Positions 1 through 64,000 of a DNA stretch of 64,000 nucleotides are shown one piece after another; positions within the stretch are counted from its first letter, which is position 1; each line of letters starts with the position of its first letter. The DNA lies in NCBI GenBank assembly GCA_964430885.1, contig CAYSHM010000004.1:64001-128000 (forward strand), given 5' to 3'. Origin of the DNA: an uncultured archaeon (GTDB taxonomy: Archaea; Thermoplasmatota; Penumbrarchaeia; JASLWR01). A program made the translations under genes and the position numbers. Under the pieces are notes generated by a model. The model did no database searches. It was not told where the DNA came from and saw nothing but the letters and a program-made list of their open reading frames with translations.

Positions 1-25
1 GCCGGTTAGGAGGCCTGAACCACAG

Positions 26-1075
26 ATGGTCTCTGACCCTCAGGAAGGTATTAGCGATGCAGCGCTAAAAGCTATTGCTGACAAGATAAAACCTGCAATC
101 AAGATAGTTGGCTGTGGCGGTGCTGGCTGTAATACTATCAATAGGTGCAATGAAGAGATCACCAATGTTGATATGTATGCTCTAAATACGGATGCTGCTC
201 ATTTATATAAAATCAAATCCCCCAACAAACTCCTTATTGGAGAGCATGTTACCAGGGGATTGGGGGCTGGTGCAAAACCTCAGATAGGTGAGAGAGCCGC
301 CCAGGAAGTAGAACATAAGATAAATGAACTTCTGATGGATGCCAAGATGGTCTTTATAACATGCGGAATGGGAGGTGGAACCGGAACCGGATCTGCTCCA
401 TATGTTGCCAAACTTGCGAGGGATATGGGTAAAGCTATGACCTTGGCAATAGTGACCTATCCATTTGAAGCGGAAGGCCTTGCCAGAAGGCAGAATGCAC
501 TATGGGGTATTAACAAGCTGAAATCCGTTGCCAATACGGTAATTGTGATCAAGAACGACAAACTCCTAGAATTGGTACCACGTTTGCCGCTTGATTCGGC
601 TTTCAGGGTAGCTGATGAAATACTCATGAGGTCAATTAAATCCCTTACTGCAATAATCACTGAACCTGGTCTTATTAATTTGGATTACAACGATGTGGCA
701 AAGGTTATTGTTGACGGTGGCGGATTGGCTATGATAGGAATGGGTAAATCCGATGGTGATGACAGAGTTACTGAAGCTGTTGATGAAGCCATAAATTCTC
801 CACTTCTGGATATGGACATCTCAAACGCCAGGAGCTGTTTGATAAATGTTGTAGGCGGTCCAGGAATGACTGTAGAGGAAGCAAATGGAGCAGCCGAAAT
901 GGTTCAGCAGAAGATAGATCCCAATGCTGAGGTGATATTGGGAGCCCGGATAGATCCGACACTGGAAGGGGCTTTGGAAATAATGATAGTCCTTACAGGT
1001 GTAGTATCTAAAGATATCGATAAAGCTCAAATGAATGATCCATTCGGGGCTTCCAACATACCGTATATTGAATAG
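26..1075 (+). CDS. ftsZ: Cell division GTPase FtsZ (archaeal FtsZ1-type)
   Basis: GCGGAG, NTD, GGGTGTG tubulin signature and INLDYND T7 loop; conserved ftsZ-secE-spt5 synteny; C-terminal NIPYIE tail. Confidence 0.97.
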
Positions 1076-1152
1076 ATATATTTGTTCATGCAGTGCTGCA
1101 ACCGATGAGACATCCGTTTTTGGTGTGATAACAATAGGGGTAGGCGATTTTT

Positions 1153-1392
1153 ATGGATATAATGGAAAAAACATTTTATTTACAGAAACGATTAGAAGGG
1201 CGAACTAAGAATCTGGGAAAGGGGAAATACGGCAGGGTATTGCGAATGGCTAGGAAGCCAGGTAAGGAAGAATACGTTAAGACTCTGCAGATAACGGGTG
1301 CGGGATTGGCCCTCATAGGTGCACTTGGTTTTGTCATATTCCTATTTTGGAAAGAAGGCCTTCCATTTTTGGGCGACCTTCTGGGATTGTAA
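1153..1392 (+). CDS. secE: Protein translocase subunit SecE/Sec61-gamma
   Basis: GKYGRVLRMARKPxxEEY motif followed by one TM helix; position between ftsZ and spt5. Confidence 0.95.
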   Translation: MDIMEKTFYLQKRLEGRTKNLGKGKYGRVLRMARKPGKEEYVKTLQITGAGLALIGALGFVIFLFWKEGLPFLGDLLGL

Positions 1393-1516
1393 GGCGGTTT
1401 TTTAATCAAATCAATTGCCCATGGGGAAAATCTTGCTGATTCAGGAATATAAAAGAAAATGAGTTTCTGTTCTTTGAATTATTACTGTTTAAAAAGATGA
1501 ATTATGTGGTGGAATA

Positions 1517-2173
1517 ATGTTTGAAAATGAATTTGATATAGTGGAAGAATCCATGGATACGGAGGATTATATCAGCCTCAAAAAGCTGGAGGATAAGGCG
1601 AGGTTCATAATAGCAATAAAAACTACAATTGGCCGGGAAAAAGATGTGGTTGTCAGCCTCCGGCATAGGGTCAAGAGTAAGAATAGAGCTAGTTCGGAGA
1701 TTTTTTCTCTTTTAGCTCCTGGTCGGCTTAGGGGATACGTAATGGTGGAATTTGGATTAAATTATCAACAGATCGAGGATATGATAACTGACCCCCATTA
1801 CCGAGAGGAAGTATTGGAGGAGCTTAACGATCATAAGTTAATAGGCAACGAAAACTCCGTGGTGGGCAGAATAATCAAAGATAAAATGGATGTGCTCATC
1901 AAAGGTTTGAAATATGCTAAAGGTGTTGTAAGGGGAATAACTACTATCGATGAAATTGAGCATTTCCTTTCACCGCCGCCGCTAGTAAGAGGTATAGATG
2001 TAGGAGATATTGTTGAGATTATCAAGGGACCATTCAAGGGTGAAAAGGCGAAGATATCACATAAGGATGAGTCCAAAGAAAAGGTGACAGTAGAACTGCT
2101 TGATGCCATGGTTACCATTCCATTGACAATTAAGGCAGGCCATGTAAGAGTAATTGAAAAGGAGAGGGAGTAA
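1517..2173 (+). CDS. spt5: Transcription elongation factor Spt5/NusG with an internal insertion
   Basis: KTTIGRE, RGYVMVE (NGN domain); GDIVEIIKGPFKGEKAKI KOW motif; VTVELLDAMVTIP. Confidence 0.93.
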   Translation: MFENEFDIVEESMDTEDYISLKKLEDKARFIIAIKTTIGREKDVVVSLRHRVKSKNRASSEIFSLLAPGRLRGYVMVEFGLNYQQIEDMITDPHYREEVLEELNDHKLIGNENSVVGRIIKDKMDVLIKGLKYAKGVVRGITTIDEIEHFLSPPPLVRGIDVGDIVEIIKGPFKGEKAKISHKDESKEKVTVELLDAMVTIPLTIKAGHVRVIEKERE

Positions 2174-2650
2174 ATGCCAGAAACTACAGTAGAAGCTTTA
2201 GTAGAGGGCGGCAAAGCAACAGCCGGACCACCCATAGGTCCTGCGCTCGGCCCCCTTGGAGTAAACATAATGCAGGTCATTAAGAAGATAAATGAGAGAA
2301 CAAAATCCTTTAAAGGTATGAGCGTCCCAGTAAAAATAATAGTGGATGATAAGACCAAGGAATTCAGGATAACCGTGGGTACGCCCCCCACTTCCTCGCT
2401 CATTAAGACGGAACTAGGTATATCATCGGCATCAAAAGAACCAGGAAATGAAATGGTTGGAAACATTACTATTGAACAGGCAAAGAAAATAGCGGATATG
2501 AAGGACGATGTCATGTATGGAAAAGATCTCAAGAACAAGGTAAAGGTGGTGTTGGGAACATGCGTTTCCATGGGAATCACATGTGAAGGTAAACATCCGA
2601 AAGAGGTCTGCGAAGAAATATCTAAAGGTTTGCATGATGATAAGTTCTAG
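2174..2650 (+). CDS. rpl11: 50S ribosomal protein L11 (uL11)
   Basis: [41 protein letters not shown] motifs. Confidence 0.98.
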
Positions 2651-2896
2651 ATGCCGGGAATAATTTAACTGAAAAGGATAGATTTGGAAAAATGATAAAT
2701 AAATCAAATCGAAACATCTGTCAAATCAATTATAAAATATTATAATGAGAACTTCAAACCGTATAATATATAATTAAAGAGGTATTTTCCCCAAGAGAAA
2801 TCAAAGGATGATATGATATTGAACCATTAAAATGGTCATATATCATTGAATCCTTAATATAATATCAATATCATATATAAATCCTGAACTGGATTG

Positions 2897-2934
2897 CCTG
2901 ATGTAGGAGGATCATATCCGTTTAACTACACAGG
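2897..2934 (+). promoter_or_regulatory. L1-binding autoregulatory leader hairpin abutting the rpl1 Shine-Dalgarno
   Basis: CCTG-A-TGTAG / GA / GGAT-CAT-ATCC / GTTTAA / CTACA-CAGG: two helices around a 2x6 asymmetric loop (GA opposite GUUUAA), matching the L1 target geometry; the 3' arm runs into GGAGGTGA. Confidence 0.8.
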
Positions 2935-2937
2935 GAG

Positions 2938-3591
2938 GTGATTCAAATCGTTACTGAAGATAATCTGTATGTGGAAGAGATTAAAAAAGCAATAGAAGAT
3001 GCACCAAAAAGGAATTTTATTGAAAGTGTGGATCTTGCTATAAACTTGACTGATGTGGACATGAAAATCCCCACCAAGAGGATTAAGGAAGAGATTATTT
3101 TACCTAAAGGTAGGGGTAAAACGGTCAAAGTGGCAGTATTTGGTTCTGGTGAATTCGGTCTGAAAGCCAAAGAGGCAGCGGATCTAGTTATTGAACCTGA
3201 GGAAATAGAGGAATTAGCCAAGGACACCCGTAAGGCTCGATTGATTGCGGATGATCATGCTTTCTTTATTGCCGAAATACCTTTGATGCCCGTGATAGGT
3301 AAAAGCCTGGGTATTGTTTTAGGCCCCAGAGGTAAGATGCCTCAACCGCTCCCCCCTCAGGCCGATCCTGCGCCCATCATCAATTCTCTGAAGAACAAGG
3401 TGAGGATACGGTCCAAAGACAGGCTGACTTTTCATGTCCCAGTTGGAACTCTTCAGATGTCTGCCGAGGACATTGCATCAAACAGTCGAGAGGTGCTTAT
3501 TAGAATAGAATCCCGATTGGAAAGGGGCAAAATGAACATAAAGAGCGTTTTTGTCAAGACCACCATGGGTCCTTCTGTTAAGTTGATGTGA
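2938..3591 (+). CDS. rpl1: 50S ribosomal protein L1 (uL1); exact start uncertain (GTG 2938, ATC 2947 or GTG 2971)
   Basis: KRNFIESVDLAINL, LGPRGKMP, VKTTMGPSV. Confidence 0.97.
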   Translation: MIQIVTEDNLYVEEIKKAIEDAPKRNFIESVDLAINLTDVDMKIPTKRIKEEIILPKGRGKTVKVAVFGSGEFGLKAKEAADLVIEPEEIEELAKDTRKARLIADDHAFFIAEIPLMPVIGKSLGIVLGPRGKMPQPLPPQADPAPIINSLKNKVRIRSKDRLTFHVPVGTLQMSAEDIASNSREVLIRIESRLERGKMNIKSVFVKTTMGPSVKLM

Positions 3592-3600
3592 GGTGTTCAA

Positions 3601-4611
3601 ATGGCGTACGTTGCAAAATGGAAAAAAGAAGAGGTTGGAAATCTCACCAAATTAATGGATGATAATGGTTTGATCGCCTTGGCGGATATCAGAGGCATTG
3701 CAGCCCCTCAGATGCAGCAGATGAGGGCTGTGCTCAGGGAAAGAATGAATGTCCGGGTGGTCAAGAACACTTTATTGAAACTAGCGATTGAGAATTCAAA
3801 GAAGGATAATATCGAGGAATTGATGGATTATATAGATGGTCAAGTTGCCTTGATCACTTCCCAGGAAAATCCATTTCAGCTTTATCAGACACTGAAACAA
3901 AGGAGGACAAAAGCCCCGGCCAAAGGCGGAGAGATATCTCCCAGCGACATTGTTGTTGAAAAAGGTCCTACATCCTTCAATCCAGGTCCAATAATCTCGG
4001 ATCTCCAGAGAGCAGGTTTCCCAGCTTCTATCCAAGGCGGTAAAGTTGTTTTCAGGAAGAAAGAGACAATAATAAAGGAAGGAGAGGTCATCCCTGAGAA
4101 TGTGGCGAAGCTATTGACCAAACTTGAGATATATCCTATAGAAGTAGGATTGATGCCTGCTGCGGTATATGAGGACGGCTTGGTCTATATGCCGAAGGAT
4201 CTGGATGTTGACATGGATCAATTCCGTGCTGATTTTCAAAGTGCGGCTGGAAGGGCATTCAGTCTTGCGTTATCGATTGCTTACATGACCGATGTGACCA
4301 CGGTCCCTTTACTGCAGAAGGCTCATATGGAAGCACTCTACTTAGCAGTATCCCAGGGCATTGTAAATTCATCTACTGTAACTCATGTCATGGGGAGAGC
4401 ACATTCACAGATGCTTTCCTTGGCCTCAAAAGTGACTTCCGAGGGTTTGGATGGAGATCTTCAGACCATGTTGGATTCATCAGCTCAAGTTTCATCAGCA
4501 AATGTCACAGTCCGAGAGGATGTTAAAGTGGAAGAAAACGATGAAGAGGATGAGGAAGAGGAGATAAGTGAAGATGATGCCGTGGGAGGTCTCGGAGCCC
4601 TTTTCGGTTGA
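3601..4611 (+). CDS. rpl10: 50S ribosomal protein L10 (uL10/P0)
   Basis: VAKWKKEEV, VVKNTL, APAKGGEISP, GPTSFNPGP, acidic tail ending GLGALFG. Confidence 0.97.
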   Translation: MAYVAKWKKEEVGNLTKLMDDNGLIALADIRGIAAPQMQQMRAVLRERMNVRVVKNTLLKLAIENSKKDNIEELMDYIDGQVALITSQENPFQLYQTLKQRRTKAPAKGGEISPSDIVVEKGPTSFNPGPIISDLQRAGFPASIQGGKVVFRKKETIIKEGEVIPENVAKLLTKLEIYPIEVGLMPAAVYEDGLVYMPKDLDVDMDQFRADFQSAAGRAFSLALSIAYMTDVTTVPLLQKAHMEALYLAVSQGIVNSSTVTHVMGRAHSQMLSLASKVTSEGLDGDLQTMLDSSAQVSSANVTVREDVKVEENDEEDEEEEISEDDAVGGLGALFG

Positions 4612-4673
4612 TGATGAAAGATTGAATTAAATTAAAATTAACATTAATAAAAATTAATTAGGAGGGAATAAAA

Positions 4674-4991
4674 ATGGAATACGTATACGGAGCAATGCTG
4701 CTTCATTCAGCTGGCAAGAAGGTCAGTGAAGATACCTTGAAAAAGATCCTGCAGGCTGCAGGAGTAAAAGTTGATTCAGCCAGAATAAAGGCATTGGTTT
4801 CCTCACTTGAAGGAGTTGATATTGAAGACGCCATCAAGAACGCTTCCTTTGCTGCGCCCGCCGCCGGAAGCGCTGGAGGTGCTTCTGTCGCCGCACCCGC
4901 TGCCGAAGCAGCAGAAGAGGAAGAAGAGGAAGAAGAAGATGCAGCAAGTGAAGAAGATGCAGTAGAAGGACTCGGAGCACTTTTCGGTTAA
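4674..4991 (+). CDS. rpl12: 50S ribosomal protein L12 (P1-type stalk)
   Basis: [11 protein letters not shown], Ala-rich hinge, poly-E, GLGALFG. Confidence 0.97.
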
Positions 4992-4994
4992 ACT

Positions 4995-5020
4995 TTTAAT
5001 GGGTTTTAGTACTCATTAAA
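4995..5020 (+). terminator. Probable stem-loop terminator after the r-protein operon
   Basis: TTTAATGGGT...ACTCATTAAA inverted repeat (one G-U pair) immediately after the rpl12 stop; TTTAAATA TATA-like box follows at 5033-5040. Confidence 0.4.
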
Positions 5021-5096
5021 GGCATACTAGCATTTAAATAGGGTCCAATCCGTTCATATTATGATCGTGATTGGGTCCTATGCATCATTTAATTGA

Positions 5097-5564
5097 TTGG
5101 AGGTATGCCGTATCATAGAAGTTACCGTTGGTATGATCCTGATAATTGTCGGAGTTATTCTATTAATCGCAGAGGTCATAATACCTGGATTCTTCGTAGG
5201 GGTTGTAGCTACAGCCTTTTTGTTCGTAGGAATAATCAGTCTAATCTTTGAAGAAGTATTATCCAATCCGGCGATTCTAATTGGAGTCGCAATAGTTGGA
5301 TTGGCCATTGGAATGACAATATCAATTTTATTCTATAAGAAGCTTGGCAAAGAGCAAAAACCCATAACCTCCACAGGTGAAAGCCTTGTTGGTAGAACGG
5401 GGATAATAACTGTTCCGACGGAACCTCACCACCCCACAAAGGGCAAGGTAAGATTGGGTAGTGAAATTTGGTCTGCAGAGGCGGATAAAATTATTACTGA
5501 GGGTGCCAAGGTCGAAGTTGTTGATTCCATAGGTGCCCATGTCAAGGTTGTAGAGATGAAATGA
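5097..5564 (+). CDS. nfeD: NfeD-family (short NfeD/YbbJ type) membrane protein; start uncertain
   Basis: N-terminal TM helices with AEVIIPGFF; SLVGRTG, GKVRLGSEIWSA OB-fold; directly upstream of an SPFH gene. Confidence 0.9.
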   Translation: MEVCRIIEVTVGMILIIVGVILLIAEVIIPGFFVGVVATAFLFVGIISLIFEEVLSNPAILIGVAIVGLAIGMTISILFYKKLGKEQKPITSTGESLVGRTGIITVPTEPHHPTKGKVRLGSEIWSAEADKIITEGAKVEVVDSIGAHVKVVEMK

Positions 5565-5602
5565 TTTTGATATAATCCATAGAAAAAAGGAAGGTGTTGT
5601 AT

Positions 5603-6706
5603 GTGATTGAAGCTTGTCTGATATCCGGTGCAATAATTGTGGTTATTGCTTTAATAATGGTCCTGATGACTGGTGTGAAGATTATACGGCCCTATGAACA
5701 GGGACTTCAGGAGGTTTTGGGAAGTTTTAAGAGGAGACTGAATCCTGGATTTAATTTCGTCATACCCCTGGTTTCACGTGTTATGAAAATAGACTTGAGA
5801 ACTCAGACTCTGGATGTTCCTAAACAGGAAGTGATCACCAAGGATAACTCCCCTACATTTGTGGATGCTGTAATATATATCAAGGTCAATGATGCCAAGA
5901 AGGCTTATTATGAAGTAGACGATTTTAAAAAAGCGACCATTTACCTCGCCCAAACGACACTTAGGAGCGTTATTGGTGATATGGAGCTTGATGATGTTCT
6001 TTCCAATAGAGATAAAGTAAATTTGTCCCTCAGGGATATACTTGACAACTCCACGGATCCGTGGGGAGTAAAGGTTGTTTCAGTAGAGATAAGAGAAGTG
6101 GATCCAGCTAGAGAAGTTAAGAGAGCAATGGAGCATCAGACCTCGGCCGAAAGGGAGAAGAGGGCCACTATCCTGAGAGCGGAGGGAAGTAAGAGGGGTG
6201 CAATCTTGAGTGCCGAGGGCTCCCGGCAATCCAAGATACTTACGGCAGAAGGTATTCGACAATCCAAAATACTAGTGGCGGAAGGTGAGAGGACCGCCCG
6301 TATGTTGGAGGCCCAGGGTGAGGCGCAGAAATTGAGAATATTGTCCTTGGGTTCCGCCACACTGGATCAGAAATCATTAACTGTTCTTTCACTTGATGCA
6401 GTAAAGAGTCTTGCAGAGGGACAGGCCACAAAGATAGTATTGCCTTTCGAGATTACACGATTGCTTGAGGGAGTTTCAGAATATATTGGCAGTAGCAGGA
6501 AGATCCCTGAGCACAAGCTGACGGATCTAGACATGCTGCAAAAGAGGTTAGGCAATGTTGAGAAGGTACTGGGGGACATACCGTCCTCAACGGATCTTAT
6601 AAAAGATGCAAAAAATAGTATTGAGAACATTTCATCTGATAAGCCTTCGGTCCCTCTGCCGCCAAGCTCCAAAGGTCATGTCAGAAAGATAGTTAAACCT
6701 ATATGA
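5603..6706 (+). CDS. SPFH/Band 7 (stomatin/paraslipin QmcA-like) protein
   Basis: N-terminal TM, LNPGFNFVIP, QEVITKDN, AQTTLRSVIG, TDPWGVKV, AEG repeats; GTG 5603 chosen from spacing to the GGAAGGTG SD (ORF open from 5594). Confidence 0.93.
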   Translation: MIEACLISGAIIVVIALIMVLMTGVKIIRPYEQGLQEVLGSFKRRLNPGFNFVIPLVSRVMKIDLRTQTLDVPKQEVITKDNSPTFVDAVIYIKVNDAKKAYYEVDDFKKATIYLAQTTLRSVIGDMELDDVLSNRDKVNLSLRDILDNSTDPWGVKVVSVEIREVDPAREVKRAMEHQTSAEREKRATILRAEGSKRGAILSAEGSRQSKILTAEGIRQSKILVAEGERTARMLEAQGEAQKLRILSLGSATLDQKSLTVLSLDAVKSLAEGQATKIVLPFEITRLLEGVSEYIGSSRKIPEHKLTDLDMLQKRLGNVEKVLGDIPSSTDLIKDAKNSIENISSDKPSVPLPPSSKGHVRKIVKPI

Positions 6707-6879
6707 AGGAAATATTGATGTACGATAGAATATAAAATAGACGCTGGTGAAATCAAGCCAATGGATAGTTTTGTTGGCTTACATGAACAAAAGTTACTTA
6801 AATAAGAAATACTATCATCAACGTCATTCCTATTTACTACTAATAATCTTATATAGATGATATGCGTGGAGTGAGTTCA

Positions 6880-9717
6880 ATGGGTTTTTGTCAAGCTTGT
6901 GGTAAACCTACAGTGGGAGATTTCCCTTACTGTTCGGAGTGTGCTTCTAGGATGGGTTCTTCCATTAAGGGCAGCGATGCATATGGTTCCAGCTATGGTT
7001 CCTCAGATCAACCAAAGGCCGTCGTCCTGTATGAAAAGGTGAAGACGGAGATAGATAATCTTAAGGATTCTATAGATACTACGGAAGCTGAGAATCTATT
7101 AAAAAAGGTCAAGTTGGCCATAGATATCAAAGATTATTCATCTGCTGAGGAGAACGCCAAAGAGTGTGTGAAGAAGAGCCATTCACTAAAAAAGATATAT
7201 GAAGATGCTGCAGAGTCCCTTAAGACTGCTTGGCCCGAGGTGAAGGAGGCCAGGGATGATGGTAGGGATGTGTCTCGGTCCGATGAACTTATTAAAGAGG
7301 CCCGAAGGGCTTTAAGGTCAAAGCAACCAGAAAAGAGTAAACAGTTGTCCACTTTAGCAGTTGATCTTCTGCTCACCCCTACAGAGAGAAAGAGGAAAAA
7401 GTGTGAAGAGGTCCGTAAAAAAGCCTCAGCTACACTTGAGGCCGTATCGGCCTTTGGAGAGATCAAAGGAGTAGGCCTATTACTGGTACATGAGGCGGAG
7501 AGTCTTATCAGCAAGGGTGAGCGGTCCTATGCCAAGGAAGATTATGATACTGCTACCCAGCTTTATAAGAAATCTGATAAATCCTTGAATCAGTTAAAGG
7601 AACAGTATCTTTACAGGCAAGCATCCGATATCTATCAGAAGGTCGCTAGGATGGTGGAGGATCTGGAGAAAAAAGGTAAGGCGATCCCAGGTACCTCGGT
7701 AGCATTGATGAAGGCCAAGGATGCATTGGAATATGAGAACTACGACGAAGTGATTTTCCAGGCCATCGATATCAAGAAAAAGATAGATGAGTGGGAGGAG
7801 GAGAAATCCGATGAAGCTGCCATTCAGATAATTACTAAGGCTCAATTCCTTCTCGCGGATCTGAGGAAAACAGGGGAGGAAATATCTCATTTTGAGATCA
7901 AGTTTGAAAGAGCCAAGAAAGCCCTGGAGACCGATGATTATCAAAAGGCGGAAGAATTGGGTATAGAGGTGAACGAAGAGGTTCAAAAACTGCTAGATGA
8001 GATCAACAGAAGGAAGGCGGCAGAATTCGTCCGTGAAGTTGAACATGAGCTGGCGGAATTAAGGACCACTGATATCAGTACAACCAGGTTCGAGAACGAT
8101 CTTGATCTGGCTAAGAGATCATTGGCTCAAGGTAATTTCAAGGATTCATCACAGCTTCTTAGAAAGGTCCTCAGCCGTATGAACAAGGCTAGGAAGAATG
8201 CTATTGCGCCCATGATGCAGAAATCCATAGATGATGCCGATAAGGATATCAAGAAAGCTAAAAGGGAAGGCTTGGATGTTCTGGAACCTGAAGATTGCTT
8301 AAGGCGGTCCCGTTTTGCTTATGAGACCAAGAGCTATGAAGAGGTCACAAAACTCATTAAGAATATTGAGATTTTTCTCAAAAAGGAGCGATCCAAAAGC
8401 GGAAAGAAAATTGTAGAGTACAAGAAATTGATACCCGAGGCAATGAAGGCAGTCCAGCGTCTAAAAGAACAGAAATGGAACGTTGATAGACTGGTCAGTG
8501 ACCTCAAGAAAGCCCCTGTACTTCTGAAAACCAAGAAATATGCTGAATTGGAAAGGGTTACAGTGAATGTTAAGACAAGGTCTATAGCTATTTTGAAGGA
8601 TGAGATTATTCTTCCTGCGAAGGACAGGCTGGATGAGGCAACCACGGCACTGAAGGAAGCCAAGAAGGAAGGCGTTGATGTGAAGGAACTTGTGAAGGAA
8701 CTGAACGAGGCCATGAAACTCTTCACTAGCAAGGAATATTACAAGGTTTCTCCCAAGGTTGATTCCATTTTCAAATATATTGAAGAGCTTAAGGAAAAGG
8801 CATCTCTCCAGCGTTCTCAGATAATAATAGAATATTCTGAAAAACTCATAAAGGCTTACAAGATGTGGAAGATCAAGGTCAAGGACCTTGAAAATATCAT
8901 CAAGCAAGCTAACAAAGCTATTAACGACGGGGATGTTTCAGGAGCTACAAAATTGACCCGTAAGCTTGAAAAGGAATTGAACGAACATCGGCAGGAATTC
9001 TTGAAGGAACAGACTGATATTGCTTACAAGAAGGCAAAGAAGTTCATTAATACCGCTGATTCAGATGATAAGGATCAGGCGCTGATCCATCTGCGTCAGG
9101 CGCAGGATAAATTGGAGAAAGGAGAATATATCAAGGGCTGGGAAATTATCCTGGACAGCAATAAGGAAGCAGGAATGGATGAGCAAAAATACTACAGACT
9201 TAAGTGTGATATGGCGGAAACAATAGTTATTCCGCGCATGAGCTATCTGAAGGACTACGATATCGATTTCGAAGCCGTTGACGGAGAGTTCAAGTCCTAC
9301 AAGGAATTATATAAGAATGGGGAGGACTTTGAGGAGGCATACGATAAAATTTCGGAGGTGGCAAGTACAACCCATAATCTTGAAGAATTAACAATTACCA
9401 ACAGAGCTTTGGGGTGGGTAGATGAAATTTCAAAAACCTACGTTGAAGATGGATATGTTTCGGATGATATGGGTGAACTTCTTGAACAAAGCCGTTCACA
9501 GATAGAGGACCAGATGTACATTGATGCACTTAAGACAATGGATGAAGTTATGAATCTGGCCATGGCGTCTTTGGATAAGGTAGGTGAATCATACAAGGTT
9601 GATGAGGTTGATTGTCCTTCATGCGATTACAGTGTTTTCTCCATAGTTGAGGAGGAAAGCTCGACATTGGACTGCCCTGTATGCGGCAATGCCTTCATAC
9701 CAAACTTCGAGGAATGA
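6880..9717 (+). CDS. Large cytoplasmic alpha-helical repeat protein (66-aa period) with N- and C-terminal Zn ribbons
   Basis: CQAC..CSEC at the N-terminus, CPSC..CPVC at the C-terminus; repeat anchors 198 nt apart; ATG 6880 follows GGAGTGA (ORF open from 6862). Confidence 0.85.
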   Translation: MGFCQACGKPTVGDFPYCSECASRMGSSIKGSDAYGSSYGSSDQPKAVVLYEKVKTEIDNLKDSIDTTEAENLLKKVKLAIDIKDYSSAEENAKECVKKSHSLKKIYEDAAESLKTAWPEVKEARDDGRDVSRSDELIKEARRALRSKQPEKSKQLSTLAVDLLLTPTERKRKKCEEVRKKASATLEAVSAFGEIKGVGLLLVHEAESLISKGERSYAKEDYDTATQLYKKSDKSLNQLKEQYLYRQASDIYQKVARMVEDLEKKGKAIPGTSVALMKAKDALEYENYDEVIFQAIDIKKKIDEWEEEKSDEAAIQIITKAQFLLADLRKTGEEISHFEIKFERAKKALETDDYQKAEELGIEVNEEVQKLLDEINRRKAAEFVREVEHELAELRTTDISTTRFENDLDLAKRSLAQGNFKDSSQLLRKVLSRMNKARKNAIAPMMQKSIDDADKDIKKAKREGLDVLEPEDCLRRSRFAYETKSYEEVTKLIKNIEIFLKKERSKSGKKIVEYKKLIPEAMKAVQRLKEQKWNVDRLVSDLKKAPVLLKTKKYAELERVTVNVKTRSIAILKDEIILPAKDRLDEATTALKEAKKEGVDVKELVKELNEAMKLFTSKEYYKVSPKVDSIFKYIEELKEKASLQRSQIIIEYSEKLIKAYKMWKIKVKDLENIIKQANKAINDGDVSGATKLTRKLEKELNEHRQEFLKEQTDIAYKKAKKFINTADSDDKDQALIHLRQAQDKLEKGEYIKGWEIILDSNKEAGMDEQKYYRLKCDMAETIVIPRMSYLKDYDIDFEAVDGEFKSYKELYKNGEDFEEAYDKISEVASTTHNLEELTITNRALGWVDEISKTYVEDGYVSDDMGELLEQSRSQIEDQMYIDALKTMDEVMNLAMASLDKVGESYKVDEVDCPSCDYSVFSIVEEESSTLDCPVCGNAFIPNFEE

Positions 9718-10013
9718 GCAAAAATAAGTTATTTATCCCTCGCTCCATTTTTTCTTTTTTTTCAGGTCTACCACTCAGTTTATTACTTTTATCTGAGAAA
9801 TTTCTTGTTCGGAATGCTTTTTCTCAACTGCATTACACTTCCAAATACGGTGGTTTTCTTTGAAATGTGTGCTAAAACTTAATAAAGCAGTTGTTGTAAA
9901 ATACCCTTTGACAATGAGAAATATTACTAACCAAAGGACCTTACATGGTTTGTATTGGCATAGAATATAATAAATTGCTCAAATGAATAATAATAATTGG
10001 AGAGATGATGCTT

Positions 10014-10175
10014 ATGGGTTTCAAGTTTACATGCGACATTTGTGAATCTGAGGTCGGCAGTCCAAAACATATCACCGGATTGAAGTCAGGTCTTCTAACT
10101 GTGTGTGAAGATTGTAAGAACCACCTTAGAAAATATGCATCTCACTTAAGGAAGAAGGCAAAATCAGGAAAATAA
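10014..10175 (+). CDS. Small zinc-finger protein (53 aa), absent from the ORF track
   Basis: MGFKFTCDICESEVGSPKHITGLKSGLLTVCEDCKNHLRKYASHLRKKAKSGK*; GGAGA SD; in-frame ATGs at 10005, 10008 and 10014. Confidence 0.7.
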   Translation: MGFKFTCDICESEVGSPKHITGLKSGLLTVCEDCKNHLRKYASHLRKKAKSGK

Positions 10176-10456
10176 TCTGAAAAATGATTGGCAGTTCAAT
10201 TTAAAATACCCTGATTCATAATTCATGTTTCAGTTTGATATCTGCCCAAAGGTTTGTGTGCACTTTTAAATTAACCATTTAAGAAGTAGCGGTTTCACGA
10301 TTGGAATATGAATATCATCGTTAGTCACCGTTCATGTCCCACCCCAGTGCTGATAACGTTAATCTATTCTTTTCAGTCAAATAACTTTCTAAAAAGATTT
10401 TTTATACTTTCCCCTATTTTTGAGACACAATTTCATTAATGATGATATAAATCTGA

Positions 10457-11794
<1,338 letters not shown>

Positions 11795-12050
11795 TGAAAT
11801 TAAGTGTCATTAACAATCATTATGCAAATAATCCGGTAGATATGCATGCCGGCTAAATGTTATTGATCATTCACTAGATTTGAATCTATTTATTCCGAAT
11901 AATCCAATCACTACATTTTTTATTTCAATAGCAATATATATATTCGGTTAGCAATTGGAAATTTTAATGGAATTGCCTGCCAATTTATGTTTCAAATCTG
12001 TAAGACAAAATCTGTTTGTGGTCGGAATGTGACCGGAACCGGGTGTTACC

Positions 12051-15000
12051 ATGAGAGGTAAACTATTCATTGTACTGATATGTATTGTACTGATACTGAC
12101 TGCTATTCCGTATATCGCTATTTTTCCCCAGAAGGAATCCGGTCATGAGAAATATTCGGACACATCTCCTGATACTATTATTCCAGGTGTTGACAGTGAC
12201 GGTGACGGCCTCCAGGACGGCGAGGAGGACTATAATGATGATGGAATACTAGATCCTCTTGAAACAGATCCCTTCGATGCAGATACCGATAGCGATCTTC
12301 TTGAAGATGGAATTGAGTACGGATATTGGGAGAACAAAATGGCTCAGGTTGCTCAGGATGGAATTCCCGTTTGGGTCCAGGATGCCTATTTGAACGAATC
12401 TCCTGCTGACATGGAGAAAAGGTTTGGGCCTGTTGCAGATCTGGATGATGATGGAGCGGTGAATATCAGAGATCCAGATTCAGATAATGACGGTCTTATG
12501 GATGGCCATGAGTTAGACATAGGAACTGACCCTGCAAATCCTGATACAGATGGTGACGGCATACCTGATGGTCAGGATGAGCAGGCTACGGACAGCAGGG
12601 ATGTGGACGGCGACGGCATACCCGATGATTGGGAGGATCATTATGATGTCGATGACCCTGATGCCGACCCGGACAATGACGGCAAGACCAATAAAGAGGA
12701 GTTCGAGGAAGGGACGGATCCCACCCATCCAGGAGAGGGCGAATCGGAACTGGGTACCGACATGGTGCTCTCGGATATGGGTTTTCACCCGGGAGACCCT
12801 GAGAAGATATTATTCTACGTAACCCCTGATGATCCTCTTGAACCCCCTTCTTACTGGCGTCTTAGAACCTATGATCGATATACTCTTAACGGCTGGACCA
12901 ACAATTATGATAACAGCGCCCCGTATTCCGGTGAGGAGATAGATACTGAAGTTACTTTTGGGGTGAATGTCACCTATAAGAAGTTCCAAATAGTGTTCTG
13001 GGGAAGTTCCAAGGGATTTCTTCCAACCGCTCTTCATACCAACATATTGTATGATGTAATATACAATCAATCAGTCCAGAACACATCAGCTCCCCTGGTG
13101 AGGTATGACACAGGGGAGTTTTATTCTAGCATTCTTGTGAAGTCATATTATTTCTCCCATGATTCATATTATTTCTCCCCCGCGAACCTCCATAATGCCA
13201 CGGTACCCGCCAGGGTTGAAATGCCTCTCATGTACGAAATTCCCAATTCAACTTTCAATTTCGTATCCGATATTGCGTCGGATATACCCGGCTTGGACGC
13301 CCCTGCTCCTTACCAGAGGGCACTGAATATAATGCAGTACCTGGATGAGAACTGCGAATACAACATATCAACAACAATGGATCCGGATCAGGATTGGGTT
13401 ATAGATTTCTTAGGAAACAAAACTACAGGCAAATGCATAGATTTCGCCACAGCCTTTGTGGTACTGGCTAGAATGGGTGATCTTCCTGCAAGATTGGTCA
13501 CTGGCTACAGCCCTGGTGTCATGGTCAATGGGCAGCGCGTTGTAAAGGCCGGGCATAAGCACGCTTGGGCCGAGGTATATTTCAATGATCTGGGTTGGGT
13601 TCAGTTCGAGGTCACGCCCTACAATAACGGCCGGGAGGGCGGCACTGGTGTTGATACCAACGGGAGCGATCCGTCGGTTCACACTTGGGATGGCTCTCCA
13701 GCAGACGGTCACGGCACTAACAATGGCAAGGTGGAAAACAAGACAAGGGATAGTGATGGTGACGGTTTGACTGACTGGGAGGAGAACAACGTTTTCAATA
13801 CCGATCCTCTAAACGTTGATACTGACGGCGACGGTCTGAACGACAGCGCTGAATTATTTGATTTCTTCACCGATCCTCTGGATTACGATACGGACAAGGA
13901 TAATCTTACAGATTACGAGGAGATAATAATCCACAACACCAGTGCCCGTTCGCCCGATACCGACAATGACGGTCTGAACGATGGAGCAGAGGTCCAGATA
14001 TATTTTACAAATCCCCGAAATCCCGATACTGATGATGATGATATTGATGATCTCAGGGAGATAAAATACTATCATACTGATCCAAGATTGAAAGATACTG
14101 ATGATGATGGTATAGATGACAATGAAGAGGTCCTTTGGGGAAAAGATGGACAGGTATCCGATCCAACGTCCGCCGATAGCGACGGCGACGGTTTGAGCGA
14201 CGGAGCTGAGATTAATGAGAATGGGACCGATCCGGCCCAGATGGACAGCGATTACGACCAGCTTATAGATGGCGATGAGGTTTACCAATATCATACTGAC
14301 CCAACCTTGCCAGATACCGATGGTGACGGCCTCATGGATGGATTGGAAGTACTGCAGTTCAATACCGATCCCAACGAAAGGGACACGGACGGCGATGGTG
14401 TAGAGGATGGAATGGAGATATGGACCGGAACCGATCCGCTGGAGGCGACCAGGGCTTCCTACCAGACCGACGAGGACGGTGATGGCCTACAGGAATTCAT
14501 GGAGGGTCTTTTCGGGACGAATTCTTCTATGATGGACACTGATAATGACGGGCTCTCGGATGCCTCTGAGCTGTTTGCCTTCTTCACCAATCCTTCTTCC
14601 AATGATACGGATATGGACGGTATAGAGGATAATGTTGAGCTGTTCCAGACATTTACTTCCCCTCGGCTTTCCGATTCCGATTCCGATGGTTTGTCAGATT
14701 TAATGGAGATTGATGAATTGGGTACTAATCCCCGCTCTGTTGATTCGGATCATGATGGCCTCTCTGATGGAGCTGAAATTGATAATGGCACTTCACCTAA
14801 GGATTGGGATTCCGATGGAGGTGGTCTGTCGGATGGTTATGAATTGGGGAATTCATTGGACCCGCTTGAACCCGGGGATGATAATTCCCTTATGGACAGT
14901 GACGGTGATGGCCTAAGCGATGCCGATGAATTGAACCGCGCTACAGATCCTGCTTTCTGGGATTCTGATGGCGATGGCATTTCCGATGGTCAGGAAGTTT

Positions 15001-18000
15001 TCTTCCTGAAGTCAGATCCTTTATCAAATGATACGGATAATGACGGTCTTTTGGATAGATTTGAAGCTTTCAATACTGGTTTATCCCCCATTAAGAACGA
15101 TACAGATAGTGATGGATTGGATGATTGGCAGGAGAGAGAGGTATATCACACGAGCCCTGTTTTCCCTGACACCGATACCGACGGCATAAACGATTATGCC
15201 GAAACCCAGGATGCAAGAATATCTCCTCTTGATTTGGATACAGACCGCGATGGTTTGGCAGATGGTGTAGAGGTACTGCATTTATGTGATCCGGGCAACC
15301 CCGATACTGATGGTGGTGGAGCATTGGATGGTGTAGAGATATTTGCAGGAGGTCATGATCCGCTGGTTCCTGCTGATGATGTGGATCTTATAGATACTGA
15401 TAGGGACGGTCTCAATGATTACCAGGAAATGAATGTATATGGAACTGACCCCAATGATCCTGACAGCGATAATGACACTATATGGGATGGTATGGAGATC
15501 GAAGATATTGGATCAGATGCCCTTGACAATGACACGGACAATGATACAATACTGGACGGTATGGAGGTTTTTACATACGGTACGAATCCTCTTTCAAATG
15601 ATACTGACATGGATAATCTGACTGATGATGCCGAGATCAATACCTATCAGACCAGCGCCACCAGTAACGATACTGACATGGATAATCTAAATGATTGGAT
15701 GGAGATCTTCATTTATCAGACCAGTCCTCTGACGAGCGATACTGACAGTGATGGTCTTACGGATAGCGAAGAACTGTTCATACAGAACACCAATCCTTTG
15801 GATGAAGATACGGATATGGACGGTGTTCTTGACGGATGGGAGGTTTTTTATGGTTTTGATCCTCTGAACGGAACCGATGTTTTCACTGATGAGGATGCCG
15901 ACGGTCTTACTACCATAGAGGAATTTTTAAATGGAACGGATCCCACCTTGAACGATACTGATGCCGATGGTATCAGTGATGGTCAGGAAGTGTTAAATTA
16001 TGGGACCGACCCCTTGGACACTGATACAGATTCCGATACGATTGATGACTGGGATGAGATTTTCACTTATGGGACGGATCCCCTTCTCGTGGATAGCGAC
16101 GGTGACAATATGACCGATGGATGGGAGGTAGTGAACAATCTGAATCCAAATAGCCCCATCGATAGAGGTGAGGATCCTGACGCTGATGGTATGACTAATA
16201 TTGGCGAATTCTACAATGACACTGATCCCTGGTCAAATGATACTGATGCCGATGGCCTTTTGGATGGTAATGAGCTGAGTCTAGGATGCAATCCCCTTCA
16301 TAATGATACTGATGCCGATGGCCTTTTGGACGGCGAGGAGGTTTTTGTATACTCCACCGATCCATTGAGCGGCGATAGCGATCTAGATGGATTGGATGAT
16401 TGGGATGAAATATTTGATCATCTAACGAATCCCATTAGCAATGATACGGATGGTGACGGCCTTCTGGACGGCGAGGAGGTGGATGATTATTCCACTTCAC
16501 CTCTCTTGAACGATACAGATACAGATAATCTGACGGATTACCAAGAGATAAAAATTTACTTCACTGATCCCTTGGAATCCGATTCAGACAGTGACGGCCT
16601 GACCGATTACGATGAGATTATCTTCCATAATACGTTGCCCTTGGAGCCTGATACAGATCAGGGCGGTTTGGATGACGGAACTGAAGTGCTTCTGGGCCGT
16701 GACCCCTTAAATCCAGACGACGACGAGGACCCTGTTTCAGAGATACCTTCTCTTCCAACTTTCCTTAAGATCGATTATTATCCTGAGAACCTTACAAAGC
16801 TGGAGACAGGAGAATTCATAGTGAGAGGAACTGTGGTCGATATGAACGGGACACCACTTCTCGGTATTCACGTGGATGTACTCATGAACCGAACCCTGAA
16901 TGAGACCGGCATCAGCATTGGATCGGCCACGTCTGATTCCCAGGGTCATTTCGAAGCTGAATGTGAATTGGAGCCTGGGTTGGCGGTAGGCATTAATTTC
17001 CTCAGGACCCATTCCGTTACCCGCCGGATCGGGAATTATCTCTATAAAGGTGCCTGGGATGGTGGTGATTCAACGATTTCTATTTCTTCCCCAACGATAT
17101 TGAGATTTATCAGCCCCTCTCCTGGAGCTCAGGTGCCTCATGGCAGAAAGTTCAACGGTACGGTGGTTCTGAAGGATGGAGATGGAATATCCCTTTCCGA
17201 TCAGCCCCTCTCAATCTTTTGGGAAGGAGGCCAAAGACAGGATATCCGTACGGATTCCGAAGGTCTTGCAAGATTTACCTTTACGGCACCTGAAACGTTG
17301 GGTAAATATAATCTGTATGGTGAATACTTTGGATCCCGATTCCTTTTCACCTCGAATGCCACTATTGAGATCATAGTATCCGCTTTTGGTGTGGATATAT
17401 TCCTTGATAACATCACTGATACCAATCCATCCGACGTTTTCATGTGTGACGGATCCATAAATATATCCGGTAGGGTATTGGCTGTGAATGGAACTCCGGT
17501 CCCCAACGGAAGGGTACAAGTAACACTCAAGGGCCGGGAGATAAATAATGTTCAGATATTTGACCGGTTCGAGCTTATCACAGATGCTGCAGGCAGCTAT
17601 TCCAAGAACTATGAACTTATAGCTGATGTTTGGAGAGCTGGTAGATATGAGCTGTATGCTTCTTTCATGGGCAGTATATATTATCCGGCAAGCTCTGCTC
17701 CAACCGATGAACAGTTCATATATATTACTGGCAAGACCTATTTTACCTACACGTCTTTGGAGGTTGACCGGGGCAGTTCAGTTACTTTCACCAGCGTTCT
17801 TACCGATAACACAGGTCAGGGACTGTCCGGCGAGGAAGTCAATATCACCTATTTAGGGAGCACTCTGCCTCCCAAAATAACTGATTATAACGGGCAGGTA
17901 TCATTTGAATTCGAGGTTCGCGCTGATTTTCCTCTAGGCCCTGTGAATGTTTTCCTTTATTATCCCGGCAGATATCATGACGGGAAGGAAAAATTCCTGT

Positions 18001-19109
18001 CCTCATCCGGGACTGGGAGAATAGTAGTATCCACCGATACCCAGGTGGAGCTTTACGGGGAACCGGGCAATGTTACGAGAGGTGAAGGGGTCACCATATC
18101 CGGAAGAATACTAAATGATAAGGGTGAGCAGATATATCCTTCCCCGGACCTTGATGAGGAAGACTATTTGCTTCTAGTTCATTTTTTCATAAATGAGAAA
18201 GAGATACAGAACACTACGGTTGATATCGACGGGACTTTCATTGATAATCTAATGGTCCCTCTAAGCGCTGACAGAGGTAAGGCGATCCTTAAAGTGGTCT
18301 TTAACGGATACGGTAATGGCTACCGGCAGAGCCAGACTGAAATGCCGTTCTATATATATGCAAATACCCATCTCAACATCATTGTTGATGAGGACCAGGA
18401 AATACTGCCTGGTTCTCTGGTCAATGTCAAGGTTAGGCTATTGGGTGATAGAGGTCAGGGATTAGGGGAAAAACCCGTGGAAGTGAAGCACGGGGATATT
18501 ACCCGTAATATGTTCACTGATTATTTCGGCCGGTTGAACTTCACTCTGGAGTTCCCCACGGATCAGAAAGAAATGAGTATTAGGGCCATTTATCCCGGCT
18601 CCCGAATATCCTTCTACGAATCTGCGGATGATAGACTTACTGTGGAATTATCGGAAGAGGGTAAGAAAACACTATCCTCCTCCTCTGAATCTGATATGGG
18701 AGGATATCTACCTATTCTTGTAAGTATCTGTCTTATAGCAATAATACTTTTCGCATGGTATAAATGGCGAAAACGGCACGTTAAAGAGATGAAGACCCTA
18801 TTCGAGGAAGCCTTGGAACTCTTGGAGACCAGTGATGAGATCAGAAACGTGATCTACCTTACATACATAGAGATGATGGAGATATTGAGGAAATACGGTT
18901 TCATGCGTAAGAAACACCAGACGCCCATGGAGTTCTATATGATAGTATCAAGGATGGTCCCTTCAATAAGCTCCCGCAATATCTATAGGCTCACTGACCT
19001 TTTCCAGGAAGCAAGATACTCCGAACATGAATTCGAAGAAAAGGAAAAATTCAGGGCTAAGAAATATTTCAGGATGTTCAGCCGGGGACTTGACAGTCAA
19101 GGTGAATAG
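12051..19109 (+). CDS. Giant membrane-anchored transglutaminase-like (TgpA-like) protein with DxDxDG calcium-binding repeats, Ig-like stalk, TM and DUF4129-like tail
   Basis: N-terminal signal/anchor; YWR..YDRY; GKCIDFATA (Cys), HAWAEVYF (His), GWVQFEVTP; dozens of D(T/S)DxDGLxDxxE repeats; C-terminal TM then QTPMEF..LTDLFQEARYS. Confidence 0.88.
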   Translation: MRGKLFIVLICIVLILTAIPYIAIFPQKESGHEKYSDTSPDTIIPGVDSDGDGLQDGEEDYNDDGILDPLETDPFDADTDSDLLEDGIEYGYWENKMAQVAQDGIPVWVQDAYLNESPADMEKRFGPVADLDDDGAVNIRDPDSDNDGLMDGHELDIGTDPANPDTDGDGIPDGQDEQATDSRDVDGDGIPDDWEDHYDVDDPDADPDNDGKTNKEEFEEGTDPTHPGEGESELGTDMVLSDMGFHPGDPEKILFYVTPDDPLEPPSYWRLRTYDRYTLNGWTNNYDNSAPYSGEEIDTEVTFGVNVTYKKFQIVFWGSSKGFLPTALHTNILYDVIYNQSVQNTSAPLVRYDTGEFYSSILVKSYYFSHDSYYFSPANLHNATVPARVEMPLMYEIPNSTFNFVSDIASDIPGLDAPAPYQRALNIMQYLDENCEYNISTTMDPDQDWVIDFLGNKTTGKCIDFATAFVVLARMGDLPARLVTGYSPGVMVNGQRVVKAGHKHAWAEVYFNDLGWVQFEVTPYNNGREGGTGVDTNGSDPSVHTWDGSPADGHGTNNGKVENKTRDSDGDGLTDWEENNVFNTDPLNVDTDGDGLNDSAELFDFFTDPLDYDTDKDNLTDYEEIIIHNTSARSPDTDNDGLNDGAEVQIYFTNPRNPDTDDDDIDDLREIKYYHTDPRLKDTDDDGIDDNEEVLWGKDGQVSDPTSADSDGDGLSDGAEINENGTDPAQMDSDYDQLIDGDEVYQYHTDPTLPDTDGDGLMDGLEVLQFNTDPNERDTDGDGVEDGMEIWTGTDPLEATRASYQTDEDGDGLQEFMEGLFGTNSSMMDTDNDGLSDASELFAFFTNPSSNDTDMDGIEDNVELFQTFTSPRLSDSDSDGLSDLMEIDELGTNPRSVDSDHDGLSDGAEIDNGTSPKDWDSDGGGLSDGYELGNSLDPLEPGDDNSLMDSDGDGLSDADELNRATDPAFWDSDGDGISDGQEVFFLKSDPLSNDTDNDGLLDRFEAFNTGLSPIKNDTDSDGLDDWQEREVYHTSPVFPDTDTDGINDYAETQDARISPLDLDTDRDGLADGVEVLHLCDPGNPDTDGGGALDGVEIFAGGHDPLVPADDVDLIDTDRDGLNDYQEMNVYGTDPNDPDSDNDTIWDGMEIEDIGSDALDNDTDNDTILDGMEVFTYGTNPLSNDTDMDNLTDDAEINTYQTSATSNDTDMDNLNDWMEIFIYQTSPLTSDTDSDGLTDSEELFIQNTNPLDEDTDMDGVLDGWEVFYGFDPLNGTDVFTDEDADGLTTIEEFLNGTDPTLNDTDADGISDGQEVLNYGTDPLDTDTDSDTIDDWDEIFTYGTDPLLVDSDGDNMTDGWEVVNNLNPNSPIDRGEDPDADGMTNIGEFYNDTDPWSNDTDADGLLDGNELSLGCNPLHNDTDADGLLDGEEVFVYSTDPLSGDSDLDGLDDWDEIFDHLTNPISNDTDGDGLLDGEEVDDYSTSPLLNDTDTDNLTDYQEIKIYFTDPLESDSDSDGLTDYDEIIFHNTLPLEPDTDQGGLDDGTEVLLGRDPLNPDDDEDPVSEIPSLPTFLKIDYYPENLTKLETGEFIVRGTVVDMNGTPLLGIHVDVLMNRTLNETGISIGSATSDSQGHFEAECELEPGLAVGINFLRTHSVTRRIGNYLYKGAWDGGDSTISISSPTILRFISPSPGAQVPHGRKFNGTVVLKDGDGISLSDQPLSIFWEGGQRQDIRTDSEGLARFTFTAPETLGKYNLYGEYFGSRFLFTSNATIEIIVSAFGVDIFLDNITDTNPSDVFMCDGSINISGRVLAVNGTPVPNGRVQVTLKGREINNVQIFDRFELITDAAGSYSKNYELIADVWRAGRYELYASFMGSIYYPASSAPTDEQFIYITGKTYFTYTSLEVDRGSSVTFTSVLTDNTGQGLSGEEVNITYLGSTLPPKITDYNGQVSFEFEVRADFPLGPVNVFLYYPGRYHDGKEKFLSSSGTGRIVVSTDTQVELYGEPGNVTRGEGVTISGRILNDKGEQIYPSPDLDEEDYLLLVHFFINEKEIQNTTVDIDGTFIDNLMVPLSADRGKAILKVVFNGYGNGYRQSQTEMPFYIYANTHLNIIVDEDQEILPGSLVNVKVRLLGDRGQGLGEKPVEVKHGDITRNMFTDYFGRLNFTLEFPTDQKEMSIRAIYPGSRISFYESADDRLTVELSEEGKKTLSSSSESDMGGYLPILVSICLIAIILFAWYKWRKRHVKEMKTLFEEALELLETSDEIRNVIYLTYIEMMEILRKYGFMRKKHQTPMEFYMIVSRMVPSISSRNIYRLTDLFQEARYSEHEFEEKEKFRAKKYFRMFSRGLDSQGE
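13749..16737 (+). repeat. Coding tandem array of ~22-23-aa DxDxDG (thrombospondin type 3-like) Ca-binding repeats, roughly 40-45 copies by eye
   Basis: Consensus TDPxxxDTDxDGLxDGxE; exact 29-nt duplicate at 16236-16264 and 16302-16330 (period 66 nt); a smaller array at about 12190-12725. Confidence 0.92.
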
Positions 19110-19153
19110 ATTGAACTCGGTTACGCTTATGCAGATTCCTCAAAAAGTCCCTT

Positions 19154-22024
19154 TCAAAGAGGGGGCGGAGGGATGTTCCTGGGCGGATCATTAATTTTTT
19201 GATCCGGCTCAGTTGGTAATTTGGCTTTGGCGGTTCGCACTTCAAAATTCAGCTCTTCCATATTCTTGCTCATTTCTCCGTTATTATCTTCATTGGACAA
19301 CATACTATTTTCCGATTGGTCATACTGATAGGGCATGCCTTGGTTGTCCATGTTTGCTCCAGGATCTGGCAAGGTGTAATGATGCTGAGGCTTCAAGCTT
19401 CTTTTAATGCAGGTATCTCTTTCTGATTCCCCCACCCTCTCCATTTCCACATGCCCCTCAAGACTGCCGTTCGGTTTATCTTTTCTTTTTTTCATAAATA
19501 CCAGCAATATGATTGCCGTTATGATGATTATTATAATTATGATAATCAGGCTGACCAATCCGCTGCTAAATCCAGCCTTTTCCTTTTTTCCGTTTGGTTC
19601 CCCATCGCTCCTCGGTTTCTCATCACCCGCCACCGTATCATTATCGTCATCATCCTCCATTTGGACGACGGGTGCGATTACCGTTATGTTCTTTGTTGAG
19701 ATGCTATAAAGTCCGGCGGAATCGGAAACAGTAAGGGTGACAGTATAATTACCGCTTTGGGCGTATGTATGGTTGACCAATAGCCCTTCTTCGTCATTTT
19801 TTATTCCGTCCCTTGAATCAAAATCCCATGAATAGGTGAGCATATCGCCGTGGATCAGATCGGGATCCTGTGCATCCTCATTGGAGAAAGATACAGTTAG
19901 GTTTTCTTTTACGGTAGTATTACCCTGTGCATCTATAATCTTCACAGTAATGTTCCCTGAAACCGGAGGGTCGTTGACATTGATCACATTAATTGTAGTA
20001 TTGAACCAGTCAGCTCCATCATATTCGTCTTTTACGGAGAAGTTTACTCTATATGTGCCGATATCATCATTATCAGGTTTAAAGGTGAAGTTACCGGTTT
20101 CTTCATTCAGCGACCATTTATCAGAACTTATTCCATTTTGGCTGAAATTTGTTGCAAAAGTTAGTTTCTCGTAGGGGTCATGGGGAAGGTCAGGGTCAGC
20201 CGTTTTAAGGCTGAAATTCAGCCACTGTTTCTCTAAAACCTCCATTTCTTCCATTTCACTAATTATTGGTTCATCATTTGTGTTTACTATCGATATATTG
20301 AGGAAGTATGAACTTTGAAGTGCGTTCTGGGCCGACCCGTTCATGTCATTGATCATCAGGGAGAAGTTAATGTTTCCAATATGATGATCGTCAGGTTCGA
20401 TCGTCAGGTTTACTGCAAGGGGGTTATTGTTGTCAGGAAGCAGTTCAAGTATTTCGGAATATGAAAAATGGTCTTTCAGTGTTACAAGAGGGATATCCCC
20501 GTCTACATCACCTGCCAGGAATTTAAAGTAATTGATCTGTCCTTCCTTTGCTTCCAAATTGATGTCCGTTTGCTCTCCATCAATCTCAGTTCCGTTAATC
20601 GATAGGAAATGCGGAGGATCATTTGTGGGAATTACAGTGACCATAAATGGCTCTGTTCCGACCGATAATCCCTCTACATCTTCGGCTGATAACACAAAGA
20701 GAAGTTCTCCGAAATAGTCTTTTTCAGTTCTGAAATCCACATGCATAGTGGATAGATTTACCCCTGCTGTGATTTTCGATGTATTACCAGTTATATGAAA
20801 GGTTAGATTATCAAACGGTTCATCATCTCTGAAGTGATCCCGCAGGTCAATCAGGCCGATGCCTTGGTTGGAGTCCTCATGAAAACTATACATGCTGTTA
20901 TCGATATCAAGTATCAATTCAGGCGGTTGGTTGGGATAGATAACCTGATAATCAATGGATAGATTGTTTAATCTCAGTATTCCCGGTGAGTCAGCAAAGA
21001 GCGTTAGAGGAATATTTACAACCGCATCATCGGTATTGCTATTGACGCATTCCTGAAGTTTTTCTTTGAATGAATGCTGGTCGTTGATGGTTACCTTTTC
21101 GCGGTATTCCCCTTGATACTCCCATTCGGTATCCCCTGCATTGTTCACGTTCAGGGAAGGGTCCCAGGGATAGGAGGATATGTTGCCTCTGAACTCTACA
21201 TTGACAAAATCGGTCATGATCTCGGTGGTGCTTCCGTTGCCTGGGAGCGGTGTAGTAGCTATGAGATGTAATTTTTCATTGATGTCAAAAAACCTTTCGG
21301 GATTTGGATAGTATTCCCTTTCGAGTATTTTAATTGCTACAAATCCGCCCATGCTGAAGGTCTCTACCAGGTCCCAATCTGAAGTATCGTTGTTGTATAT
21401 GTAAATACTTCCGCAACATATACCTTGCCCATATGGGAAATTCCTAAATCCACTTCCTTTCCATTTGACTATTATTGAATCAAATTCCCAATCCACCTTA
21501 GAAAATGAAAAATGGTGGTAAACGAACTTGTTCATCTCACTGACTGATGAGAAAAGATCGTTGTTGTCGTCATTTATCTTCATATAATCCATGTTCCCGA
21601 AAGGAGTATCAGTATATTGCGATGGTTCATCTACGGGTATGGAATCGGAATTCCCCCACCAGGCTGAATTGTTGATAGTATCTGTAAAATTTCTGTTTTC
21701 GGAAATGCTCTCATTTAGAAATAATCCTTGGATGTCCATTGATGCGGATATTAATTCAGTATATTGCGGAAGATCAATGCTGGCCGAATGGTTATACCCA
21801 CCTTCAAGGAACTCGGAATCGATTGCTTCATTTCCGTTGCTGAATGTGTTCATTGTATGGCGCGTTCCGAGGACATCAATATTGTTCCAGTCATCCTTAT
21901 CAATATTGAAAATATCTTTTGATGATGAGGCGTGTTCAGTTAATATTCGGTTCAAACCCAATTGAGCGTTCATTGCGAGCAATGCAAATATCATCAATGT
22001 AATTATTAAAATCCTTTTTTTCAT
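19154..22024 (-). CDS. Single-pass surface protein with cadherin-like and PKD domains and a tail ending PPPPL (paralogue A)
   Basis: Signal peptide (ATG 22024; ORF open from 22033), NQPP/TNDPP/VNDPP cadherin-like junctions, LTYSWDF..HTY..GNYTVTLTVSD PKD, acidic linker, TM, KKRK. Confidence 0.85.
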   Translation of the reverse strand: MKKRILIITLMIFALLAMNAQLGLNRILTEHASSSKDIFNIDKDDWNNIDVLGTRHTMNTFSNGNEAIDSEFLEGGYNHSASIDLPQYTELISASMDIQGLFLNESISENRNFTDTINNSAWWGNSDSIPVDEPSQYTDTPFGNMDYMKINDDNNDLFSSVSEMNKFVYHHFSFSKVDWEFDSIIVKWKGSGFRNFPYGQGICCGSIYIYNNDTSDWDLVETFSMGGFVAIKILEREYYPNPERFFDINEKLHLIATTPLPGNGSTTEIMTDFVNVEFRGNISSYPWDPSLNVNNAGDTEWEYQGEYREKVTINDQHSFKEKLQECVNSNTDDAVVNIPLTLFADSPGILRLNNLSIDYQVIYPNQPPELILDIDNSMYSFHEDSNQGIGLIDLRDHFRDDEPFDNLTFHITGNTSKITAGVNLSTMHVDFRTEKDYFGELLFVLSAEDVEGLSVGTEPFMVTVIPTNDPPHFLSINGTEIDGEQTDINLEAKEGQINYFKFLAGDVDGDIPLVTLKDHFSYSEILELLPDNNNPLAVNLTIEPDDHHIGNINFSLMINDMNGSAQNALQSSYFLNISIVNTNDEPIISEMEEMEVLEKQWLNFSLKTADPDLPHDPYEKLTFATNFSQNGISSDKWSLNEETGNFTFKPDNDDIGTYRVNFSVKDEYDGADWFNTTINVINVNDPPVSGNITVKIIDAQGNTTVKENLTVSFSNEDAQDPDLIHGDMLTYSWDFDSRDGIKNDEEGLLVNHTYAQSGNYTVTLTVSDSAGLYSISTKNITVIAPVVQMEDDDDNDTVAGDEKPRSDGEPNGKKEKAGFSSGLVSLIIIIIIIIITAIILLVFMKKRKDKPNGSLEGHVEMERVGESERDTCIKRSLKPQHHYTLPDPGANMDNQGMPYQYDQSENSMLSNEDNNGEMSKNMEELNFEVRTAKAKLPTEPDQKINDPPRNIPPPPL

Positions 22025-22165
22025 TATAAACACCGGCCCAATAGAAACTCAATCTTCGTTATAAGTATGTTTTGGAACGATGGTCGAAATGATTCCCGCT
22101 TAAGATTTGTTATTTCGATCCTTTCTGACTTAATAAACATCCCCTCCCCACTCTTCTCCTCTCCT

Positions 22166-25048
22166 TTATATTGGCGGAGGCGGGGGATAGTAAGGTTTTT
22201 CTTGAAGATTCTCATACTTGTGATTCTGGTGAGTTATGTATTTTGGCGCGGACTGTAGGGGATGCGGTGGTGCCAAGCTCTGCTCAGAAACTGAAGGCGA
22301 AATATCTTTATTTATCATATTTTGGTCATAGTAAGGATAATAAGCCTCGTTCTGGCGAATGTTGCTTTCAGGGTTGTTTTGGGTGGAATATGGATCATAT
22401 TCCTGCGGTTCATAATTCGGAAAGCGATCAAGTTCTTCTCCATCTTTATTTTCACCGCCTTCTGCCGGGATTATTTCTTCTTCACTAGCTCTCTTCCTTA
22501 CCTTTGCAATGAATCCAATGATCACAAGAACGGCAATAAGGATTATAATGGAAAAAATAATTAAAAGCCAAATTCCGGCACTCAGCCCTTTTTTTCCAAA
22601 CCCGCTTCCCCCAGTTTCATCATCCGGGCTATTGTCAATACCTGTATCATCGTTATCATTGTCATCCGGCAAGATGGGAGCAATCACTACAATATTGCCG
22701 GATGAAAGGTTGCTCATCCCATTTGAATCGATAACAATCAACGTTACTCCATAAGTGCCGCCTTCAGCATAGGTATGATTGACCTGCCGCCCCACCGCTT
22801 CTTTATCTATTCCATCCTTCGCATCGAAATCCCATGAATAGGTAAGAGTGTCGCCGTGTATCAGATCTGGATCTTGCCCTTCTTCAGTGGAAAACGATAT
22901 TGTTAGGTTTTCCTTTTCCGTTGTATTGCTCAGGGCGTCTTCAATAGTTACAATTATTTCCCCGGCAGTGGGGGGATCGTTAACATTCAGCACTTCGATA
23001 GTGGTATTGAACCAGTCCTTACCATCATATTGATCCTCCACGGAGAAATTGACAGTATATAGGCCTACATCATCATTGTCGGGTTTAAAGGAGAAATTAC
23101 CCGTTTGTCCATCCAATGACCATTTATCGGATCCTATGTTCCATTGGCTGAAATTTGTATGATAGATAAGCCTTTCAGAAATATCGCAGTCCGTATCTAT
23201 ATCATCCGCATCTAATGTGAAATTAAGCCATTGGTCCTCCAAAACATCCATCCCTTCCATTTCAATGATCACCGGAGCATCGTTAGTATTGGAAACTGAA
23301 ATATTTATTGTATATAATCTCATCATCGAGTTCTGAGCAGAACCGTTCACATCATTGATGCTGATGTTGAAAATGACTGAACCAATATTCTGGTCTTCAG
23401 GTTCAACTGCCAGCGAACCTACCAAAGAGTTGTTGTTATCCGATAGGAGATAAAGAATGTCTGAATATTGATAATGATCGTTCAAAGTCAGCAAAGGTAC
23501 ATCACCGTCAACATCTTCCGTCAGGAAAGGGTATGAATTGATCTTGCCTTCCATTGCTTCAATCTTAATTTCATTATCTTCAGGTCTGATTTCAATTCCG
23601 TTGAAAAAACTGAATGAAGGTGCATCGTTTGTTGGGGTGACACTCACCCAAAACGGATCCGTCTCGATATATAATCCTTCATTATCCTCGGCCTTGATCC
23701 TGAATCTTTCCTTTCCGAAATAGTTTTTATTGCTGACGAAGTCAATGCTATTGGTGCTAGTGTTGATGAAAGCAGAGATGCGGGTATGATTCATTGTAAC
23801 CGTAAAGGTAATGTTGTTGAAATCATCATCATCCTGGAAATAATCCTCAAGGTCTATCAGCCCGATTCCTTCATGGCTGTCTTCGGGAAAATTGAAGTTC
23901 TGGGAGTAGAAGGATCCCGTAAGCTCCGGCCTCTGGTTCTCAATAACGATATCGTATTGGATGGATAGTTCCCTCAATCCCATTATTCCAGGTTTATCGG
24001 AACTCAAGGATAAAGTAATATTGACGCTGTCACCTGAAGAATTGTCAACTAAGGACTGCAGCGTTTCCCTGAAACTGTAAGTATCATTTACATTGACAGT
24101 GGTATCGAACACTCCCTGGTGGTTCCATTCGACGTTTCCCTCCATATCCAGGTTCAGGGAACAATTTTCAGTATATGAATCAATATTATAGGTTGCTACG
24201 GCATTGGTAAAATCCGTTTTCATATAGGTTGTGAAACCGTTTCCGCCAACTCTTGTGACTGCCAAATAGTACATATTACCTGAATTATCAAGAATATTCG
24301 CCTGGTTGCATAGATATGTTCGGGATAGGGCTTTTTCATCAGGGACTTCACCCGTATGGAATTCGTCCACTAGTTCCCATAATCCGCTGCTGTGATCGTA
24401 AATCAACCATTTTACTCCGTTGGTTCCGAAACCCATATCTGGATTCCCCATTCCTCCTCCTTCCCAATTTGTTCGCATGGTCCAGATATTATTTGTACTG
24501 ATATTGGAAAAATGGAACATCTGGTAAGCATACTGATCGTCAATGTTTCCTGTGTTTGCTCTAAGATTATCCCTGTTCTGGAGGAGTATAAGCTGTGGCA
24601 GATTGTAGGAATTGTTCTCATAGGTGCCCGGAGGTGAATCAGGGAGGGAATGGATGCCGCCCCACCAGGCAGAATTATTAATGGTATCATTGTAGGAATA
24701 CTCCCTGTCAACCATGGATGTCAGGGGCAGTCCGTCAATTGTCATGCTTGCACTTGTAATCTCGATATTTGAGGGAAGTATTAACTTAACCGTATTGTTC
24801 GTGCCGCCTTCCATGAAGTATACTTCTTTGGTGATGGTACCGTCCTTGAATTGGGTAATTTCGCCTCTTGTCAATTCAGAATTTAGATCCGAAACAGTTT
24901 CGGAGGTTGGACCGTCTGAAAAAAAAATCCTGACAAGTATTCCATTTTGAAATGATATCATAAACACCAGAAGCAGTAACCCCAGTATACAGAATTTTTT
25001 TCCACTGCCATTTTTCACTTGAACACCTGAAAATTCTAATTTGTTCAT
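22166..25048 (-). CDS. Single-pass surface protein with cadherin-like and PKD domains and a tail ending PPPPPI (paralogue B)
   Basis: Co-linear with 19154-22024 (DTINNSAWWG, GIGLIDL, NGSAQN, DPDLIHGDxLTYSWDFD); TM then KVRKR. Confidence 0.85.
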   Translation of the reverse strand: MNKLEFSGVQVKNGSGKKFCILGLLLLVFMISFQNGILVRIFFSDGPTSETVSDLNSELTRGEITQFKDGTITKEVYFMEGGTNNTVKLILPSNIEITSASMTIDGLPLTSMVDREYSYNDTINNSAWWGGIHSLPDSPPGTYENNSYNLPQLILLQNRDNLRANTGNIDDQYAYQMFHFSNISTNNIWTMRTNWEGGGMGNPDMGFGTNGVKWLIYDHSSGLWELVDEFHTGEVPDEKALSRTYLCNQANILDNSGNMYYLAVTRVGGNGFTTYMKTDFTNAVATYNIDSYTENCSLNLDMEGNVEWNHQGVFDTTVNVNDTYSFRETLQSLVDNSSGDSVNITLSLSSDKPGIMGLRELSIQYDIVIENQRPELTGSFYSQNFNFPEDSHEGIGLIDLEDYFQDDDDFNNITFTVTMNHTRISAFINTSTNSIDFVSNKNYFGKERFRIKAEDNEGLYIETDPFWVSVTPTNDAPSFSFFNGIEIRPEDNEIKIEAMEGKINSYPFLTEDVDGDVPLLTLNDHYQYSDILYLLSDNNNSLVGSLAVEPEDQNIGSVIFNISINDVNGSAQNSMMRLYTINISVSNTNDAPVIIEMEGMDVLEDQWLNFTLDADDIDTDCDISERLIYHTNFSQWNIGSDKWSLDGQTGNFSFKPDNDDVGLYTVNFSVEDQYDGKDWFNTTIEVLNVNDPPTAGEIIVTIEDALSNTTEKENLTISFSTEEGQDPDLIHGDTLTYSWDFDAKDGIDKEAVGRQVNHTYAEGGTYGVTLIVIDSNGMSNLSSGNIVVIAPILPDDNDNDDTGIDNSPDDETGGSGFGKKGLSAGIWLLIIFSIIILIAVLVIIGFIAKVRKRASEEEIIPAEGGENKDGEELDRFPNYEPQEYDPYSTQNNPESNIRQNEAYYPYYDQNMINKDISPSVSEQSLAPPHPLQSAPKYITHQNHKYENLQEKPYYPPPPPI

Positions 25049-25165
25049 AAGAACAAATGCACTACATTATCAAGATTAATGCAAAAGGTATATTAAATTT
25101 ATAGAGCGAAATTCGAAAAAAATCTTCAGGATGCAGTAAGATTTCCCATCAACCTTTGGGGACGA

Positions 25166-25405
25166 TCACTCTTCCGTAGCTTCCTTTTTCTCCCGTGCCC
25201 TGAAAAGAAGAAATCCGAATAATCCGAAGAGAAAAGGAATGATAGTTACTGCGTAGAGGCCGATGTCACCAAAGGCTTCACCGAAACTCAGCCCCTCCTC
25301 GTTCATACCGATTATACCCCAGGTTATGTATATTCCCAGAGCTACCAGCATCAGGAGTATGAATGCAATTTTCTGTCCGAAATATTTACTCCTTCCCTCG
25401 TCCAT
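25166..25405 (-). CDS. Small two-TM membrane protein
   Basis: Two hydrophobic helices, DIGLYAVT motif; ATG 25405 after the GAGGTG SD (ORF open from 25450). Confidence 0.7.
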   Translation of the reverse strand: MDEGRSKYFGQKIAFILLMLVALGIYITWGIIGMNEEGLSFGEAFGDIGLYAVTIIPFLFGLFGFLLFRAREKKEATEE

Positions 25406-25600
25406 TTTATGCACCTCGGTGGCTCCAGTCCTTAAAGACCGGATACACACCCTGAATCCTTGCCATGTTAAATAAACCTTTTCTATAATTATATTTACAG
25501 GTATAACGATGAAAATTGAATGTGAAATATGGGGTTTTCGGGCCTATATGAAAATAATAGCCCGTCATGCAGATGGATATCTTATTAATGGTAGATCAGT

Positions 25601-28537
25601 TTATTCGACCATTACCTCTTCGCCGCAGTTCTTGCAGGTTATATTGAAGGGTCTTTTATCTCCAGTATCGGGAATTATGCTTTGACATATGTGGCAGTAA
25701 ATTATCTCCTCTTCCTGGGGGTCTTTAGGCTTGATAATATCGTCCGCGGCCCCAACTATCTTGGGTTTAGGCACTTTCGGTGTTATCCGAGGATCCTTGC
25801 CTGATTCAGTATAGTGCCCGTCCCCCTCCATCAGGTCGGAATAATTCAGATTTCCTTCAATGTCATCAGCAAATAGCTGACTGAAATCAGGGGGTTCTAT
25901 CTCGGCCCCTAGCTGCCCATAGCTTCCCACGGAGCTACCCATTTGAGGTGGGGGGGGCATTACGTTCTGGGAAGGGCCTACGGGCATACCTTGGCCCGGC
26001 GGCGGCGGAATCTGCCCAGGAAAATTAGAAGGTGGGAATGGGGGCATTTCTCCCGGCGGTCTCGGAACTCTGCTGTCCACCATGAACGGATTAATTTCAT
26101 TATGTCCCATCATGTCCTGCTCCCCCGGCGGTCCAGGCGGCAGAGCCAGTCTTGGTGGCGGATAATCATAACCATCTGAAGGTGTATGAGCAGAATATGT
26201 CTGATAAGGGGAGATTCCCGGCGGAAGCAGTGGCTGACTGCCGGTGTAATTGGTCCCAGACATGTTAGCCGGAGGTAGTGCCAATGGAGGATTGCCGTAT
26301 CCAGCATATTGAGGCATTCCAGTTCCGATCATGTTCTGGAGGTAGTTTAATTGATGCTGAAGGCGCTGGACCTGAGTTTGCTCCTGAGCATATTGCCCGA
26401 GGCCAGCATCGATCCCCATAAGATCATCTTCGAAATCGTCTTCGTCATAGCTTGCGGTCTTGGATACCACCAGGAATATTATGCCGCCTAGAACCAGCAG
26501 TCCCAATAAACCTATAATCAGCCACAGCCACAGGGGCACTCCGTCGCTCTCACTTCCCTTCTCCTTAGGGGTTGCCGTTTCCTGTGCAATATTGCCTCCG
26601 CCGTTGGAATTACCAGTTATGGCCTTTATATCTTCGGCATCCAGGTCATCCCCGTCGACCTTGACATAGAGTTTTGCCTGTTCCTCCACTATCCAGCTGT
26701 AGGTTATTTCATCGGAATTGCCAGCGGACAGGTTTGCAATGTTCCAAAGCGATCCGACAATTTCATAGGGTTCAAAATCCTTGTTCCCACTCTTGTCATT
26801 GTATAGTATTATGTCGATATCTTCAGCTGAGGCATCACCGATGTTTGTCACTTGGACGGTGATGTCAGCTTTTTCCCCTTCGATTAGGGTGTCTTCTATG
26901 ATTATCTTGGCAGTTAATTTGGGGTATTTCTTTTCCATCATTTTTATTGTTACTTCTTTCTGGACAGTGTCCTTGCCGTCGAATACCTCTAGTACTATCT
27001 CATTGTCGCCGAGTTCGAGAGGATTGTTTTCTATGATGTAGACCTGCTCTTCTCCATCATAAAGGGTCTTGGACCCTGATCTCCATCGGTATATAAGAGT
27101 GTCAGTCAATTCATAGGGATCTGTATTATCCGGATCATATGTTCCCATGGCGCTGAGGACCAGGGGGTCCACATCATAAATGACCTGCCCATCAATGGGG
27201 TAGGCTATTGTCACAACAGGAGGGGTGTTAATGATTGTGGTTGAGATCTTACCTAATATTCCCTGGTGTATGCCGTCATGAGGAAGGACCCGTGCCTCCC
27301 ATTTCTGTCCTGCAATAAGTTCGGAACGGGGTATCTCATACTTGTCCTCGTATATTTTCATCTCCTCCCCGTTCCTGAACCAGGTGATGGAATATGATAC
27401 CTTATCCCCATCCTTGTCTTGGGACTCTTCAACTATTCCCAGGGTCAAATCGTCGTTTATTGTGGGGTCATCAGGTTTGATATCTAATTCCGGTTTTGTA
27501 GGCTGGTTGTTTACCACTTGAAGGGTCTGTTCAACATCATCCGACATCTCCCCATACTCATCGACCGCCATTATCTCGAGATAATAGTTCTTCACGCTTT
27601 TTCCATTGGAGTATGAAGTTGAATATGAAAGGGCATTATCCAAGGTATAGAAGCTCTTGGTAGTTTCGATGTCCAGTATGTCGGTTTTACCGGCTGAAGA
27701 ACCTATTGACAGGTAGTAGGTGATGGAATCACCATCTTCATCAGTTGAAGGGTACCAGGTTAACTGAGGGGATAGAGAATGCGTTGCTGTTGGAAGGATA
27801 TCCCGGGGGTTGGTAGGGGCATTGTTCTCTTCAATAGTTAGCTGGACAGATGAATCCTCGGTTATAGGTGACCATTGGTTCTTGTTATCCATGGCTCTGA
27901 AGACGATCTCATGATTTCCCGGGGACAGCTGGTCGTATGTGAAGCTCTTCTGCTCTGAAAAAATACCGTCCAGCGATGATTCCCACTGATATTTGACTAC
28001 GGAATCTCCATCACTGTCCTGCGCTTCACCCCTGAATTCGATATCCACCGAAGCTCTCTCTGTTCCGGATAGAGGTTTTACTATGTCCGTATCAGGCGGG
28101 AAATTGGTGGTGAACTTCCAATCGGAATAATCACCCCAACCATCTTCATCATGGGACTTGACAGCCCAGTAATAGGTAGTGGCCATGTCTATTGAGATCT
28201 CTAGACTGGTTCCGTCCACACTCCCATCAAATATATCTGCAGGTGCGGAATCGCTGTAAGCGGGACCCAGTGTGGATACTTTTACCCAGCTCTGATCAAT
28301 CTCCTTGTGGTCTCCCCGGTAATCTGGCTGCAGCCGCCACATAAGGGTGACGGTGTCCCCTACTATGCCCTTGGCATTATTCGAGGGATTAGGATTGGTA
28401 GGGGGGTCTGGTGGGTCTGTCGCCCGGCTGCCTGAATTCTTTTCGCTGAAAACGGAAATGCTGACGGCAAAACAAACCGCCAGGAGTGCAAGGACAACAA
28501 TGCCCGCTTTTACTTTGATAGTATCTCTTCTCTGCAT
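25601..28537 (-). CDS. Single-pass surface protein (FN3/PKD/Ig/CARDB) with a long Pro/Gly/Gln/Tyr-rich cytoplasmic tail and terminal Zn ribbon
   Basis: Signal peptide, TYYWAV FN3-like, YQWESSLDG..LSPGNHEI PKD-like, VQVTNIGDASA CARDB, TM, CHIC..CKNC. Confidence 0.85.
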   Translation of the reverse strand: MQRRDTIKVKAGIVVLALLAVCFAVSISVFSEKNSGSRATDPPDPPTNPNPSNNAKGIVGDTVTLMWRLQPDYRGDHKEIDQSWVKVSTLGPAYSDSAPADIFDGSVDGTSLEISIDMATTYYWAVKSHDEDGWGDYSDWKFTTNFPPDTDIVKPLSGTERASVDIEFRGEAQDSDGDSVVKYQWESSLDGIFSEQKSFTYDQLSPGNHEIVFRAMDNKNQWSPITEDSSVQLTIEENNAPTNPRDILPTATHSLSPQLTWYPSTDEDGDSITYYLSIGSSAGKTDILDIETTKSFYTLDNALSYSTSYSNGKSVKNYYLEIMAVDEYGEMSDDVEQTLQVVNNQPTKPELDIKPDDPTINDDLTLGIVEESQDKDGDKVSYSITWFRNGEEMKIYEDKYEIPRSELIAGQKWEARVLPHDGIHQGILGKISTTIINTPPVVTIAYPIDGQVIYDVDPLVLSAMGTYDPDNTDPYELTDTLIYRWRSGSKTLYDGEEQVYIIENNPLELGDNEIVLEVFDGKDTVQKEVTIKMMEKKYPKLTAKIIIEDTLIEGEKADITVQVTNIGDASAEDIDIILYNDKSGNKDFEPYEIVGSLWNIANLSAGNSDEITYSWIVEEQAKLYVKVDGDDLDAEDIKAITGNSNGGGNIAQETATPKEKGSESDGVPLWLWLIIGLLGLLVLGGIIFLVVSKTASYDEDDFEDDLMGIDAGLGQYAQEQTQVQRLQHQLNYLQNMIGTGMPQYAGYGNPPLALPPANMSGTNYTGSQPLLPPGISPYQTYSAHTPSDGYDYPPPRLALPPGPPGEQDMMGHNEINPFMVDSRVPRPPGEMPPFPPSNFPGQIPPPPGQGMPVGPSQNVMPPPPQMGSSVGSYGQLGAEIEPPDFSQLFADDIEGNLNYSDLMEGDGHYTESGKDPRITPKVPKPKIVGAADDIIKPKDPQEEEIIYCHICQSIIPDTGDKRPFNITCKNCGEEVMVE

Positions 28538-28893
28538 TCAAAACCCTCAATTTAGCGATCTTTAGGATTGATGGGAACTCTGTGTCCTCACTTCTATCAT
28601 TCAACATTTGTCGATATTGGATTCCACAATATCTATTCCGCATTTATAAACGTTTAAACAGGTAAACTATATTATAATTTTTTCGGCAATAAATGGGTTT
28701 ATAATGACCTCACCCAGCCCAGCCCTCCAATTGAGGTTTTACTTTCAGTTCCCCTCATTTAAACAATTTTTAGGTATTTTCTCTATTTGGAAATATGTAA
28801 ATATCCAATGTTTCATTGTTGAAAAGGATTTTGAGAAAGGTATTATTGCATATGATGCCTTCTATGCCGAACTGAATACTTAGAGTGATTTAA

Positions 28894-30033
28894 ATGAGAA
28901 TATTTCACTTAGCCGATACCCATCTTGGATATATGAACTACAAAAGGGTGGACCCGGAAACCGGAATTAATCAAAGGGAGCAGGACGTATACATTGCTTT
29001 TAGAAAAATGATAGATGTCGCCCTTGAAGAAATACCTGATCTGGTGGTTCATGCCGGCGATCTATTCAACACTGTGAGACCCACGAATAGAGCCATAACC
29101 TTTGCCTTCAATCAGCTTTCCAGGTTGGCCGAGGCAGGTATCCCTCTTGTGATAATTGCAGGGAATCATGAAACACCCCGTCTAAGAGGGACGGGTTCAA
29201 TTTTTCGAATATTCGAATACCTGCCCAATATTTATCCAGTATACGGCGATGAGCTGGAAACAGTAGATCTTCAGATAGCTGGGAAGAAAGTGGAAATTCA
29301 ATGTTTGCCTCATATCGATTCGGAGGACCTATATTCACAAGAGCTATCAAAGATGAAACCGGGAAGTGCCGATTACAGCATAGGATTGCTTCATGGAACA
29401 ATGTCCGGCCTTGAGTTCGACTATACAATGGGCCAGTTCAGTGAGATGGCCATTGGCGGAAATATTCTGGATAGGGGTTTTGACTATATCGGCTTGGGCC
29501 ACTTTCATAAACACACTTTCATCACTGAGAACTGCGCCTATTCAGGCTCACTTGAGCGTTTCTCCTTTGCGGAAGCGGGTCAGGAAAAGGGTTTCATAGA
29601 GATAGAAATGGATAATGAGGTTTTTTCAGCCAAATTCCGAAAACTGGCAGTACGCAGTATGACGGATCTGGGATTTCTTGATGTGGAACGGTTAGATATA
29701 GGACAGGCAATGGAAAGAATAAAACAGTTAATAGATACGACGAACATCCAAGATTCGCTAGTAAGATTGAGGGTATACAATGTCGGAAGAGAGGTTTATG
29801 ATAATTTGGATTTCAATCTTTTGGACAAATTAGTGTCGGATTCACTATATTTCCAGTTCGATTGGTCATTCACCGATGACAGCATTTATTCGGCGGATTA
29901 TTCTGCACATTACGGAGGCCTGATAAAGGAGTTCGGACAGTTCTTGAAAGGTTCCATCATCGAGGGTCTTGACAAGCAGCGATTGAAAGATTTGGCATTG
30001 GATTACTTTCAGAAGGAGGGCGTTGAAGAATGA
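28894..30033 (+). CDS. mre11: DNA double-strand break repair nuclease Mre11/SbcD
   Basis: ADTHLG, AGDLF, GNHE, LHG, LGHFH, YSGSLER phosphoesterase motifs; 4-nt overlap with rad50. Confidence 0.93.
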   Translation: MRIFHLADTHLGYMNYKRVDPETGINQREQDVYIAFRKMIDVALEEIPDLVVHAGDLFNTVRPTNRAITFAFNQLSRLAEAGIPLVIIAGNHETPRLRGTGSIFRIFEYLPNIYPVYGDELETVDLQIAGKKVEIQCLPHIDSEDLYSQELSKMKPGSADYSIGLLHGTMSGLEFDYTMGQFSEMAIGGNILDRGFDYIGLGHFHKHTFITENCAYSGSLERFSFAEAGQEKGFIEIEMDNEVFSAKFRKLAVRSMTDLGFLDVERLDIGQAMERIKQLIDTTNIQDSLVRLRVYNVGREVYDNLDFNLLDKLVSDSLYFQFDWSFTDDSIYSADYSAHYGGLIKEFGQFLKGSIIEGLDKQRLKDLALDYFQKEGVEE

Positions 30034-32447
30034 GGCTGGACAGCATAACCCTTTGTAACTACCGAAAGTTCAAAGAAACCCAGGTCTCATTCCCAAAAGG
30101 TGTGGTTGCCATAATCGGTAGGAATGGCGCAGGGAAATCCACGCTCATGGAAGCGGCAGCGTGGGTCCTATATGGAAATAAGTCCCCCATAGCTAGAGCC
30201 GGGAAGGATACCATTAGAAATGTGAACGCTCCAACCAATCAGCCTGTATCTGTAGAACTGATGATCACAATTGCTGATCAGGAGTATAGGGTTTTCAGGG
30301 AGATGAGGGGTAAGAATCTCACATCAAATGGACGTGTTAGTTCAGGGGGCGTGGTACTAGCTGAGGGTGCTGAAAAGCTTGATGAATTCATTATAAAATT
30401 GCTTGGTCTTGACTATCAGGGATTCTTTGCATCCGTGTTTGCTAGACAGAAGGAGTTGAATGCTTTTTCTGGAGAGAGTCTTTCCGACCGTCAAAAATTG
30501 ATAATACGTATGCTGGGGATTGATTCCATAGATGGAGTGATTAAGAGGATAGGTGGAGATGTTCGGGAGATGAGGGCCCGGCTGGAGGAGAAACGCAGAT
30601 TCATATATGACGAGGATGGGGGAAGTCTAGTTGAGAAGATAAGGACCAAGATATCTGAAATGGATACCGAATTTGAAAAACTGGTTTTACTAGAGAGCAG
30701 GGAGCAGGAATTGTATTCGGGACTCAAGAAAGAATTTGAATTAATAAGGACCGAGAGGATTTCTAGTAAAGGTTACAAGCAGAGATACGACTTACTTCAG
30801 AGAGACAGTTTTTTGCACAATTCCAGGTTAAATGATTTCAGGGAAAAAAGTAGCAAACTTACCTTTGAGATTGAACAATTGAAGGAATCTGAGGATGAAC
30901 TGGTCGATGTCAATAAGAAGCTGAATGATATGGCTGATGTTAGAGATCGATTGGGCAGATTGGAGAAACAGGCCGGATTGGTTGATCTCAGAAGAAACAT
31001 GGGACAAAAATTGACCGAACTGAAGGGACGCAGGTCGAAGAGCATTCAGGAATTGAAAGAACAGACGCAGATACTTGATAGAGATGCGGTCAATCAAGAG
31101 ATAAATGTGAAAAAAAGAGATTGCGAAAGGCAGGAATTGGAGATAAGGGAGCTGGAGAAACATATAGGACGACTGAGGGCCGATATCAGTAATCATAAGA
31201 GTAGAATTGATATTTACCTGGCCCGTTCGAAGGATGTGCAAAAGCTTGGACCAGAGAGCATATGTCCAACATGCGAGAGGCCACTGGGTGAAACATGCCT
31301 GCATCTCAAGGGAAAATATGATATGAAGATAAAGATTATTGAGGACAACATGGGAATAATTGAAAAAGAAGCCGATGATTCAGGGTTCAAAATTAAGGCC
31401 TTGGCAGAAAACAAGTTGAAATTTGAATCAGAAATTTCGGAACTTCAGAAACGGATCGACCGCATAAATGAAAAGGAAAAGGTCTCCATGAAAATAAGGG
31501 AGCGTCTTAGAGGTCAGAATGAACAAATAAGGGTTTCCCAGGCAGATTTGGATAATTTAGAAGTCGGTGAATATGATGAGACAGCCCATGAAGAGTTTAG
31601 AAGTAAATATCGTGAGCTGCAGGAAATAGAACAGCTTTCGAGCTCTCTTGAAAGGAATGTTTATCGTTTATCCCATCTGCGCGCCGAGGGAAGGTCCATT
31701 GACCTGAAGATTGATGATGAATTATCCATTATTGATGATCTAGAAGTAGGTCTGAATGAGTTGGATTTTGATCTGGGTCGGCATTATGAATTGGAAAAAA
31801 TGGAAAAAGAGATGACCTATGAACTGAATACACTTGAAAAGGCGCTTTCAAAAATAAAGTGGAATATGGATAGTATAGGGAAGAGCCTTTTCCAGGAGAG
31901 AGAACGCCTAATGGATATGAACAAATGGATGGAAGAGATAAACGATCTTGAAGAGAACCTCCTCCATTGCCAAAAGCTCAGAAATATAATGAAGGTTTTC
32001 AAAGTTGATCTGATTTCCCGAATCAGACCGATATTGTCGAATATTGCTTCGGATTATTTCAGGCAGTTAACTCAGGGCAGATATTCCCGCTTAGAGATCG
32101 ATGAGAACTACGAGATATTTATCTATGATGGGAACAACCCTTTTCCGGTTGCACGGTTCTCAGGAGGTGAAGAGGACATTGCAAACTTGAGTCTAAGATT
32201 GGCCATTTCAACAATTATTGCAGCTACAAAGAAAAAACAGGGTTTGCAGTTAATAGTCCTAGATGAGATATTCGGATCCCAGGATGATAATAGAAGACAG
32301 AATATATTGAATTCCATTTCAAATCTATTGAAGCGTTTCCAGCAGGTTTTTATTATAACTCATATTGATCAGGTAAAAGAACACATTGGCAATGTTGTGA
32401 TGGTAGAGGAGGAGACCGACGGCAATTCCAAAATCGTTAGCACCTGA
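30030..32447 (+). CDS. rad50: DNA double-strand break repair ATPase Rad50/SbcC
   Basis: GRNGAGKST Walker A, Q-loop FARQKE, CPTC zinc hook in coiled coil, FSGGE signature, LDE Walker B, IITH. Confidence 0.95.
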   Translation: MRLDSITLCNYRKFKETQVSFPKGVVAIIGRNGAGKSTLMEAAAWVLYGNKSPIARAGKDTIRNVNAPTNQPVSVELMITIADQEYRVFREMRGKNLTSNGRVSSGGVVLAEGAEKLDEFIIKLLGLDYQGFFASVFARQKELNAFSGESLSDRQKLIIRMLGIDSIDGVIKRIGGDVREMRARLEEKRRFIYDEDGGSLVEKIRTKISEMDTEFEKLVLLESREQELYSGLKKEFELIRTERISSKGYKQRYDLLQRDSFLHNSRLNDFREKSSKLTFEIEQLKESEDELVDVNKKLNDMADVRDRLGRLEKQAGLVDLRRNMGQKLTELKGRRSKSIQELKEQTQILDRDAVNQEINVKKRDCERQELEIRELEKHIGRLRADISNHKSRIDIYLARSKDVQKLGPESICPTCERPLGETCLHLKGKYDMKIKIIEDNMGIIEKEADDSGFKIKALAENKLKFESEISELQKRIDRINEKEKVSMKIRERLRGQNEQIRVSQADLDNLEVGEYDETAHEEFRSKYRELQEIEQLSSSLERNVYRLSHLRAEGRSIDLKIDDELSIIDDLEVGLNELDFDLGRHYELEKMEKEMTYELNTLEKALSKIKWNMDSIGKSLFQERERLMDMNKWMEEINDLEENLLHCQKLRNIMKVFKVDLISRIRPILSNIASDYFRQLTQGRYSRLEIDENYEIFIYDGNNPFPVARFSGGEEDIANLSLRLAISTIIAATKKKQGLQLIVLDEIFGSQDDNRRQNILNSISNLLKRFQQVFIITHIDQVKEHIGNVVMVEEETDGNSKIVST

Positions 32448-32562
32448 AAATTAAATAAAGAGAATCATATGCATGCAGGATAATATCTCATTGAGATTAT
32501 TAAGCTAGATGAATTTGTTCAGAATTAGATTTTGCCTGAATCTTGCTTAGAAGGGAAGTGAT

Positions 32563-33660
32563 TCACATGTGCTGACGTTCCTGCAGCCACTTTAAAATTT
32601 TAGGATTTCTATCTATTATGATATGGAGTGGGGTGATGAGCCAAGGCAGCATTGATAGGGAACCAGGCCGTTCCCAGACCAGCTCCTTAACTGCCAAATT
32701 AACCTTCAATCGTTTCAGTATCTTTTTTCTCCACAGTTTTTCGTATTTTTTTAGATATGAAAGAGGTAGCTTCTCCGTGATGCATTTTCCGGCAAGACTG
32801 CCCGCGATCTTACCTGCCATCATGGCATTTCTTATGCCTGCGCCTCCAAAGGCATTGACCATGGATGCGGCATCCCCCACAAGCATTAAATTGTCTTTGA
32901 CGGTTATATCCGGCGGCCGTGCTAAGGGCAGAGCCCCCGCACCATAATGATGTTTCTCAGCACCGGGATAATTCCGCTCAATGAAGTTATCCAGTATAGG
33001 TTTTAGATTGCCTCTTTTACCTCCAATGGACCCAAGTCCCACATTAGCTGAATTGTTGCCTTTTGGGAACACCCACGTATATCCTTTAAGACCTTCCCCT
33101 CCCATATATACTATGCATCTATCTCCATCGATTTTATTGGATTTCACCATATATTTTACTGCCACACCCAAATCCTTTTGGGGTATTTTCTTAACTATGC
33201 CAGCGCTCTTCCCTATTGTGCTCTTCACACCGTCGGCGGCAATTACAATCTTTCCTTTGATCCTTTTTCCGTTTTTTAGCTTGACACCGCTTTTATCTCC
33301 ACTTACCACTGTTCTGTTCAATTTAAGGGTTGCTCCACTGTTTACAGCTCTCTCAATAAGATGTTTTTCCAGAATATCACGGTTTAGGATCCCCATTTTG
33401 ATCCCTGTGACATCAAAGGACTTACCATTGGGAAAGATGACCCTTGCGTTCTGGAGTTCTCGGGCAATCCAATCTCCTTTGGGATCAAGTGAGAATTCGT
33501 CAAAGGTGCCCATGGAGGTAAGTTCTCCGCATATGACAGGGACTCCCACATCCTTCCGCCTGTCCAATACAATTACTGAAGCTCCGCTTCGCGCTGCATA
33601 ATCCGCTGCTAAAGCACCGCCGGGACCAGCACCCACCACGATAATATCAAAAGAACTCAT
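32563..33660 (-). CDS. Geranylgeranyl reductase family FAD oxidoreductase
   Basis: VVGAGPGG, CGE, AADG, GYTWVFPK, ANVGLG, VGDAA; true start ATG 33660 after GGAGG (the longer ORF runs into the tRNA). Confidence 0.88.
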   Translation of the reverse strand: MSSFDIIVVGAGPGGALAADYAARSGASVIVLDRRKDVGVPVICGELTSMGTFDEFSLDPKGDWIARELQNARVIFPNGKSFDVTGIKMGILNRDILEKHLIERAVNSGATLKLNRTVVSGDKSGVKLKNGKRIKGKIVIAADGVKSTIGKSAGIVKKIPQKDLGVAVKYMVKSNKIDGDRCIVYMGGEGLKGYTWVFPKGNNSANVGLGSIGGKRGNLKPILDNFIERNYPGAEKHHYGAGALPLARPPDITVKDNLMLVGDAASMVNAFGGAGIRNAMMAGKIAGSLAGKCITEKLPLSYLKKYEKLWRKKILKRLKVNLAVKELVWERPGSLSMLPWLITPLHIIIDRNPKILKWLQERQHM

Positions 33661-33696
33661 AGAACCTCCAGAACATCTTATAGAATAGAAAAACAG

Positions 33697-33770
33697 AGCC
33701 ACCAGAGGGATTCGAACCCTCGACCTGCTGATTACAAGTCAGCCGCTCAACCGGGCTAAGCTATGGTGGC
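33697..33770 (-). tRNA. tRNA-Thr (anticodon UGU), intronless, CCA not encoded
   Basis: Reverse complement GCCACCATAGCTTAGCCCGGTTGAGCGGCTGACTTGTAATCAGCAGGTCGAGGGTTCGAATCCCTCTGGTGGCT: 7-bp acceptor stem, GCTGA/TCAGC anticodon stem, TTCGAAT T-loop, U73 discriminator. Confidence 0.96.
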
Positions 33771-34077
33771 AGTTATGATACCTATGGGAACTATGAACTA
33801 GTATATAATTATTTAACTACAAAAAATTTTCAATTTTCCTCATTAAACAGTAATATCACTGGTCCATTCAGTTTAGGGATATGTGCAGCTTTAAAAAGAA
33901 CTCAAATATAATGGGTACTACACACTTTTATATATTTTATTACCTTTAGCTATAAATTACGGTGTTTGATGCCTGAAATAACACTGTAAATATCAGTGTG
34001 AATAATAGGGCTCAATTACATATTCATATAGTCAATAAAATGGGTCCATTCAAGGCCCCAAAGAGAGTGTGATAGCG

Positions 34078-36795
34078 ATGCCAGCAAGAGGAGGACGGGG
34101 ATCTTTTCCATCAGTAACGTATCAGAGCAACGATGACCTAAAGGAGAAACGCCACAGGTTGCTCTGGAAATATACTGTAAAAAAACCCATTACCTGCGTT
34201 TCAATATCCCAAATTGGTCATCGCGTTGCCATTGGCTCTGAGGATAATTATATCTATTATTTTGATAAGAGAAAGGAATTGATATGGGATTTTAATTGCG
34301 GTTCGAAGGTTCTATCCATCGCTTTGACGGAAAAGGGGAAAAAAATAGTGGTGGGAACCCGCAAAGAACTATTGCTGCTCTCTCAGCAGGGAGGGGTTAT
34401 CTGGAGGAAGAACGTTCTAAACGGGATCAACCATGCTCTCATCACAAGCGACGAAAAGGTGATAGTCGCAGCCTGCGTATCCAAAAAGATATTTTTCTAT
34501 GATATGGAGGGAATCCTTTTTTCACAGTATCACACAGAGGCTGAGGTATCGGTTCTGAAGAGGACCAAAAATGACAGCTATATTGTGGCCGCTTCCATGG
34601 CCACAATTATACTATTCGATAAGACTGGAAGACATCTGTGGAATTATAAGACCAAATGGAACATCAATGCACTTACGATATCCCAATTCGGGGAGTTCAT
34701 AATAAGCGGGGCCATGATGTCTCTCTATTGTTTGAACAAGATACCTGATCTTATCTGGAAGACCACTGGGAAGTCAGTTGGAGATGTGGTTGAGATATCA
34801 CCTGAGAAGAATTATATTGTCAGGGGAGGCCGTGATGGGATAGTATCCTGCTATGATCTCACAGGAGAGGTTTTATGGCAGTACAAGACGGGATCAGTTT
34901 TGGCAACACCGTCAAAACCAGTTACTAGAGGAGTTACTTCCCTAGCGCTCAGTAAAATGGGCCTTTATATAGTCCTGGGTTCTGTAAATAAGAAGGTCAG
35001 TGTCCTATCAAGGGATATGCAGATGATATACCGTTTTGAGTGCGATGATGAGGTATTTGATATTAAGATGTCAGAAGTAGGAGAATCCATGGTTCTCGTA
35101 TCTGGGAGCACTCTATATTTTATGGAAAATATAGGTTTCTATCCTATGCTATTCGATGACGTCCGGGAAAAAGTGAACACTGCTGATGACCACGGTTTGA
35201 ATCTAACAAAGATGGAAAGGCTGTACAAGGCTTCTGAAAATTCCTACAAAAAGAAACAGTATTTGAATGCCTGGACCTATTTGCATTCTGTGCTGAAGGA
35301 AATGGATACCCAGAAAAAACACAGGATAAAGGAACTGCTCCCCCAGGTAACAAAGAAAATGGTTCAGAAATCCAAGGAAGGCCGGGACCTTGAAGAGGTG
35401 AAGAGGTTATTGGCACAGGCCAAACACATCTATAAGGAAGGCAGGTATTATGATGCCATACGGGGATTCCAGCATGTATTGGATGTGATGGAACGCCCGG
35501 TTGAGAGAAAACGGCAACCTGTTCGAAGAATCCCCGAACCTAAACCTGAGCCTGAACCTGAACCTGAACCTGAACCCGAACCCGAACCTGAATCTGCGCC
35601 AGTAAGAGAAGTAATAAGGGAACCTGAGCCTGAACCCGAACCTGAACTCATGCCTATTGATGAAAACGCACGGGTTACCTGTCTTGAAAACATTCAAAGA
35701 TTGGAAAGTGAGATACTGACTCTTCGAAATCAGGGCCTGAACTATGAGCAGGTCGAGGAATTGTTGATGAGGGCCCGGATATTATTAAAGGAAGGAAATC
35801 TTGATGGATGCTTAGGTCTTACCGATCAGGGTTTAGCCATTTCCAACAATCTGGCACAGAGAGGGGAGGAACACAGGGCATTGGAATACCTCAGTAAAGG
35901 CACAGAATGGATCCAGAAAGCAAAAACCATGGGAATTGATGCTGCTGAGCATGAAAGAACCATGGCCCGAGCCGTTAAGGCTTTTGAGCAGGAACTGTAT
36001 GCTGAATGTATCAATTTTATTGATGAACTCGAAGAGGAAATAACCCGGGATATGATGAGAACTTCCCCGGAATATCGAAAGGCTGCCGAAGAGATAGAGA
36101 GTTTATCAAAGGACGTTTCTCGATTAAAAAATGCGGGTATCAATACGGTTATTGTGGAAGATATACTTCTCAAATGCAGATATAATTTGGATTCCAATCC
36201 TGCATTGGTTATGCGCCTTTTAGACGATGCCAGGGACAAGGTGGAGGAACTCCGTTCGGAACATGACGATATATCAATGCGTTTCAAGGAAATGCAGAAA
36301 AAAATAGATGAGATGGGCGAAGAGGGTTATGATATGACAAAGACCCAAAACGCCTATCATGACGGCCTTATTGCTCTGTACAGTGGAGATACAAAAAAAG
36401 CCTTGGCATTTTTGGAGACAGCCAATGAACACCTTCAGAACGTTCTTTCAAGTGGGAAAATGGAAGGTGAAGAAGATCCTTTGGTGTCTTCCCTTAAAGA
36501 GCGTAATAATGAACTTGAGGAACAGATCAAGGAACAGGCAGATAAGATAGAGCGCAAGGAGAGGCAGGTTGAAGAATTGGACATTGTTATTAGAGATTTG
36601 AAGGAAAAGATCAGGGAGATGGAGGAATCACAGCCCAAGCTCAAAGATTGTCCTGATTGTAATAATCAGCTTCCGGAGGGAAACATTTTCTGCGGCAAAT
36701 GCGGTCATGAGTTCGAAAGGCTCTGTCCAGAATGCAGTTCCAAGGTACCCAAAGGGTTCCAATTTTGCGGCAAATGTGGCCACAGAATGATCTGA
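34078..36795 (+). CDS. Cytoplasmic WD40/PQQ-like beta-propeller + helical repeats + (PE)n linker + coiled coil + double zinc ribbon protein
   Basis: About 8 blades (LLWKY, LIWDF, VIWRK, HLWNY, LIWKT, VLWQY...), GxDxxxxxxLLxxA helical units, CPDC..CGKC..CPEC..CGKC; no signal peptide; ORF open from 34069. Confidence 0.85.
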   Translation: MPARGGRGSFPSVTYQSNDDLKEKRHRLLWKYTVKKPITCVSISQIGHRVAIGSEDNYIYYFDKRKELIWDFNCGSKVLSIALTEKGKKIVVGTRKELLLLSQQGGVIWRKNVLNGINHALITSDEKVIVAACVSKKIFFYDMEGILFSQYHTEAEVSVLKRTKNDSYIVAASMATIILFDKTGRHLWNYKTKWNINALTISQFGEFIISGAMMSLYCLNKIPDLIWKTTGKSVGDVVEISPEKNYIVRGGRDGIVSCYDLTGEVLWQYKTGSVLATPSKPVTRGVTSLALSKMGLYIVLGSVNKKVSVLSRDMQMIYRFECDDEVFDIKMSEVGESMVLVSGSTLYFMENIGFYPMLFDDVREKVNTADDHGLNLTKMERLYKASENSYKKKQYLNAWTYLHSVLKEMDTQKKHRIKELLPQVTKKMVQKSKEGRDLEEVKRLLAQAKHIYKEGRYYDAIRGFQHVLDVMERPVERKRQPVRRIPEPKPEPEPEPEPEPEPEPESAPVREVIREPEPEPEPELMPIDENARVTCLENIQRLESEILTLRNQGLNYEQVEELLMRARILLKEGNLDGCLGLTDQGLAISNNLAQRGEEHRALEYLSKGTEWIQKAKTMGIDAAEHERTMARAVKAFEQELYAECINFIDELEEEITRDMMRTSPEYRKAAEEIESLSKDVSRLKNAGINTVIVEDILLKCRYNLDSNPALVMRLLDDARDKVEELRSEHDDISMRFKEMQKKIDEMGEEGYDMTKTQNAYHDGLIALYSGDTKKALAFLETANEHLQNVLSSGKMEGEEDPLVSSLKERNNELEEQIKEQADKIERKERQVEELDIVIRDLKEKIREMEESQPKLKDCPDCNNQLPEGNIFCGKCGHEFERLCPECSSKVPKGFQFCGKCGHRMI
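35533..35646 (+). repeat. Hexanucleotide CC(T/C)GA(A/G) coding microsatellite giving (Pro-Glu)n, two blocks
   Basis: cccgaacctaaacctgagcctgaacctgaacctgaa... at 35533-35592 and 35620-35646. Confidence 0.9.
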
Positions 36796-36849
36796 TCAAA
36801 TAGAATCTTGACAATTTGAGGTGAATGCCGCAGCAGTATTAAGTCTTCG

Positions 36850-37776
36850 TTAAATTCTACACCCCTGAAGAGACGATTTCTCCTCAAAGGGTTCGATGTG
36901 AATAGAGAGGAGAAGCTTATTTCTGAATTTCGTTTTCAACCTATTTTCCACTCTGTTAGCGATGGCATGTCCCCTTCTCACACTCAGCTCACCCATTACT
37001 AGAATATGAACATCAAGAGCAATCTCATCTCCTATTCTGCGTGTCCTCAATTTATGCGCATCCTTAACTCCCTTTGTTGCGATTATTATTTTCATGATCT
37101 CTGAATTGGTTGAACTGTTTAGAGATTTCTCAAGTAACTGAGGAATGCACTCTTTCAGTATTTTGACTGCCGCGGCAAGGATGATTATTGAAACCACTAA
37201 ACCCGCGATGGGGTCAAGTATTACCCAACTGCCGCCAAGCAATAAGGCACCACCGATGCCAAGGACGGCGGCCATGCTTGATAATGAATCGGTCCGATGA
37301 TGCCAGGCATTGGCTTTAAGCAGGCTGCTGTTTATCTGTTCAGCCTTTCTGATATTATATTGATATAGTGATTCCTTTATGCCTATGGATAGGAGTGCAA
37401 TGGCAAGAGTTATCCATCCAGGTCTTGTAAACTCCGAACCGCGGGAAAGTATGTAGAAATCTGTGGCGCATTTTACAGCGATCCCCAGCGATATTCCAAT
37501 CAGTATCATCCCTATCATAAAGGATACAAAGGTCTCATATTTCCCATGTCCGTAATTATGAGTCCTATCCGAAGGCTTGCGGGATTTTTTAAAACCCATG
37601 AAAACCCCGATATCCGAGCCCAGATCGGAAAGTGAATGGAAACCATCGGCGACCAGAGCACTGCTGCCTCCAAGCAGACCGCCAGAAAGTTTCATCAAGG
37701 TAAGTCCTATGTTCACCAGAAAGGATGTCTTGGCTGCTTGGATACCTATATTGCTCCTTTCTACCTCTTTTTTCAT
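36850..37776 (-). CDS. Cation diffusion facilitator (FieF/MamM-like) transporter
   Basis: ALVADGFHSLSD, HNYGHGKYE, ANAWHHRTD, DPIAG, HKLRTR, DVHI, HIEP. Confidence 0.93.
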   Translation of the reverse strand: MKKEVERSNIGIQAAKTSFLVNIGLTLMKLSGGLLGGSSALVADGFHSLSDLGSDIGVFMGFKKSRKPSDRTHNYGHGKYETFVSFMIGMILIGISLGIAVKCATDFYILSRGSEFTRPGWITLAIALLSIGIKESLYQYNIRKAEQINSSLLKANAWHHRTDSLSSMAAVLGIGGALLLGGSWVILDPIAGLVVSIIILAAAVKILKECIPQLLEKSLNSSTNSEIMKIIIATKGVKDAHKLRTRRIGDEIALDVHILVMGELSVRRGHAIANRVENRLKTKFRNKLLLSIHIEPFEEKSSLQGCRI

Positions 37777-37942
37777 GGAAATTCACCCCCAATGATCTGA
37801 TTATGACCACCATAGAATTGCAGGTTTTAAATACCGCGGAAGGACAAGAGTCTTATTAGAATTTGGAGTGTGAGATGTCACAATGTAATAGTTTGACGAA
37901 AACTGGCGGAGCAATATGGAAGCCAAAGACAGCACTAAGTAC

Positions 37943-38707
37943 CTAAAATACCCTTGAAGTTTTCTCAGGTGTGATACCTTTCTCAGGTGTGATACTGTAG
38001 GTCATTATGGCGGCTTTACCGGGGTGGTTCCTCACCTTTCTTACTATCAACCTTGTCTCATAATCGGAACCGATCTGTTCGATGTTCATCTCAATGACAA
38101 TATCAGAAATGGAATCCAGTGCATTCTCAACTTCGCGGGTTTGGGTGCCAGCCATGATGGTAATGAGTGCAATACCCTTGTTATAATAGGTGTGTGCCTT
38201 TATGGTCCTCACAGAGGAAAGAACTCTATTTTTAGGATAGTTCTCAAGAAAGAAATCCAGTGAATCCACCACAACCCTGAATGGAGGATTTAGATCCGCC
38301 ACCCGGTAGGTCATATCCAGAAGAAAGTCGATTGCTTCTCTTTCCTCGGATTTCGTAGCTTCGATCAATTTCAAGATGTCAGATACCGTAAGACCGTCCC
38401 TTTTCAATCGAGATACTTCCAATTCTCTGGCTAGAACCTTATCGAAGTACGCTGAAGCGATATCAATGATATCCAGATTAGTTCTCCAATTGTACTGTTT
38501 CAATAATCTAACAACATCTTCCAGTCTCTCATCCGTGGAAAAATAAAGAACATCTTCCATTGGTTCTGCACCGGATACGAACTGCTTTGCGAAAAGATCC
38601 ATTCCTGAACCTGGCATACCCTTGACCAAGATCGTGGAACCATGGGGAACCCCGCCATCTATCAGTATCGAGTCCAATTTTGGAATACCTATACTCGCGC
38701 TTGGCAT
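37943..38707 (-). CDS. RAD55/KaiC-like ATPase paralogue with a degenerate Walker A
   Basis: GIPKLDSIL..GGVP, GMPGSGMD (Lys replaced by Met), VVVDSLD, RLIVRKVRN. Confidence 0.85.
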   Translation of the reverse strand: MPSASIGIPKLDSILIDGGVPHGSTILVKGMPGSGMDLFAKQFVSGAEPMEDVLYFSTDERLEDVVRLLKQYNWRTNLDIIDIASAYFDKVLARELEVSRLKRDGLTVSDILKLIEATKSEEREAIDFLLDMTYRVADLNPPFRVVVDSLDFFLENYPKNRVLSSVRTIKAHTYYNKGIALITIMAGTQTREVENALDSISDIVIEMNIEQIGSDYETRLIVRKVRNHPGKAAIMTYSITPEKGITPEKTSRVF

Positions 38708-38719
38708 ATCATTTCCCTC

Positions 38720-39292
38720 CTATTGCTTTCTTAGATCCACTGTTTCATCGCAGTTAAGCCTAAGCATCTCCTCCATCTCACCATCCAGTTCATGACCTAT
38801 GGATAATAGAATGGCAAATATGTCCCTTGACCTCAATCGATTGATGAAGACGTGAAGGAACTCTTTTAAAATTCTTTTTTTGTTATAAATGGATAATACA
38901 TTTACTGAATCCAGAAGGACAAAGCTTTTTGGTGTTCGGATCTGCCTATAAGCCCAGTCCACCTTAAGAAGGATGGTTTCCAGGACCGTAGGGCTCTCCA
39001 GATTGACAACATTGTCGGATATTACTCCTTTACCTCCTACTGTATAGGATATGCAATCGATGAAGTAAATATCCGCCATTGGGACCTTCTCAGCCCTGAG
39101 TTTGCTCATAATTGCCCTTGCTGGTCGGGTTATTGTGATATAACTGCCTCCCATTTCTCTCTGTTCAGTGGTATGTATCATGGCATTTGTTATGGCGGGA
39201 AGATACATGGTTGTGTCCACGAACAATGCAGATATTGAATATTCAGGCATGAGATTATATTGTTCCATAAATTGCTCATCAAAGAGGCTCAT
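38720..39292 (-). CDS. Inactive RecA/KaiC-fold single-domain protein
   Basis: YITITRP, IYFIDCIS, VLLDSVNVLSIYN, CDETVDL; no P-loop. Confidence 0.7.
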   Translation of the reverse strand: MSLFDEQFMEQYNLMPEYSISALFVDTTMYLPAITNAMIHTTEQREMGGSYITITRPARAIMSKLRAEKVPMADIYFIDCISYTVGGKGVISDNVVNLESPTVLETILLKVDWAYRQIRTPKSFVLLDSVNVLSIYNKKRILKEFLHVFINRLRSRDIFAILLSIGHELDGEMEEMLRLNCDETVDLRKQ

Positions 39293-40039
39293 TTAATCAC
39301 CCATAGTACCCCATTTTAATATCGGAACCATCAACATACCTTCAGATGTCAGGTCCATTACATATTTCGCTCTTGAATGGGCAGCCCCTCTCATCTTTAT
39401 TATCTGGAGGGTTCTGACCAGATCGCCCATTCTATACAGGTCCTCAAGAAGAAGAATTCCATCCGCTACGGCTTCTTCAGTCTCATATCCGGAATGCCTA
39501 CCCTTTCCAGCGTCCAATTCCGACACCATAAGGGTCGTTACGTCCAGCTCTGAGAATTTTCTAGAGATGTTGAAAAGAAATTCTCTCATAGTGGTCTGCT
39601 GTCCCATTCTGGATGAGATTGCGGTTATGGAATCTACTACCGCTCTTTTGATGTTTAGGGCCCTAACAGTATCCACAAGCGCCCATAGAAGAGTGGCTAC
39701 ATCCTCTATAGCTCCATCCTTGCCCAGTAGTCCAAGCCTTTTGTAGAGCTTGGCCACATCTATGATGAATAATTTGTTCTCTTCAAGGTAGGATTCTGAA
39801 AAGAAGGAAAAAGCCCTCATGTTTTCCAGAAGTTTTTCAAAGGGTTCGGTCAGTGAGAAATAAACCCCATTTTCACCCCTGGCAGCACCGTAGGATAGGA
39901 ACTCGATGCCCAGAGTAGTCTTACCTGTGCCGCAGGCACCGGAGAGTAACACAACATTACCCCTTGGAAGTCCGCCGTTCAAAGCGGCATCTAATCCATC
40001 AATTCCTACAACACATCTTTTTCTTATTTCCATCAGCAA
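39293..40039 (-). CDS. RAD55/KaiC-like ATPase (intact)
   Basis: GIDGLDAALNGGLP, GACGTGKTT Walker A, AVVDSIT Walker B, EEAVADG, IIKMRG. Confidence 0.92.
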   Translation of the reverse strand: MLMEIRKRCVVGIDGLDAALNGGLPRGNVVLLSGACGTGKTTLGIEFLSYGAARGENGVYFSLTEPFEKLLENMRAFSFFSESYLEENKLFIIDVAKLYKRLGLLGKDGAIEDVATLLWALVDTVRALNIKRAVVDSITAISSRMGQQTTMREFLFNISRKFSELDVTTLMVSELDAGKGRHSGYETEEAVADGILLLEDLYRMGDLVRTLQIIKMRGAAHSRAKYVMDLTSEGMLMVPILKWGTMGD

Positions 40040-40341
40040 CTTGATAGCACCTGATAATTTAAAAGTTTAACTATTTTAGAATGGAATGAAATAATAAAAT
40101 GGCAGTACATTCGATGTTTTAGGACAATTAATTAAAAATTAACACTAGGAATACTTTTGATAATTTTTCCAAGAATACTAGTTGCTTCATCACTAATAAC
40201 TGCAATCTTCGGGAAAAATTGCATGACCGCAGCAAAGTGAAGATTTTGAACCAATAATCACTTGATATGATCGCCAAAGGTTATGTCTTCGACTATAAAA
40301 GGGCATAATTATTTATTATTTAATCACTGATAATAAATCTC

Positions 40342-40938
40342 ATGGTCTGGGGTTTCAAAAAGGAGAATAATTTTTATAAAAGGGTAATGAAAAATATAAA
40401 AATGGTGAGAGAACAGGGTGAATCCCCTCGTGTGGATGTTACCTCTATTGACTCAATGGATCACTATTTATGTGACATATGCCAATCGTCCATAATCCGT
40501 TCAGACCTGATACAATGTTCCTTTTGCGGCAGATGGGTCTGCAGGTCAAAATGTCTAATAATGGAGAACGTAGCGTGTATGAACTGTTATGCAGTGATAA
40601 AACTAATGCGGGAATCCGATCAGCGCCAAAAGAATACAGCATCACGGAAGAGAATTCCGAAAAGGACAGTTATCAAGGATAAACACAATGCTCGTCTTCA
40701 GAAGAAACGGACGGATATTGAAAAGAAACGGCAGATAAAAGAACTGGAATTGGAAGAGAAAAGAATTGAATATGAGCACAAAAAACAGGTAGCGAAGCTG
40801 AAGAAAGAACTGGATGAAGTTAAATCGAATAAAAGCAGCAAATCTGGACCGCAATCTGATGAAATTGAGGGAAAAGGAGCAGATAAAGGAATATTATCGG
40901 CTTTGAAGAAAATTAAAAAAATGAAGGATGAAACCTAA
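40342..40938 (+). CDS. Cys8 zinc-finger plus coiled-coil protein
   Basis: CDIC-x11-CSFC-x4-C-x3-C-x7-CMNC followed by a K/E-rich coiled coil. Confidence 0.75.
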   Translation: MVWGFKKENNFYKRVMKNIKMVREQGESPRVDVTSIDSMDHYLCDICQSSIIRSDLIQCSFCGRWVCRSKCLIMENVACMNCYAVIKLMRESDQRQKNTASRKRIPKRTVIKDKHNARLQKKRTDIEKKRQIKELELEEKRIEYEHKKQVAKLKKELDEVKSNKSSKSGPQSDEIEGKGADKGILSALKKIKKMKDET

Positions 40939-41008
40939 AAATCAGCGATATTGTTTTTATGATTTATATTTAGAAGTAATTATATTTTGACCTACGCAGG
41001 TGATACAT

Positions 41009-41224
41009 ATGGATAAATTGAACGCCCTAGCAGTTGAATTAGGATGGATAGATAGGCTGAATCGTGCCTATGCTTACACGAATCCGCCTAAACCACGGCG
41101 CAGGCGGAGAATGATAATAATTATTCTATTTGCTTTTGTTCTTGGAATGGGCTGCGCATCAACAATTTTCTGGTGGGATTCTTTATCCACTTTCTTTTCA
41201 GAAATCGGTAATTACTTTACTTAA
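41009..41224 (+). CDS. Small single-TM membrane protein
   Basis: AGGTGA SD, PPKPRRRRR followed by a hydrophobic helix (ORF open from 41000). Confidence 0.6.
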   Translation: MDKLNALAVELGWIDRLNRAYAYTNPPKPRRRRRMIIIILFAFVLGMGCASTIFWWDSLSTFFSEIGNYFT

Positions 41225-41328
41225 GCCGAATATCACCCCATATATCATCGGTCCGATTAATCATAGGTCATTTGGTTTTTATTGATAACTAATATTAATT
41301 ATAATTATTTAATTATAAATTTGGAGGA

Positions 41329-42993
41329 ATGATGTTGGCTGGATCAGCATTCATAATTAGAACTAAAAAAGCGATTCTTTTCAGAACGTTTCTTCTTGTC
41401 TCCTTTTTATTACTAACATTGTCCATATTGTCTACTCCTGGAAGTGCAAATGATATCAATGTTGAGGAATCTGACGAAGCCTATAATAAGATTGTGGAAC
41501 CGGAAGGGAAAGCGGTTTTCGAATGGACTATCCACAACCTTCAGGATGTTTCGGTGAATGTGACCATAGAAATTGATACCATGATGAAACAGGATTGGGA
41601 TGCATATCTTTCGGATATTCGTTTTGAACTCCCTCCCCAAAGCGATCCCAACTCCTCCAAAACGGTGAACTTAACTATAACAACAACTTCGGACTTTGAC
41701 GGTGAAAAGATGACCTGCAAGGTTACTTTCACAACGGATACCTCGGCACAATCCAAGGTCACAACCACAAAACTGGATATCCCTGAGGAGGATAAAGAAC
41801 TCATTTTCATGGGTTACAAAATACCTCTTCCTTCATCCCTGAGGACTATGTGGGGGCATTTTTTAGCTTCCTTGGGAATATGGATAATCATAGCTATTCT
41901 ATCACATATACTTCTGAAAATTGTTATACCTAGGTTGACCAAGAAGACAACCACCGAGGTAGACGATGACCTTGTAAAGGCTGTAAATACTCCCTTATTC
42001 GTGATCATAATACTATATGGATTAGTGGAATCCCTGAAGTATTTGGAAATGTCTACTTCCATCATACGCAGGATCAGGATCCTGTATGATTTCACAGTCA
42101 TTTTAATGATCGTATTAATGAGTTACAGGCTTTTCCGAGTTCTAATGCTGTATGCCTCAGAGCGCTGGTCAAAGAAGGGCGGGAACAAGATCAAAAGCAC
42201 ATTAATGCCCCTTATGGACAAACTCGGCAAGGCCATTATATTCATAGTAACGATTATGCTGCTATTGGACTTTTTTGGGGTGGACCTCACGGTTTTCGTA
42301 GCCGGCGCCGGTATTGCGGGCTTGGTGATAGCATTCGCAGCTCAGGAGACCCTGGCCAATTTCTTTTCAGGTATATTTCTAATTATGGAACCCAAATTCA
42401 ATCAAGGGGATATGCTCTTGATGAATGATGAAATCTACGAAGTAAAGGAGATAGGTCTCAGGTCAACCCAGCTGTATAATGTGATCCAGCATATGGATAT
42501 GATCATACCCAATCAGCTCCTAGCCTCTTCCCAATTGATCAACCTTTCACAGCCGGATAGAAAGTTAAGGATGAAGGTCAGGATACCCGTGGGTTATAAC
42601 ACTGATGTCGGCCGGTTGGAGGATATGATGAAAGAGATATCGGAAAAACACACGGATATAATAACTGGAATAGCCTCCTACGAACCACTTCTTTACTTTG
42701 ACAAATACAGTGCGTCATCACTGGATTTTGTTTTCATGTTCTGGATCAATAATTTTTATAGGAAATGGGAGATCCAACACAGGGTGCTCAGGGATATCAA
42801 TACCATGCTCAGGAAGGAAGGTATAGAAATACCCTATGATAAGAAGGTGATCACCTTGAAAACAATGGAGCCCATGGGACCACTTGGAGTAATAAATGGC
42901 ACTGAAAAAGGCCGCACAGGAAAAAAATCCGGGAAGAGTCCTTCAAAAGGGGCGAGGAACAGTAAAAAGAGACCATCTCGCAGGAATAAATAA
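41329..42993 (+). CDS. mscS: Mechanosensitive channel MscS family protein with an N-terminal extracellular Ig-like domain
   Basis: GAGIAGLVIAFAAQETLANFFSGIFL, PKFNQGD, IGLRSTQL, IPNQLL, EGIEIPY; signal peptide then a beta-rich domain. Confidence 0.9.
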   Translation: MMLAGSAFIIRTKKAILFRTFLLVSFLLLTLSILSTPGSANDINVEESDEAYNKIVEPEGKAVFEWTIHNLQDVSVNVTIEIDTMMKQDWDAYLSDIRFELPPQSDPNSSKTVNLTITTTSDFDGEKMTCKVTFTTDTSAQSKVTTTKLDIPEEDKELIFMGYKIPLPSSLRTMWGHFLASLGIWIIIAILSHILLKIVIPRLTKKTTTEVDDDLVKAVNTPLFVIIILYGLVESLKYLEMSTSIIRRIRILYDFTVILMIVLMSYRLFRVLMLYASERWSKKGGNKIKSTLMPLMDKLGKAIIFIVTIMLLLDFFGVDLTVFVAGAGIAGLVIAFAAQETLANFFSGIFLIMEPKFNQGDMLLMNDEIYEVKEIGLRSTQLYNVIQHMDMIIPNQLLASSQLINLSQPDRKLRMKVRIPVGYNTDVGRLEDMMKEISEKHTDIITGIASYEPLLYFDKYSASSLDFVFMFWINNFYRKWEIQHRVLRDINTMLRKEGIEIPYDKKVITLKTMEPMGPLGVINGTEKGRTGKKSGKSPSKGARNSKKRPSRRNK

Positions 42994-43162
42994 GGACAGA
43001 ATAGAATATATTATACGCCAATCAGCTTCGGATATTGTTCGAACATCGTTCTATAAATTATATATATACAGAGGATATTATAATAACTGATAATGGTTCC
43101 TAAGGATTGAAATCAACATCTTTCTTAAGGAATTCAGAAGTTTGGAAACGAGGTACTCAGTT

Positions 43163-44443
43163 ATGATATCAAGTCATCTCCGATGGACGCTCTATCTATC
43201 TATGGGGTTGATGATTATAGCACTATTTGCCCCAGTCAGCCTTGAAGCCCGCTCTTCCTCTGCAATCGTGATAGGCAACATTGAAGATCAGGGATACGAC
43301 CCCCAAGATGACGGAGTTATTGATTTTCTCAAAGTATCCGTGAATGTGAACGTTGAGGAGGAAGGAACATATACTGTCTACGGTCTAATTGAAACAGTAA
43401 ATTTCGAGCTCATTTCATCCAATAATGCATCATTTTTACAATCAGGCAATGGGCAATTGATGGTGAAATTTCCTGGCTGGCAGATATACGAATCCAAACA
43501 GAACGGACCTTATACTATTCATATTCGGGTGACGGATTCACAGCAGAGTGTGTCCGCTACCCATATCACTTCGTCCTATTCCTTTGAGGATTTCAACCCA
43601 TCAGTGGAATCACCGCGTTTGCCCATTTATAATGAGAACCTGACACTTGAATTTGATTCAGTCATGACCAAACCTTCTGTTACTTTCTATCCGACCCAAT
43701 ACAAGGAGAATTACAATTTCCGATTATCCTTCGATAGAATACTTGGCTTTGCAGACGATGGAGACGGCGTTTTCACTTCCCAGGATACTGAGGTGATCCG
43801 TGGGGACCTTTCTGAGAAGATATGGGGCTGGTCCCTGAAACAGGAAGGCTCTTCCATAAGGCTGAACATTCATAATACAATCAAACTATGGGATGTAGAG
43901 GGGCAGATGGAGATGGGAACAGTTGATATGAGTTTCATTTTTAATACCAATATCCAGGGCACTTACAAGAAATTTGATATAGATATGGTATTCTCCCAAG
44001 GTCTGACGGGTGTGGATTTCATATCTCTCGAACAGCATCTTGTGGATGAATCCCTGAAATCCGATTTTGAGGTGACGAATCTAGGAGGAACCACTAGGAT
44101 AAAGTTTGTCGACGAACAATCCGAGGAATTAGCGTATTACGAATGGCTGGAGGAAGCAGAATTCTACGGAGCCTCGGCCATGGAGAACAACAGCCTGAGT
44201 CATAATTATGAGAAGAGTACGAGAGAGATGACTCTTTATGTTCACTATCCTTATACCTCAGACTGCCAAAGGATATTCCATGATCCGGTGGTAGGCCTGA
44301 ACTCTAATGTTCTGCAGAGAAGAGGCCCGAATATTATTGAAGATGTGGTCAATGACCACAGTTTGCTGGTCTTTGGTGTGGCCTTTGTAGTAGGCACCGT
44401 TTTTGTCTTGCTTTCCCTGAGATATCAGAGGCGGCATGGGTAG
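43163..44443 (+). CDS. Secreted, C-terminally anchored hypothetical protein
   Basis: Signal peptide, DDGVIDFLKVSVNV..GTYTVYG..NGPY Ig-like domain, IFHDPVVG, C-terminal TM + RRHG; ATG 43163 after GAGGT (ORF open from 43142). Confidence 0.75.
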   Translation: MISSHLRWTLYLSMGLMIIALFAPVSLEARSSSAIVIGNIEDQGYDPQDDGVIDFLKVSVNVNVEEEGTYTVYGLIETVNFELISSNNASFLQSGNGQLMVKFPGWQIYESKQNGPYTIHIRVTDSQQSVSATHITSSYSFEDFNPSVESPRLPIYNENLTLEFDSVMTKPSVTFYPTQYKENYNFRLSFDRILGFADDGDGVFTSQDTEVIRGDLSEKIWGWSLKQEGSSIRLNIHNTIKLWDVEGQMEMGTVDMSFIFNTNIQGTYKKFDIDMVFSQGLTGVDFISLEQHLVDESLKSDFEVTNLGGTTRIKFVDEQSEELAYYEWLEEAEFYGASAMENNSLSHNYEKSTREMTLYVHYPYTSDCQRIFHDPVVGLNSNVLQRRGPNIIEDVVNDHSLLVFGVAFVVGTVFVLLSLRYQRRHG

Positions 44444-44562
44444 GTGATATGGGCGGATAGTCAAATCAGACAAATTTCATTCATTTTTTTCTATCACAAA
44501 ACTCGATTTTAGTTTCGATAATGGAAAATTGATTTTAATATTGTGAAAGATATAGGCCCCTC

Positions 44563-45183
44563 ATGGATAAACGTTTTTTTCCAGATACTGTGATACTCGC
44601 CTCTTCATCCCCGGGTAGAAAGAATATTCTGAGGAATGCAGGATTTGAGGTAGTAGTAATGGAGCCTTGTGTCGATGAAAACGATGTGGAAGACATTAAT
44701 AATGAAATGTTGCCAGAAACACTTGCAGCAATGAAAGGTGAAGCGGTAACAGCTAAACTGCGAAAGGAAACCCATAGTGATCCAAGAATAGTGATTGCTG
44801 CAGACACACTTTGCTTTTTAGATGATGAAATATTGAGAAAACCCAGCAATAGGGAAGATGCCATGAGGATGCTGTCTGCAATGTCAGGAAACTGGCATAA
44901 GGTTATTACGGGTTATTGGATAAGCTATGGTGGCAAGACCATTTCCGGATCAGACACTACCAGAGTGAAGTTCAGGCCCATATCGTTTTTAGAAGTGGAG
45001 AATTATTTGGAAACGGAAGAATATAAAGGTAAAGCAGGCGCATATGCAATTCAAGGTATAGGCGGGTGTTTGGTCGAGAAGATCGACGGCTGCTATTTCA
45101 ATGTATGTGGGCTACCTCTTTCTGCAGTTTGGTCTTCCATAATACGTTTATTCCCTAACTTGAACAATAAAGAATGTGATTAA
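44563..45183 (+). CDS. maf: Maf family nucleoside triphosphate pyrophosphatase (YhdE-like)
   Basis: ILASSSPGR, IAADT, KP, HKVITG, GKAGAYAIQG, GCYFNVCGLP. Confidence 0.93.
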   Translation: MDKRFFPDTVILASSSPGRKNILRNAGFEVVVMEPCVDENDVEDINNEMLPETLAAMKGEAVTAKLRKETHSDPRIVIAADTLCFLDDEILRKPSNREDAMRMLSAMSGNWHKVITGYWISYGGKTISGSDTTRVKFRPISFLEVENYLETEEYKGKAGAYAIQGIGGCLVEKIDGCYFNVCGLPLSAVWSSIIRLFPNLNNKECD

Positions 45184-45267
45184 TTTTAGGCATTAGAAAC
45201 TCTAATTTATCACACCTTTTCAAGAAATACTTCGAATTTTGTTCTACTACAGTTCGAACATCGTACC

Positions 45268-45284
45268 AAAATCCTTTTTATATA
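45268..45284 (+). promoter_or_regulatory. Putative archaeal BRE/TATA promoter of the alpha-2-macroglobulin-like gene
   Basis: AAAA..TTTATATA (45277-45284) about 45 nt upstream of the AGGTGA-led ATG at 45329. Confidence 0.45.
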
Positions 45285-45328
45285 GGGGGTAGTATTTGTT
45301 CTTATGAATTTACCTTTAAGGTGAGAAC

Positions 45329-48300
45329 ATGCTCTCTGAAAAACGAAAAAAATATTATTCGATACTATTTGTATTGATTCTGTCATCCATGGCCTTCGGT
45401 ATATTGGTTCCAGCGTCCTCCGCTGCTTCGGAAGATTCGGATTTCGATGGATTGTCAGATGATTATGAAAGATTAATTGGAACTGACCCATTCAATCCTG
45501 ATACCGATGCGGATGGTATGAACGACGCGGACGACCCCACTCCAAAAGGCGGTCTGTTGAACACCGAGGAAGTGTGGACCACCTGGAATATTACTGGCGA
45601 TATGAGTTTGCAGGTTATAGAACAGGGTCAATCCTTCAATGTTTCCTTCCACATATCTAAGTTCAATCCCGATGGGACCGAGGAAGTGCTGGAGAATCTG
45701 GATGCTTATCTATATGTGTATATCAGCAGAAGCTATTCCACCTATCTCAGACTGGATAAGATATCCATTCAGGCTACCATCGGACAGTACGAGCTCAGTT
45801 ACCGATCCAACGACCCTGGCAAATACCGCTTCATTCTGGGAGTGAACGCGAGCCAGATAACATTAGGAACCCATGCCACCTCTTTGGAGATGGATAAATT
45901 ATCCAGTGAGGGTAAGATAGGTTATATTCAGGGAGCGGCCTACCCCCCTTATCACACCACCGTTGCCAGCCTCTATCCCGTTCTCCTTCCAGGACATAAG
46001 GCGCACTACAATATCCAGCGGTACGAGTATGCCCCGCTAGATAATAGTTATTTATTCCTGAAAAGATTTGCCCAGCATTACTCCCCCACAGCGGCAGTCG
46101 GCTCTCTGTATGCCCCTTCAGCCGGAAGCGTCGTTGCTCATCTCTTCAAGGATTCATTGATAAGCAAACAGAATCTATGGGCCCCTGTAGGCGGTCTTGA
46201 GTACAATGTCACCCTCCTCCATCAAGGCGGGTATAATATGGCGGTTACAGCCTATGACACAGAGATAGCCTGGGACCACTTATATTCTCAAAAGTTCCCC
46301 TTTTCCACTGCATATACCTCCATAATTGATCCAGTCTATAGCTGGCTTGAGGTATCACCAGGTACACCAGAGGTATTTCAGAACGTCCAATTCATTGCCA
46401 ACAAATACACTGTAACCACTTCAATGAACGAATCGGCATTCAGCCATTGGTACAGGGGCGGGGGACTGAGGTTTATCATCGAGAATCACCCTGAACATGC
46501 TCAGCCTCATAACACCGATGTCTGGATATCCTTGTTCTATTATGTTTATGATCACTCGGCCAGGACAAGAATGGCCTATACCATGTTCGACAGGAATCTT
46601 ACGCTTAACGGTGATGCATCCACGTCCTTCCAATTAACCCTGCCGGGAACATATGCGGCAGCAGTGAAATATTCTCCAGTCCTCCCAGGCCACCCCCAGC
46701 AGAATTTCCCCCTTTACAGTCGATACGGCTACAAGATCAGGAATGACTATCACGATATCAGCTATTTCCAATGCATAGGGCCGGAATATGTAAATGTGTT
46801 CAAGGACGGGAATGTATATTTCACCCAGACGGGGATAAATGTATCAGTAACCGGCACCAGCAAAGGGAGCATGATGACAGGGCGTGATGCGGCGGTTTAT
46901 CTGGACGGAGTTTATAAAAATACCTTCACCTTCGCTGGAAATTCCAATGATCTGGACCTCGGACAGTTGGCAAAGGGAGCCCATGACGTCCATGTGCTCA
47001 CAATATATGATCAGGACACCAGAACAATAATCGAATCCCTGGGGCTTAGTAATTTCCATTACAACTGGATTGGTCACTGCAGGTTCGAGGTGAAATCCTT
47101 CCTCGTTCATGCCAACGCACCGTCCAACGTTATCAGGGAGCGGCAGGCAAATGTCAGCGTTCTAGTTTACGGATACGGGATGGAGCCTGTTAATAATGCC
47201 CAGGTGAAGATAGAAGCGGACGGCTATAATGCTCCAAGGATACAGGTTGGTCAGGGAACGACAGCAGTGGATGGTACTGCCAAGATAGGTGTGGTTATAC
47301 CTTCCAACGGAAGATATTATCATACTTTTCATATCACCGTGAGCAGGGGCGGGTTAACAGAATCTGTAACTTCCTATTTCTATGCTAGGAGCAGCGTGGC
47401 CAAGGGATTCATTCATACTAATAAACCCATTTATCTTCCAGGGGACGATATCAAGGCCCAGTTCTCAGTATATGATGTGGACGATGCGGCGCCGCATTCC
47501 GGTGAAGTGGAGCTCAGATTGACCTATAGAGGCAACAACAAAGATATCATCTCCGAGCAGGTTGTTCTGGATGAAATGGGGTCCGGGGAGATGGATTTCC
47601 CAATCAGCAGGGATGCACCTTGGGGGGATTATACCATTTCCGTCCTCAGTGACGGATCTGCAGTGGCATCTAGGACCATAGAGGTTCGATATTATGAAAC
47701 TCCCGATACCCGTATAGTTTTCGATGCGTCCCTGGATCTGAGGACCGGCGAGGTTGAGATCCCCGTCCAGGTGGAATATATGTTCGGTTCACCCGTGAAT
47801 CAGGGCAGCGTCCGCTATATCGTGGAGGGATATTCCAATACCTATGTCTATCCCCCTTACTATGGATATTGGTTCATGGACTGCGAGAGCGATGGAATAT
47901 CCGACTGTGCCCTCCCCTACTATGGATGGTACGATCCTGCACCTTTGTTCAAAGAAGATACTAACGTAAGTGTTCTGGGCGGCAGCGCCAATATCACCTT
48001 GAACATACCGAAAGGCGTTAAGCGGCTGTCCATAGCTGCCGAGTTCAGCGATGATTTTGACCATTATTCTGAGAATACCATTGAATATTTTGTCGGGGAA
48101 TCACCTGACCCCGAACTCAAAACAGGTTTAGAGCTCACCCCAGCAGAGAACACATTCACCGTTGGGGATGACATATCCTTCTCACTGCATACATATAATT
48201 ACAAGGATGCGGTCAATGAGGAGGCCGGGGACCTAGAGGAGGAATTTCAGGGTGATGTGAGCACATTCCTTCTTCTGAATGTCACTTCCATGAATGCAGA

Positions 48301-51300
48301 CAGCGCGGTAACCTATGAAGGTGTTTTTGATCTCTATACTGATCTGGAAGGATTGACGGTCTTTGACCTAGAGGAATTGGGATTGGACATTTACAACAAC
48401 TCGGTGAGTGGCAGATACTACTACAAGCTGACCCTTTCAGTGGTGGGCGAAAGCACCCCCCCCGCTACTTTGGAATACTCCTTTTTCATACATTGGGTGG
48501 AATACAGTATCATTTCCAGTCCCAATAGCTTCTCGCCGGGTGAGAACGCCACCATAACTTTGGAAGCCGAAAATAAACTTCATACACTGGATCCAGATTA
48601 TAACTATTCCCTGATCATAACCAAAAGGGATCGTTATTACGGATATTACAACTACTATTACAATTCATATTACGATCACGCACCGATATTCTCTCAGATG
48701 GGTGCAGCTTCAGGACGGAAGGAGATAACATGGCAGGTACCGGATCATATCCCCCAGGGTCTGTACATTGTTAGAGCTGAATTTTCCAATGACAATTACT
48801 CGGTTTCCATGGAGCACGAGGTTGAGATCGTTGATGTACCTCCGCTGAGCATTTCTCTTTCAGCTACTCCTTCCAGCTATTACCCTGGAGACCAGGTGGA
48901 TTTCAGTTTCACTCTCTCAGGGAATTTCAACGGATATGTCTATCTGTCCGTTGATGCGGGTAACGATCATCTTATGGAAAGCCGTATGACTGCAGGCAAT
49001 AACGGGGTATTTACCATTTCTACTTTGGACTGGCACAGTGATCTTTCCGGGACAGTTTATCTTATCGATCCAGATGGACGATTTATCAGCTCTAGCGTTT
49101 CGGTCAAATACGGCATTGATGTGCTTGATATATCTTTGGAGATGAATGCCAGCTCATATGAACCGGGAGACCAAGCCCAACTATCTGTTGAGGCCCTTAT
49201 GAGCGACGGTAGCCCTGCAGAGGGGGCTCATTTCTCACTCAGTATTGCGGATGCGGGAATATTTGAGATAGCGAATGATGCGTCAGCAGGTGATTTCTAT
49301 TCATCTCTGGTCACACCCTATGAGTTTGATTGGGGTTATAGATCTGTATTGAGCTGGTCCAGCGATACCTGGTATCCAGTGGGTTATACCAATATGACCA
49401 AGGGTTATTGGCCATATATCAATCCTGAAGAGCACCCCTGGGATGACGATTACGACGGCGACAGTGCAGGGGGCGGCCAGGGTATGCAGGGAGGGGCCAA
49501 TGACGGAATACCTGAAGGCGATATGGGGGAACAGGCACCCCAGGATGCAGAGCTGAACAACGACCTTCAGGAGCAGCTTGATAATACCGATGTTAGAGAA
49601 TGGTTCACGGATCTGGCCCTATGGCTTCCGGCGGTGATATTGGATGGGAATGGCATGGCATCCATAAATTTCACCCTGCCGGACAATATCTGCAAATGGC
49701 GGGTGAGGGGCACCGGCAGGACCCATGGACTTATCGGGGGTGAATCAGTCATAGAATTCAATGTATCCAAGGATTTCTTTATAGAGCCCAAGCTGCCCTA
49801 CAAGGTTACACAGGATGACGAATTGGAGTTTGACGTTCTCATCTACAACTTCAACAAAAATTCGGTCAATGCCCGGCTTGGAATATCTGCAGGGGAATGG
49901 CTGGGTGTGTTCGGACAGGTTGAGGTTAACATCACCGCCCCTCCAGACACCATTGAGACCCACACATACAAAGTAAAGATATTCGGATCAATGACCAACA
50001 ATCTTACCATTATATGCAGCGATATGGGTGCAAATACTGATGCAGTGAAGAAGGAAATGTTCGTAAAACCCAATGGAGCGCTTTATACCTCTCATCTTAC
50101 AGGAGCGGTAGATCCGCTTTCAGAGGAGATATTGGCCTTCAAGGACGAACTGATCAATGGTTCCCAGAAGGTCATACTGCGCCTGGCACCTGGTTACGGG
50201 GGCCTTCTGAAGATGGGCTATTCCATGCTGTCAGGTTATCCCTATGACTGCACCGAGCAGATCACTTCCCGTTTGGTGCCTGCAGTTATTTTCAGGGAAT
50301 ATCTGAGGGCGACTGGCGGATTGAACTGGTATAACGACCGCCATCTGAAAAGGCGGATCTATACCGAACTGCAGTCTCTGCTTTCTAAGCAGCATCAGGA
50401 TGGAGGATGGGGATGGTGGAAGGGGGATCAAAGTGCACAGTGGATAAGCGGCTGGGTACTTCTTGGTCTGACCCTTACAAGGGATTCAGGGATCCTTGTA
50501 GATAATGCGGTCATTCAAGGGGCTCAGAGTTATCTTATGAACTTCCTTGCAGGTGAAGACCATTGGGAGCCTGGATTGGGTGATGATATGAACGGCCGTG
50601 AACTAACATCCTTCCTGTATTACGCACTTGTGAAATCAGGAGTTCAGGTACTGGCCAGAGTTGAAGATTACCTCTTAGCAGAATATTCCGGTGGAAATCT
50701 TACCTCATATGGTCTTTCATTCTATGGTCTTGCTCTGGAGGAAAAAGATGATTTCTACGGGGATGTATTAACTGCTCTCCTCTCCTCAAAAATTGCTTCC
50801 CATTACCAGAGCAATGAGGCTCTAGGAGGTCATATGGAAACCACAGGATGGGCCCTTCTGCTCCTCGCCAATGATGACACTGAAAAGGCCGAGATGAGGG
50901 AAGCGTTGGAATGGCTGAACTCCCGCCGGCTGCCCAATGGCGACTGGGGCACCACAACAGCCACTACCGCTTCCATGTTGGCAATACTTGAGATGGTCAA
51001 GAATGCCGATCCCACTGATATGGATGTGACCGTCAAGGTCAATGGTCGCCAGATTGCCGCTGAACATGTGGATGAGAGGGCGAACAGGGATTTCTACAAT
51101 CGACTGGATGCTTTGGATATTACATCATATATCCGGGTGAGCGAGCCTAACACTATCACTATTGAAAAACAGGGGAGCGGTGATCTGTTCTACGAACTCA
51201 CCTCGGTGGAATATCTGCGAAAACGTGTCTCCGTGGATTTCACCCAGCATTATACCGTATCAATCGGGTCCACTTTAGACGTTGAGATAACCGCAGACCC

Positions 51301-52720
51301 AGTAAACAGTAACACTCTCAAGGCGGAGGATGTGAATGTCAGATGTTTTACTGGCGACGGCCTCCTCCTTTTATCCGCAAACATCACTGAACCTGCAGAT
51401 CAGGATTCCCCCACTACCTTTTCCTACAAGTATCTGGCCAACAGGATCGGTAAGGCATTCATCTCCCCCGTCATATTATCATACAGACTGAACGCCGGCC
51501 AGAGGTCCAGCGGCCAAATAACCAAGTATTACGGTCCAATTGAGGTCAATATCACCGATTCACCGGCCCGCAGGAGCGGTGTTTACCCTGACGGAATTGT
51601 CCGCAGCGGACCAGGTAAGTTCAATCCAGTACTTACCAAAACCATCACTCCGCAAGTGGTGCGTGCAGGTGAGGAGGCTCAGGTGACATTGAAGCTGGAG
51701 ATGGACTCAATGGCTGCAATAGATGCCTTTACAGAGGATGCGGATCTGTACATACTGGATGAACTTGACGATGATTTCATAATAAGCAATGTCGGACAGT
51801 ATATTACAGGTGATGAAATATTGAAATTCCCCGTGGATATCAATACAAATGAGCAATCATTCAGCTATAAGATCACTTGTCAGGAGTCTCACTCCAAACC
51901 TTTAGGGTCTGCAGTTCTCTACAATGAACATCTTGCGCTATGCAGTTCAGATTCGCCTGAATTCAAGGTCATGGACGGAGCTTCCGGACTTATCAGAAGA
52001 TTCTCAGAATTGGTATCTGAGGTTAACAATGCGGTGGAGATCCACATAGCGGCCTGGTCAGAGGACGCTCTTGGAAATATTGCTCTAGAGGATTACCTCC
52101 CGCCGGGATTTGAGGTTGATGAAACCTCAGTTGAATCCATGGTGGCCAGCAGTGAACATGTCAGTTCCTACGAATTAACCTCTGAAGGAGTGGTATTCTT
52201 CCTATATTCTTCGGATTCGGAGGTTGAATTCAGCTACAAGGCAGTGCCTACAATTCCCGGGAGGATGGTGGCACCCTGCGCTATAATGTATCCTATGTAT
52301 TCACCTTTGGATACAGTAGAATCAGAGTCATATCTGTTGACAGTGGTCCCTGAGGGATCGGAATGGGCAGTGGAATATATTCCCATGGAGGACGGTCAGA
52401 ATTCACTGGTGAACAACTCCGACGGAACTGATCCGGCAGATCCAGATCCAGCGGACAATTCCACCGATAAAGATGACGATACGCCTCAGAACCCAAATGA
52501 AACTCCAGGTGTGTCAGTCCCAATCAGCGGCCCCGACGGTCCCGGGGACGGTACTGGGGATAACGTCCAGGAGCCACCGGAGGATGTGAATGATCCAGGT
52601 AACGGCCGCGGTGATGGGGAAGAGGCGGGGCCGCTTCTGGGCTTTATTATCATGGGTGCCTTGTTTTTGGTACTGGCAGTTTTGATGATAATAAAATATA
52701 AAAGTAAAAAGCGCAGGTAG
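45329..52720 (+). CDS. Alpha-2-macroglobulin / thioester-containing protein, C-terminally membrane anchored
   Basis: HTNKPIYLPGD (MG2), YMFGSPV, LSIADAGI, VREWFTDLALW, LPDNICKWRV, GYPYDCTEQ thioester, QHQDGGWGWW, WGTTTAT; signal peptide; TM + KYKSKKRR. Confidence 0.9.
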   Translation: MLSEKRKKYYSILFVLILSSMAFGILVPASSAASEDSDFDGLSDDYERLIGTDPFNPDTDADGMNDADDPTPKGGLLNTEEVWTTWNITGDMSLQVIEQGQSFNVSFHISKFNPDGTEEVLENLDAYLYVYISRSYSTYLRLDKISIQATIGQYELSYRSNDPGKYRFILGVNASQITLGTHATSLEMDKLSSEGKIGYIQGAAYPPYHTTVASLYPVLLPGHKAHYNIQRYEYAPLDNSYLFLKRFAQHYSPTAAVGSLYAPSAGSVVAHLFKDSLISKQNLWAPVGGLEYNVTLLHQGGYNMAVTAYDTEIAWDHLYSQKFPFSTAYTSIIDPVYSWLEVSPGTPEVFQNVQFIANKYTVTTSMNESAFSHWYRGGGLRFIIENHPEHAQPHNTDVWISLFYYVYDHSARTRMAYTMFDRNLTLNGDASTSFQLTLPGTYAAAVKYSPVLPGHPQQNFPLYSRYGYKIRNDYHDISYFQCIGPEYVNVFKDGNVYFTQTGINVSVTGTSKGSMMTGRDAAVYLDGVYKNTFTFAGNSNDLDLGQLAKGAHDVHVLTIYDQDTRTIIESLGLSNFHYNWIGHCRFEVKSFLVHANAPSNVIRERQANVSVLVYGYGMEPVNNAQVKIEADGYNAPRIQVGQGTTAVDGTAKIGVVIPSNGRYYHTFHITVSRGGLTESVTSYFYARSSVAKGFIHTNKPIYLPGDDIKAQFSVYDVDDAAPHSGEVELRLTYRGNNKDIISEQVVLDEMGSGEMDFPISRDAPWGDYTISVLSDGSAVASRTIEVRYYETPDTRIVFDASLDLRTGEVEIPVQVEYMFGSPVNQGSVRYIVEGYSNTYVYPPYYGYWFMDCESDGISDCALPYYGWYDPAPLFKEDTNVSVLGGSANITLNIPKGVKRLSIAAEFSDDFDHYSENTIEYFVGESPDPELKTGLELTPAENTFTVGDDISFSLHTYNYKDAVNEEAGDLEEEFQGDVSTFLLLNVTSMNADSAVTYEGVFDLYTDLEGLTVFDLEELGLDIYNNSVSGRYYYKLTLSVVGESTPPATLEYSFFIHWVEYSIISSPNSFSPGENATITLEAENKLHTLDPDYNYSLIITKRDRYYGYYNYYYNSYYDHAPIFSQMGAASGRKEITWQVPDHIPQGLYIVRAEFSNDNYSVSMEHEVEIVDVPPLSISLSATPSSYYPGDQVDFSFTLSGNFNGYVYLSVDAGNDHLMESRMTAGNNGVFTISTLDWHSDLSGTVYLIDPDGRFISSSVSVKYGIDVLDISLEMNASSYEPGDQAQLSVEALMSDGSPAEGAHFSLSIADAGIFEIANDASAGDFYSSLVTPYEFDWGYRSVLSWSSDTWYPVGYTNMTKGYWPYINPEEHPWDDDYDGDSAGGGQGMQGGANDGIPEGDMGEQAPQDAELNNDLQEQLDNTDVREWFTDLALWLPAVILDGNGMASINFTLPDNICKWRVRGTGRTHGLIGGESVIEFNVSKDFFIEPKLPYKVTQDDELEFDVLIYNFNKNSVNARLGISAGEWLGVFGQVEVNITAPPDTIETHTYKVKIFGSMTNNLTIICSDMGANTDAVKKEMFVKPNGALYTSHLTGAVDPLSEEILAFKDELINGSQKVILRLAPGYGGLLKMGYSMLSGYPYDCTEQITSRLVPAVIFREYLRATGGLNWYNDRHLKRRIYTELQSLLSKQHQDGGWGWWKGDQSAQWISGWVLLGLTLTRDSGILVDNAVIQGAQSYLMNFLAGEDHWEPGLGDDMNGRELTSFLYYALVKSGVQVLARVEDYLLAEYSGGNLTSYGLSFYGLALEEKDDFYGDVLTALLSSKIASHYQSNEALGGHMETTGWALLLLANDDTEKAEMREALEWLNSRRLPNGDWGTTTATTASMLAILEMVKNADPTDMDVTVKVNGRQIAAEHVDERANRDFYNRLDALDITSYIRVSEPNTITIEKQGSGDLFYELTSVEYLRKRVSVDFTQHYTVSIGSTLDVEITADPVNSNTLKAEDVNVRCFTGDGLLLLSANITEPADQDSPTTFSYKYLANRIGKAFISPVILSYRLNAGQRSSGQITKYYGPIEVNITDSPARRSGVYPDGIVRSGPGKFNPVLTKTITPQVVRAGEEAQVTLKLEMDSMAAIDAFTEDADLYILDELDDDFIISNVGQYITGDEILKFPVDINTNEQSFSYKITCQESHSKPLGSAVLYNEHLALCSSDSPEFKVMDGASGLIRRFSELVSEVNNAVEIHIAAWSEDALGNIALEDYLPPGFEVDETSVESMVASSEHVSSYELTSEGVVFFLYSSDSEVEFSYKAVPTIPGRMVAPCAIMYPMYSPLDTVESESYLLTVVPEGSEWAVEYIPMEDGQNSLVNNSDGTDPADPDPADNSTDKDDDTPQNPNETPGVSVPISGPDGPGDGTGDNVQEPPEDVNDPGNGRGDGEEAGPLLGFIIMGALFLVLAVLMIIKYKSKKRR

Positions 52721-52848
52721 GGGCACTAACAATATTTATTCTCCGCACTCCTCGGTTTGGGCCGTATTAACTCATGGAAGAGCATATCTGATCATGTTGG
52801 ATGGAATGAAGGCCTGTGAAAGGGGATCATTAAATTTTAGGTGAATCG

Positions 52849-54897
52849 ATGTCAGGTCCCTACAAAGCTCCGGATTGTTCCCATAAAATTGAGCTTGATG
52901 ATTTCAATCATGGGGATTACCGAATACCTGGATCCTTGTCATCAGGTATGCTTCAAAGGAGTGATAAGAAGAAGGAGATGATGGAAGAGTACGGCGGCCG
53001 CAAGGCAACTGCAATGACCGCCCAAGAGAGCACGCAAAAGGCTGCAAATGTTTCGAGATTTGTTTTCCGAATGCCTGACGTTCAGAAGGTTATAGGTCCA
53101 ATAGTTCTTGTCTCCTTCCTCTGGGGTTTTCTTTTCGAACTTGCCTGGGGTGATGTGGCTTTTAATTCGATAATGGAAAGCAGTTTGGGATTGTTCCTGC
53201 TGCCTGCATTGGCCTCAGTTCTTGCCTCCTTCTTGCTGGATAAGCTGATGAGGGGGCGGCTTTATGTAAGGAGAGCTGCGTTTCTGTCCCTGATTTCTTT
53301 GCTCTCAATGGCGCCAGTCATGCTGATAATGTTCATACTGGACATATCATTGGATATTGATCTGTACATTATTCTAGTATTTGCTTATGCTTCAATTATC
53401 TGGGTAAGACATCTCTTTCTCATCAGTATATCCAACAGTAAACATCAGAGAGTTTTTCTGATATCCATTACCCAATCAACCCTAGGATTTATGGCAGTTC
53501 ATTATCTATATCCGTCTGAAGTAGCTAACATGGATTGGTACGTTTCCCTAATTTTCTCACTTATATTCTTATCAACCATTGTATGGTTCCTAGAGATAGT
53601 TTCATCTCCCGTGAAGACCGATTTCAATACCAATCTATGGGAAAATGTTGGTAATGCCATAGCCCATCTGACGGAAAGGGGGGATAAGGGCGTAAGCGGT
53701 CTTGAGTCGTTCTTCGCGAGTTTTTCCGAGGAGATAGATGTCTACATGGCAGTTGTAGGTTTCCGCAGTTTGAAGAGAAGAAGTCTGCGTAAAAAGAAAG
53801 CCAAGGGTGAAATAAAAGAAGGAGGGAACAAGGGTAAAAACGGCGCCCCACACCTAAAGGAACGCTTGAAAGGACTTTTTATCATCCCCTATGTTCACCC
53901 TGGTCCCTTTGGAATAATCGGCGGCAGCGACCTGAGAAGAAAACTTATGAGATATATAGGTAAGCTCTCACACCACACTGTACTTTTCCATGGGACTGCT
54001 ACCCATGATATAAATCTGGCCTCAACTGAGGAGACCGGGAAAATTGCTGACTCAGTAAGAAAATTGACCCGCGGTATAAAATATAAAAAGACAGCAAGCC
54101 CGTTTGTAAGATATCATAAGGATTTCCATATGTGCACTCAGTTCTTCGGCGATGGTGCCGTCAACGTATATTCCTCGGCACCAAATCCCACGGATGATAT
54201 TGACTATGCAACAGGGAACATGGCTGTTCAGGAGGCCCGGCTCCAGGGGGCCGAAAGAGCGGTGCTTGTTGATTCGCATAATTGTCTTGAACCAGGTGTT
54301 GGAGGAATACATTTCGGCACCAGAAGGAGCTATGAGATACTTGAATATATATCCGAGAGCATTGTGAAGGCAAGATGTGGCATGTCAAAGGGAGTTCGTG
54401 TCGGAATAGCCCAGGATGCAGATTTCACAGTTGACCAGGGCATATCGGACGGCGGCATACAGGTAATAGTCGTTGAGACAGGGGGGCAGAAAGCAGCCTA
54501 TGTGGTATTCGACGGGAACAACATGATTCCAGGTCTAAGGGAGAATATAATCAAATCAGTCAGAAAAAAAGTTGATGAATGCGAGGTTTTCACCAGCGAC
54601 AATCACAGCGTCAATGTTAATCTAGGCGGATACAATCCCGTCGGTTATCTTTATTCTCCGGAGGACCTGGTGAAAAGAACATTGCGGGTATTTGATGCGG
54701 CCTTAAAAGACCTGGAATCGGTGGAAGTAGGTATGAACACTGGTTTTGCACGCAGCGTCAAGGTGTTCGGAGTTGAGAATACCGCCAGACTTACCTCGAT
54801 GATAAATTCGTCAACATCCATACTTTTAAAGAGCGCTTTAGCCACTATAACTGTGGCTGTATTGAGCTGCGGATTGGTTATTACTCTGCTTCCTTGA
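52849..54897 (+). CDS. DUF2070 family archaeal membrane protein
   Basis: Multi-TM N-terminal half; VHPGPFG.IGGS, FHG..THD.N, VDSHN, FDGNN, TSDNH. Confidence 0.88.
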   Translation: MSGPYKAPDCSHKIELDDFNHGDYRIPGSLSSGMLQRSDKKKEMMEEYGGRKATAMTAQESTQKAANVSRFVFRMPDVQKVIGPIVLVSFLWGFLFELAWGDVAFNSIMESSLGLFLLPALASVLASFLLDKLMRGRLYVRRAAFLSLISLLSMAPVMLIMFILDISLDIDLYIILVFAYASIIWVRHLFLISISNSKHQRVFLISITQSTLGFMAVHYLYPSEVANMDWYVSLIFSLIFLSTIVWFLEIVSSPVKTDFNTNLWENVGNAIAHLTERGDKGVSGLESFFASFSEEIDVYMAVVGFRSLKRRSLRKKKAKGEIKEGGNKGKNGAPHLKERLKGLFIIPYVHPGPFGIIGGSDLRRKLMRYIGKLSHHTVLFHGTATHDINLASTEETGKIADSVRKLTRGIKYKKTASPFVRYHKDFHMCTQFFGDGAVNVYSSAPNPTDDIDYATGNMAVQEARLQGAERAVLVDSHNCLEPGVGGIHFGTRRSYEILEYISESIVKARCGMSKGVRVGIAQDADFTVDQGISDGGIQVIVVETGGQKAAYVVFDGNNMIPGLRENIIKSVRKKVDECEVFTSDNHSVNVNLGGYNPVGYLYSPEDLVKRTLRVFDAALKDLESVEVGMNTGFARSVKVFGVENTARLTSMINSSTSILLKSALATITVAVLSCGLVITLLP

Positions 54898-54997
54898 TTT
54901 TAAAAATCAATCTATAAGTTGGAGTTCTCAGTTCCAACCAAATTGTGAAAAATACCCGAGCAATAAATAAATAGAAAACTAACGTTAATATTATGTT

Positions 54998-57900
54998 ATG
55001 TTCCGAATTTCAGATATTTTCAGCCCCTTGAAACAGTTGGTTTTTCCTCTTCTTTCTGTATTTCTCCTTCTAACAATACTTTTCCAACCATTTGTTGATG
55101 CAGGGTTCAAATTTGATCCACAGGTAACTCAGCCTTCACATTCCCTTGATTTTGCCAGGATCGAATGTGTTTCTTCGTATGAGGAAGATAAAACCCGGGA
55201 GGACCATTCCCATCTATTGAACTATGATGATGTTGTTCTTATAGTCAATGATAACTCCCAGATGTCAAGGGATGTGGCGGATTATTTCGTTGCTAACCGA
55301 AATTTTCCAGTTAATAATATCATCAATATCACAGCTCCTACTGGTGAGACGGTCAACAGGAACCAGTTCAATGATTTCAGGGAACAGATAGAGGAGAACA
55401 TCACTGACCGGAACCTAACTCTGAAGATCAATTATATTATTACCACAAAAGGGGTGCCTCTACGGATATCCGGCGGGGCGAACCAGAGAGCCAGTGTCGA
55501 TTCGGAGCTGGCATTGATATTGAACAGTAACCAGAACTATATAGGCAACAATGGCTGGATGATAAATCCCTATTACGGTCAGTTCAAGCCCTTCACCTCC
55601 AAAAAATATGACATGTATCTGGTCACGAGACTGACGGCCTATACTTTCGATGAGATCAAAGCGATAATAGACAATGCTGCAAATTCCTTAAATGTCACCG
55701 GAGAGTTCGTTCTGGATGTGGACCCTGGCCGAGACGGATCACCGGGATACAAGATTGGTAACGATTGGCTCCGCAGCGCCAATCATACCCTCTCAAATAT
55801 GGGCATGGATACCTACTTCGATACAACAAATACCTTTGTTAATAACCGAACGGGCGTAATGGGTTATTCATCCTGGGGGTCCAACGATGGGCATTGGTTC
55901 AAGAACCTTGTGTCCAACTCTAATATGGAGACTGACGGTAATGGTGATGATATTCCAGACAGCTGGTATCCTGTTGAACAGGCGAACAGCAGTGTAAATA
56001 GAAGTGATGAGGACTCCTACAGGAACACCTATTCAGTAAAACTCGCCCGCCAGAATTCTGGAGATGGTGAGGTGTCGCTCTATCAGGATTTCTACGTGGA
56101 GCCCGATAGGAGATACTACCTTTCAGGATATGCCAATCTATCCGGTGTTAGCAGCGATGGATACGCCCGTCTGAGAATAAAGGCGGTGGATTCCCATGGC
56201 GATGTGTTATGGAACAAGTACGGTACCCAAAGGAGGGGAACTACCAATGAGTGGAAATCCATGGGTCAGCTTATTTACGAGCCTATACCAGGAGTTGTCA
56301 GGCTCGAATTGGGATGTACGCTCTTCAAGTCATCTGGAACTGCATATTTTGATTACGTAAGGCTCAATGAGATAAGACCTCATATGGAATTTCTTCCCGG
56401 AGCAATAGCCGAAACCTTCGTGTCCACCGGCGGCAGGAGCATGACATACGGGACCGCTTACGGTCAATCCCTGGTTGCCGATCTTCTCAGAGAAGGTGTT
56501 ACAGGGGTTAAAGGATATACCTGGGAACCATATCTTTCCGCAATATCCCATCCTGATAAACTCCTTCCCTGGTATGCCTCAGGATATGATCTGGCCTCAT
56601 CATTCTGGGCGGGGTCCCAGTTCATCGGCTGGATGGGGACGGTGATCGGCGACCCGAAATGCGCTCCTTACTACTACTCAAGGCCCGATCTTGAGGTGAC
56701 ATCCTTGGAACTGTCGCATGCCGAACCGTCGCAGCATGAGGACCTTCAAATTAATATAACCTTGACCAACAGCGGGTTCGGGGATGCGGACTCCACTTTT
56801 AGTATCACACTCTGGAATGACAGCATAGGGGGTGAGGATCTGGATACAAGATTCCACTCCCTTTCAGCAGGAGGGAATTTGGCCTTGACCTTCAAAATCG
56901 AGGCAACCCAGATGAACGGCACTAACCGTTTTGTCCTGGAGGTTGACAGAGGCAACAACATACTAGAGACCGATGAGAGCAACAATATTGAGCTTATTGA
57001 ACTCTATGTGAACGAGAGGCCTAAAGCTGTATCCCAGTTTCCACATGTGGAGGTTTTGGAGGACTCATTCAATAACTCTCTGGATCTTACGGATATGTAT
57101 TTTTCAGATAGGGAAGGCGATCTACTTCATTTCAGGGTTGAACCTCATGGTATATCCGATTATATATTGAATCGACTGAATTACTCAATAGAAGAAGGAT
57201 ATCTCAATATCAGCGTATACGATAACATGACCATCCAGGATATTGTTTTCAGAATTTACTGTGACGATAGGTATCCAGTTGGTAATGATATTTTTCTTGA
57301 TCTCTACGTTTCAGTGCTCCCGATAAATGATCCCCCTTTCCTCTGGAAGACTCCTTTACCCATAGTATTGAACGAAGGCGGGATAATCGAATCCCAGCAG
57401 CTTAAGGAGAGGGATATTTTCAGGGATATTGACAGCGATGACCTGTATTATGCCATAAGGATTATGGAAATGGAGGAGATTTCAGGGATATCCCCTGAGG
57501 AAGTGAACATCACCCTCAAGGTCAACGATGATATCAAGGTGATAAGTCCCGGTGACTATTACGGCAACATTACCCTTAGAACCTTTTGCTGGGATGAGCG
57601 GTTCAATCTCAGCGCCCTGTCCATGAACGATACCGGACCTTATACCTGGATAGACCTGGTTATTAACATTCAACCAATAAATGATGCTCCTAAATTCGAA
57701 GAGGAGGATGTATATGTTTTCATTCCAGAGGATGCCTATAAGTATCCCACTCTTAATCTGTCCTCAGTATGTCATGATATTGACAATGATTTTGATTCTC
57801 TGAAGTGGGATATATCAGATATAGTGCCTCAGGGGAAGGCCGAAGCCAATATAGAAGATGGGCGCCTTTTAGTAACTTTACCTCTCAATTATACTGACGG

Positions 57901-58858
57901 TGTACTGATGAAATTAAGGGTCAGTGACGGACAATACACTTCAGATTGTTATGTTCATCTGGAGCCAGTTCCTCTAAATGATCTTCCGGTTCTGAATATT
58001 AAGTCCTTATCTGAAAAGGCTGATGGCAATCTCAGCTTGAAACTGGAATTTACCGACAGCGACACGGCGGCGACGGATATGAGATTTAATATTAGCGTGG
58101 ACAGGGAAAGCAATCTAAATGTACCCTTACTGGAATTCATACCGGTTTCTGAGAATTCCTACCGGACCTCAATGACGCTGGTAATTGATCATCTGACGCT
58201 CACACCGGGCAATCATACCCTTTGGGTGGAGATTTGGGATTCAGAGGATACGTGGTCTGAAGCTATGGCTTTGTTCTTGGTACCTGAACCCCAAGGAGGC
58301 GAGAACGGCGACGATGATGATGACAACAATGTATCTGATGATGACAATGACGATACAGGCGGTTCGGACGACAATAGTGGAATAAACGAAGAATCGGAAA
58401 AACCATTCTACTCCGAGCCTGTGAACCTTATAGTTGCAGGGATCGTTGTAATCCTGATAATTGGCAGTATAGCTCTTGCCCTGGCCCTTCGGAGAAAGAA
58501 GAGTAAGAAGGAGGTTAAGGGCGGTCCATCAGGTGAAGGAAGTATGGATGACATTTATGGCGCTTACTTGGATGAAATGGCTTTTGGGGAAGACGAGGAA
58601 ATCGAGGATGAGGGTTATGATGATGACAGGATTATCCATGAATCTTTGGGTCATTCTGGAATCAAGGTGAAAGAAGATGACCTGGATATGTATCCACCTG
58701 ATGATGAAGATGATCTAATCTTGGAATCTCAAGTTGAGACAGAGGGCATTATGGTTGCATCTGAGCATAGTTCCGATGCGAGTTCACCCGACGAGGAGGT
58801 AGGGATGGAGGATGTAGAGGATGAAAAAAGCTCGAAAATACCGCCCCCTCCCAAATAG
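54998..58858 (+). CDS. TIGR03790-family surface protein with an inserted CBM-like domain, CARDB, cadherin-like repeats, TM and an acidic tail ending PPPPK
   Basis: KGVPLRI, ASVDSELAL, NPYYG, YLVTRL, GYSSWGSND, FLPGAIAETFVSTGGRS, QSLVADL, EPYLSA, VIGDP; ETDESNN CARDB. Confidence 0.85.
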   Translation: MFRISDIFSPLKQLVFPLLSVFLLLTILFQPFVDAGFKFDPQVTQPSHSLDFARIECVSSYEEDKTREDHSHLLNYDDVVLIVNDNSQMSRDVADYFVANRNFPVNNIINITAPTGETVNRNQFNDFREQIEENITDRNLTLKINYIITTKGVPLRISGGANQRASVDSELALILNSNQNYIGNNGWMINPYYGQFKPFTSKKYDMYLVTRLTAYTFDEIKAIIDNAANSLNVTGEFVLDVDPGRDGSPGYKIGNDWLRSANHTLSNMGMDTYFDTTNTFVNNRTGVMGYSSWGSNDGHWFKNLVSNSNMETDGNGDDIPDSWYPVEQANSSVNRSDEDSYRNTYSVKLARQNSGDGEVSLYQDFYVEPDRRYYLSGYANLSGVSSDGYARLRIKAVDSHGDVLWNKYGTQRRGTTNEWKSMGQLIYEPIPGVVRLELGCTLFKSSGTAYFDYVRLNEIRPHMEFLPGAIAETFVSTGGRSMTYGTAYGQSLVADLLREGVTGVKGYTWEPYLSAISHPDKLLPWYASGYDLASSFWAGSQFIGWMGTVIGDPKCAPYYYSRPDLEVTSLELSHAEPSQHEDLQINITLTNSGFGDADSTFSITLWNDSIGGEDLDTRFHSLSAGGNLALTFKIEATQMNGTNRFVLEVDRGNNILETDESNNIELIELYVNERPKAVSQFPHVEVLEDSFNNSLDLTDMYFSDREGDLLHFRVEPHGISDYILNRLNYSIEEGYLNISVYDNMTIQDIVFRIYCDDRYPVGNDIFLDLYVSVLPINDPPFLWKTPLPIVLNEGGIIESQQLKERDIFRDIDSDDLYYAIRIMEMEEISGISPEEVNITLKVNDDIKVISPGDYYGNITLRTFCWDERFNLSALSMNDTGPYTWIDLVINIQPINDAPKFEEEDVYVFIPEDAYKYPTLNLSSVCHDIDNDFDSLKWDISDIVPQGKAEANIEDGRLLVTLPLNYTDGVLMKLRVSDGQYTSDCYVHLEPVPLNDLPVLNIKSLSEKADGNLSLKLEFTDSDTAATDMRFNISVDRESNLNVPLLEFIPVSENSYRTSMTLVIDHLTLTPGNHTLWVEIWDSEDTWSEAMALFLVPEPQGGENGDDDDDNNVSDDDNDDTGGSDDNSGINEESEKPFYSEPVNLIVAGIVVILIIGSIALALALRRKKSKKEVKGGPSGEGSMDDIYGAYLDEMAFGEDEEIEDEGYDDDRIIHESLGHSGIKVKEDDLDMYPPDDEDDLILESQVETEGIMVASEHSSDASSPDEEVGMEDVEDEKSSKIPPPPK

Positions 58859-59057
58859 ATTATATTGATTCACCTAGCCGAAAGCTCTTCAATAATGAAT
58901 GATTTTTTAGAATATAAATGGAAAATGTCATATAACTGGGTGTTGTTTTTTAAAGGAGATTCAATATTCGGTATGCTTCAAAATCTTTGAATAATACGGT
59001 TTATCGATCAAATGATGTATCATATCGATATGCTCTGCAGTTGAGGTGAGTTGTCAT

Positions 59058-62000
59058 ATGTCCGGAAATAATGAGAATATTAGAACAAATAAAAGGTTGA
59101 TACTTATTTTGGTTTGTCTGAGTTTATTGCTCCAGGCCTTAGTAATTTATTTTCCAGCGGAGTCGCAGGGTGAAACTGTAATTTCGAGGGATACTCATAT
59201 CAATGGGGAACAGATCTGGAGTTTTTTAGGAAGCCCATATATTATCAAGGGAAATGTGTATGTGGATAATAATGCCATTTTGACCATAGGGGCCGGAGTA
59301 ACAGTGAAGTTCGATGAGGATGCCCAGATGATAGTCAACGGAGGACTAATAATTGCAGGTATTTCAAATAATCCAGTAATTTTCACGACAAATTCAACAG
59401 TACGGCCCGGACCTGATGAATGGAATTATCTCGGCCTCAATCCGTCCGATGAAATTGTTAGCATAGATAATCTCACCGTTCGATACAGCAGGTACGGTCT
59501 CCGCTTTGCCGCAGGATGCAATGGAGTGGATTGGCATTTCAATAATATCCTCGTAGAGACGGTGAACACAGGGGTTTTTATGAATGCGGTGGATAAGATC
59601 AAGATAGATAATATCGAGATCCAGAATTGCCAATGGAAGGGAATCAGTATGGTTGGATCCATCAATGTGACTTTTAATAAATTCAATATCACAAATACCC
59701 TTCAAGCAGGAATAATCCTCGACAATGTTCAGGATTGTGTTTTTCGCGATGGGGACGTTAGTAATTCCGATACGAGCGGCATCACAATGATTTCTACAAG
59801 TAATAATAACAAGGTGATCAATACAAAGTTCCATCGATGCAAAGCGGGTGTTACAATATATTCAGGGTCCCGAAACAATATCATAGATGGATGTGAAATT
59901 TATGAAAATCTTGAATCAGGGTTAGATACGCCAACTGATAACGGAGCGGTTTTCAGAGATAATGAATTACATTCAAATCCTGAAAATTTTGCATTAACTC
60001 CACATCAAAACTATGATCTGACATTCCAAAACGTCAATACAGTGGAAGGCGACCCGGTAGTAACTCTGGAGGATACATCAACATATGAGGTAGAGGGATC
60101 CCGGCAATCTGTTGGTATGCTGATAATTAAAAACTGCAGTAATATTGGGGTTTCAGGTCTGTACCTTCAGAATAACACTCCATCAATACTTGTTCATGGT
60201 TCTTCCAATATCAGGATTGGCAATTCAACATTTTCCTCCTCTCCCGAAGGCCTTCGTACCTATCAATCAAATAACATTCATATCAACAACAACACCTTCG
60301 ATCTTCATGGACTCCCTAGTGCAGGGGTTTATGTGGAATACTCCAACCAGATCAACATATCAAAAAATCGTTTCTTTGATATACCTGACGGCAATGAAAA
60401 TAATAATCAATCAATAGGGGTCGCTATAGGTGAGAGCCATCATATTTGGGTGGATGGCAACGCCTTTGAAAACGTTACTACTGCTGTTGCAGCCGGAATC
60501 GATTCCGGCGATTGTGATAGGTTATGGGTGGCGGATAATAACATCATTTCACCGAAAATAGGTCTTCTCCTGGCAAATGGACGTAGGTATCACGTAATGA
60601 ATAATAGGATTGACAACGCAGAAACAGGTGTTATGCTCCTGATAGTTACTCAAAGCGAAATTAGGGATAATGGAATACTCAATTCGGAAAACTCCGTTGT
60701 GCTATTAGGGGTGAATTGGACAAAAATTGTGAATAACCTGTTCCAGGATTCGCAGAGAGGTTTGAATCTATCGATGTCGCTTAATAGAGGCAGGGGTGGA
60801 ACAAGATGGGTCTTACCTCCAGATTTTTTCAAGTCTGAAAATAATTCAATTTATTACAACGTTTTCAAGGATATAACAGATCCCCTTGTGAGAGGATTTG
60901 AGGAAGTTAAGAACTTTTGGAACCATTCAGAATTCCTTGAAGGGAATTATTGGTCTAACTACATGGGAGCTGATGACGGCAGCAATGGGGCTGTTCCCGG
61001 AGACGGTATAGGGGATACGCTGCTACCCCATGAGGACGTTGACAATTACCCATTCATGGAGGAGTGGGGATGGAGACCTGAAGTTCCGGTTATTGAACCT
61101 ATCCCGGAGAATTCATTCGATGTTGAATCCATAGTTGTCAATTGGTCCGAATCAAGCCAGGCTGAAGGATATGTCTTGCATATTTCGGAGGACGAGTCTT
61201 TCCAATATTTCAGAGAGATAGGGTCCCATAACAACTCAACAGAAGTATCCTTCATCGGTGAAGGTCATAAATATATGAGGGTGATTGCTGAGAACCAATA
61301 TGGTTTCAGAGATTTCTCGGATATGGTAATGACTAATTTCCAGCTGTCACCCTTGGAACCATTCAATCAAAGCGTTTCATTACCTCCTGAGGGCAACAGC
61401 ATCAACTTCAGCTGGGAATCAGTGCCAGATCTCAATGTGGAGGCCTTTGAGATATTGTTCTTTGAAGGAATTGAAACTCAATTTCCTCCCACTTCACCTT
61501 ACGCTTCTGGCTGGATAAGTACGAATGTCAGCCAGGAACAAAATTGGATATTGATTGAGGGTTTGGAAAATGGAATGAACTATACATTTACGGTTCGTGC
61601 ACTTGATAGTTTTGGACTCATTTCACCTGTGACAATATTAATATATGCCGCACCGCAAGATATCACACCGCCTGAAGCTCCAGGTCCTCTTACAATTGGA
61701 ACCCTTGACGCTTATTTCGTGGAGTTCAACCTGTCACCTCCTCCATCGGATGATATCAAGGAATACAGACTGTACAGGTCCACAGGGACCAGAGCTGTAT
61801 CCCTGGCATCCACAGCAACTGGCAATTCAACGGTCATTGCAGATGACAATCCCGTTGCAGGCAATTCCCAGTATGCAGTAGCTGCTGTTGATCATTCGAA
61901 CAACACTTCTCCTTATTCCCCATGGATTAATGTGACAGTTCCCTCGAAAAATTTTGCCCCTATCTTAAGCTCGAATTCATCACTGTTCTTCATACATATG

Positions 62001-63653
62001 TTTGAGGATAAGAAATATGAGGATTACAATCTGAAAAATCTCTTCATGGATCCTGATAATGATACCCTTGAGTTCGGCTATTTGGCCCGGGATAATTTAA
62101 CAGTTATTGTGGATCCTCTAACCGGCAATGCTACATTGACACCAGCTGAAAATTACTTTGGCCCCCTTAATGTCACATTCTATGCTAATGACACTGAATA
62201 CAATATCAGTGCTACTATTGATATTGATGTGGAACCTGTCAATGACTGGCCCATGATCCTTCAATTACTATCTCCCGCCCAGGGCGAGTCGGTTCTTTGG
62301 GGTTCACGGTTGCCTCTTGCTGTCAATGCATCGGATGTAGACCTTCCAAAAGGGTCCAGTTTGTATATATCATGGGTTATTCCGGGTAGAGGCATTATTG
62401 CCAATGGAGCGGATGTGATCTTAGACACTTCATCACTTTACCCGGGGGATTATCTTCTGATAGTGAATGTTACCGATGATCAAATGGCATGGGTCACTGC
62501 CAATGTATCCTTCAGCATTCTCCATATATTCCAGGCTTTAGGGGGGAGCGGGCCAATAGAGTTCAATGCAGGCAAGAGAACAGATTTTGAAATTGAGTTC
62601 TCCTACCAGGGTGAACTCACCGATAATGCAACAGCCTCCATAATCGTTGGATCGCCACTTTCAGATCACATTACTGTTGTCGAGGTTTTAAAGGATAACA
62701 ATTCCAAGAAGATCATAGTGAAAGGCTACGCCGATGTCCCCGATGATCAGGAGATCAAGCAATACAATGTCACACTTTCCATCAAGGTTGGCGGTAATGA
62801 AGCGTTTAGACATTCCATGAAAGTCAAGGTCAGCTCTTCATCCGGACCTGATGATAAAAAGGACGGCTCTGATGATGAGAGCGGGGGCGGATGGATTTGG
62901 CTGCTAATCATAATTGTTCTGGTTCTGTTTGTCGTAGTAGCTATAGTAGTAATTCTATTGAGAAAGAAGAGCAGGTCCGATGATATGCCTGGAGATGATA
63001 TGGATAGGGCCGATCCTGACTATGAAGGTCAGGGTGAGGATGCAGAGGACACAATGGCATATGAGGATGAATTCGATGATGGAATTGGAGGGGAAGCTAT
63101 TCCGGAAGAACCTTCCTTCATTGATGAGGAGCGGATGGATGGTGAAGATATTGAACCGCCTGCAGATGTTCCTGATGCATATCCTGAACCCGCCCCTGAG
63201 TCCGAATTTGAATCACTACCTCCAGTTCCGGAAGAGGAACAAGATGTGCCGGCCGCTGCGGAACCTATTCCTCCTGCAGCTGGCGCCCCGGTACTGAAAA
63301 GCGGCCATATGACGGAGGGTAAGTCGCCCAAAGAAAAGGTCCCGAAGATAGCAGTGGCCGAAACCTCTTTCACCTGCCGTATCTGTTTCGGAGTGGTCAA
63401 GGGAGGATTGCCGATAATCAAATGCAGATGCGGAAAGATGTATCATCAAACATGTGCGGAGAGAGTCGGCGAATGTCCAGGATGTGAATTTGATTATGGC
63501 AATTGGGATGGATTGAAGGAGGATTTCATCCCCACTCCTTCGGAAGACGATGATCTGGGGCCTGATACTGAGATGTCTGAAGATCAGGAAGAGGAAGTAC
63601 CTGCCGGAAAACAACCCAAGGCGGAGGACGATATGTTCAAGATAGATCTTTGA
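59058..63653 (+). CDS. Single-pass surface protein: parallel beta-helix (NosD/PbH1), FN3 repeats, cadherin-like domains, TM, acidic/Pro tail with a C4HC3 RING/PHD-like finger
   Basis: GSPYII, NN-rich PbH1 repeats, GNYWSNY..GIGD..DNYP cap, GLENGMNYTFTVRA FN3, TM + RKKSR, CRIC..CRC..H..C..CPGC; ATG 59058 after GAGGTGA (ORF open from 59046). Confidence 0.87.
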   Translation: MSGNNENIRTNKRLILILVCLSLLLQALVIYFPAESQGETVISRDTHINGEQIWSFLGSPYIIKGNVYVDNNAILTIGAGVTVKFDEDAQMIVNGGLIIAGISNNPVIFTTNSTVRPGPDEWNYLGLNPSDEIVSIDNLTVRYSRYGLRFAAGCNGVDWHFNNILVETVNTGVFMNAVDKIKIDNIEIQNCQWKGISMVGSINVTFNKFNITNTLQAGIILDNVQDCVFRDGDVSNSDTSGITMISTSNNNKVINTKFHRCKAGVTIYSGSRNNIIDGCEIYENLESGLDTPTDNGAVFRDNELHSNPENFALTPHQNYDLTFQNVNTVEGDPVVTLEDTSTYEVEGSRQSVGMLIIKNCSNIGVSGLYLQNNTPSILVHGSSNIRIGNSTFSSSPEGLRTYQSNNIHINNNTFDLHGLPSAGVYVEYSNQINISKNRFFDIPDGNENNNQSIGVAIGESHHIWVDGNAFENVTTAVAAGIDSGDCDRLWVADNNIISPKIGLLLANGRRYHVMNNRIDNAETGVMLLIVTQSEIRDNGILNSENSVVLLGVNWTKIVNNLFQDSQRGLNLSMSLNRGRGGTRWVLPPDFFKSENNSIYYNVFKDITDPLVRGFEEVKNFWNHSEFLEGNYWSNYMGADDGSNGAVPGDGIGDTLLPHEDVDNYPFMEEWGWRPEVPVIEPIPENSFDVESIVVNWSESSQAEGYVLHISEDESFQYFREIGSHNNSTEVSFIGEGHKYMRVIAENQYGFRDFSDMVMTNFQLSPLEPFNQSVSLPPEGNSINFSWESVPDLNVEAFEILFFEGIETQFPPTSPYASGWISTNVSQEQNWILIEGLENGMNYTFTVRALDSFGLISPVTILIYAAPQDITPPEAPGPLTIGTLDAYFVEFNLSPPPSDDIKEYRLYRSTGTRAVSLASTATGNSTVIADDNPVAGNSQYAVAAVDHSNNTSPYSPWINVTVPSKNFAPILSSNSSLFFIHMFEDKKYEDYNLKNLFMDPDNDTLEFGYLARDNLTVIVDPLTGNATLTPAENYFGPLNVTFYANDTEYNISATIDIDVEPVNDWPMILQLLSPAQGESVLWGSRLPLAVNASDVDLPKGSSLYISWVIPGRGIIANGADVILDTSSLYPGDYLLIVNVTDDQMAWVTANVSFSILHIFQALGGSGPIEFNAGKRTDFEIEFSYQGELTDNATASIIVGSPLSDHITVVEVLKDNNSKKIIVKGYADVPDDQEIKQYNVTLSIKVGGNEAFRHSMKVKVSSSSGPDDKKDGSDDESGGGWIWLLIIIVLVLFVVVAIVVILLRKKSRSDDMPGDDMDRADPDYEGQGEDAEDTMAYEDEFDDGIGGEAIPEEPSFIDEERMDGEDIEPPADVPDAYPEPAPESEFESLPPVPEEEQDVPAAAEPIPPAAGAPVLKSGHMTEGKSPKEKVPKIAVAETSFTCRICFGVVKGGLPIIKCRCGKMYHQTCAERVGECPGCEFDYGNWDGLKEDFIPTPSEDDDLGPDTEMSEDQEEEVPAGKQPKAEDDMFKIDL

Positions 63654-63920
63654 TCGCCTGCGAATAATCCAATGGCATTTATTACTGGTATCCTTCCTGT
63701 ATTTACATCAGTTATATTGATTGGAGAAATGAAGGAAATATAGGTATAGTAATTTAATTGGTTTAGTAGGAGATTCCCTGATTTTCTTCGGCTCTTTCAG
63801 CTCTTTCTTTGTTTTTTTTATATCTAATAGAAAATTAAAACTATGAAAACGTTTAATTCTCACGAAATCTAATATGTTTAAATCAGATTGAAAATCATAA
63901 TGCTTATGCGGAGTGTTAAT

Positions 63921-64000
63921 ATGATGTCGTTGAAAAGATATAGTATTCTATTGACCGCTTGTTTGTTGGTACTGCCAGGTCTATTGATATATTTACCGGA
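63921..64000 (+). CDS. Start of a probable secreted protein, truncated by the window edge
   Basis: GGAGTG SD, MMSLKRYSILLTACLLVLPGLLIYLP signal-peptide-like N-terminus, open to the window end. Confidence 0.55.
   Translation, partial: MMSLKRYSILLTACLLVLPGLLIYLP

Follow-up and report, generated by a model that had tools for sequence, protein, structure and literature searches.

Eukaryotic proline-rich ligands follow consensus sequences such as +xxPxxP for class I SH3 domains, the 'FP4' motif [F/L/W/Y]PPPP for Ena/VASP EVH1 domains, and the polyproline bound by profilin. Type-I membrane proteins of eukaryotes may also carry a KKxx-COOH sorting motif, which is read by COPI beta-propellers, whereas in PGF-CTERM and other archaeosortase signals a motif precedes a terminal membrane helix, which is removed by cleavage. 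In archaea, the profilin of Asgard (Heimdallarchaeial) species binds polyproline (PMC8410842); our literature search returned no other system that reads polyproline in archaea.

Three genes in the window (the whole analysed stretch of 64,000 nucleotides) encode type-I surface proteins with a polyproline C-terminus. On the reverse strand, P0001 (19154..22033, 959 aa) and its tandem paralogue P0002 (22166..25048, 960 aa) have PKD/Big_9 ectodomains; on the forward strand, P0003 (54998..58858, 1286 aa) matches the TIGR03790 profile with 181.7 bits against an NCBIfam cut-off of 67 and also contains a CARDB domain. Each has a single strong hydrophobic helix (nt 19493-19549, 22517-22573 and 58427-58483, respectively), followed by K/R and a cytoplasmic tail of 112, 116 and 124 aa (nt 19157-19492, 22169-22516 and 58484-58855). 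In the ORF translations, P0001 ends ...PPRNIPPPPL (PPPP at nt 19160-19171, then L and stop), P0002 ends ...KPYYPPPPPI (PPPPP at nt 22172-22186, then I and stop) and P0003 ends ...KSSKIPPPPK (PPPP at nt 58841-58852, then K and stop). A sequence-only reading of this DNA had claimed these endings, and a different ectodomain for P0003, and both claims hold. It had also called the receptors unrelated, which is valid only for P0003 compared with the other two, because P0001 and P0002 are paralogues with 45% identity over 827 aa; their alignment stops upstream of the helix and covers the ectodomain only.

Further receptors with internal proline motifs and zinc fingers had been proposed as well, two in number, and one of them stands. 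P0004 (25601..28537, reverse strand, 978 aa) is a type-I receptor whose 287 aa tail contains the motif twice internally, as QIPPPPG (nt 25997-26008) and as VMPPPPQ (nt 25946-25957), along with a zinc ribbon at the C-terminus that has CxxC pairs at nt 25685-25696 and nt 25625-25636. P0011 (34069..36795, forward strand, 908 aa), the only other protein found in the window that combines proline motifs with zinc fingers, lacks a membrane helix and is therefore not a receptor; it is soluble and consists of a beta-propeller, a PE-rich linker, a helical-repeat region and a double zinc ribbon. A second soluble protein, the 'helical-rod' P0012 (6862..9717, forward strand, 951 aa), is built from a helical-repeat region between two zinc ribbons. 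In this genome P0012 ends IPNFEE, but all three orthologues in the family, from sister genera, end PPPP-x-E, and among six database homologues five end PPPPxE and one PPPxE, with the tag about 5 residues beyond the folded zinc ribbon. The helical-rod protein had been put forward as an adaptor for the tag; its family bears the tag itself, and by sequence P0012 would be a carrier in relatives rather than an evident reader. The presence of the tag in this soluble family thus disfavours a role purely in membrane insertion.

The tag was then sought throughout the genome (3.13 Mb, 91.6% complete) with the pattern P{4,}.{0,2}$. Seventeen of 5381 ORFs of at least 80 aa match; 15 of these encode proteins of 892-1923 aa, and the remaining two, of 88 and 125 aa, look spurious. 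Enrichment in type-I membrane proteins had been set beforehand as the test, and it is pronounced: in a crude, non-overlapping gene set, obtained with our own ORF filter rather than a trained predictor and with topology assigned by a hydropathy rule, the tagged ending occurs in 15 of 183 type-I proteins with a tail and in none of 1849 others (Fisher p = 1e-16). Long-tailed type-I proteins account for about 9% of this crude set, and roughly one large surface protein in twelve carries the four-proline tag at its cytoplasmic end. All 15 tagged large proteins are type-I, with a cytoplasmic tail of 111-293 aa after the helix, and their ectodomains range over Reelin-B, PKD, FG-GAP/ASPIC, Kelch, transglutaminase/Big_7 and TIGR03790/CARDB types. 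Together with the K/R residues after the helix, the density of NxS/T sequons (2.13 per 100 aa in ectodomains versus 0.42 in tails) supports the assigned topology. Runs of four or more prolines number 47 in 30,823 tail residues, compared with 1 in 196,787 residues of ectodomain and 7 in 716,438 residues of other proteins. In 15 of these 47 tail runs only 0-2 residues follow the prolines before the C-terminus, and the other 32 are internal; rotating each tail 5000 times gave a mean of 0.96 terminal runs and a maximum of 5, and shuffling the tails gave a mean of 0.12. A folded zinc ribbon closes 30 of the 183 tails and acidic stretches close others, and some tails (L056, L073 and L082) combine a zinc ribbon with the terminal tag.

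The residues ahead of the runs are also non-random. Position -1 is hydrophobic or S/T in 15/15 terminal and 26/32 internal runs (background 34%), and strictly hydrophobic in 29 of all 47. Between positions -5 and -2, K/R occurs in 11/15 terminal and 18/32 internal runs (expected 40%) and D/E in 4/15 and 11/32 (expected 66%). With K/R at these positions in 29 of 47 runs overall, the PxxP core and flanking basic residue of an SH3 ligand are both found. Terminal and internal copies have in common the flanks [KR]-x-hydrophobic/S/T-PPPP, which look like those of a proline-recognition ligand, as of a linear docking motif. Behind the terminal run there are 0-2 residues of variable identity, which makes a fixed carboxylate-reading pocket unlikely. 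Proline codons are mixed (CCT 25, CCG 20, CCC 14, CCA 11) and the DNA downstream is unrelated; the mixed codons indicate selection at the protein level. Taken together, these data support the polyproline ending as a shared, non-random, protein-level motif on cytoplasmic tails with differing ectodomains.

We propose, at roughly even odds, that the ending serves as a short linear docking motif through which the tails of single-pass surface proteins are bound by a cytoplasmic partner. The motif would have the form, roughly, [KR]-x(0-3)-[L/I/M/F/Y/S/T]-P-P-P-P and would favour the free C-terminal end of cytoplasmic tails that are long, acidic and probably disordered. We infer that a cytoplasmic protein binds the polyproline and thereby links many unrelated surface proteins to a single partner inside the cell, with anchoring, clustering or turnover as the possible effect; in sister genera the same partner would bind the soluble zinc-ribbon rod protein too. 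A role as a sorting or clustering signal, as first suggested, we likewise infer.

The strong preference of the run for the very end of the tail could instead reflect a protective cap, in which rigid polyproline shields disordered tails from carboxypeptidases or from unfoldase/protease machines without any specific partner. Many carboxypeptidases stop at proline; the 0-2 residues after the run are of any kind, as if their identity were irrelevant, and the zinc ribbons and acidic stretches that end other tails could be alternative caps. A cap, however, has no need of the 32 internal copies with the same flanks, nor does it explain the preference for basic and hydrophobic flanking residues, and in the P0012 family, where the tag follows so closely on a folded zinc ribbon, there is no long disordered end to protect. 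We regard such a cap as unlikely. A translational device, in which PPPP ahead of the stop codon slows elongation or termination in an aIF5A-dependent manner and thereby times late membrane-protein biogenesis or lowers expression, has still less to recommend it and would surprise us greatly. In bacteria and eukaryotes, polyproline is known to stall translation and termination after proline is known to be slow, and in this genome nearly all of the runs belong to membrane proteins; but the helix lies 111-293 aa upstream, too far for a force-coupled arrest, the stop codons of tagged genes show no clear bias (TAA 7, TGA 7, TAG 1), the internal copies have the same flanks and the tag also occurs in a soluble protein family.

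Electrostatics suggest a further alternative to a docking motif. The median net charge of the tails is -11 or -12, whereas that of the last 15 residues is +1 in tagged tails and -2 in other tails; with K/R enriched and D/E depleted beside the run, basic polyproline-II ends might contact the acidic tracts of nearby tails, or the membrane, and form a loose sub-membrane layer that needs no dedicated adaptor. The conserved Reelin-B and P0012 forms, however, end in E without basic flanks (APPPPPPE and SPPPPVE), and charge alone would not require four prolines, so that we hold this physical role to be decidedly improbable.

Comparison with relatives shows that the ending is old in two protein families and a new gain in three or more. 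The trait recurs in the family's three other genomes; for one of them, G003, a sample of 796 kb has the ending on 4/54 type-I tails and 0/456 other proteins, with 4 of 11 runs terminal. Three other families of the class yielded no example, and as far as tested the trait is confined to a single family within the Thermoplasmatota order JASLWR01. Conservation in orthologues, whose absence the sequence-only reading would have counted against itself, depends on the protein. For the Reelin-B receptor G000:C41:100-5871, 7/7 non-self homologues (36-42% identity) end [A/S]PPPPPP(P)E, and the P0012 family retains its tag in 5/6; the homologues of the three window receptors lack the ending, with 0/22 TIGR03790-type homologues of P0003 and 0/4 homologues of the PKD pair P0001/P0002. 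The FG-GAP/PKD pair likewise has the ending in 0/6 complete C-termini of homologues, and two G002 orthologues of C9:48160 retain only APPPQV and APPST. Orthologues of C2:155626 end MPPPPPV in G001/G003 versus SPPPE in G000. Four paralogue pairs (60, 45, 34 and 26% identity) retain the ending, and in three of them the alignment ends upstream of the helix.

In three orthologue pairs (P0001, C34:18449 and C18:51385) a zinc-ribbon end alternates with a proline end, the best G003 match of P0001 ending in a zinc ribbon, and the homologues P0008 and P0009 have proline-rich stretches directly before their ribbon. Such switches raise the thought of an evolutionary by-product, a proline-rich linker left behind as a functionless end once the ribbon had been truncated. 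Random truncation would not place the stop codon 0-2 residues past a four-proline run 15 times when rotation yields 5 at most; the 7/7 and 5/6 conservation in two families shows selection, and the tails L056, L073 and L082 have ribbon and terminal tag together. We therefore consider a by-product very unlikely.

The sequence-only reading had named adaptors of SH3, WW, GYF, EVH1 and profilin type as known binders of polyproline. Six-frame searches of the 91.6% complete genome left all of these below cut-off: profilin (PF00235) and WH1/EVH1 (PF00568) gave no match at E <= 1, SH3_2 (PF07653, the one SH3 model used) reached 12.8 bits against a cut-off of 21.8, WW (PF00397) 14.6 against 26.9 in a 47-aa frame, and GYF (PF02213) 14 against 25.7, with none for GYF_2 (PF14237). 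WW domains read PPxY or PPLP and GYF domains PPG-hydrophobic; tails ending FPPPPY and YPPPPY do occur in G003. One PF07653 match below cut-off falls in a 135-aa ORF whose sequence is unlike an SH3 protein by eye. MIT (PF04212), a reader of the proline-rich MIM2 motif of ESCRT-III tails, reached 15.1 bits against a cut-off of 30 in the same six-frame search. The ORFs with sub-threshold MIT matches have the look of TPR or other helical-repeat proteins by sequence, and no Vps4-like ATPase is among them. Pfam searches found no proline-binding domain in 19 giant soluble proteins, and no recurrent neighbour gene lies beside the 15 tagged genes. P0011, whose full-length orthologues were found in the same family only, is a candidate reader of the polyproline tag. 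On a wider and distinctly speculative view, for which the chances seem low, this wall-less-type order would use a 'tail code': about half of the 183 receptor tails bear one of a small set of terminal signals (hydrophobic-PPPP, acidic-Trp, FKI[DE]x, a zinc-ribbon knob), and these would plug into a family-specific sub-membrane scaffold of the P0011 propeller and helical-repeat protein, whose architecture recalls coat proteins, and the P0012 zinc-ribbon rod, PPPPxE-tagged in sister genera. Such a scaffold would be a cortical skeleton or coat-like layer with its evolutionary origin outside Asgard archaea and eukaryotes.

Our literature search found no report on such tails in Thermoplasmatota. The statistics of this case are clean and a second genus replicates it, and the many natural 'clients', with clear events of gain and loss, make the search for a reader tractable. 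A reader, if found, would reveal how an abundant uncultured marine archaeal lineage links a very large and variable surface proteome to the cell interior.

Among known systems, the tag resembles eukaryotic proline-recognition ligands in its polyproline core, the hydrophobic residue before it and the basic residues upstream, and in its occurrence in several copies per proteome within disordered cytoplasmic regions of membrane proteins. It differs from those systems in that SH3, WH1 and profilin are undetected here, the extreme C-terminus is preferred and the archaeon lies outside Asgard. The Asgard profilin system belongs to another phylum, PF00235 was not found in this genome, and that system is not known to be linked to surface-protein tails. 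With archaeosortase signals the tag shares the character of a lineage-specific C-terminal signature common to many surface proteins; it does not fit a signal of the PGF-CTERM type, as here a hydrophilic tail of 111-293 aa comes after the helix and the motif stands at the end of that tail, inside the cell. KKxx-COOH likewise occupies the free end of cytoplasmic tails and is common to unrelated type-I proteins; the tag chemistry differs, with prolines in place of lysines, and we know of no endomembrane system in this lineage. As with COPI, a beta-propeller plus helical-repeat protein, the family-specific P0011, is present. Docking motifs in disordered cytoplasmic tails, paired with modular adaptors, are a hallmark of how eukaryotic cells are organised that is hardly documented in archaea outside Asgard.

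Translation of the three open reading frames singled out in the sequence-only reading gave the C-terminal endings claimed for them, ...RNIPPPPL in P0001 (window 19154-22033, minus strand), ...PYYPPPPPI in P0002 (22166-25048, minus strand) and ...SKIPPPPK in P0003 (54998-58858, plus strand). All three are large, have a hydrophobic N-terminal segment and carry surface-protein domains in the ectodomain: PKD/Big_9 (Pfam) in P0001 and P0002, and CARDB in P0003, which also belongs to TIGR03790 (181.7 bits; cut-off 67). A single very hydrophobic helix follows in each, then K/R and a hydrophilic tail of 112-124 residues. The receptors had been called unrelated; this holds for P0003 against the other two, but P0001 and P0002 are tandem paralogues (45% identity, with an alignment that stops before the helix). 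The source genome, G000, comprises 3.13 Mb in 44 contigs at 43.5% G+C, and its lineage, JASLWR01, is ranked as a Thermoplasmatota order in a preprint (10.1101/2025.11.08.687404). Archaeal markers within the window include geranylgeranyl reductase, DUF2070, Mre11/Rad50-like genes, FtsZ and a ribosomal cluster.

Across G000, the pattern P{4,}.{0,2}$ matches 17 of 5381 ORFs of at least 80 residues. Two of these are spurious-looking frames of 88 and 125 residues; the other 15 are proteins of 892-1923 residues, each with a single strong helix located 111-293 residues from the C-terminus and followed by K/R, and 11 with a visible N-terminal hydrophobic segment. Enrichment on type-I tails had been proposed beforehand as a check, and it is borne out: in a crude non-overlapping set of 2032 genes, the ending occurs in 15 of the 183 type-I proteins and in none of the 1849 others (Fisher p = 1e-16), where type-I means one internal helix with at least 200 residues before it and at least 40 after it, and where genes, type-I status and tail limits were all assigned by crude in-house ORF and hydropathy rules. 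Proteins of this class make up about 9% of the set, with tails of 40-628 residues that are strongly acidic (median net charge about -11 to -12). NxS/T sequons number 2.13 per 100 residues in ectodomains and 0.42 in tails; together with the K/R after the helix, this density places the tails inside the cell.

Runs of at least four prolines are almost private to these tails: 47 occur in 30,823 tail residues, compared with a single run in the ectodomains (196,787 residues) and 7 in all other proteins (716,438 residues). Fifteen of the 47 tail runs stop 0-2 residues from the C-terminus. When each tail was randomly rotated, a control that preserves runs and so tests position alone, 5000 trials gave a mean of 0.96 terminal runs and a maximum of 5; shuffling gave 0.12. 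Loosening the motif to PP.P or P.PP within the final seven residues picks out 28 of 183 tails versus 2 of 1541 other proteins of at least 150 residues, and proline is most frequent at positions 2-5 counted from the tail end (14-17%, against 8.3% in tails overall). The tag thus exceeds chance under every control run. A DNA-level repeat or homopolymer artefact was rejected, because the proline codons of the tag are mixed and the DNA past the stop codon is unrelated among carriers.

Terminal and internal runs have common flanks. Among the 15 terminal runs, 10 are preceded by L, I, V, M, F, Y or W, as are 19 of the 32 internal ones (background 22%); a wider class, hydrophobic or S/T, accounts for all 15 terminal and 26 of the internal runs. 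K/R is present at positions -5 to -2 in 11 of the 15 terminal runs and 18 of the 32 internal ones (40% expected), and D/E is depleted over the same positions despite the acidity of the tails (4 of 15 and 11 of 32; 66% expected). Terminal KKRPL-PPPPP, NRRL-PPPPPK and KKPL-PPPPK may be compared with internal KKRKPL-PPPP and RPKRLL-PPPP; any residue may follow the run (0-2 positions). Run and flanks together have the shape of a proline-recognition ligand. Internal copies with identical flanks weaken the rival view that the tag caps and protects the tail end.

Of the 15 carriers in G000, seven are singletons and the rest form four paralogue pairs; their genes are spread across 12 contigs. Their ectodomains are unrelated and include Reelin subrepeat B, PKD, FG-GAP/ASPIC with PKD, Kelch, transglutaminase with Big_7, and TIGR03790 with CARDB; some have no Pfam match. 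No neighbour gene recurs beside the 15 carrier genes, and an operon-encoded adaptor was rejected on that ground. Two PPRPP[KR]Q endings also occur among the G000 tails.

Conservation of the tag, which the earlier reading had expected in orthologues, is mixed across carrier families, and informatively so: it extends to the Reelin-B receptor and to the family of P0012, and fails for P0003 and P0001. In the family of the Reelin-B receptor (C41:100-5871 of G000), the tag is old and strict: all seven non-self full-length homologues (36-42% identity) share the ending [A/S]PPPPPP(P)E, and ahead of it their tails diverge. The tag is also old in a soluble protein family, that of P0012, the helical-rod protein (window 6862-9717, plus strand), which consists of a zinc ribbon, helical repeats and a second zinc ribbon. 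Its six database homologues at 45-47% identity end in SPPPPVE, SPPPPAE, NPPPPVE, SPPPPVE, SPPPPME and LPPPME, and three family orthologues read from DNA share those ends; only the G000 copy differs, with IPNFEE. Here the tag sits right behind a folded zinc ribbon, which further weakens the end-cap explanation. The existence of a soluble carrier also speaks against a translational pause at PPPP, an explanation weakened as well by a helix too distant from the run and by unbiased stop codons.

Other families retain the tag in degraded or variant form. The protein at C2:155626 ends in SPPPE in G000 and in MPPPPPV in G001 and G003, two relatives of the same family; C12:32707 ends in LPPPPPLPPL versus EPPLPPPPE in a relative; and C9:48160 ends in TPPPPP in G000 and in APPPQV and APPST in G002, a third family member. 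In a last group, the tag is a recent gain. The P0003 ending is found in 0 of 22 TIGR03790-type homologues from 20 relatives, among them the two orthologues from the same family (49% and 47% identity), and that of P0001 in 0 of 4 homologues, two of which end in a zinc ribbon, as does the best G003 match. For the FG-GAP/PKD pair, the tag is missing from all 6 complete orthologues, which finish on a basic stretch (RKKVVRKVVKKK); PLPPPPK or TPPPPP seems to have been appended to this stretch in the G000 lineage. Such turnover beside a few strictly conserved carriers would fit short linear motifs that are served by a standing reader, here a putative cytoplasmic partner. Zinc ribbons terminate 30 of the 183 G000 tails (for example, window 25601-28537, minus strand), and some tails have both elements. 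Three switches between a ribbon end and a proline end among orthologues are real, as would be anticipated were the proline end a truncation by-product left by loss of the ribbon; for the conserved families, that origin is excluded.

A broad DNA pattern (four CCN codons, N{0,6}, TRA) applied to 31 relatives was dominated by noise (101 matches in G000 versus 104 in the control). Relatives were therefore sampled with the fixed-gap pattern CCNx4-NNN-TRA, and loci were read in frame, which covers tags with one residue after the run and TAA or TGA stops. Long type-I ORFs with the tag were found at 6 of 16 loci read in G003 (out of 29 matches; one of these six ORFs is multi-helix), at 3 of 14 in G001, along with a 101-residue frame, and at 2 of 19 in G002 (51 matches in all), with endings including MPPPPPV, EPPLPPPPE, [F/Y]PPPPY and APPPPPPPE. 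For other families of the class, the tag was not found in G012, a single complete contig (0 of 11 loci), in G005 (0 of 15 read of 36) or in G008 (0 of 15 read of 32); we say not found rather than absent because the pattern covers only the one-residue, TAA/TGA form. Unbiased replication on 796 kb of G003, with 510 crude genes, gave the ending in 4 of 54 type-I tails and in none of the 456 other proteins; of the 11 runs of at least four prolines in tails, 4 were terminal.

Six-frame profile searches of G000 (91.6% complete) for profilin, SH3_2, WH1, WW, GYF, GYF_2 and MIT gave nothing above cut-off; weak MIT and SH3 matches were dismissed, as the sequences look like TPR or other unrelated proteins. 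Pfam likewise detected no proline-binding domain in 19 large soluble G000 proteins. P0011 (window 34069-36795, plus strand) is a soluble protein of 908 residues in which a PE-repeat linker stands between an N-terminal beta-propeller and about 400 residues of helical repeats, with a double zinc ribbon as the last element, an architecture that, like that of P0012, is drawn from Pfam and sequence pattern. Eukaryotic coat proteins have their domains in the same order, propeller before helical repeats. Only members of the same family yielded full-length P0011 orthologues (41-42% identity); weaker look-alikes came from G005 and G008, and the search of G012 gave none. This family-only range says little for P0011 as candidate reader, because P0012 shows it too and it would be expected of many other genes. 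An ESM Atlas search with P0012 returned only sub-threshold matches (0.85-0.86) to Thermoplasmatota zinc-ribbon clusters. The NfeD/SPFH (Band 7) pair directly upstream of P0012 (window 5097-6706, plus strand) is not adjacent to it within 1.5 kb in G001-G003. Prokaryotic RING-finger proteins are encoded at window 40342-40938 (plus strand; Prok-RING_2) and at C3:150346-152889 (Prok-RING_1 and zf-RING_2), the latter two genes from a PPPP-tagged receptor.

Other endings recur among the G000 tails. A second, [DE]x[MLF]F[KN]I[DES]x-COOH, is shared by 5 of 183 type-I tails versus 0 of 1541 other proteins (...DDMFKIDL, ...DNMFKIDI, ...EELFKIDF, ...DQEFKIEM, ...GDVFNISLD); carriers lie at window 59046-63653 (plus strand) and, just past the window, at C4:127888-132414. 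Acidic ends that place a Trp among the final six residues (...DDDDDWW, ...EEDWD, ...DDWDI; for example, C12:73154-79123 and C10:9436-15963) terminate 23 of 183 type-I tails versus 31 of 1541 other proteins and resemble eukaryotic acidic-Trp motifs. An acidic-hydrophobic piece recurs near several tail ends (LDDIMDxI, EDVMMEIAG, DDLMASATVG). The window also encodes an alpha-2-macroglobulin-like protein of 2463 residues (45329-52720, plus strand; A2M, TED, MG2 and bait region) and a transglutaminase/TSP3-repeat type-I protein of 2352 residues (12051-19109, plus strand). Elsewhere, G000 encodes several soluble giants of 1647-3278 residues without a Pfam match, a single-chain acetyl-CoA carboxylase of 2114 residues with an ACC_central region (C39:1702-8046) and a polyketide/fatty-acid-synthase-like protein of 3047 residues (C5:108864-118007; KS-AT-ACP-KR-DH); the latter two seem unusual for an archaeon.

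Literature searches, with subscription journals outside their coverage, found no description of such tails. In the best-supported reading, to which we give roughly even chances, the tag is a docking motif for a putative cytoplasmic partner, one that many surface proteins would have in common and that, in sister genera, a soluble rod protein of the P0012 family would share. The motif resembles class I SH3 ligands and the EVH1 'FP4' motif.
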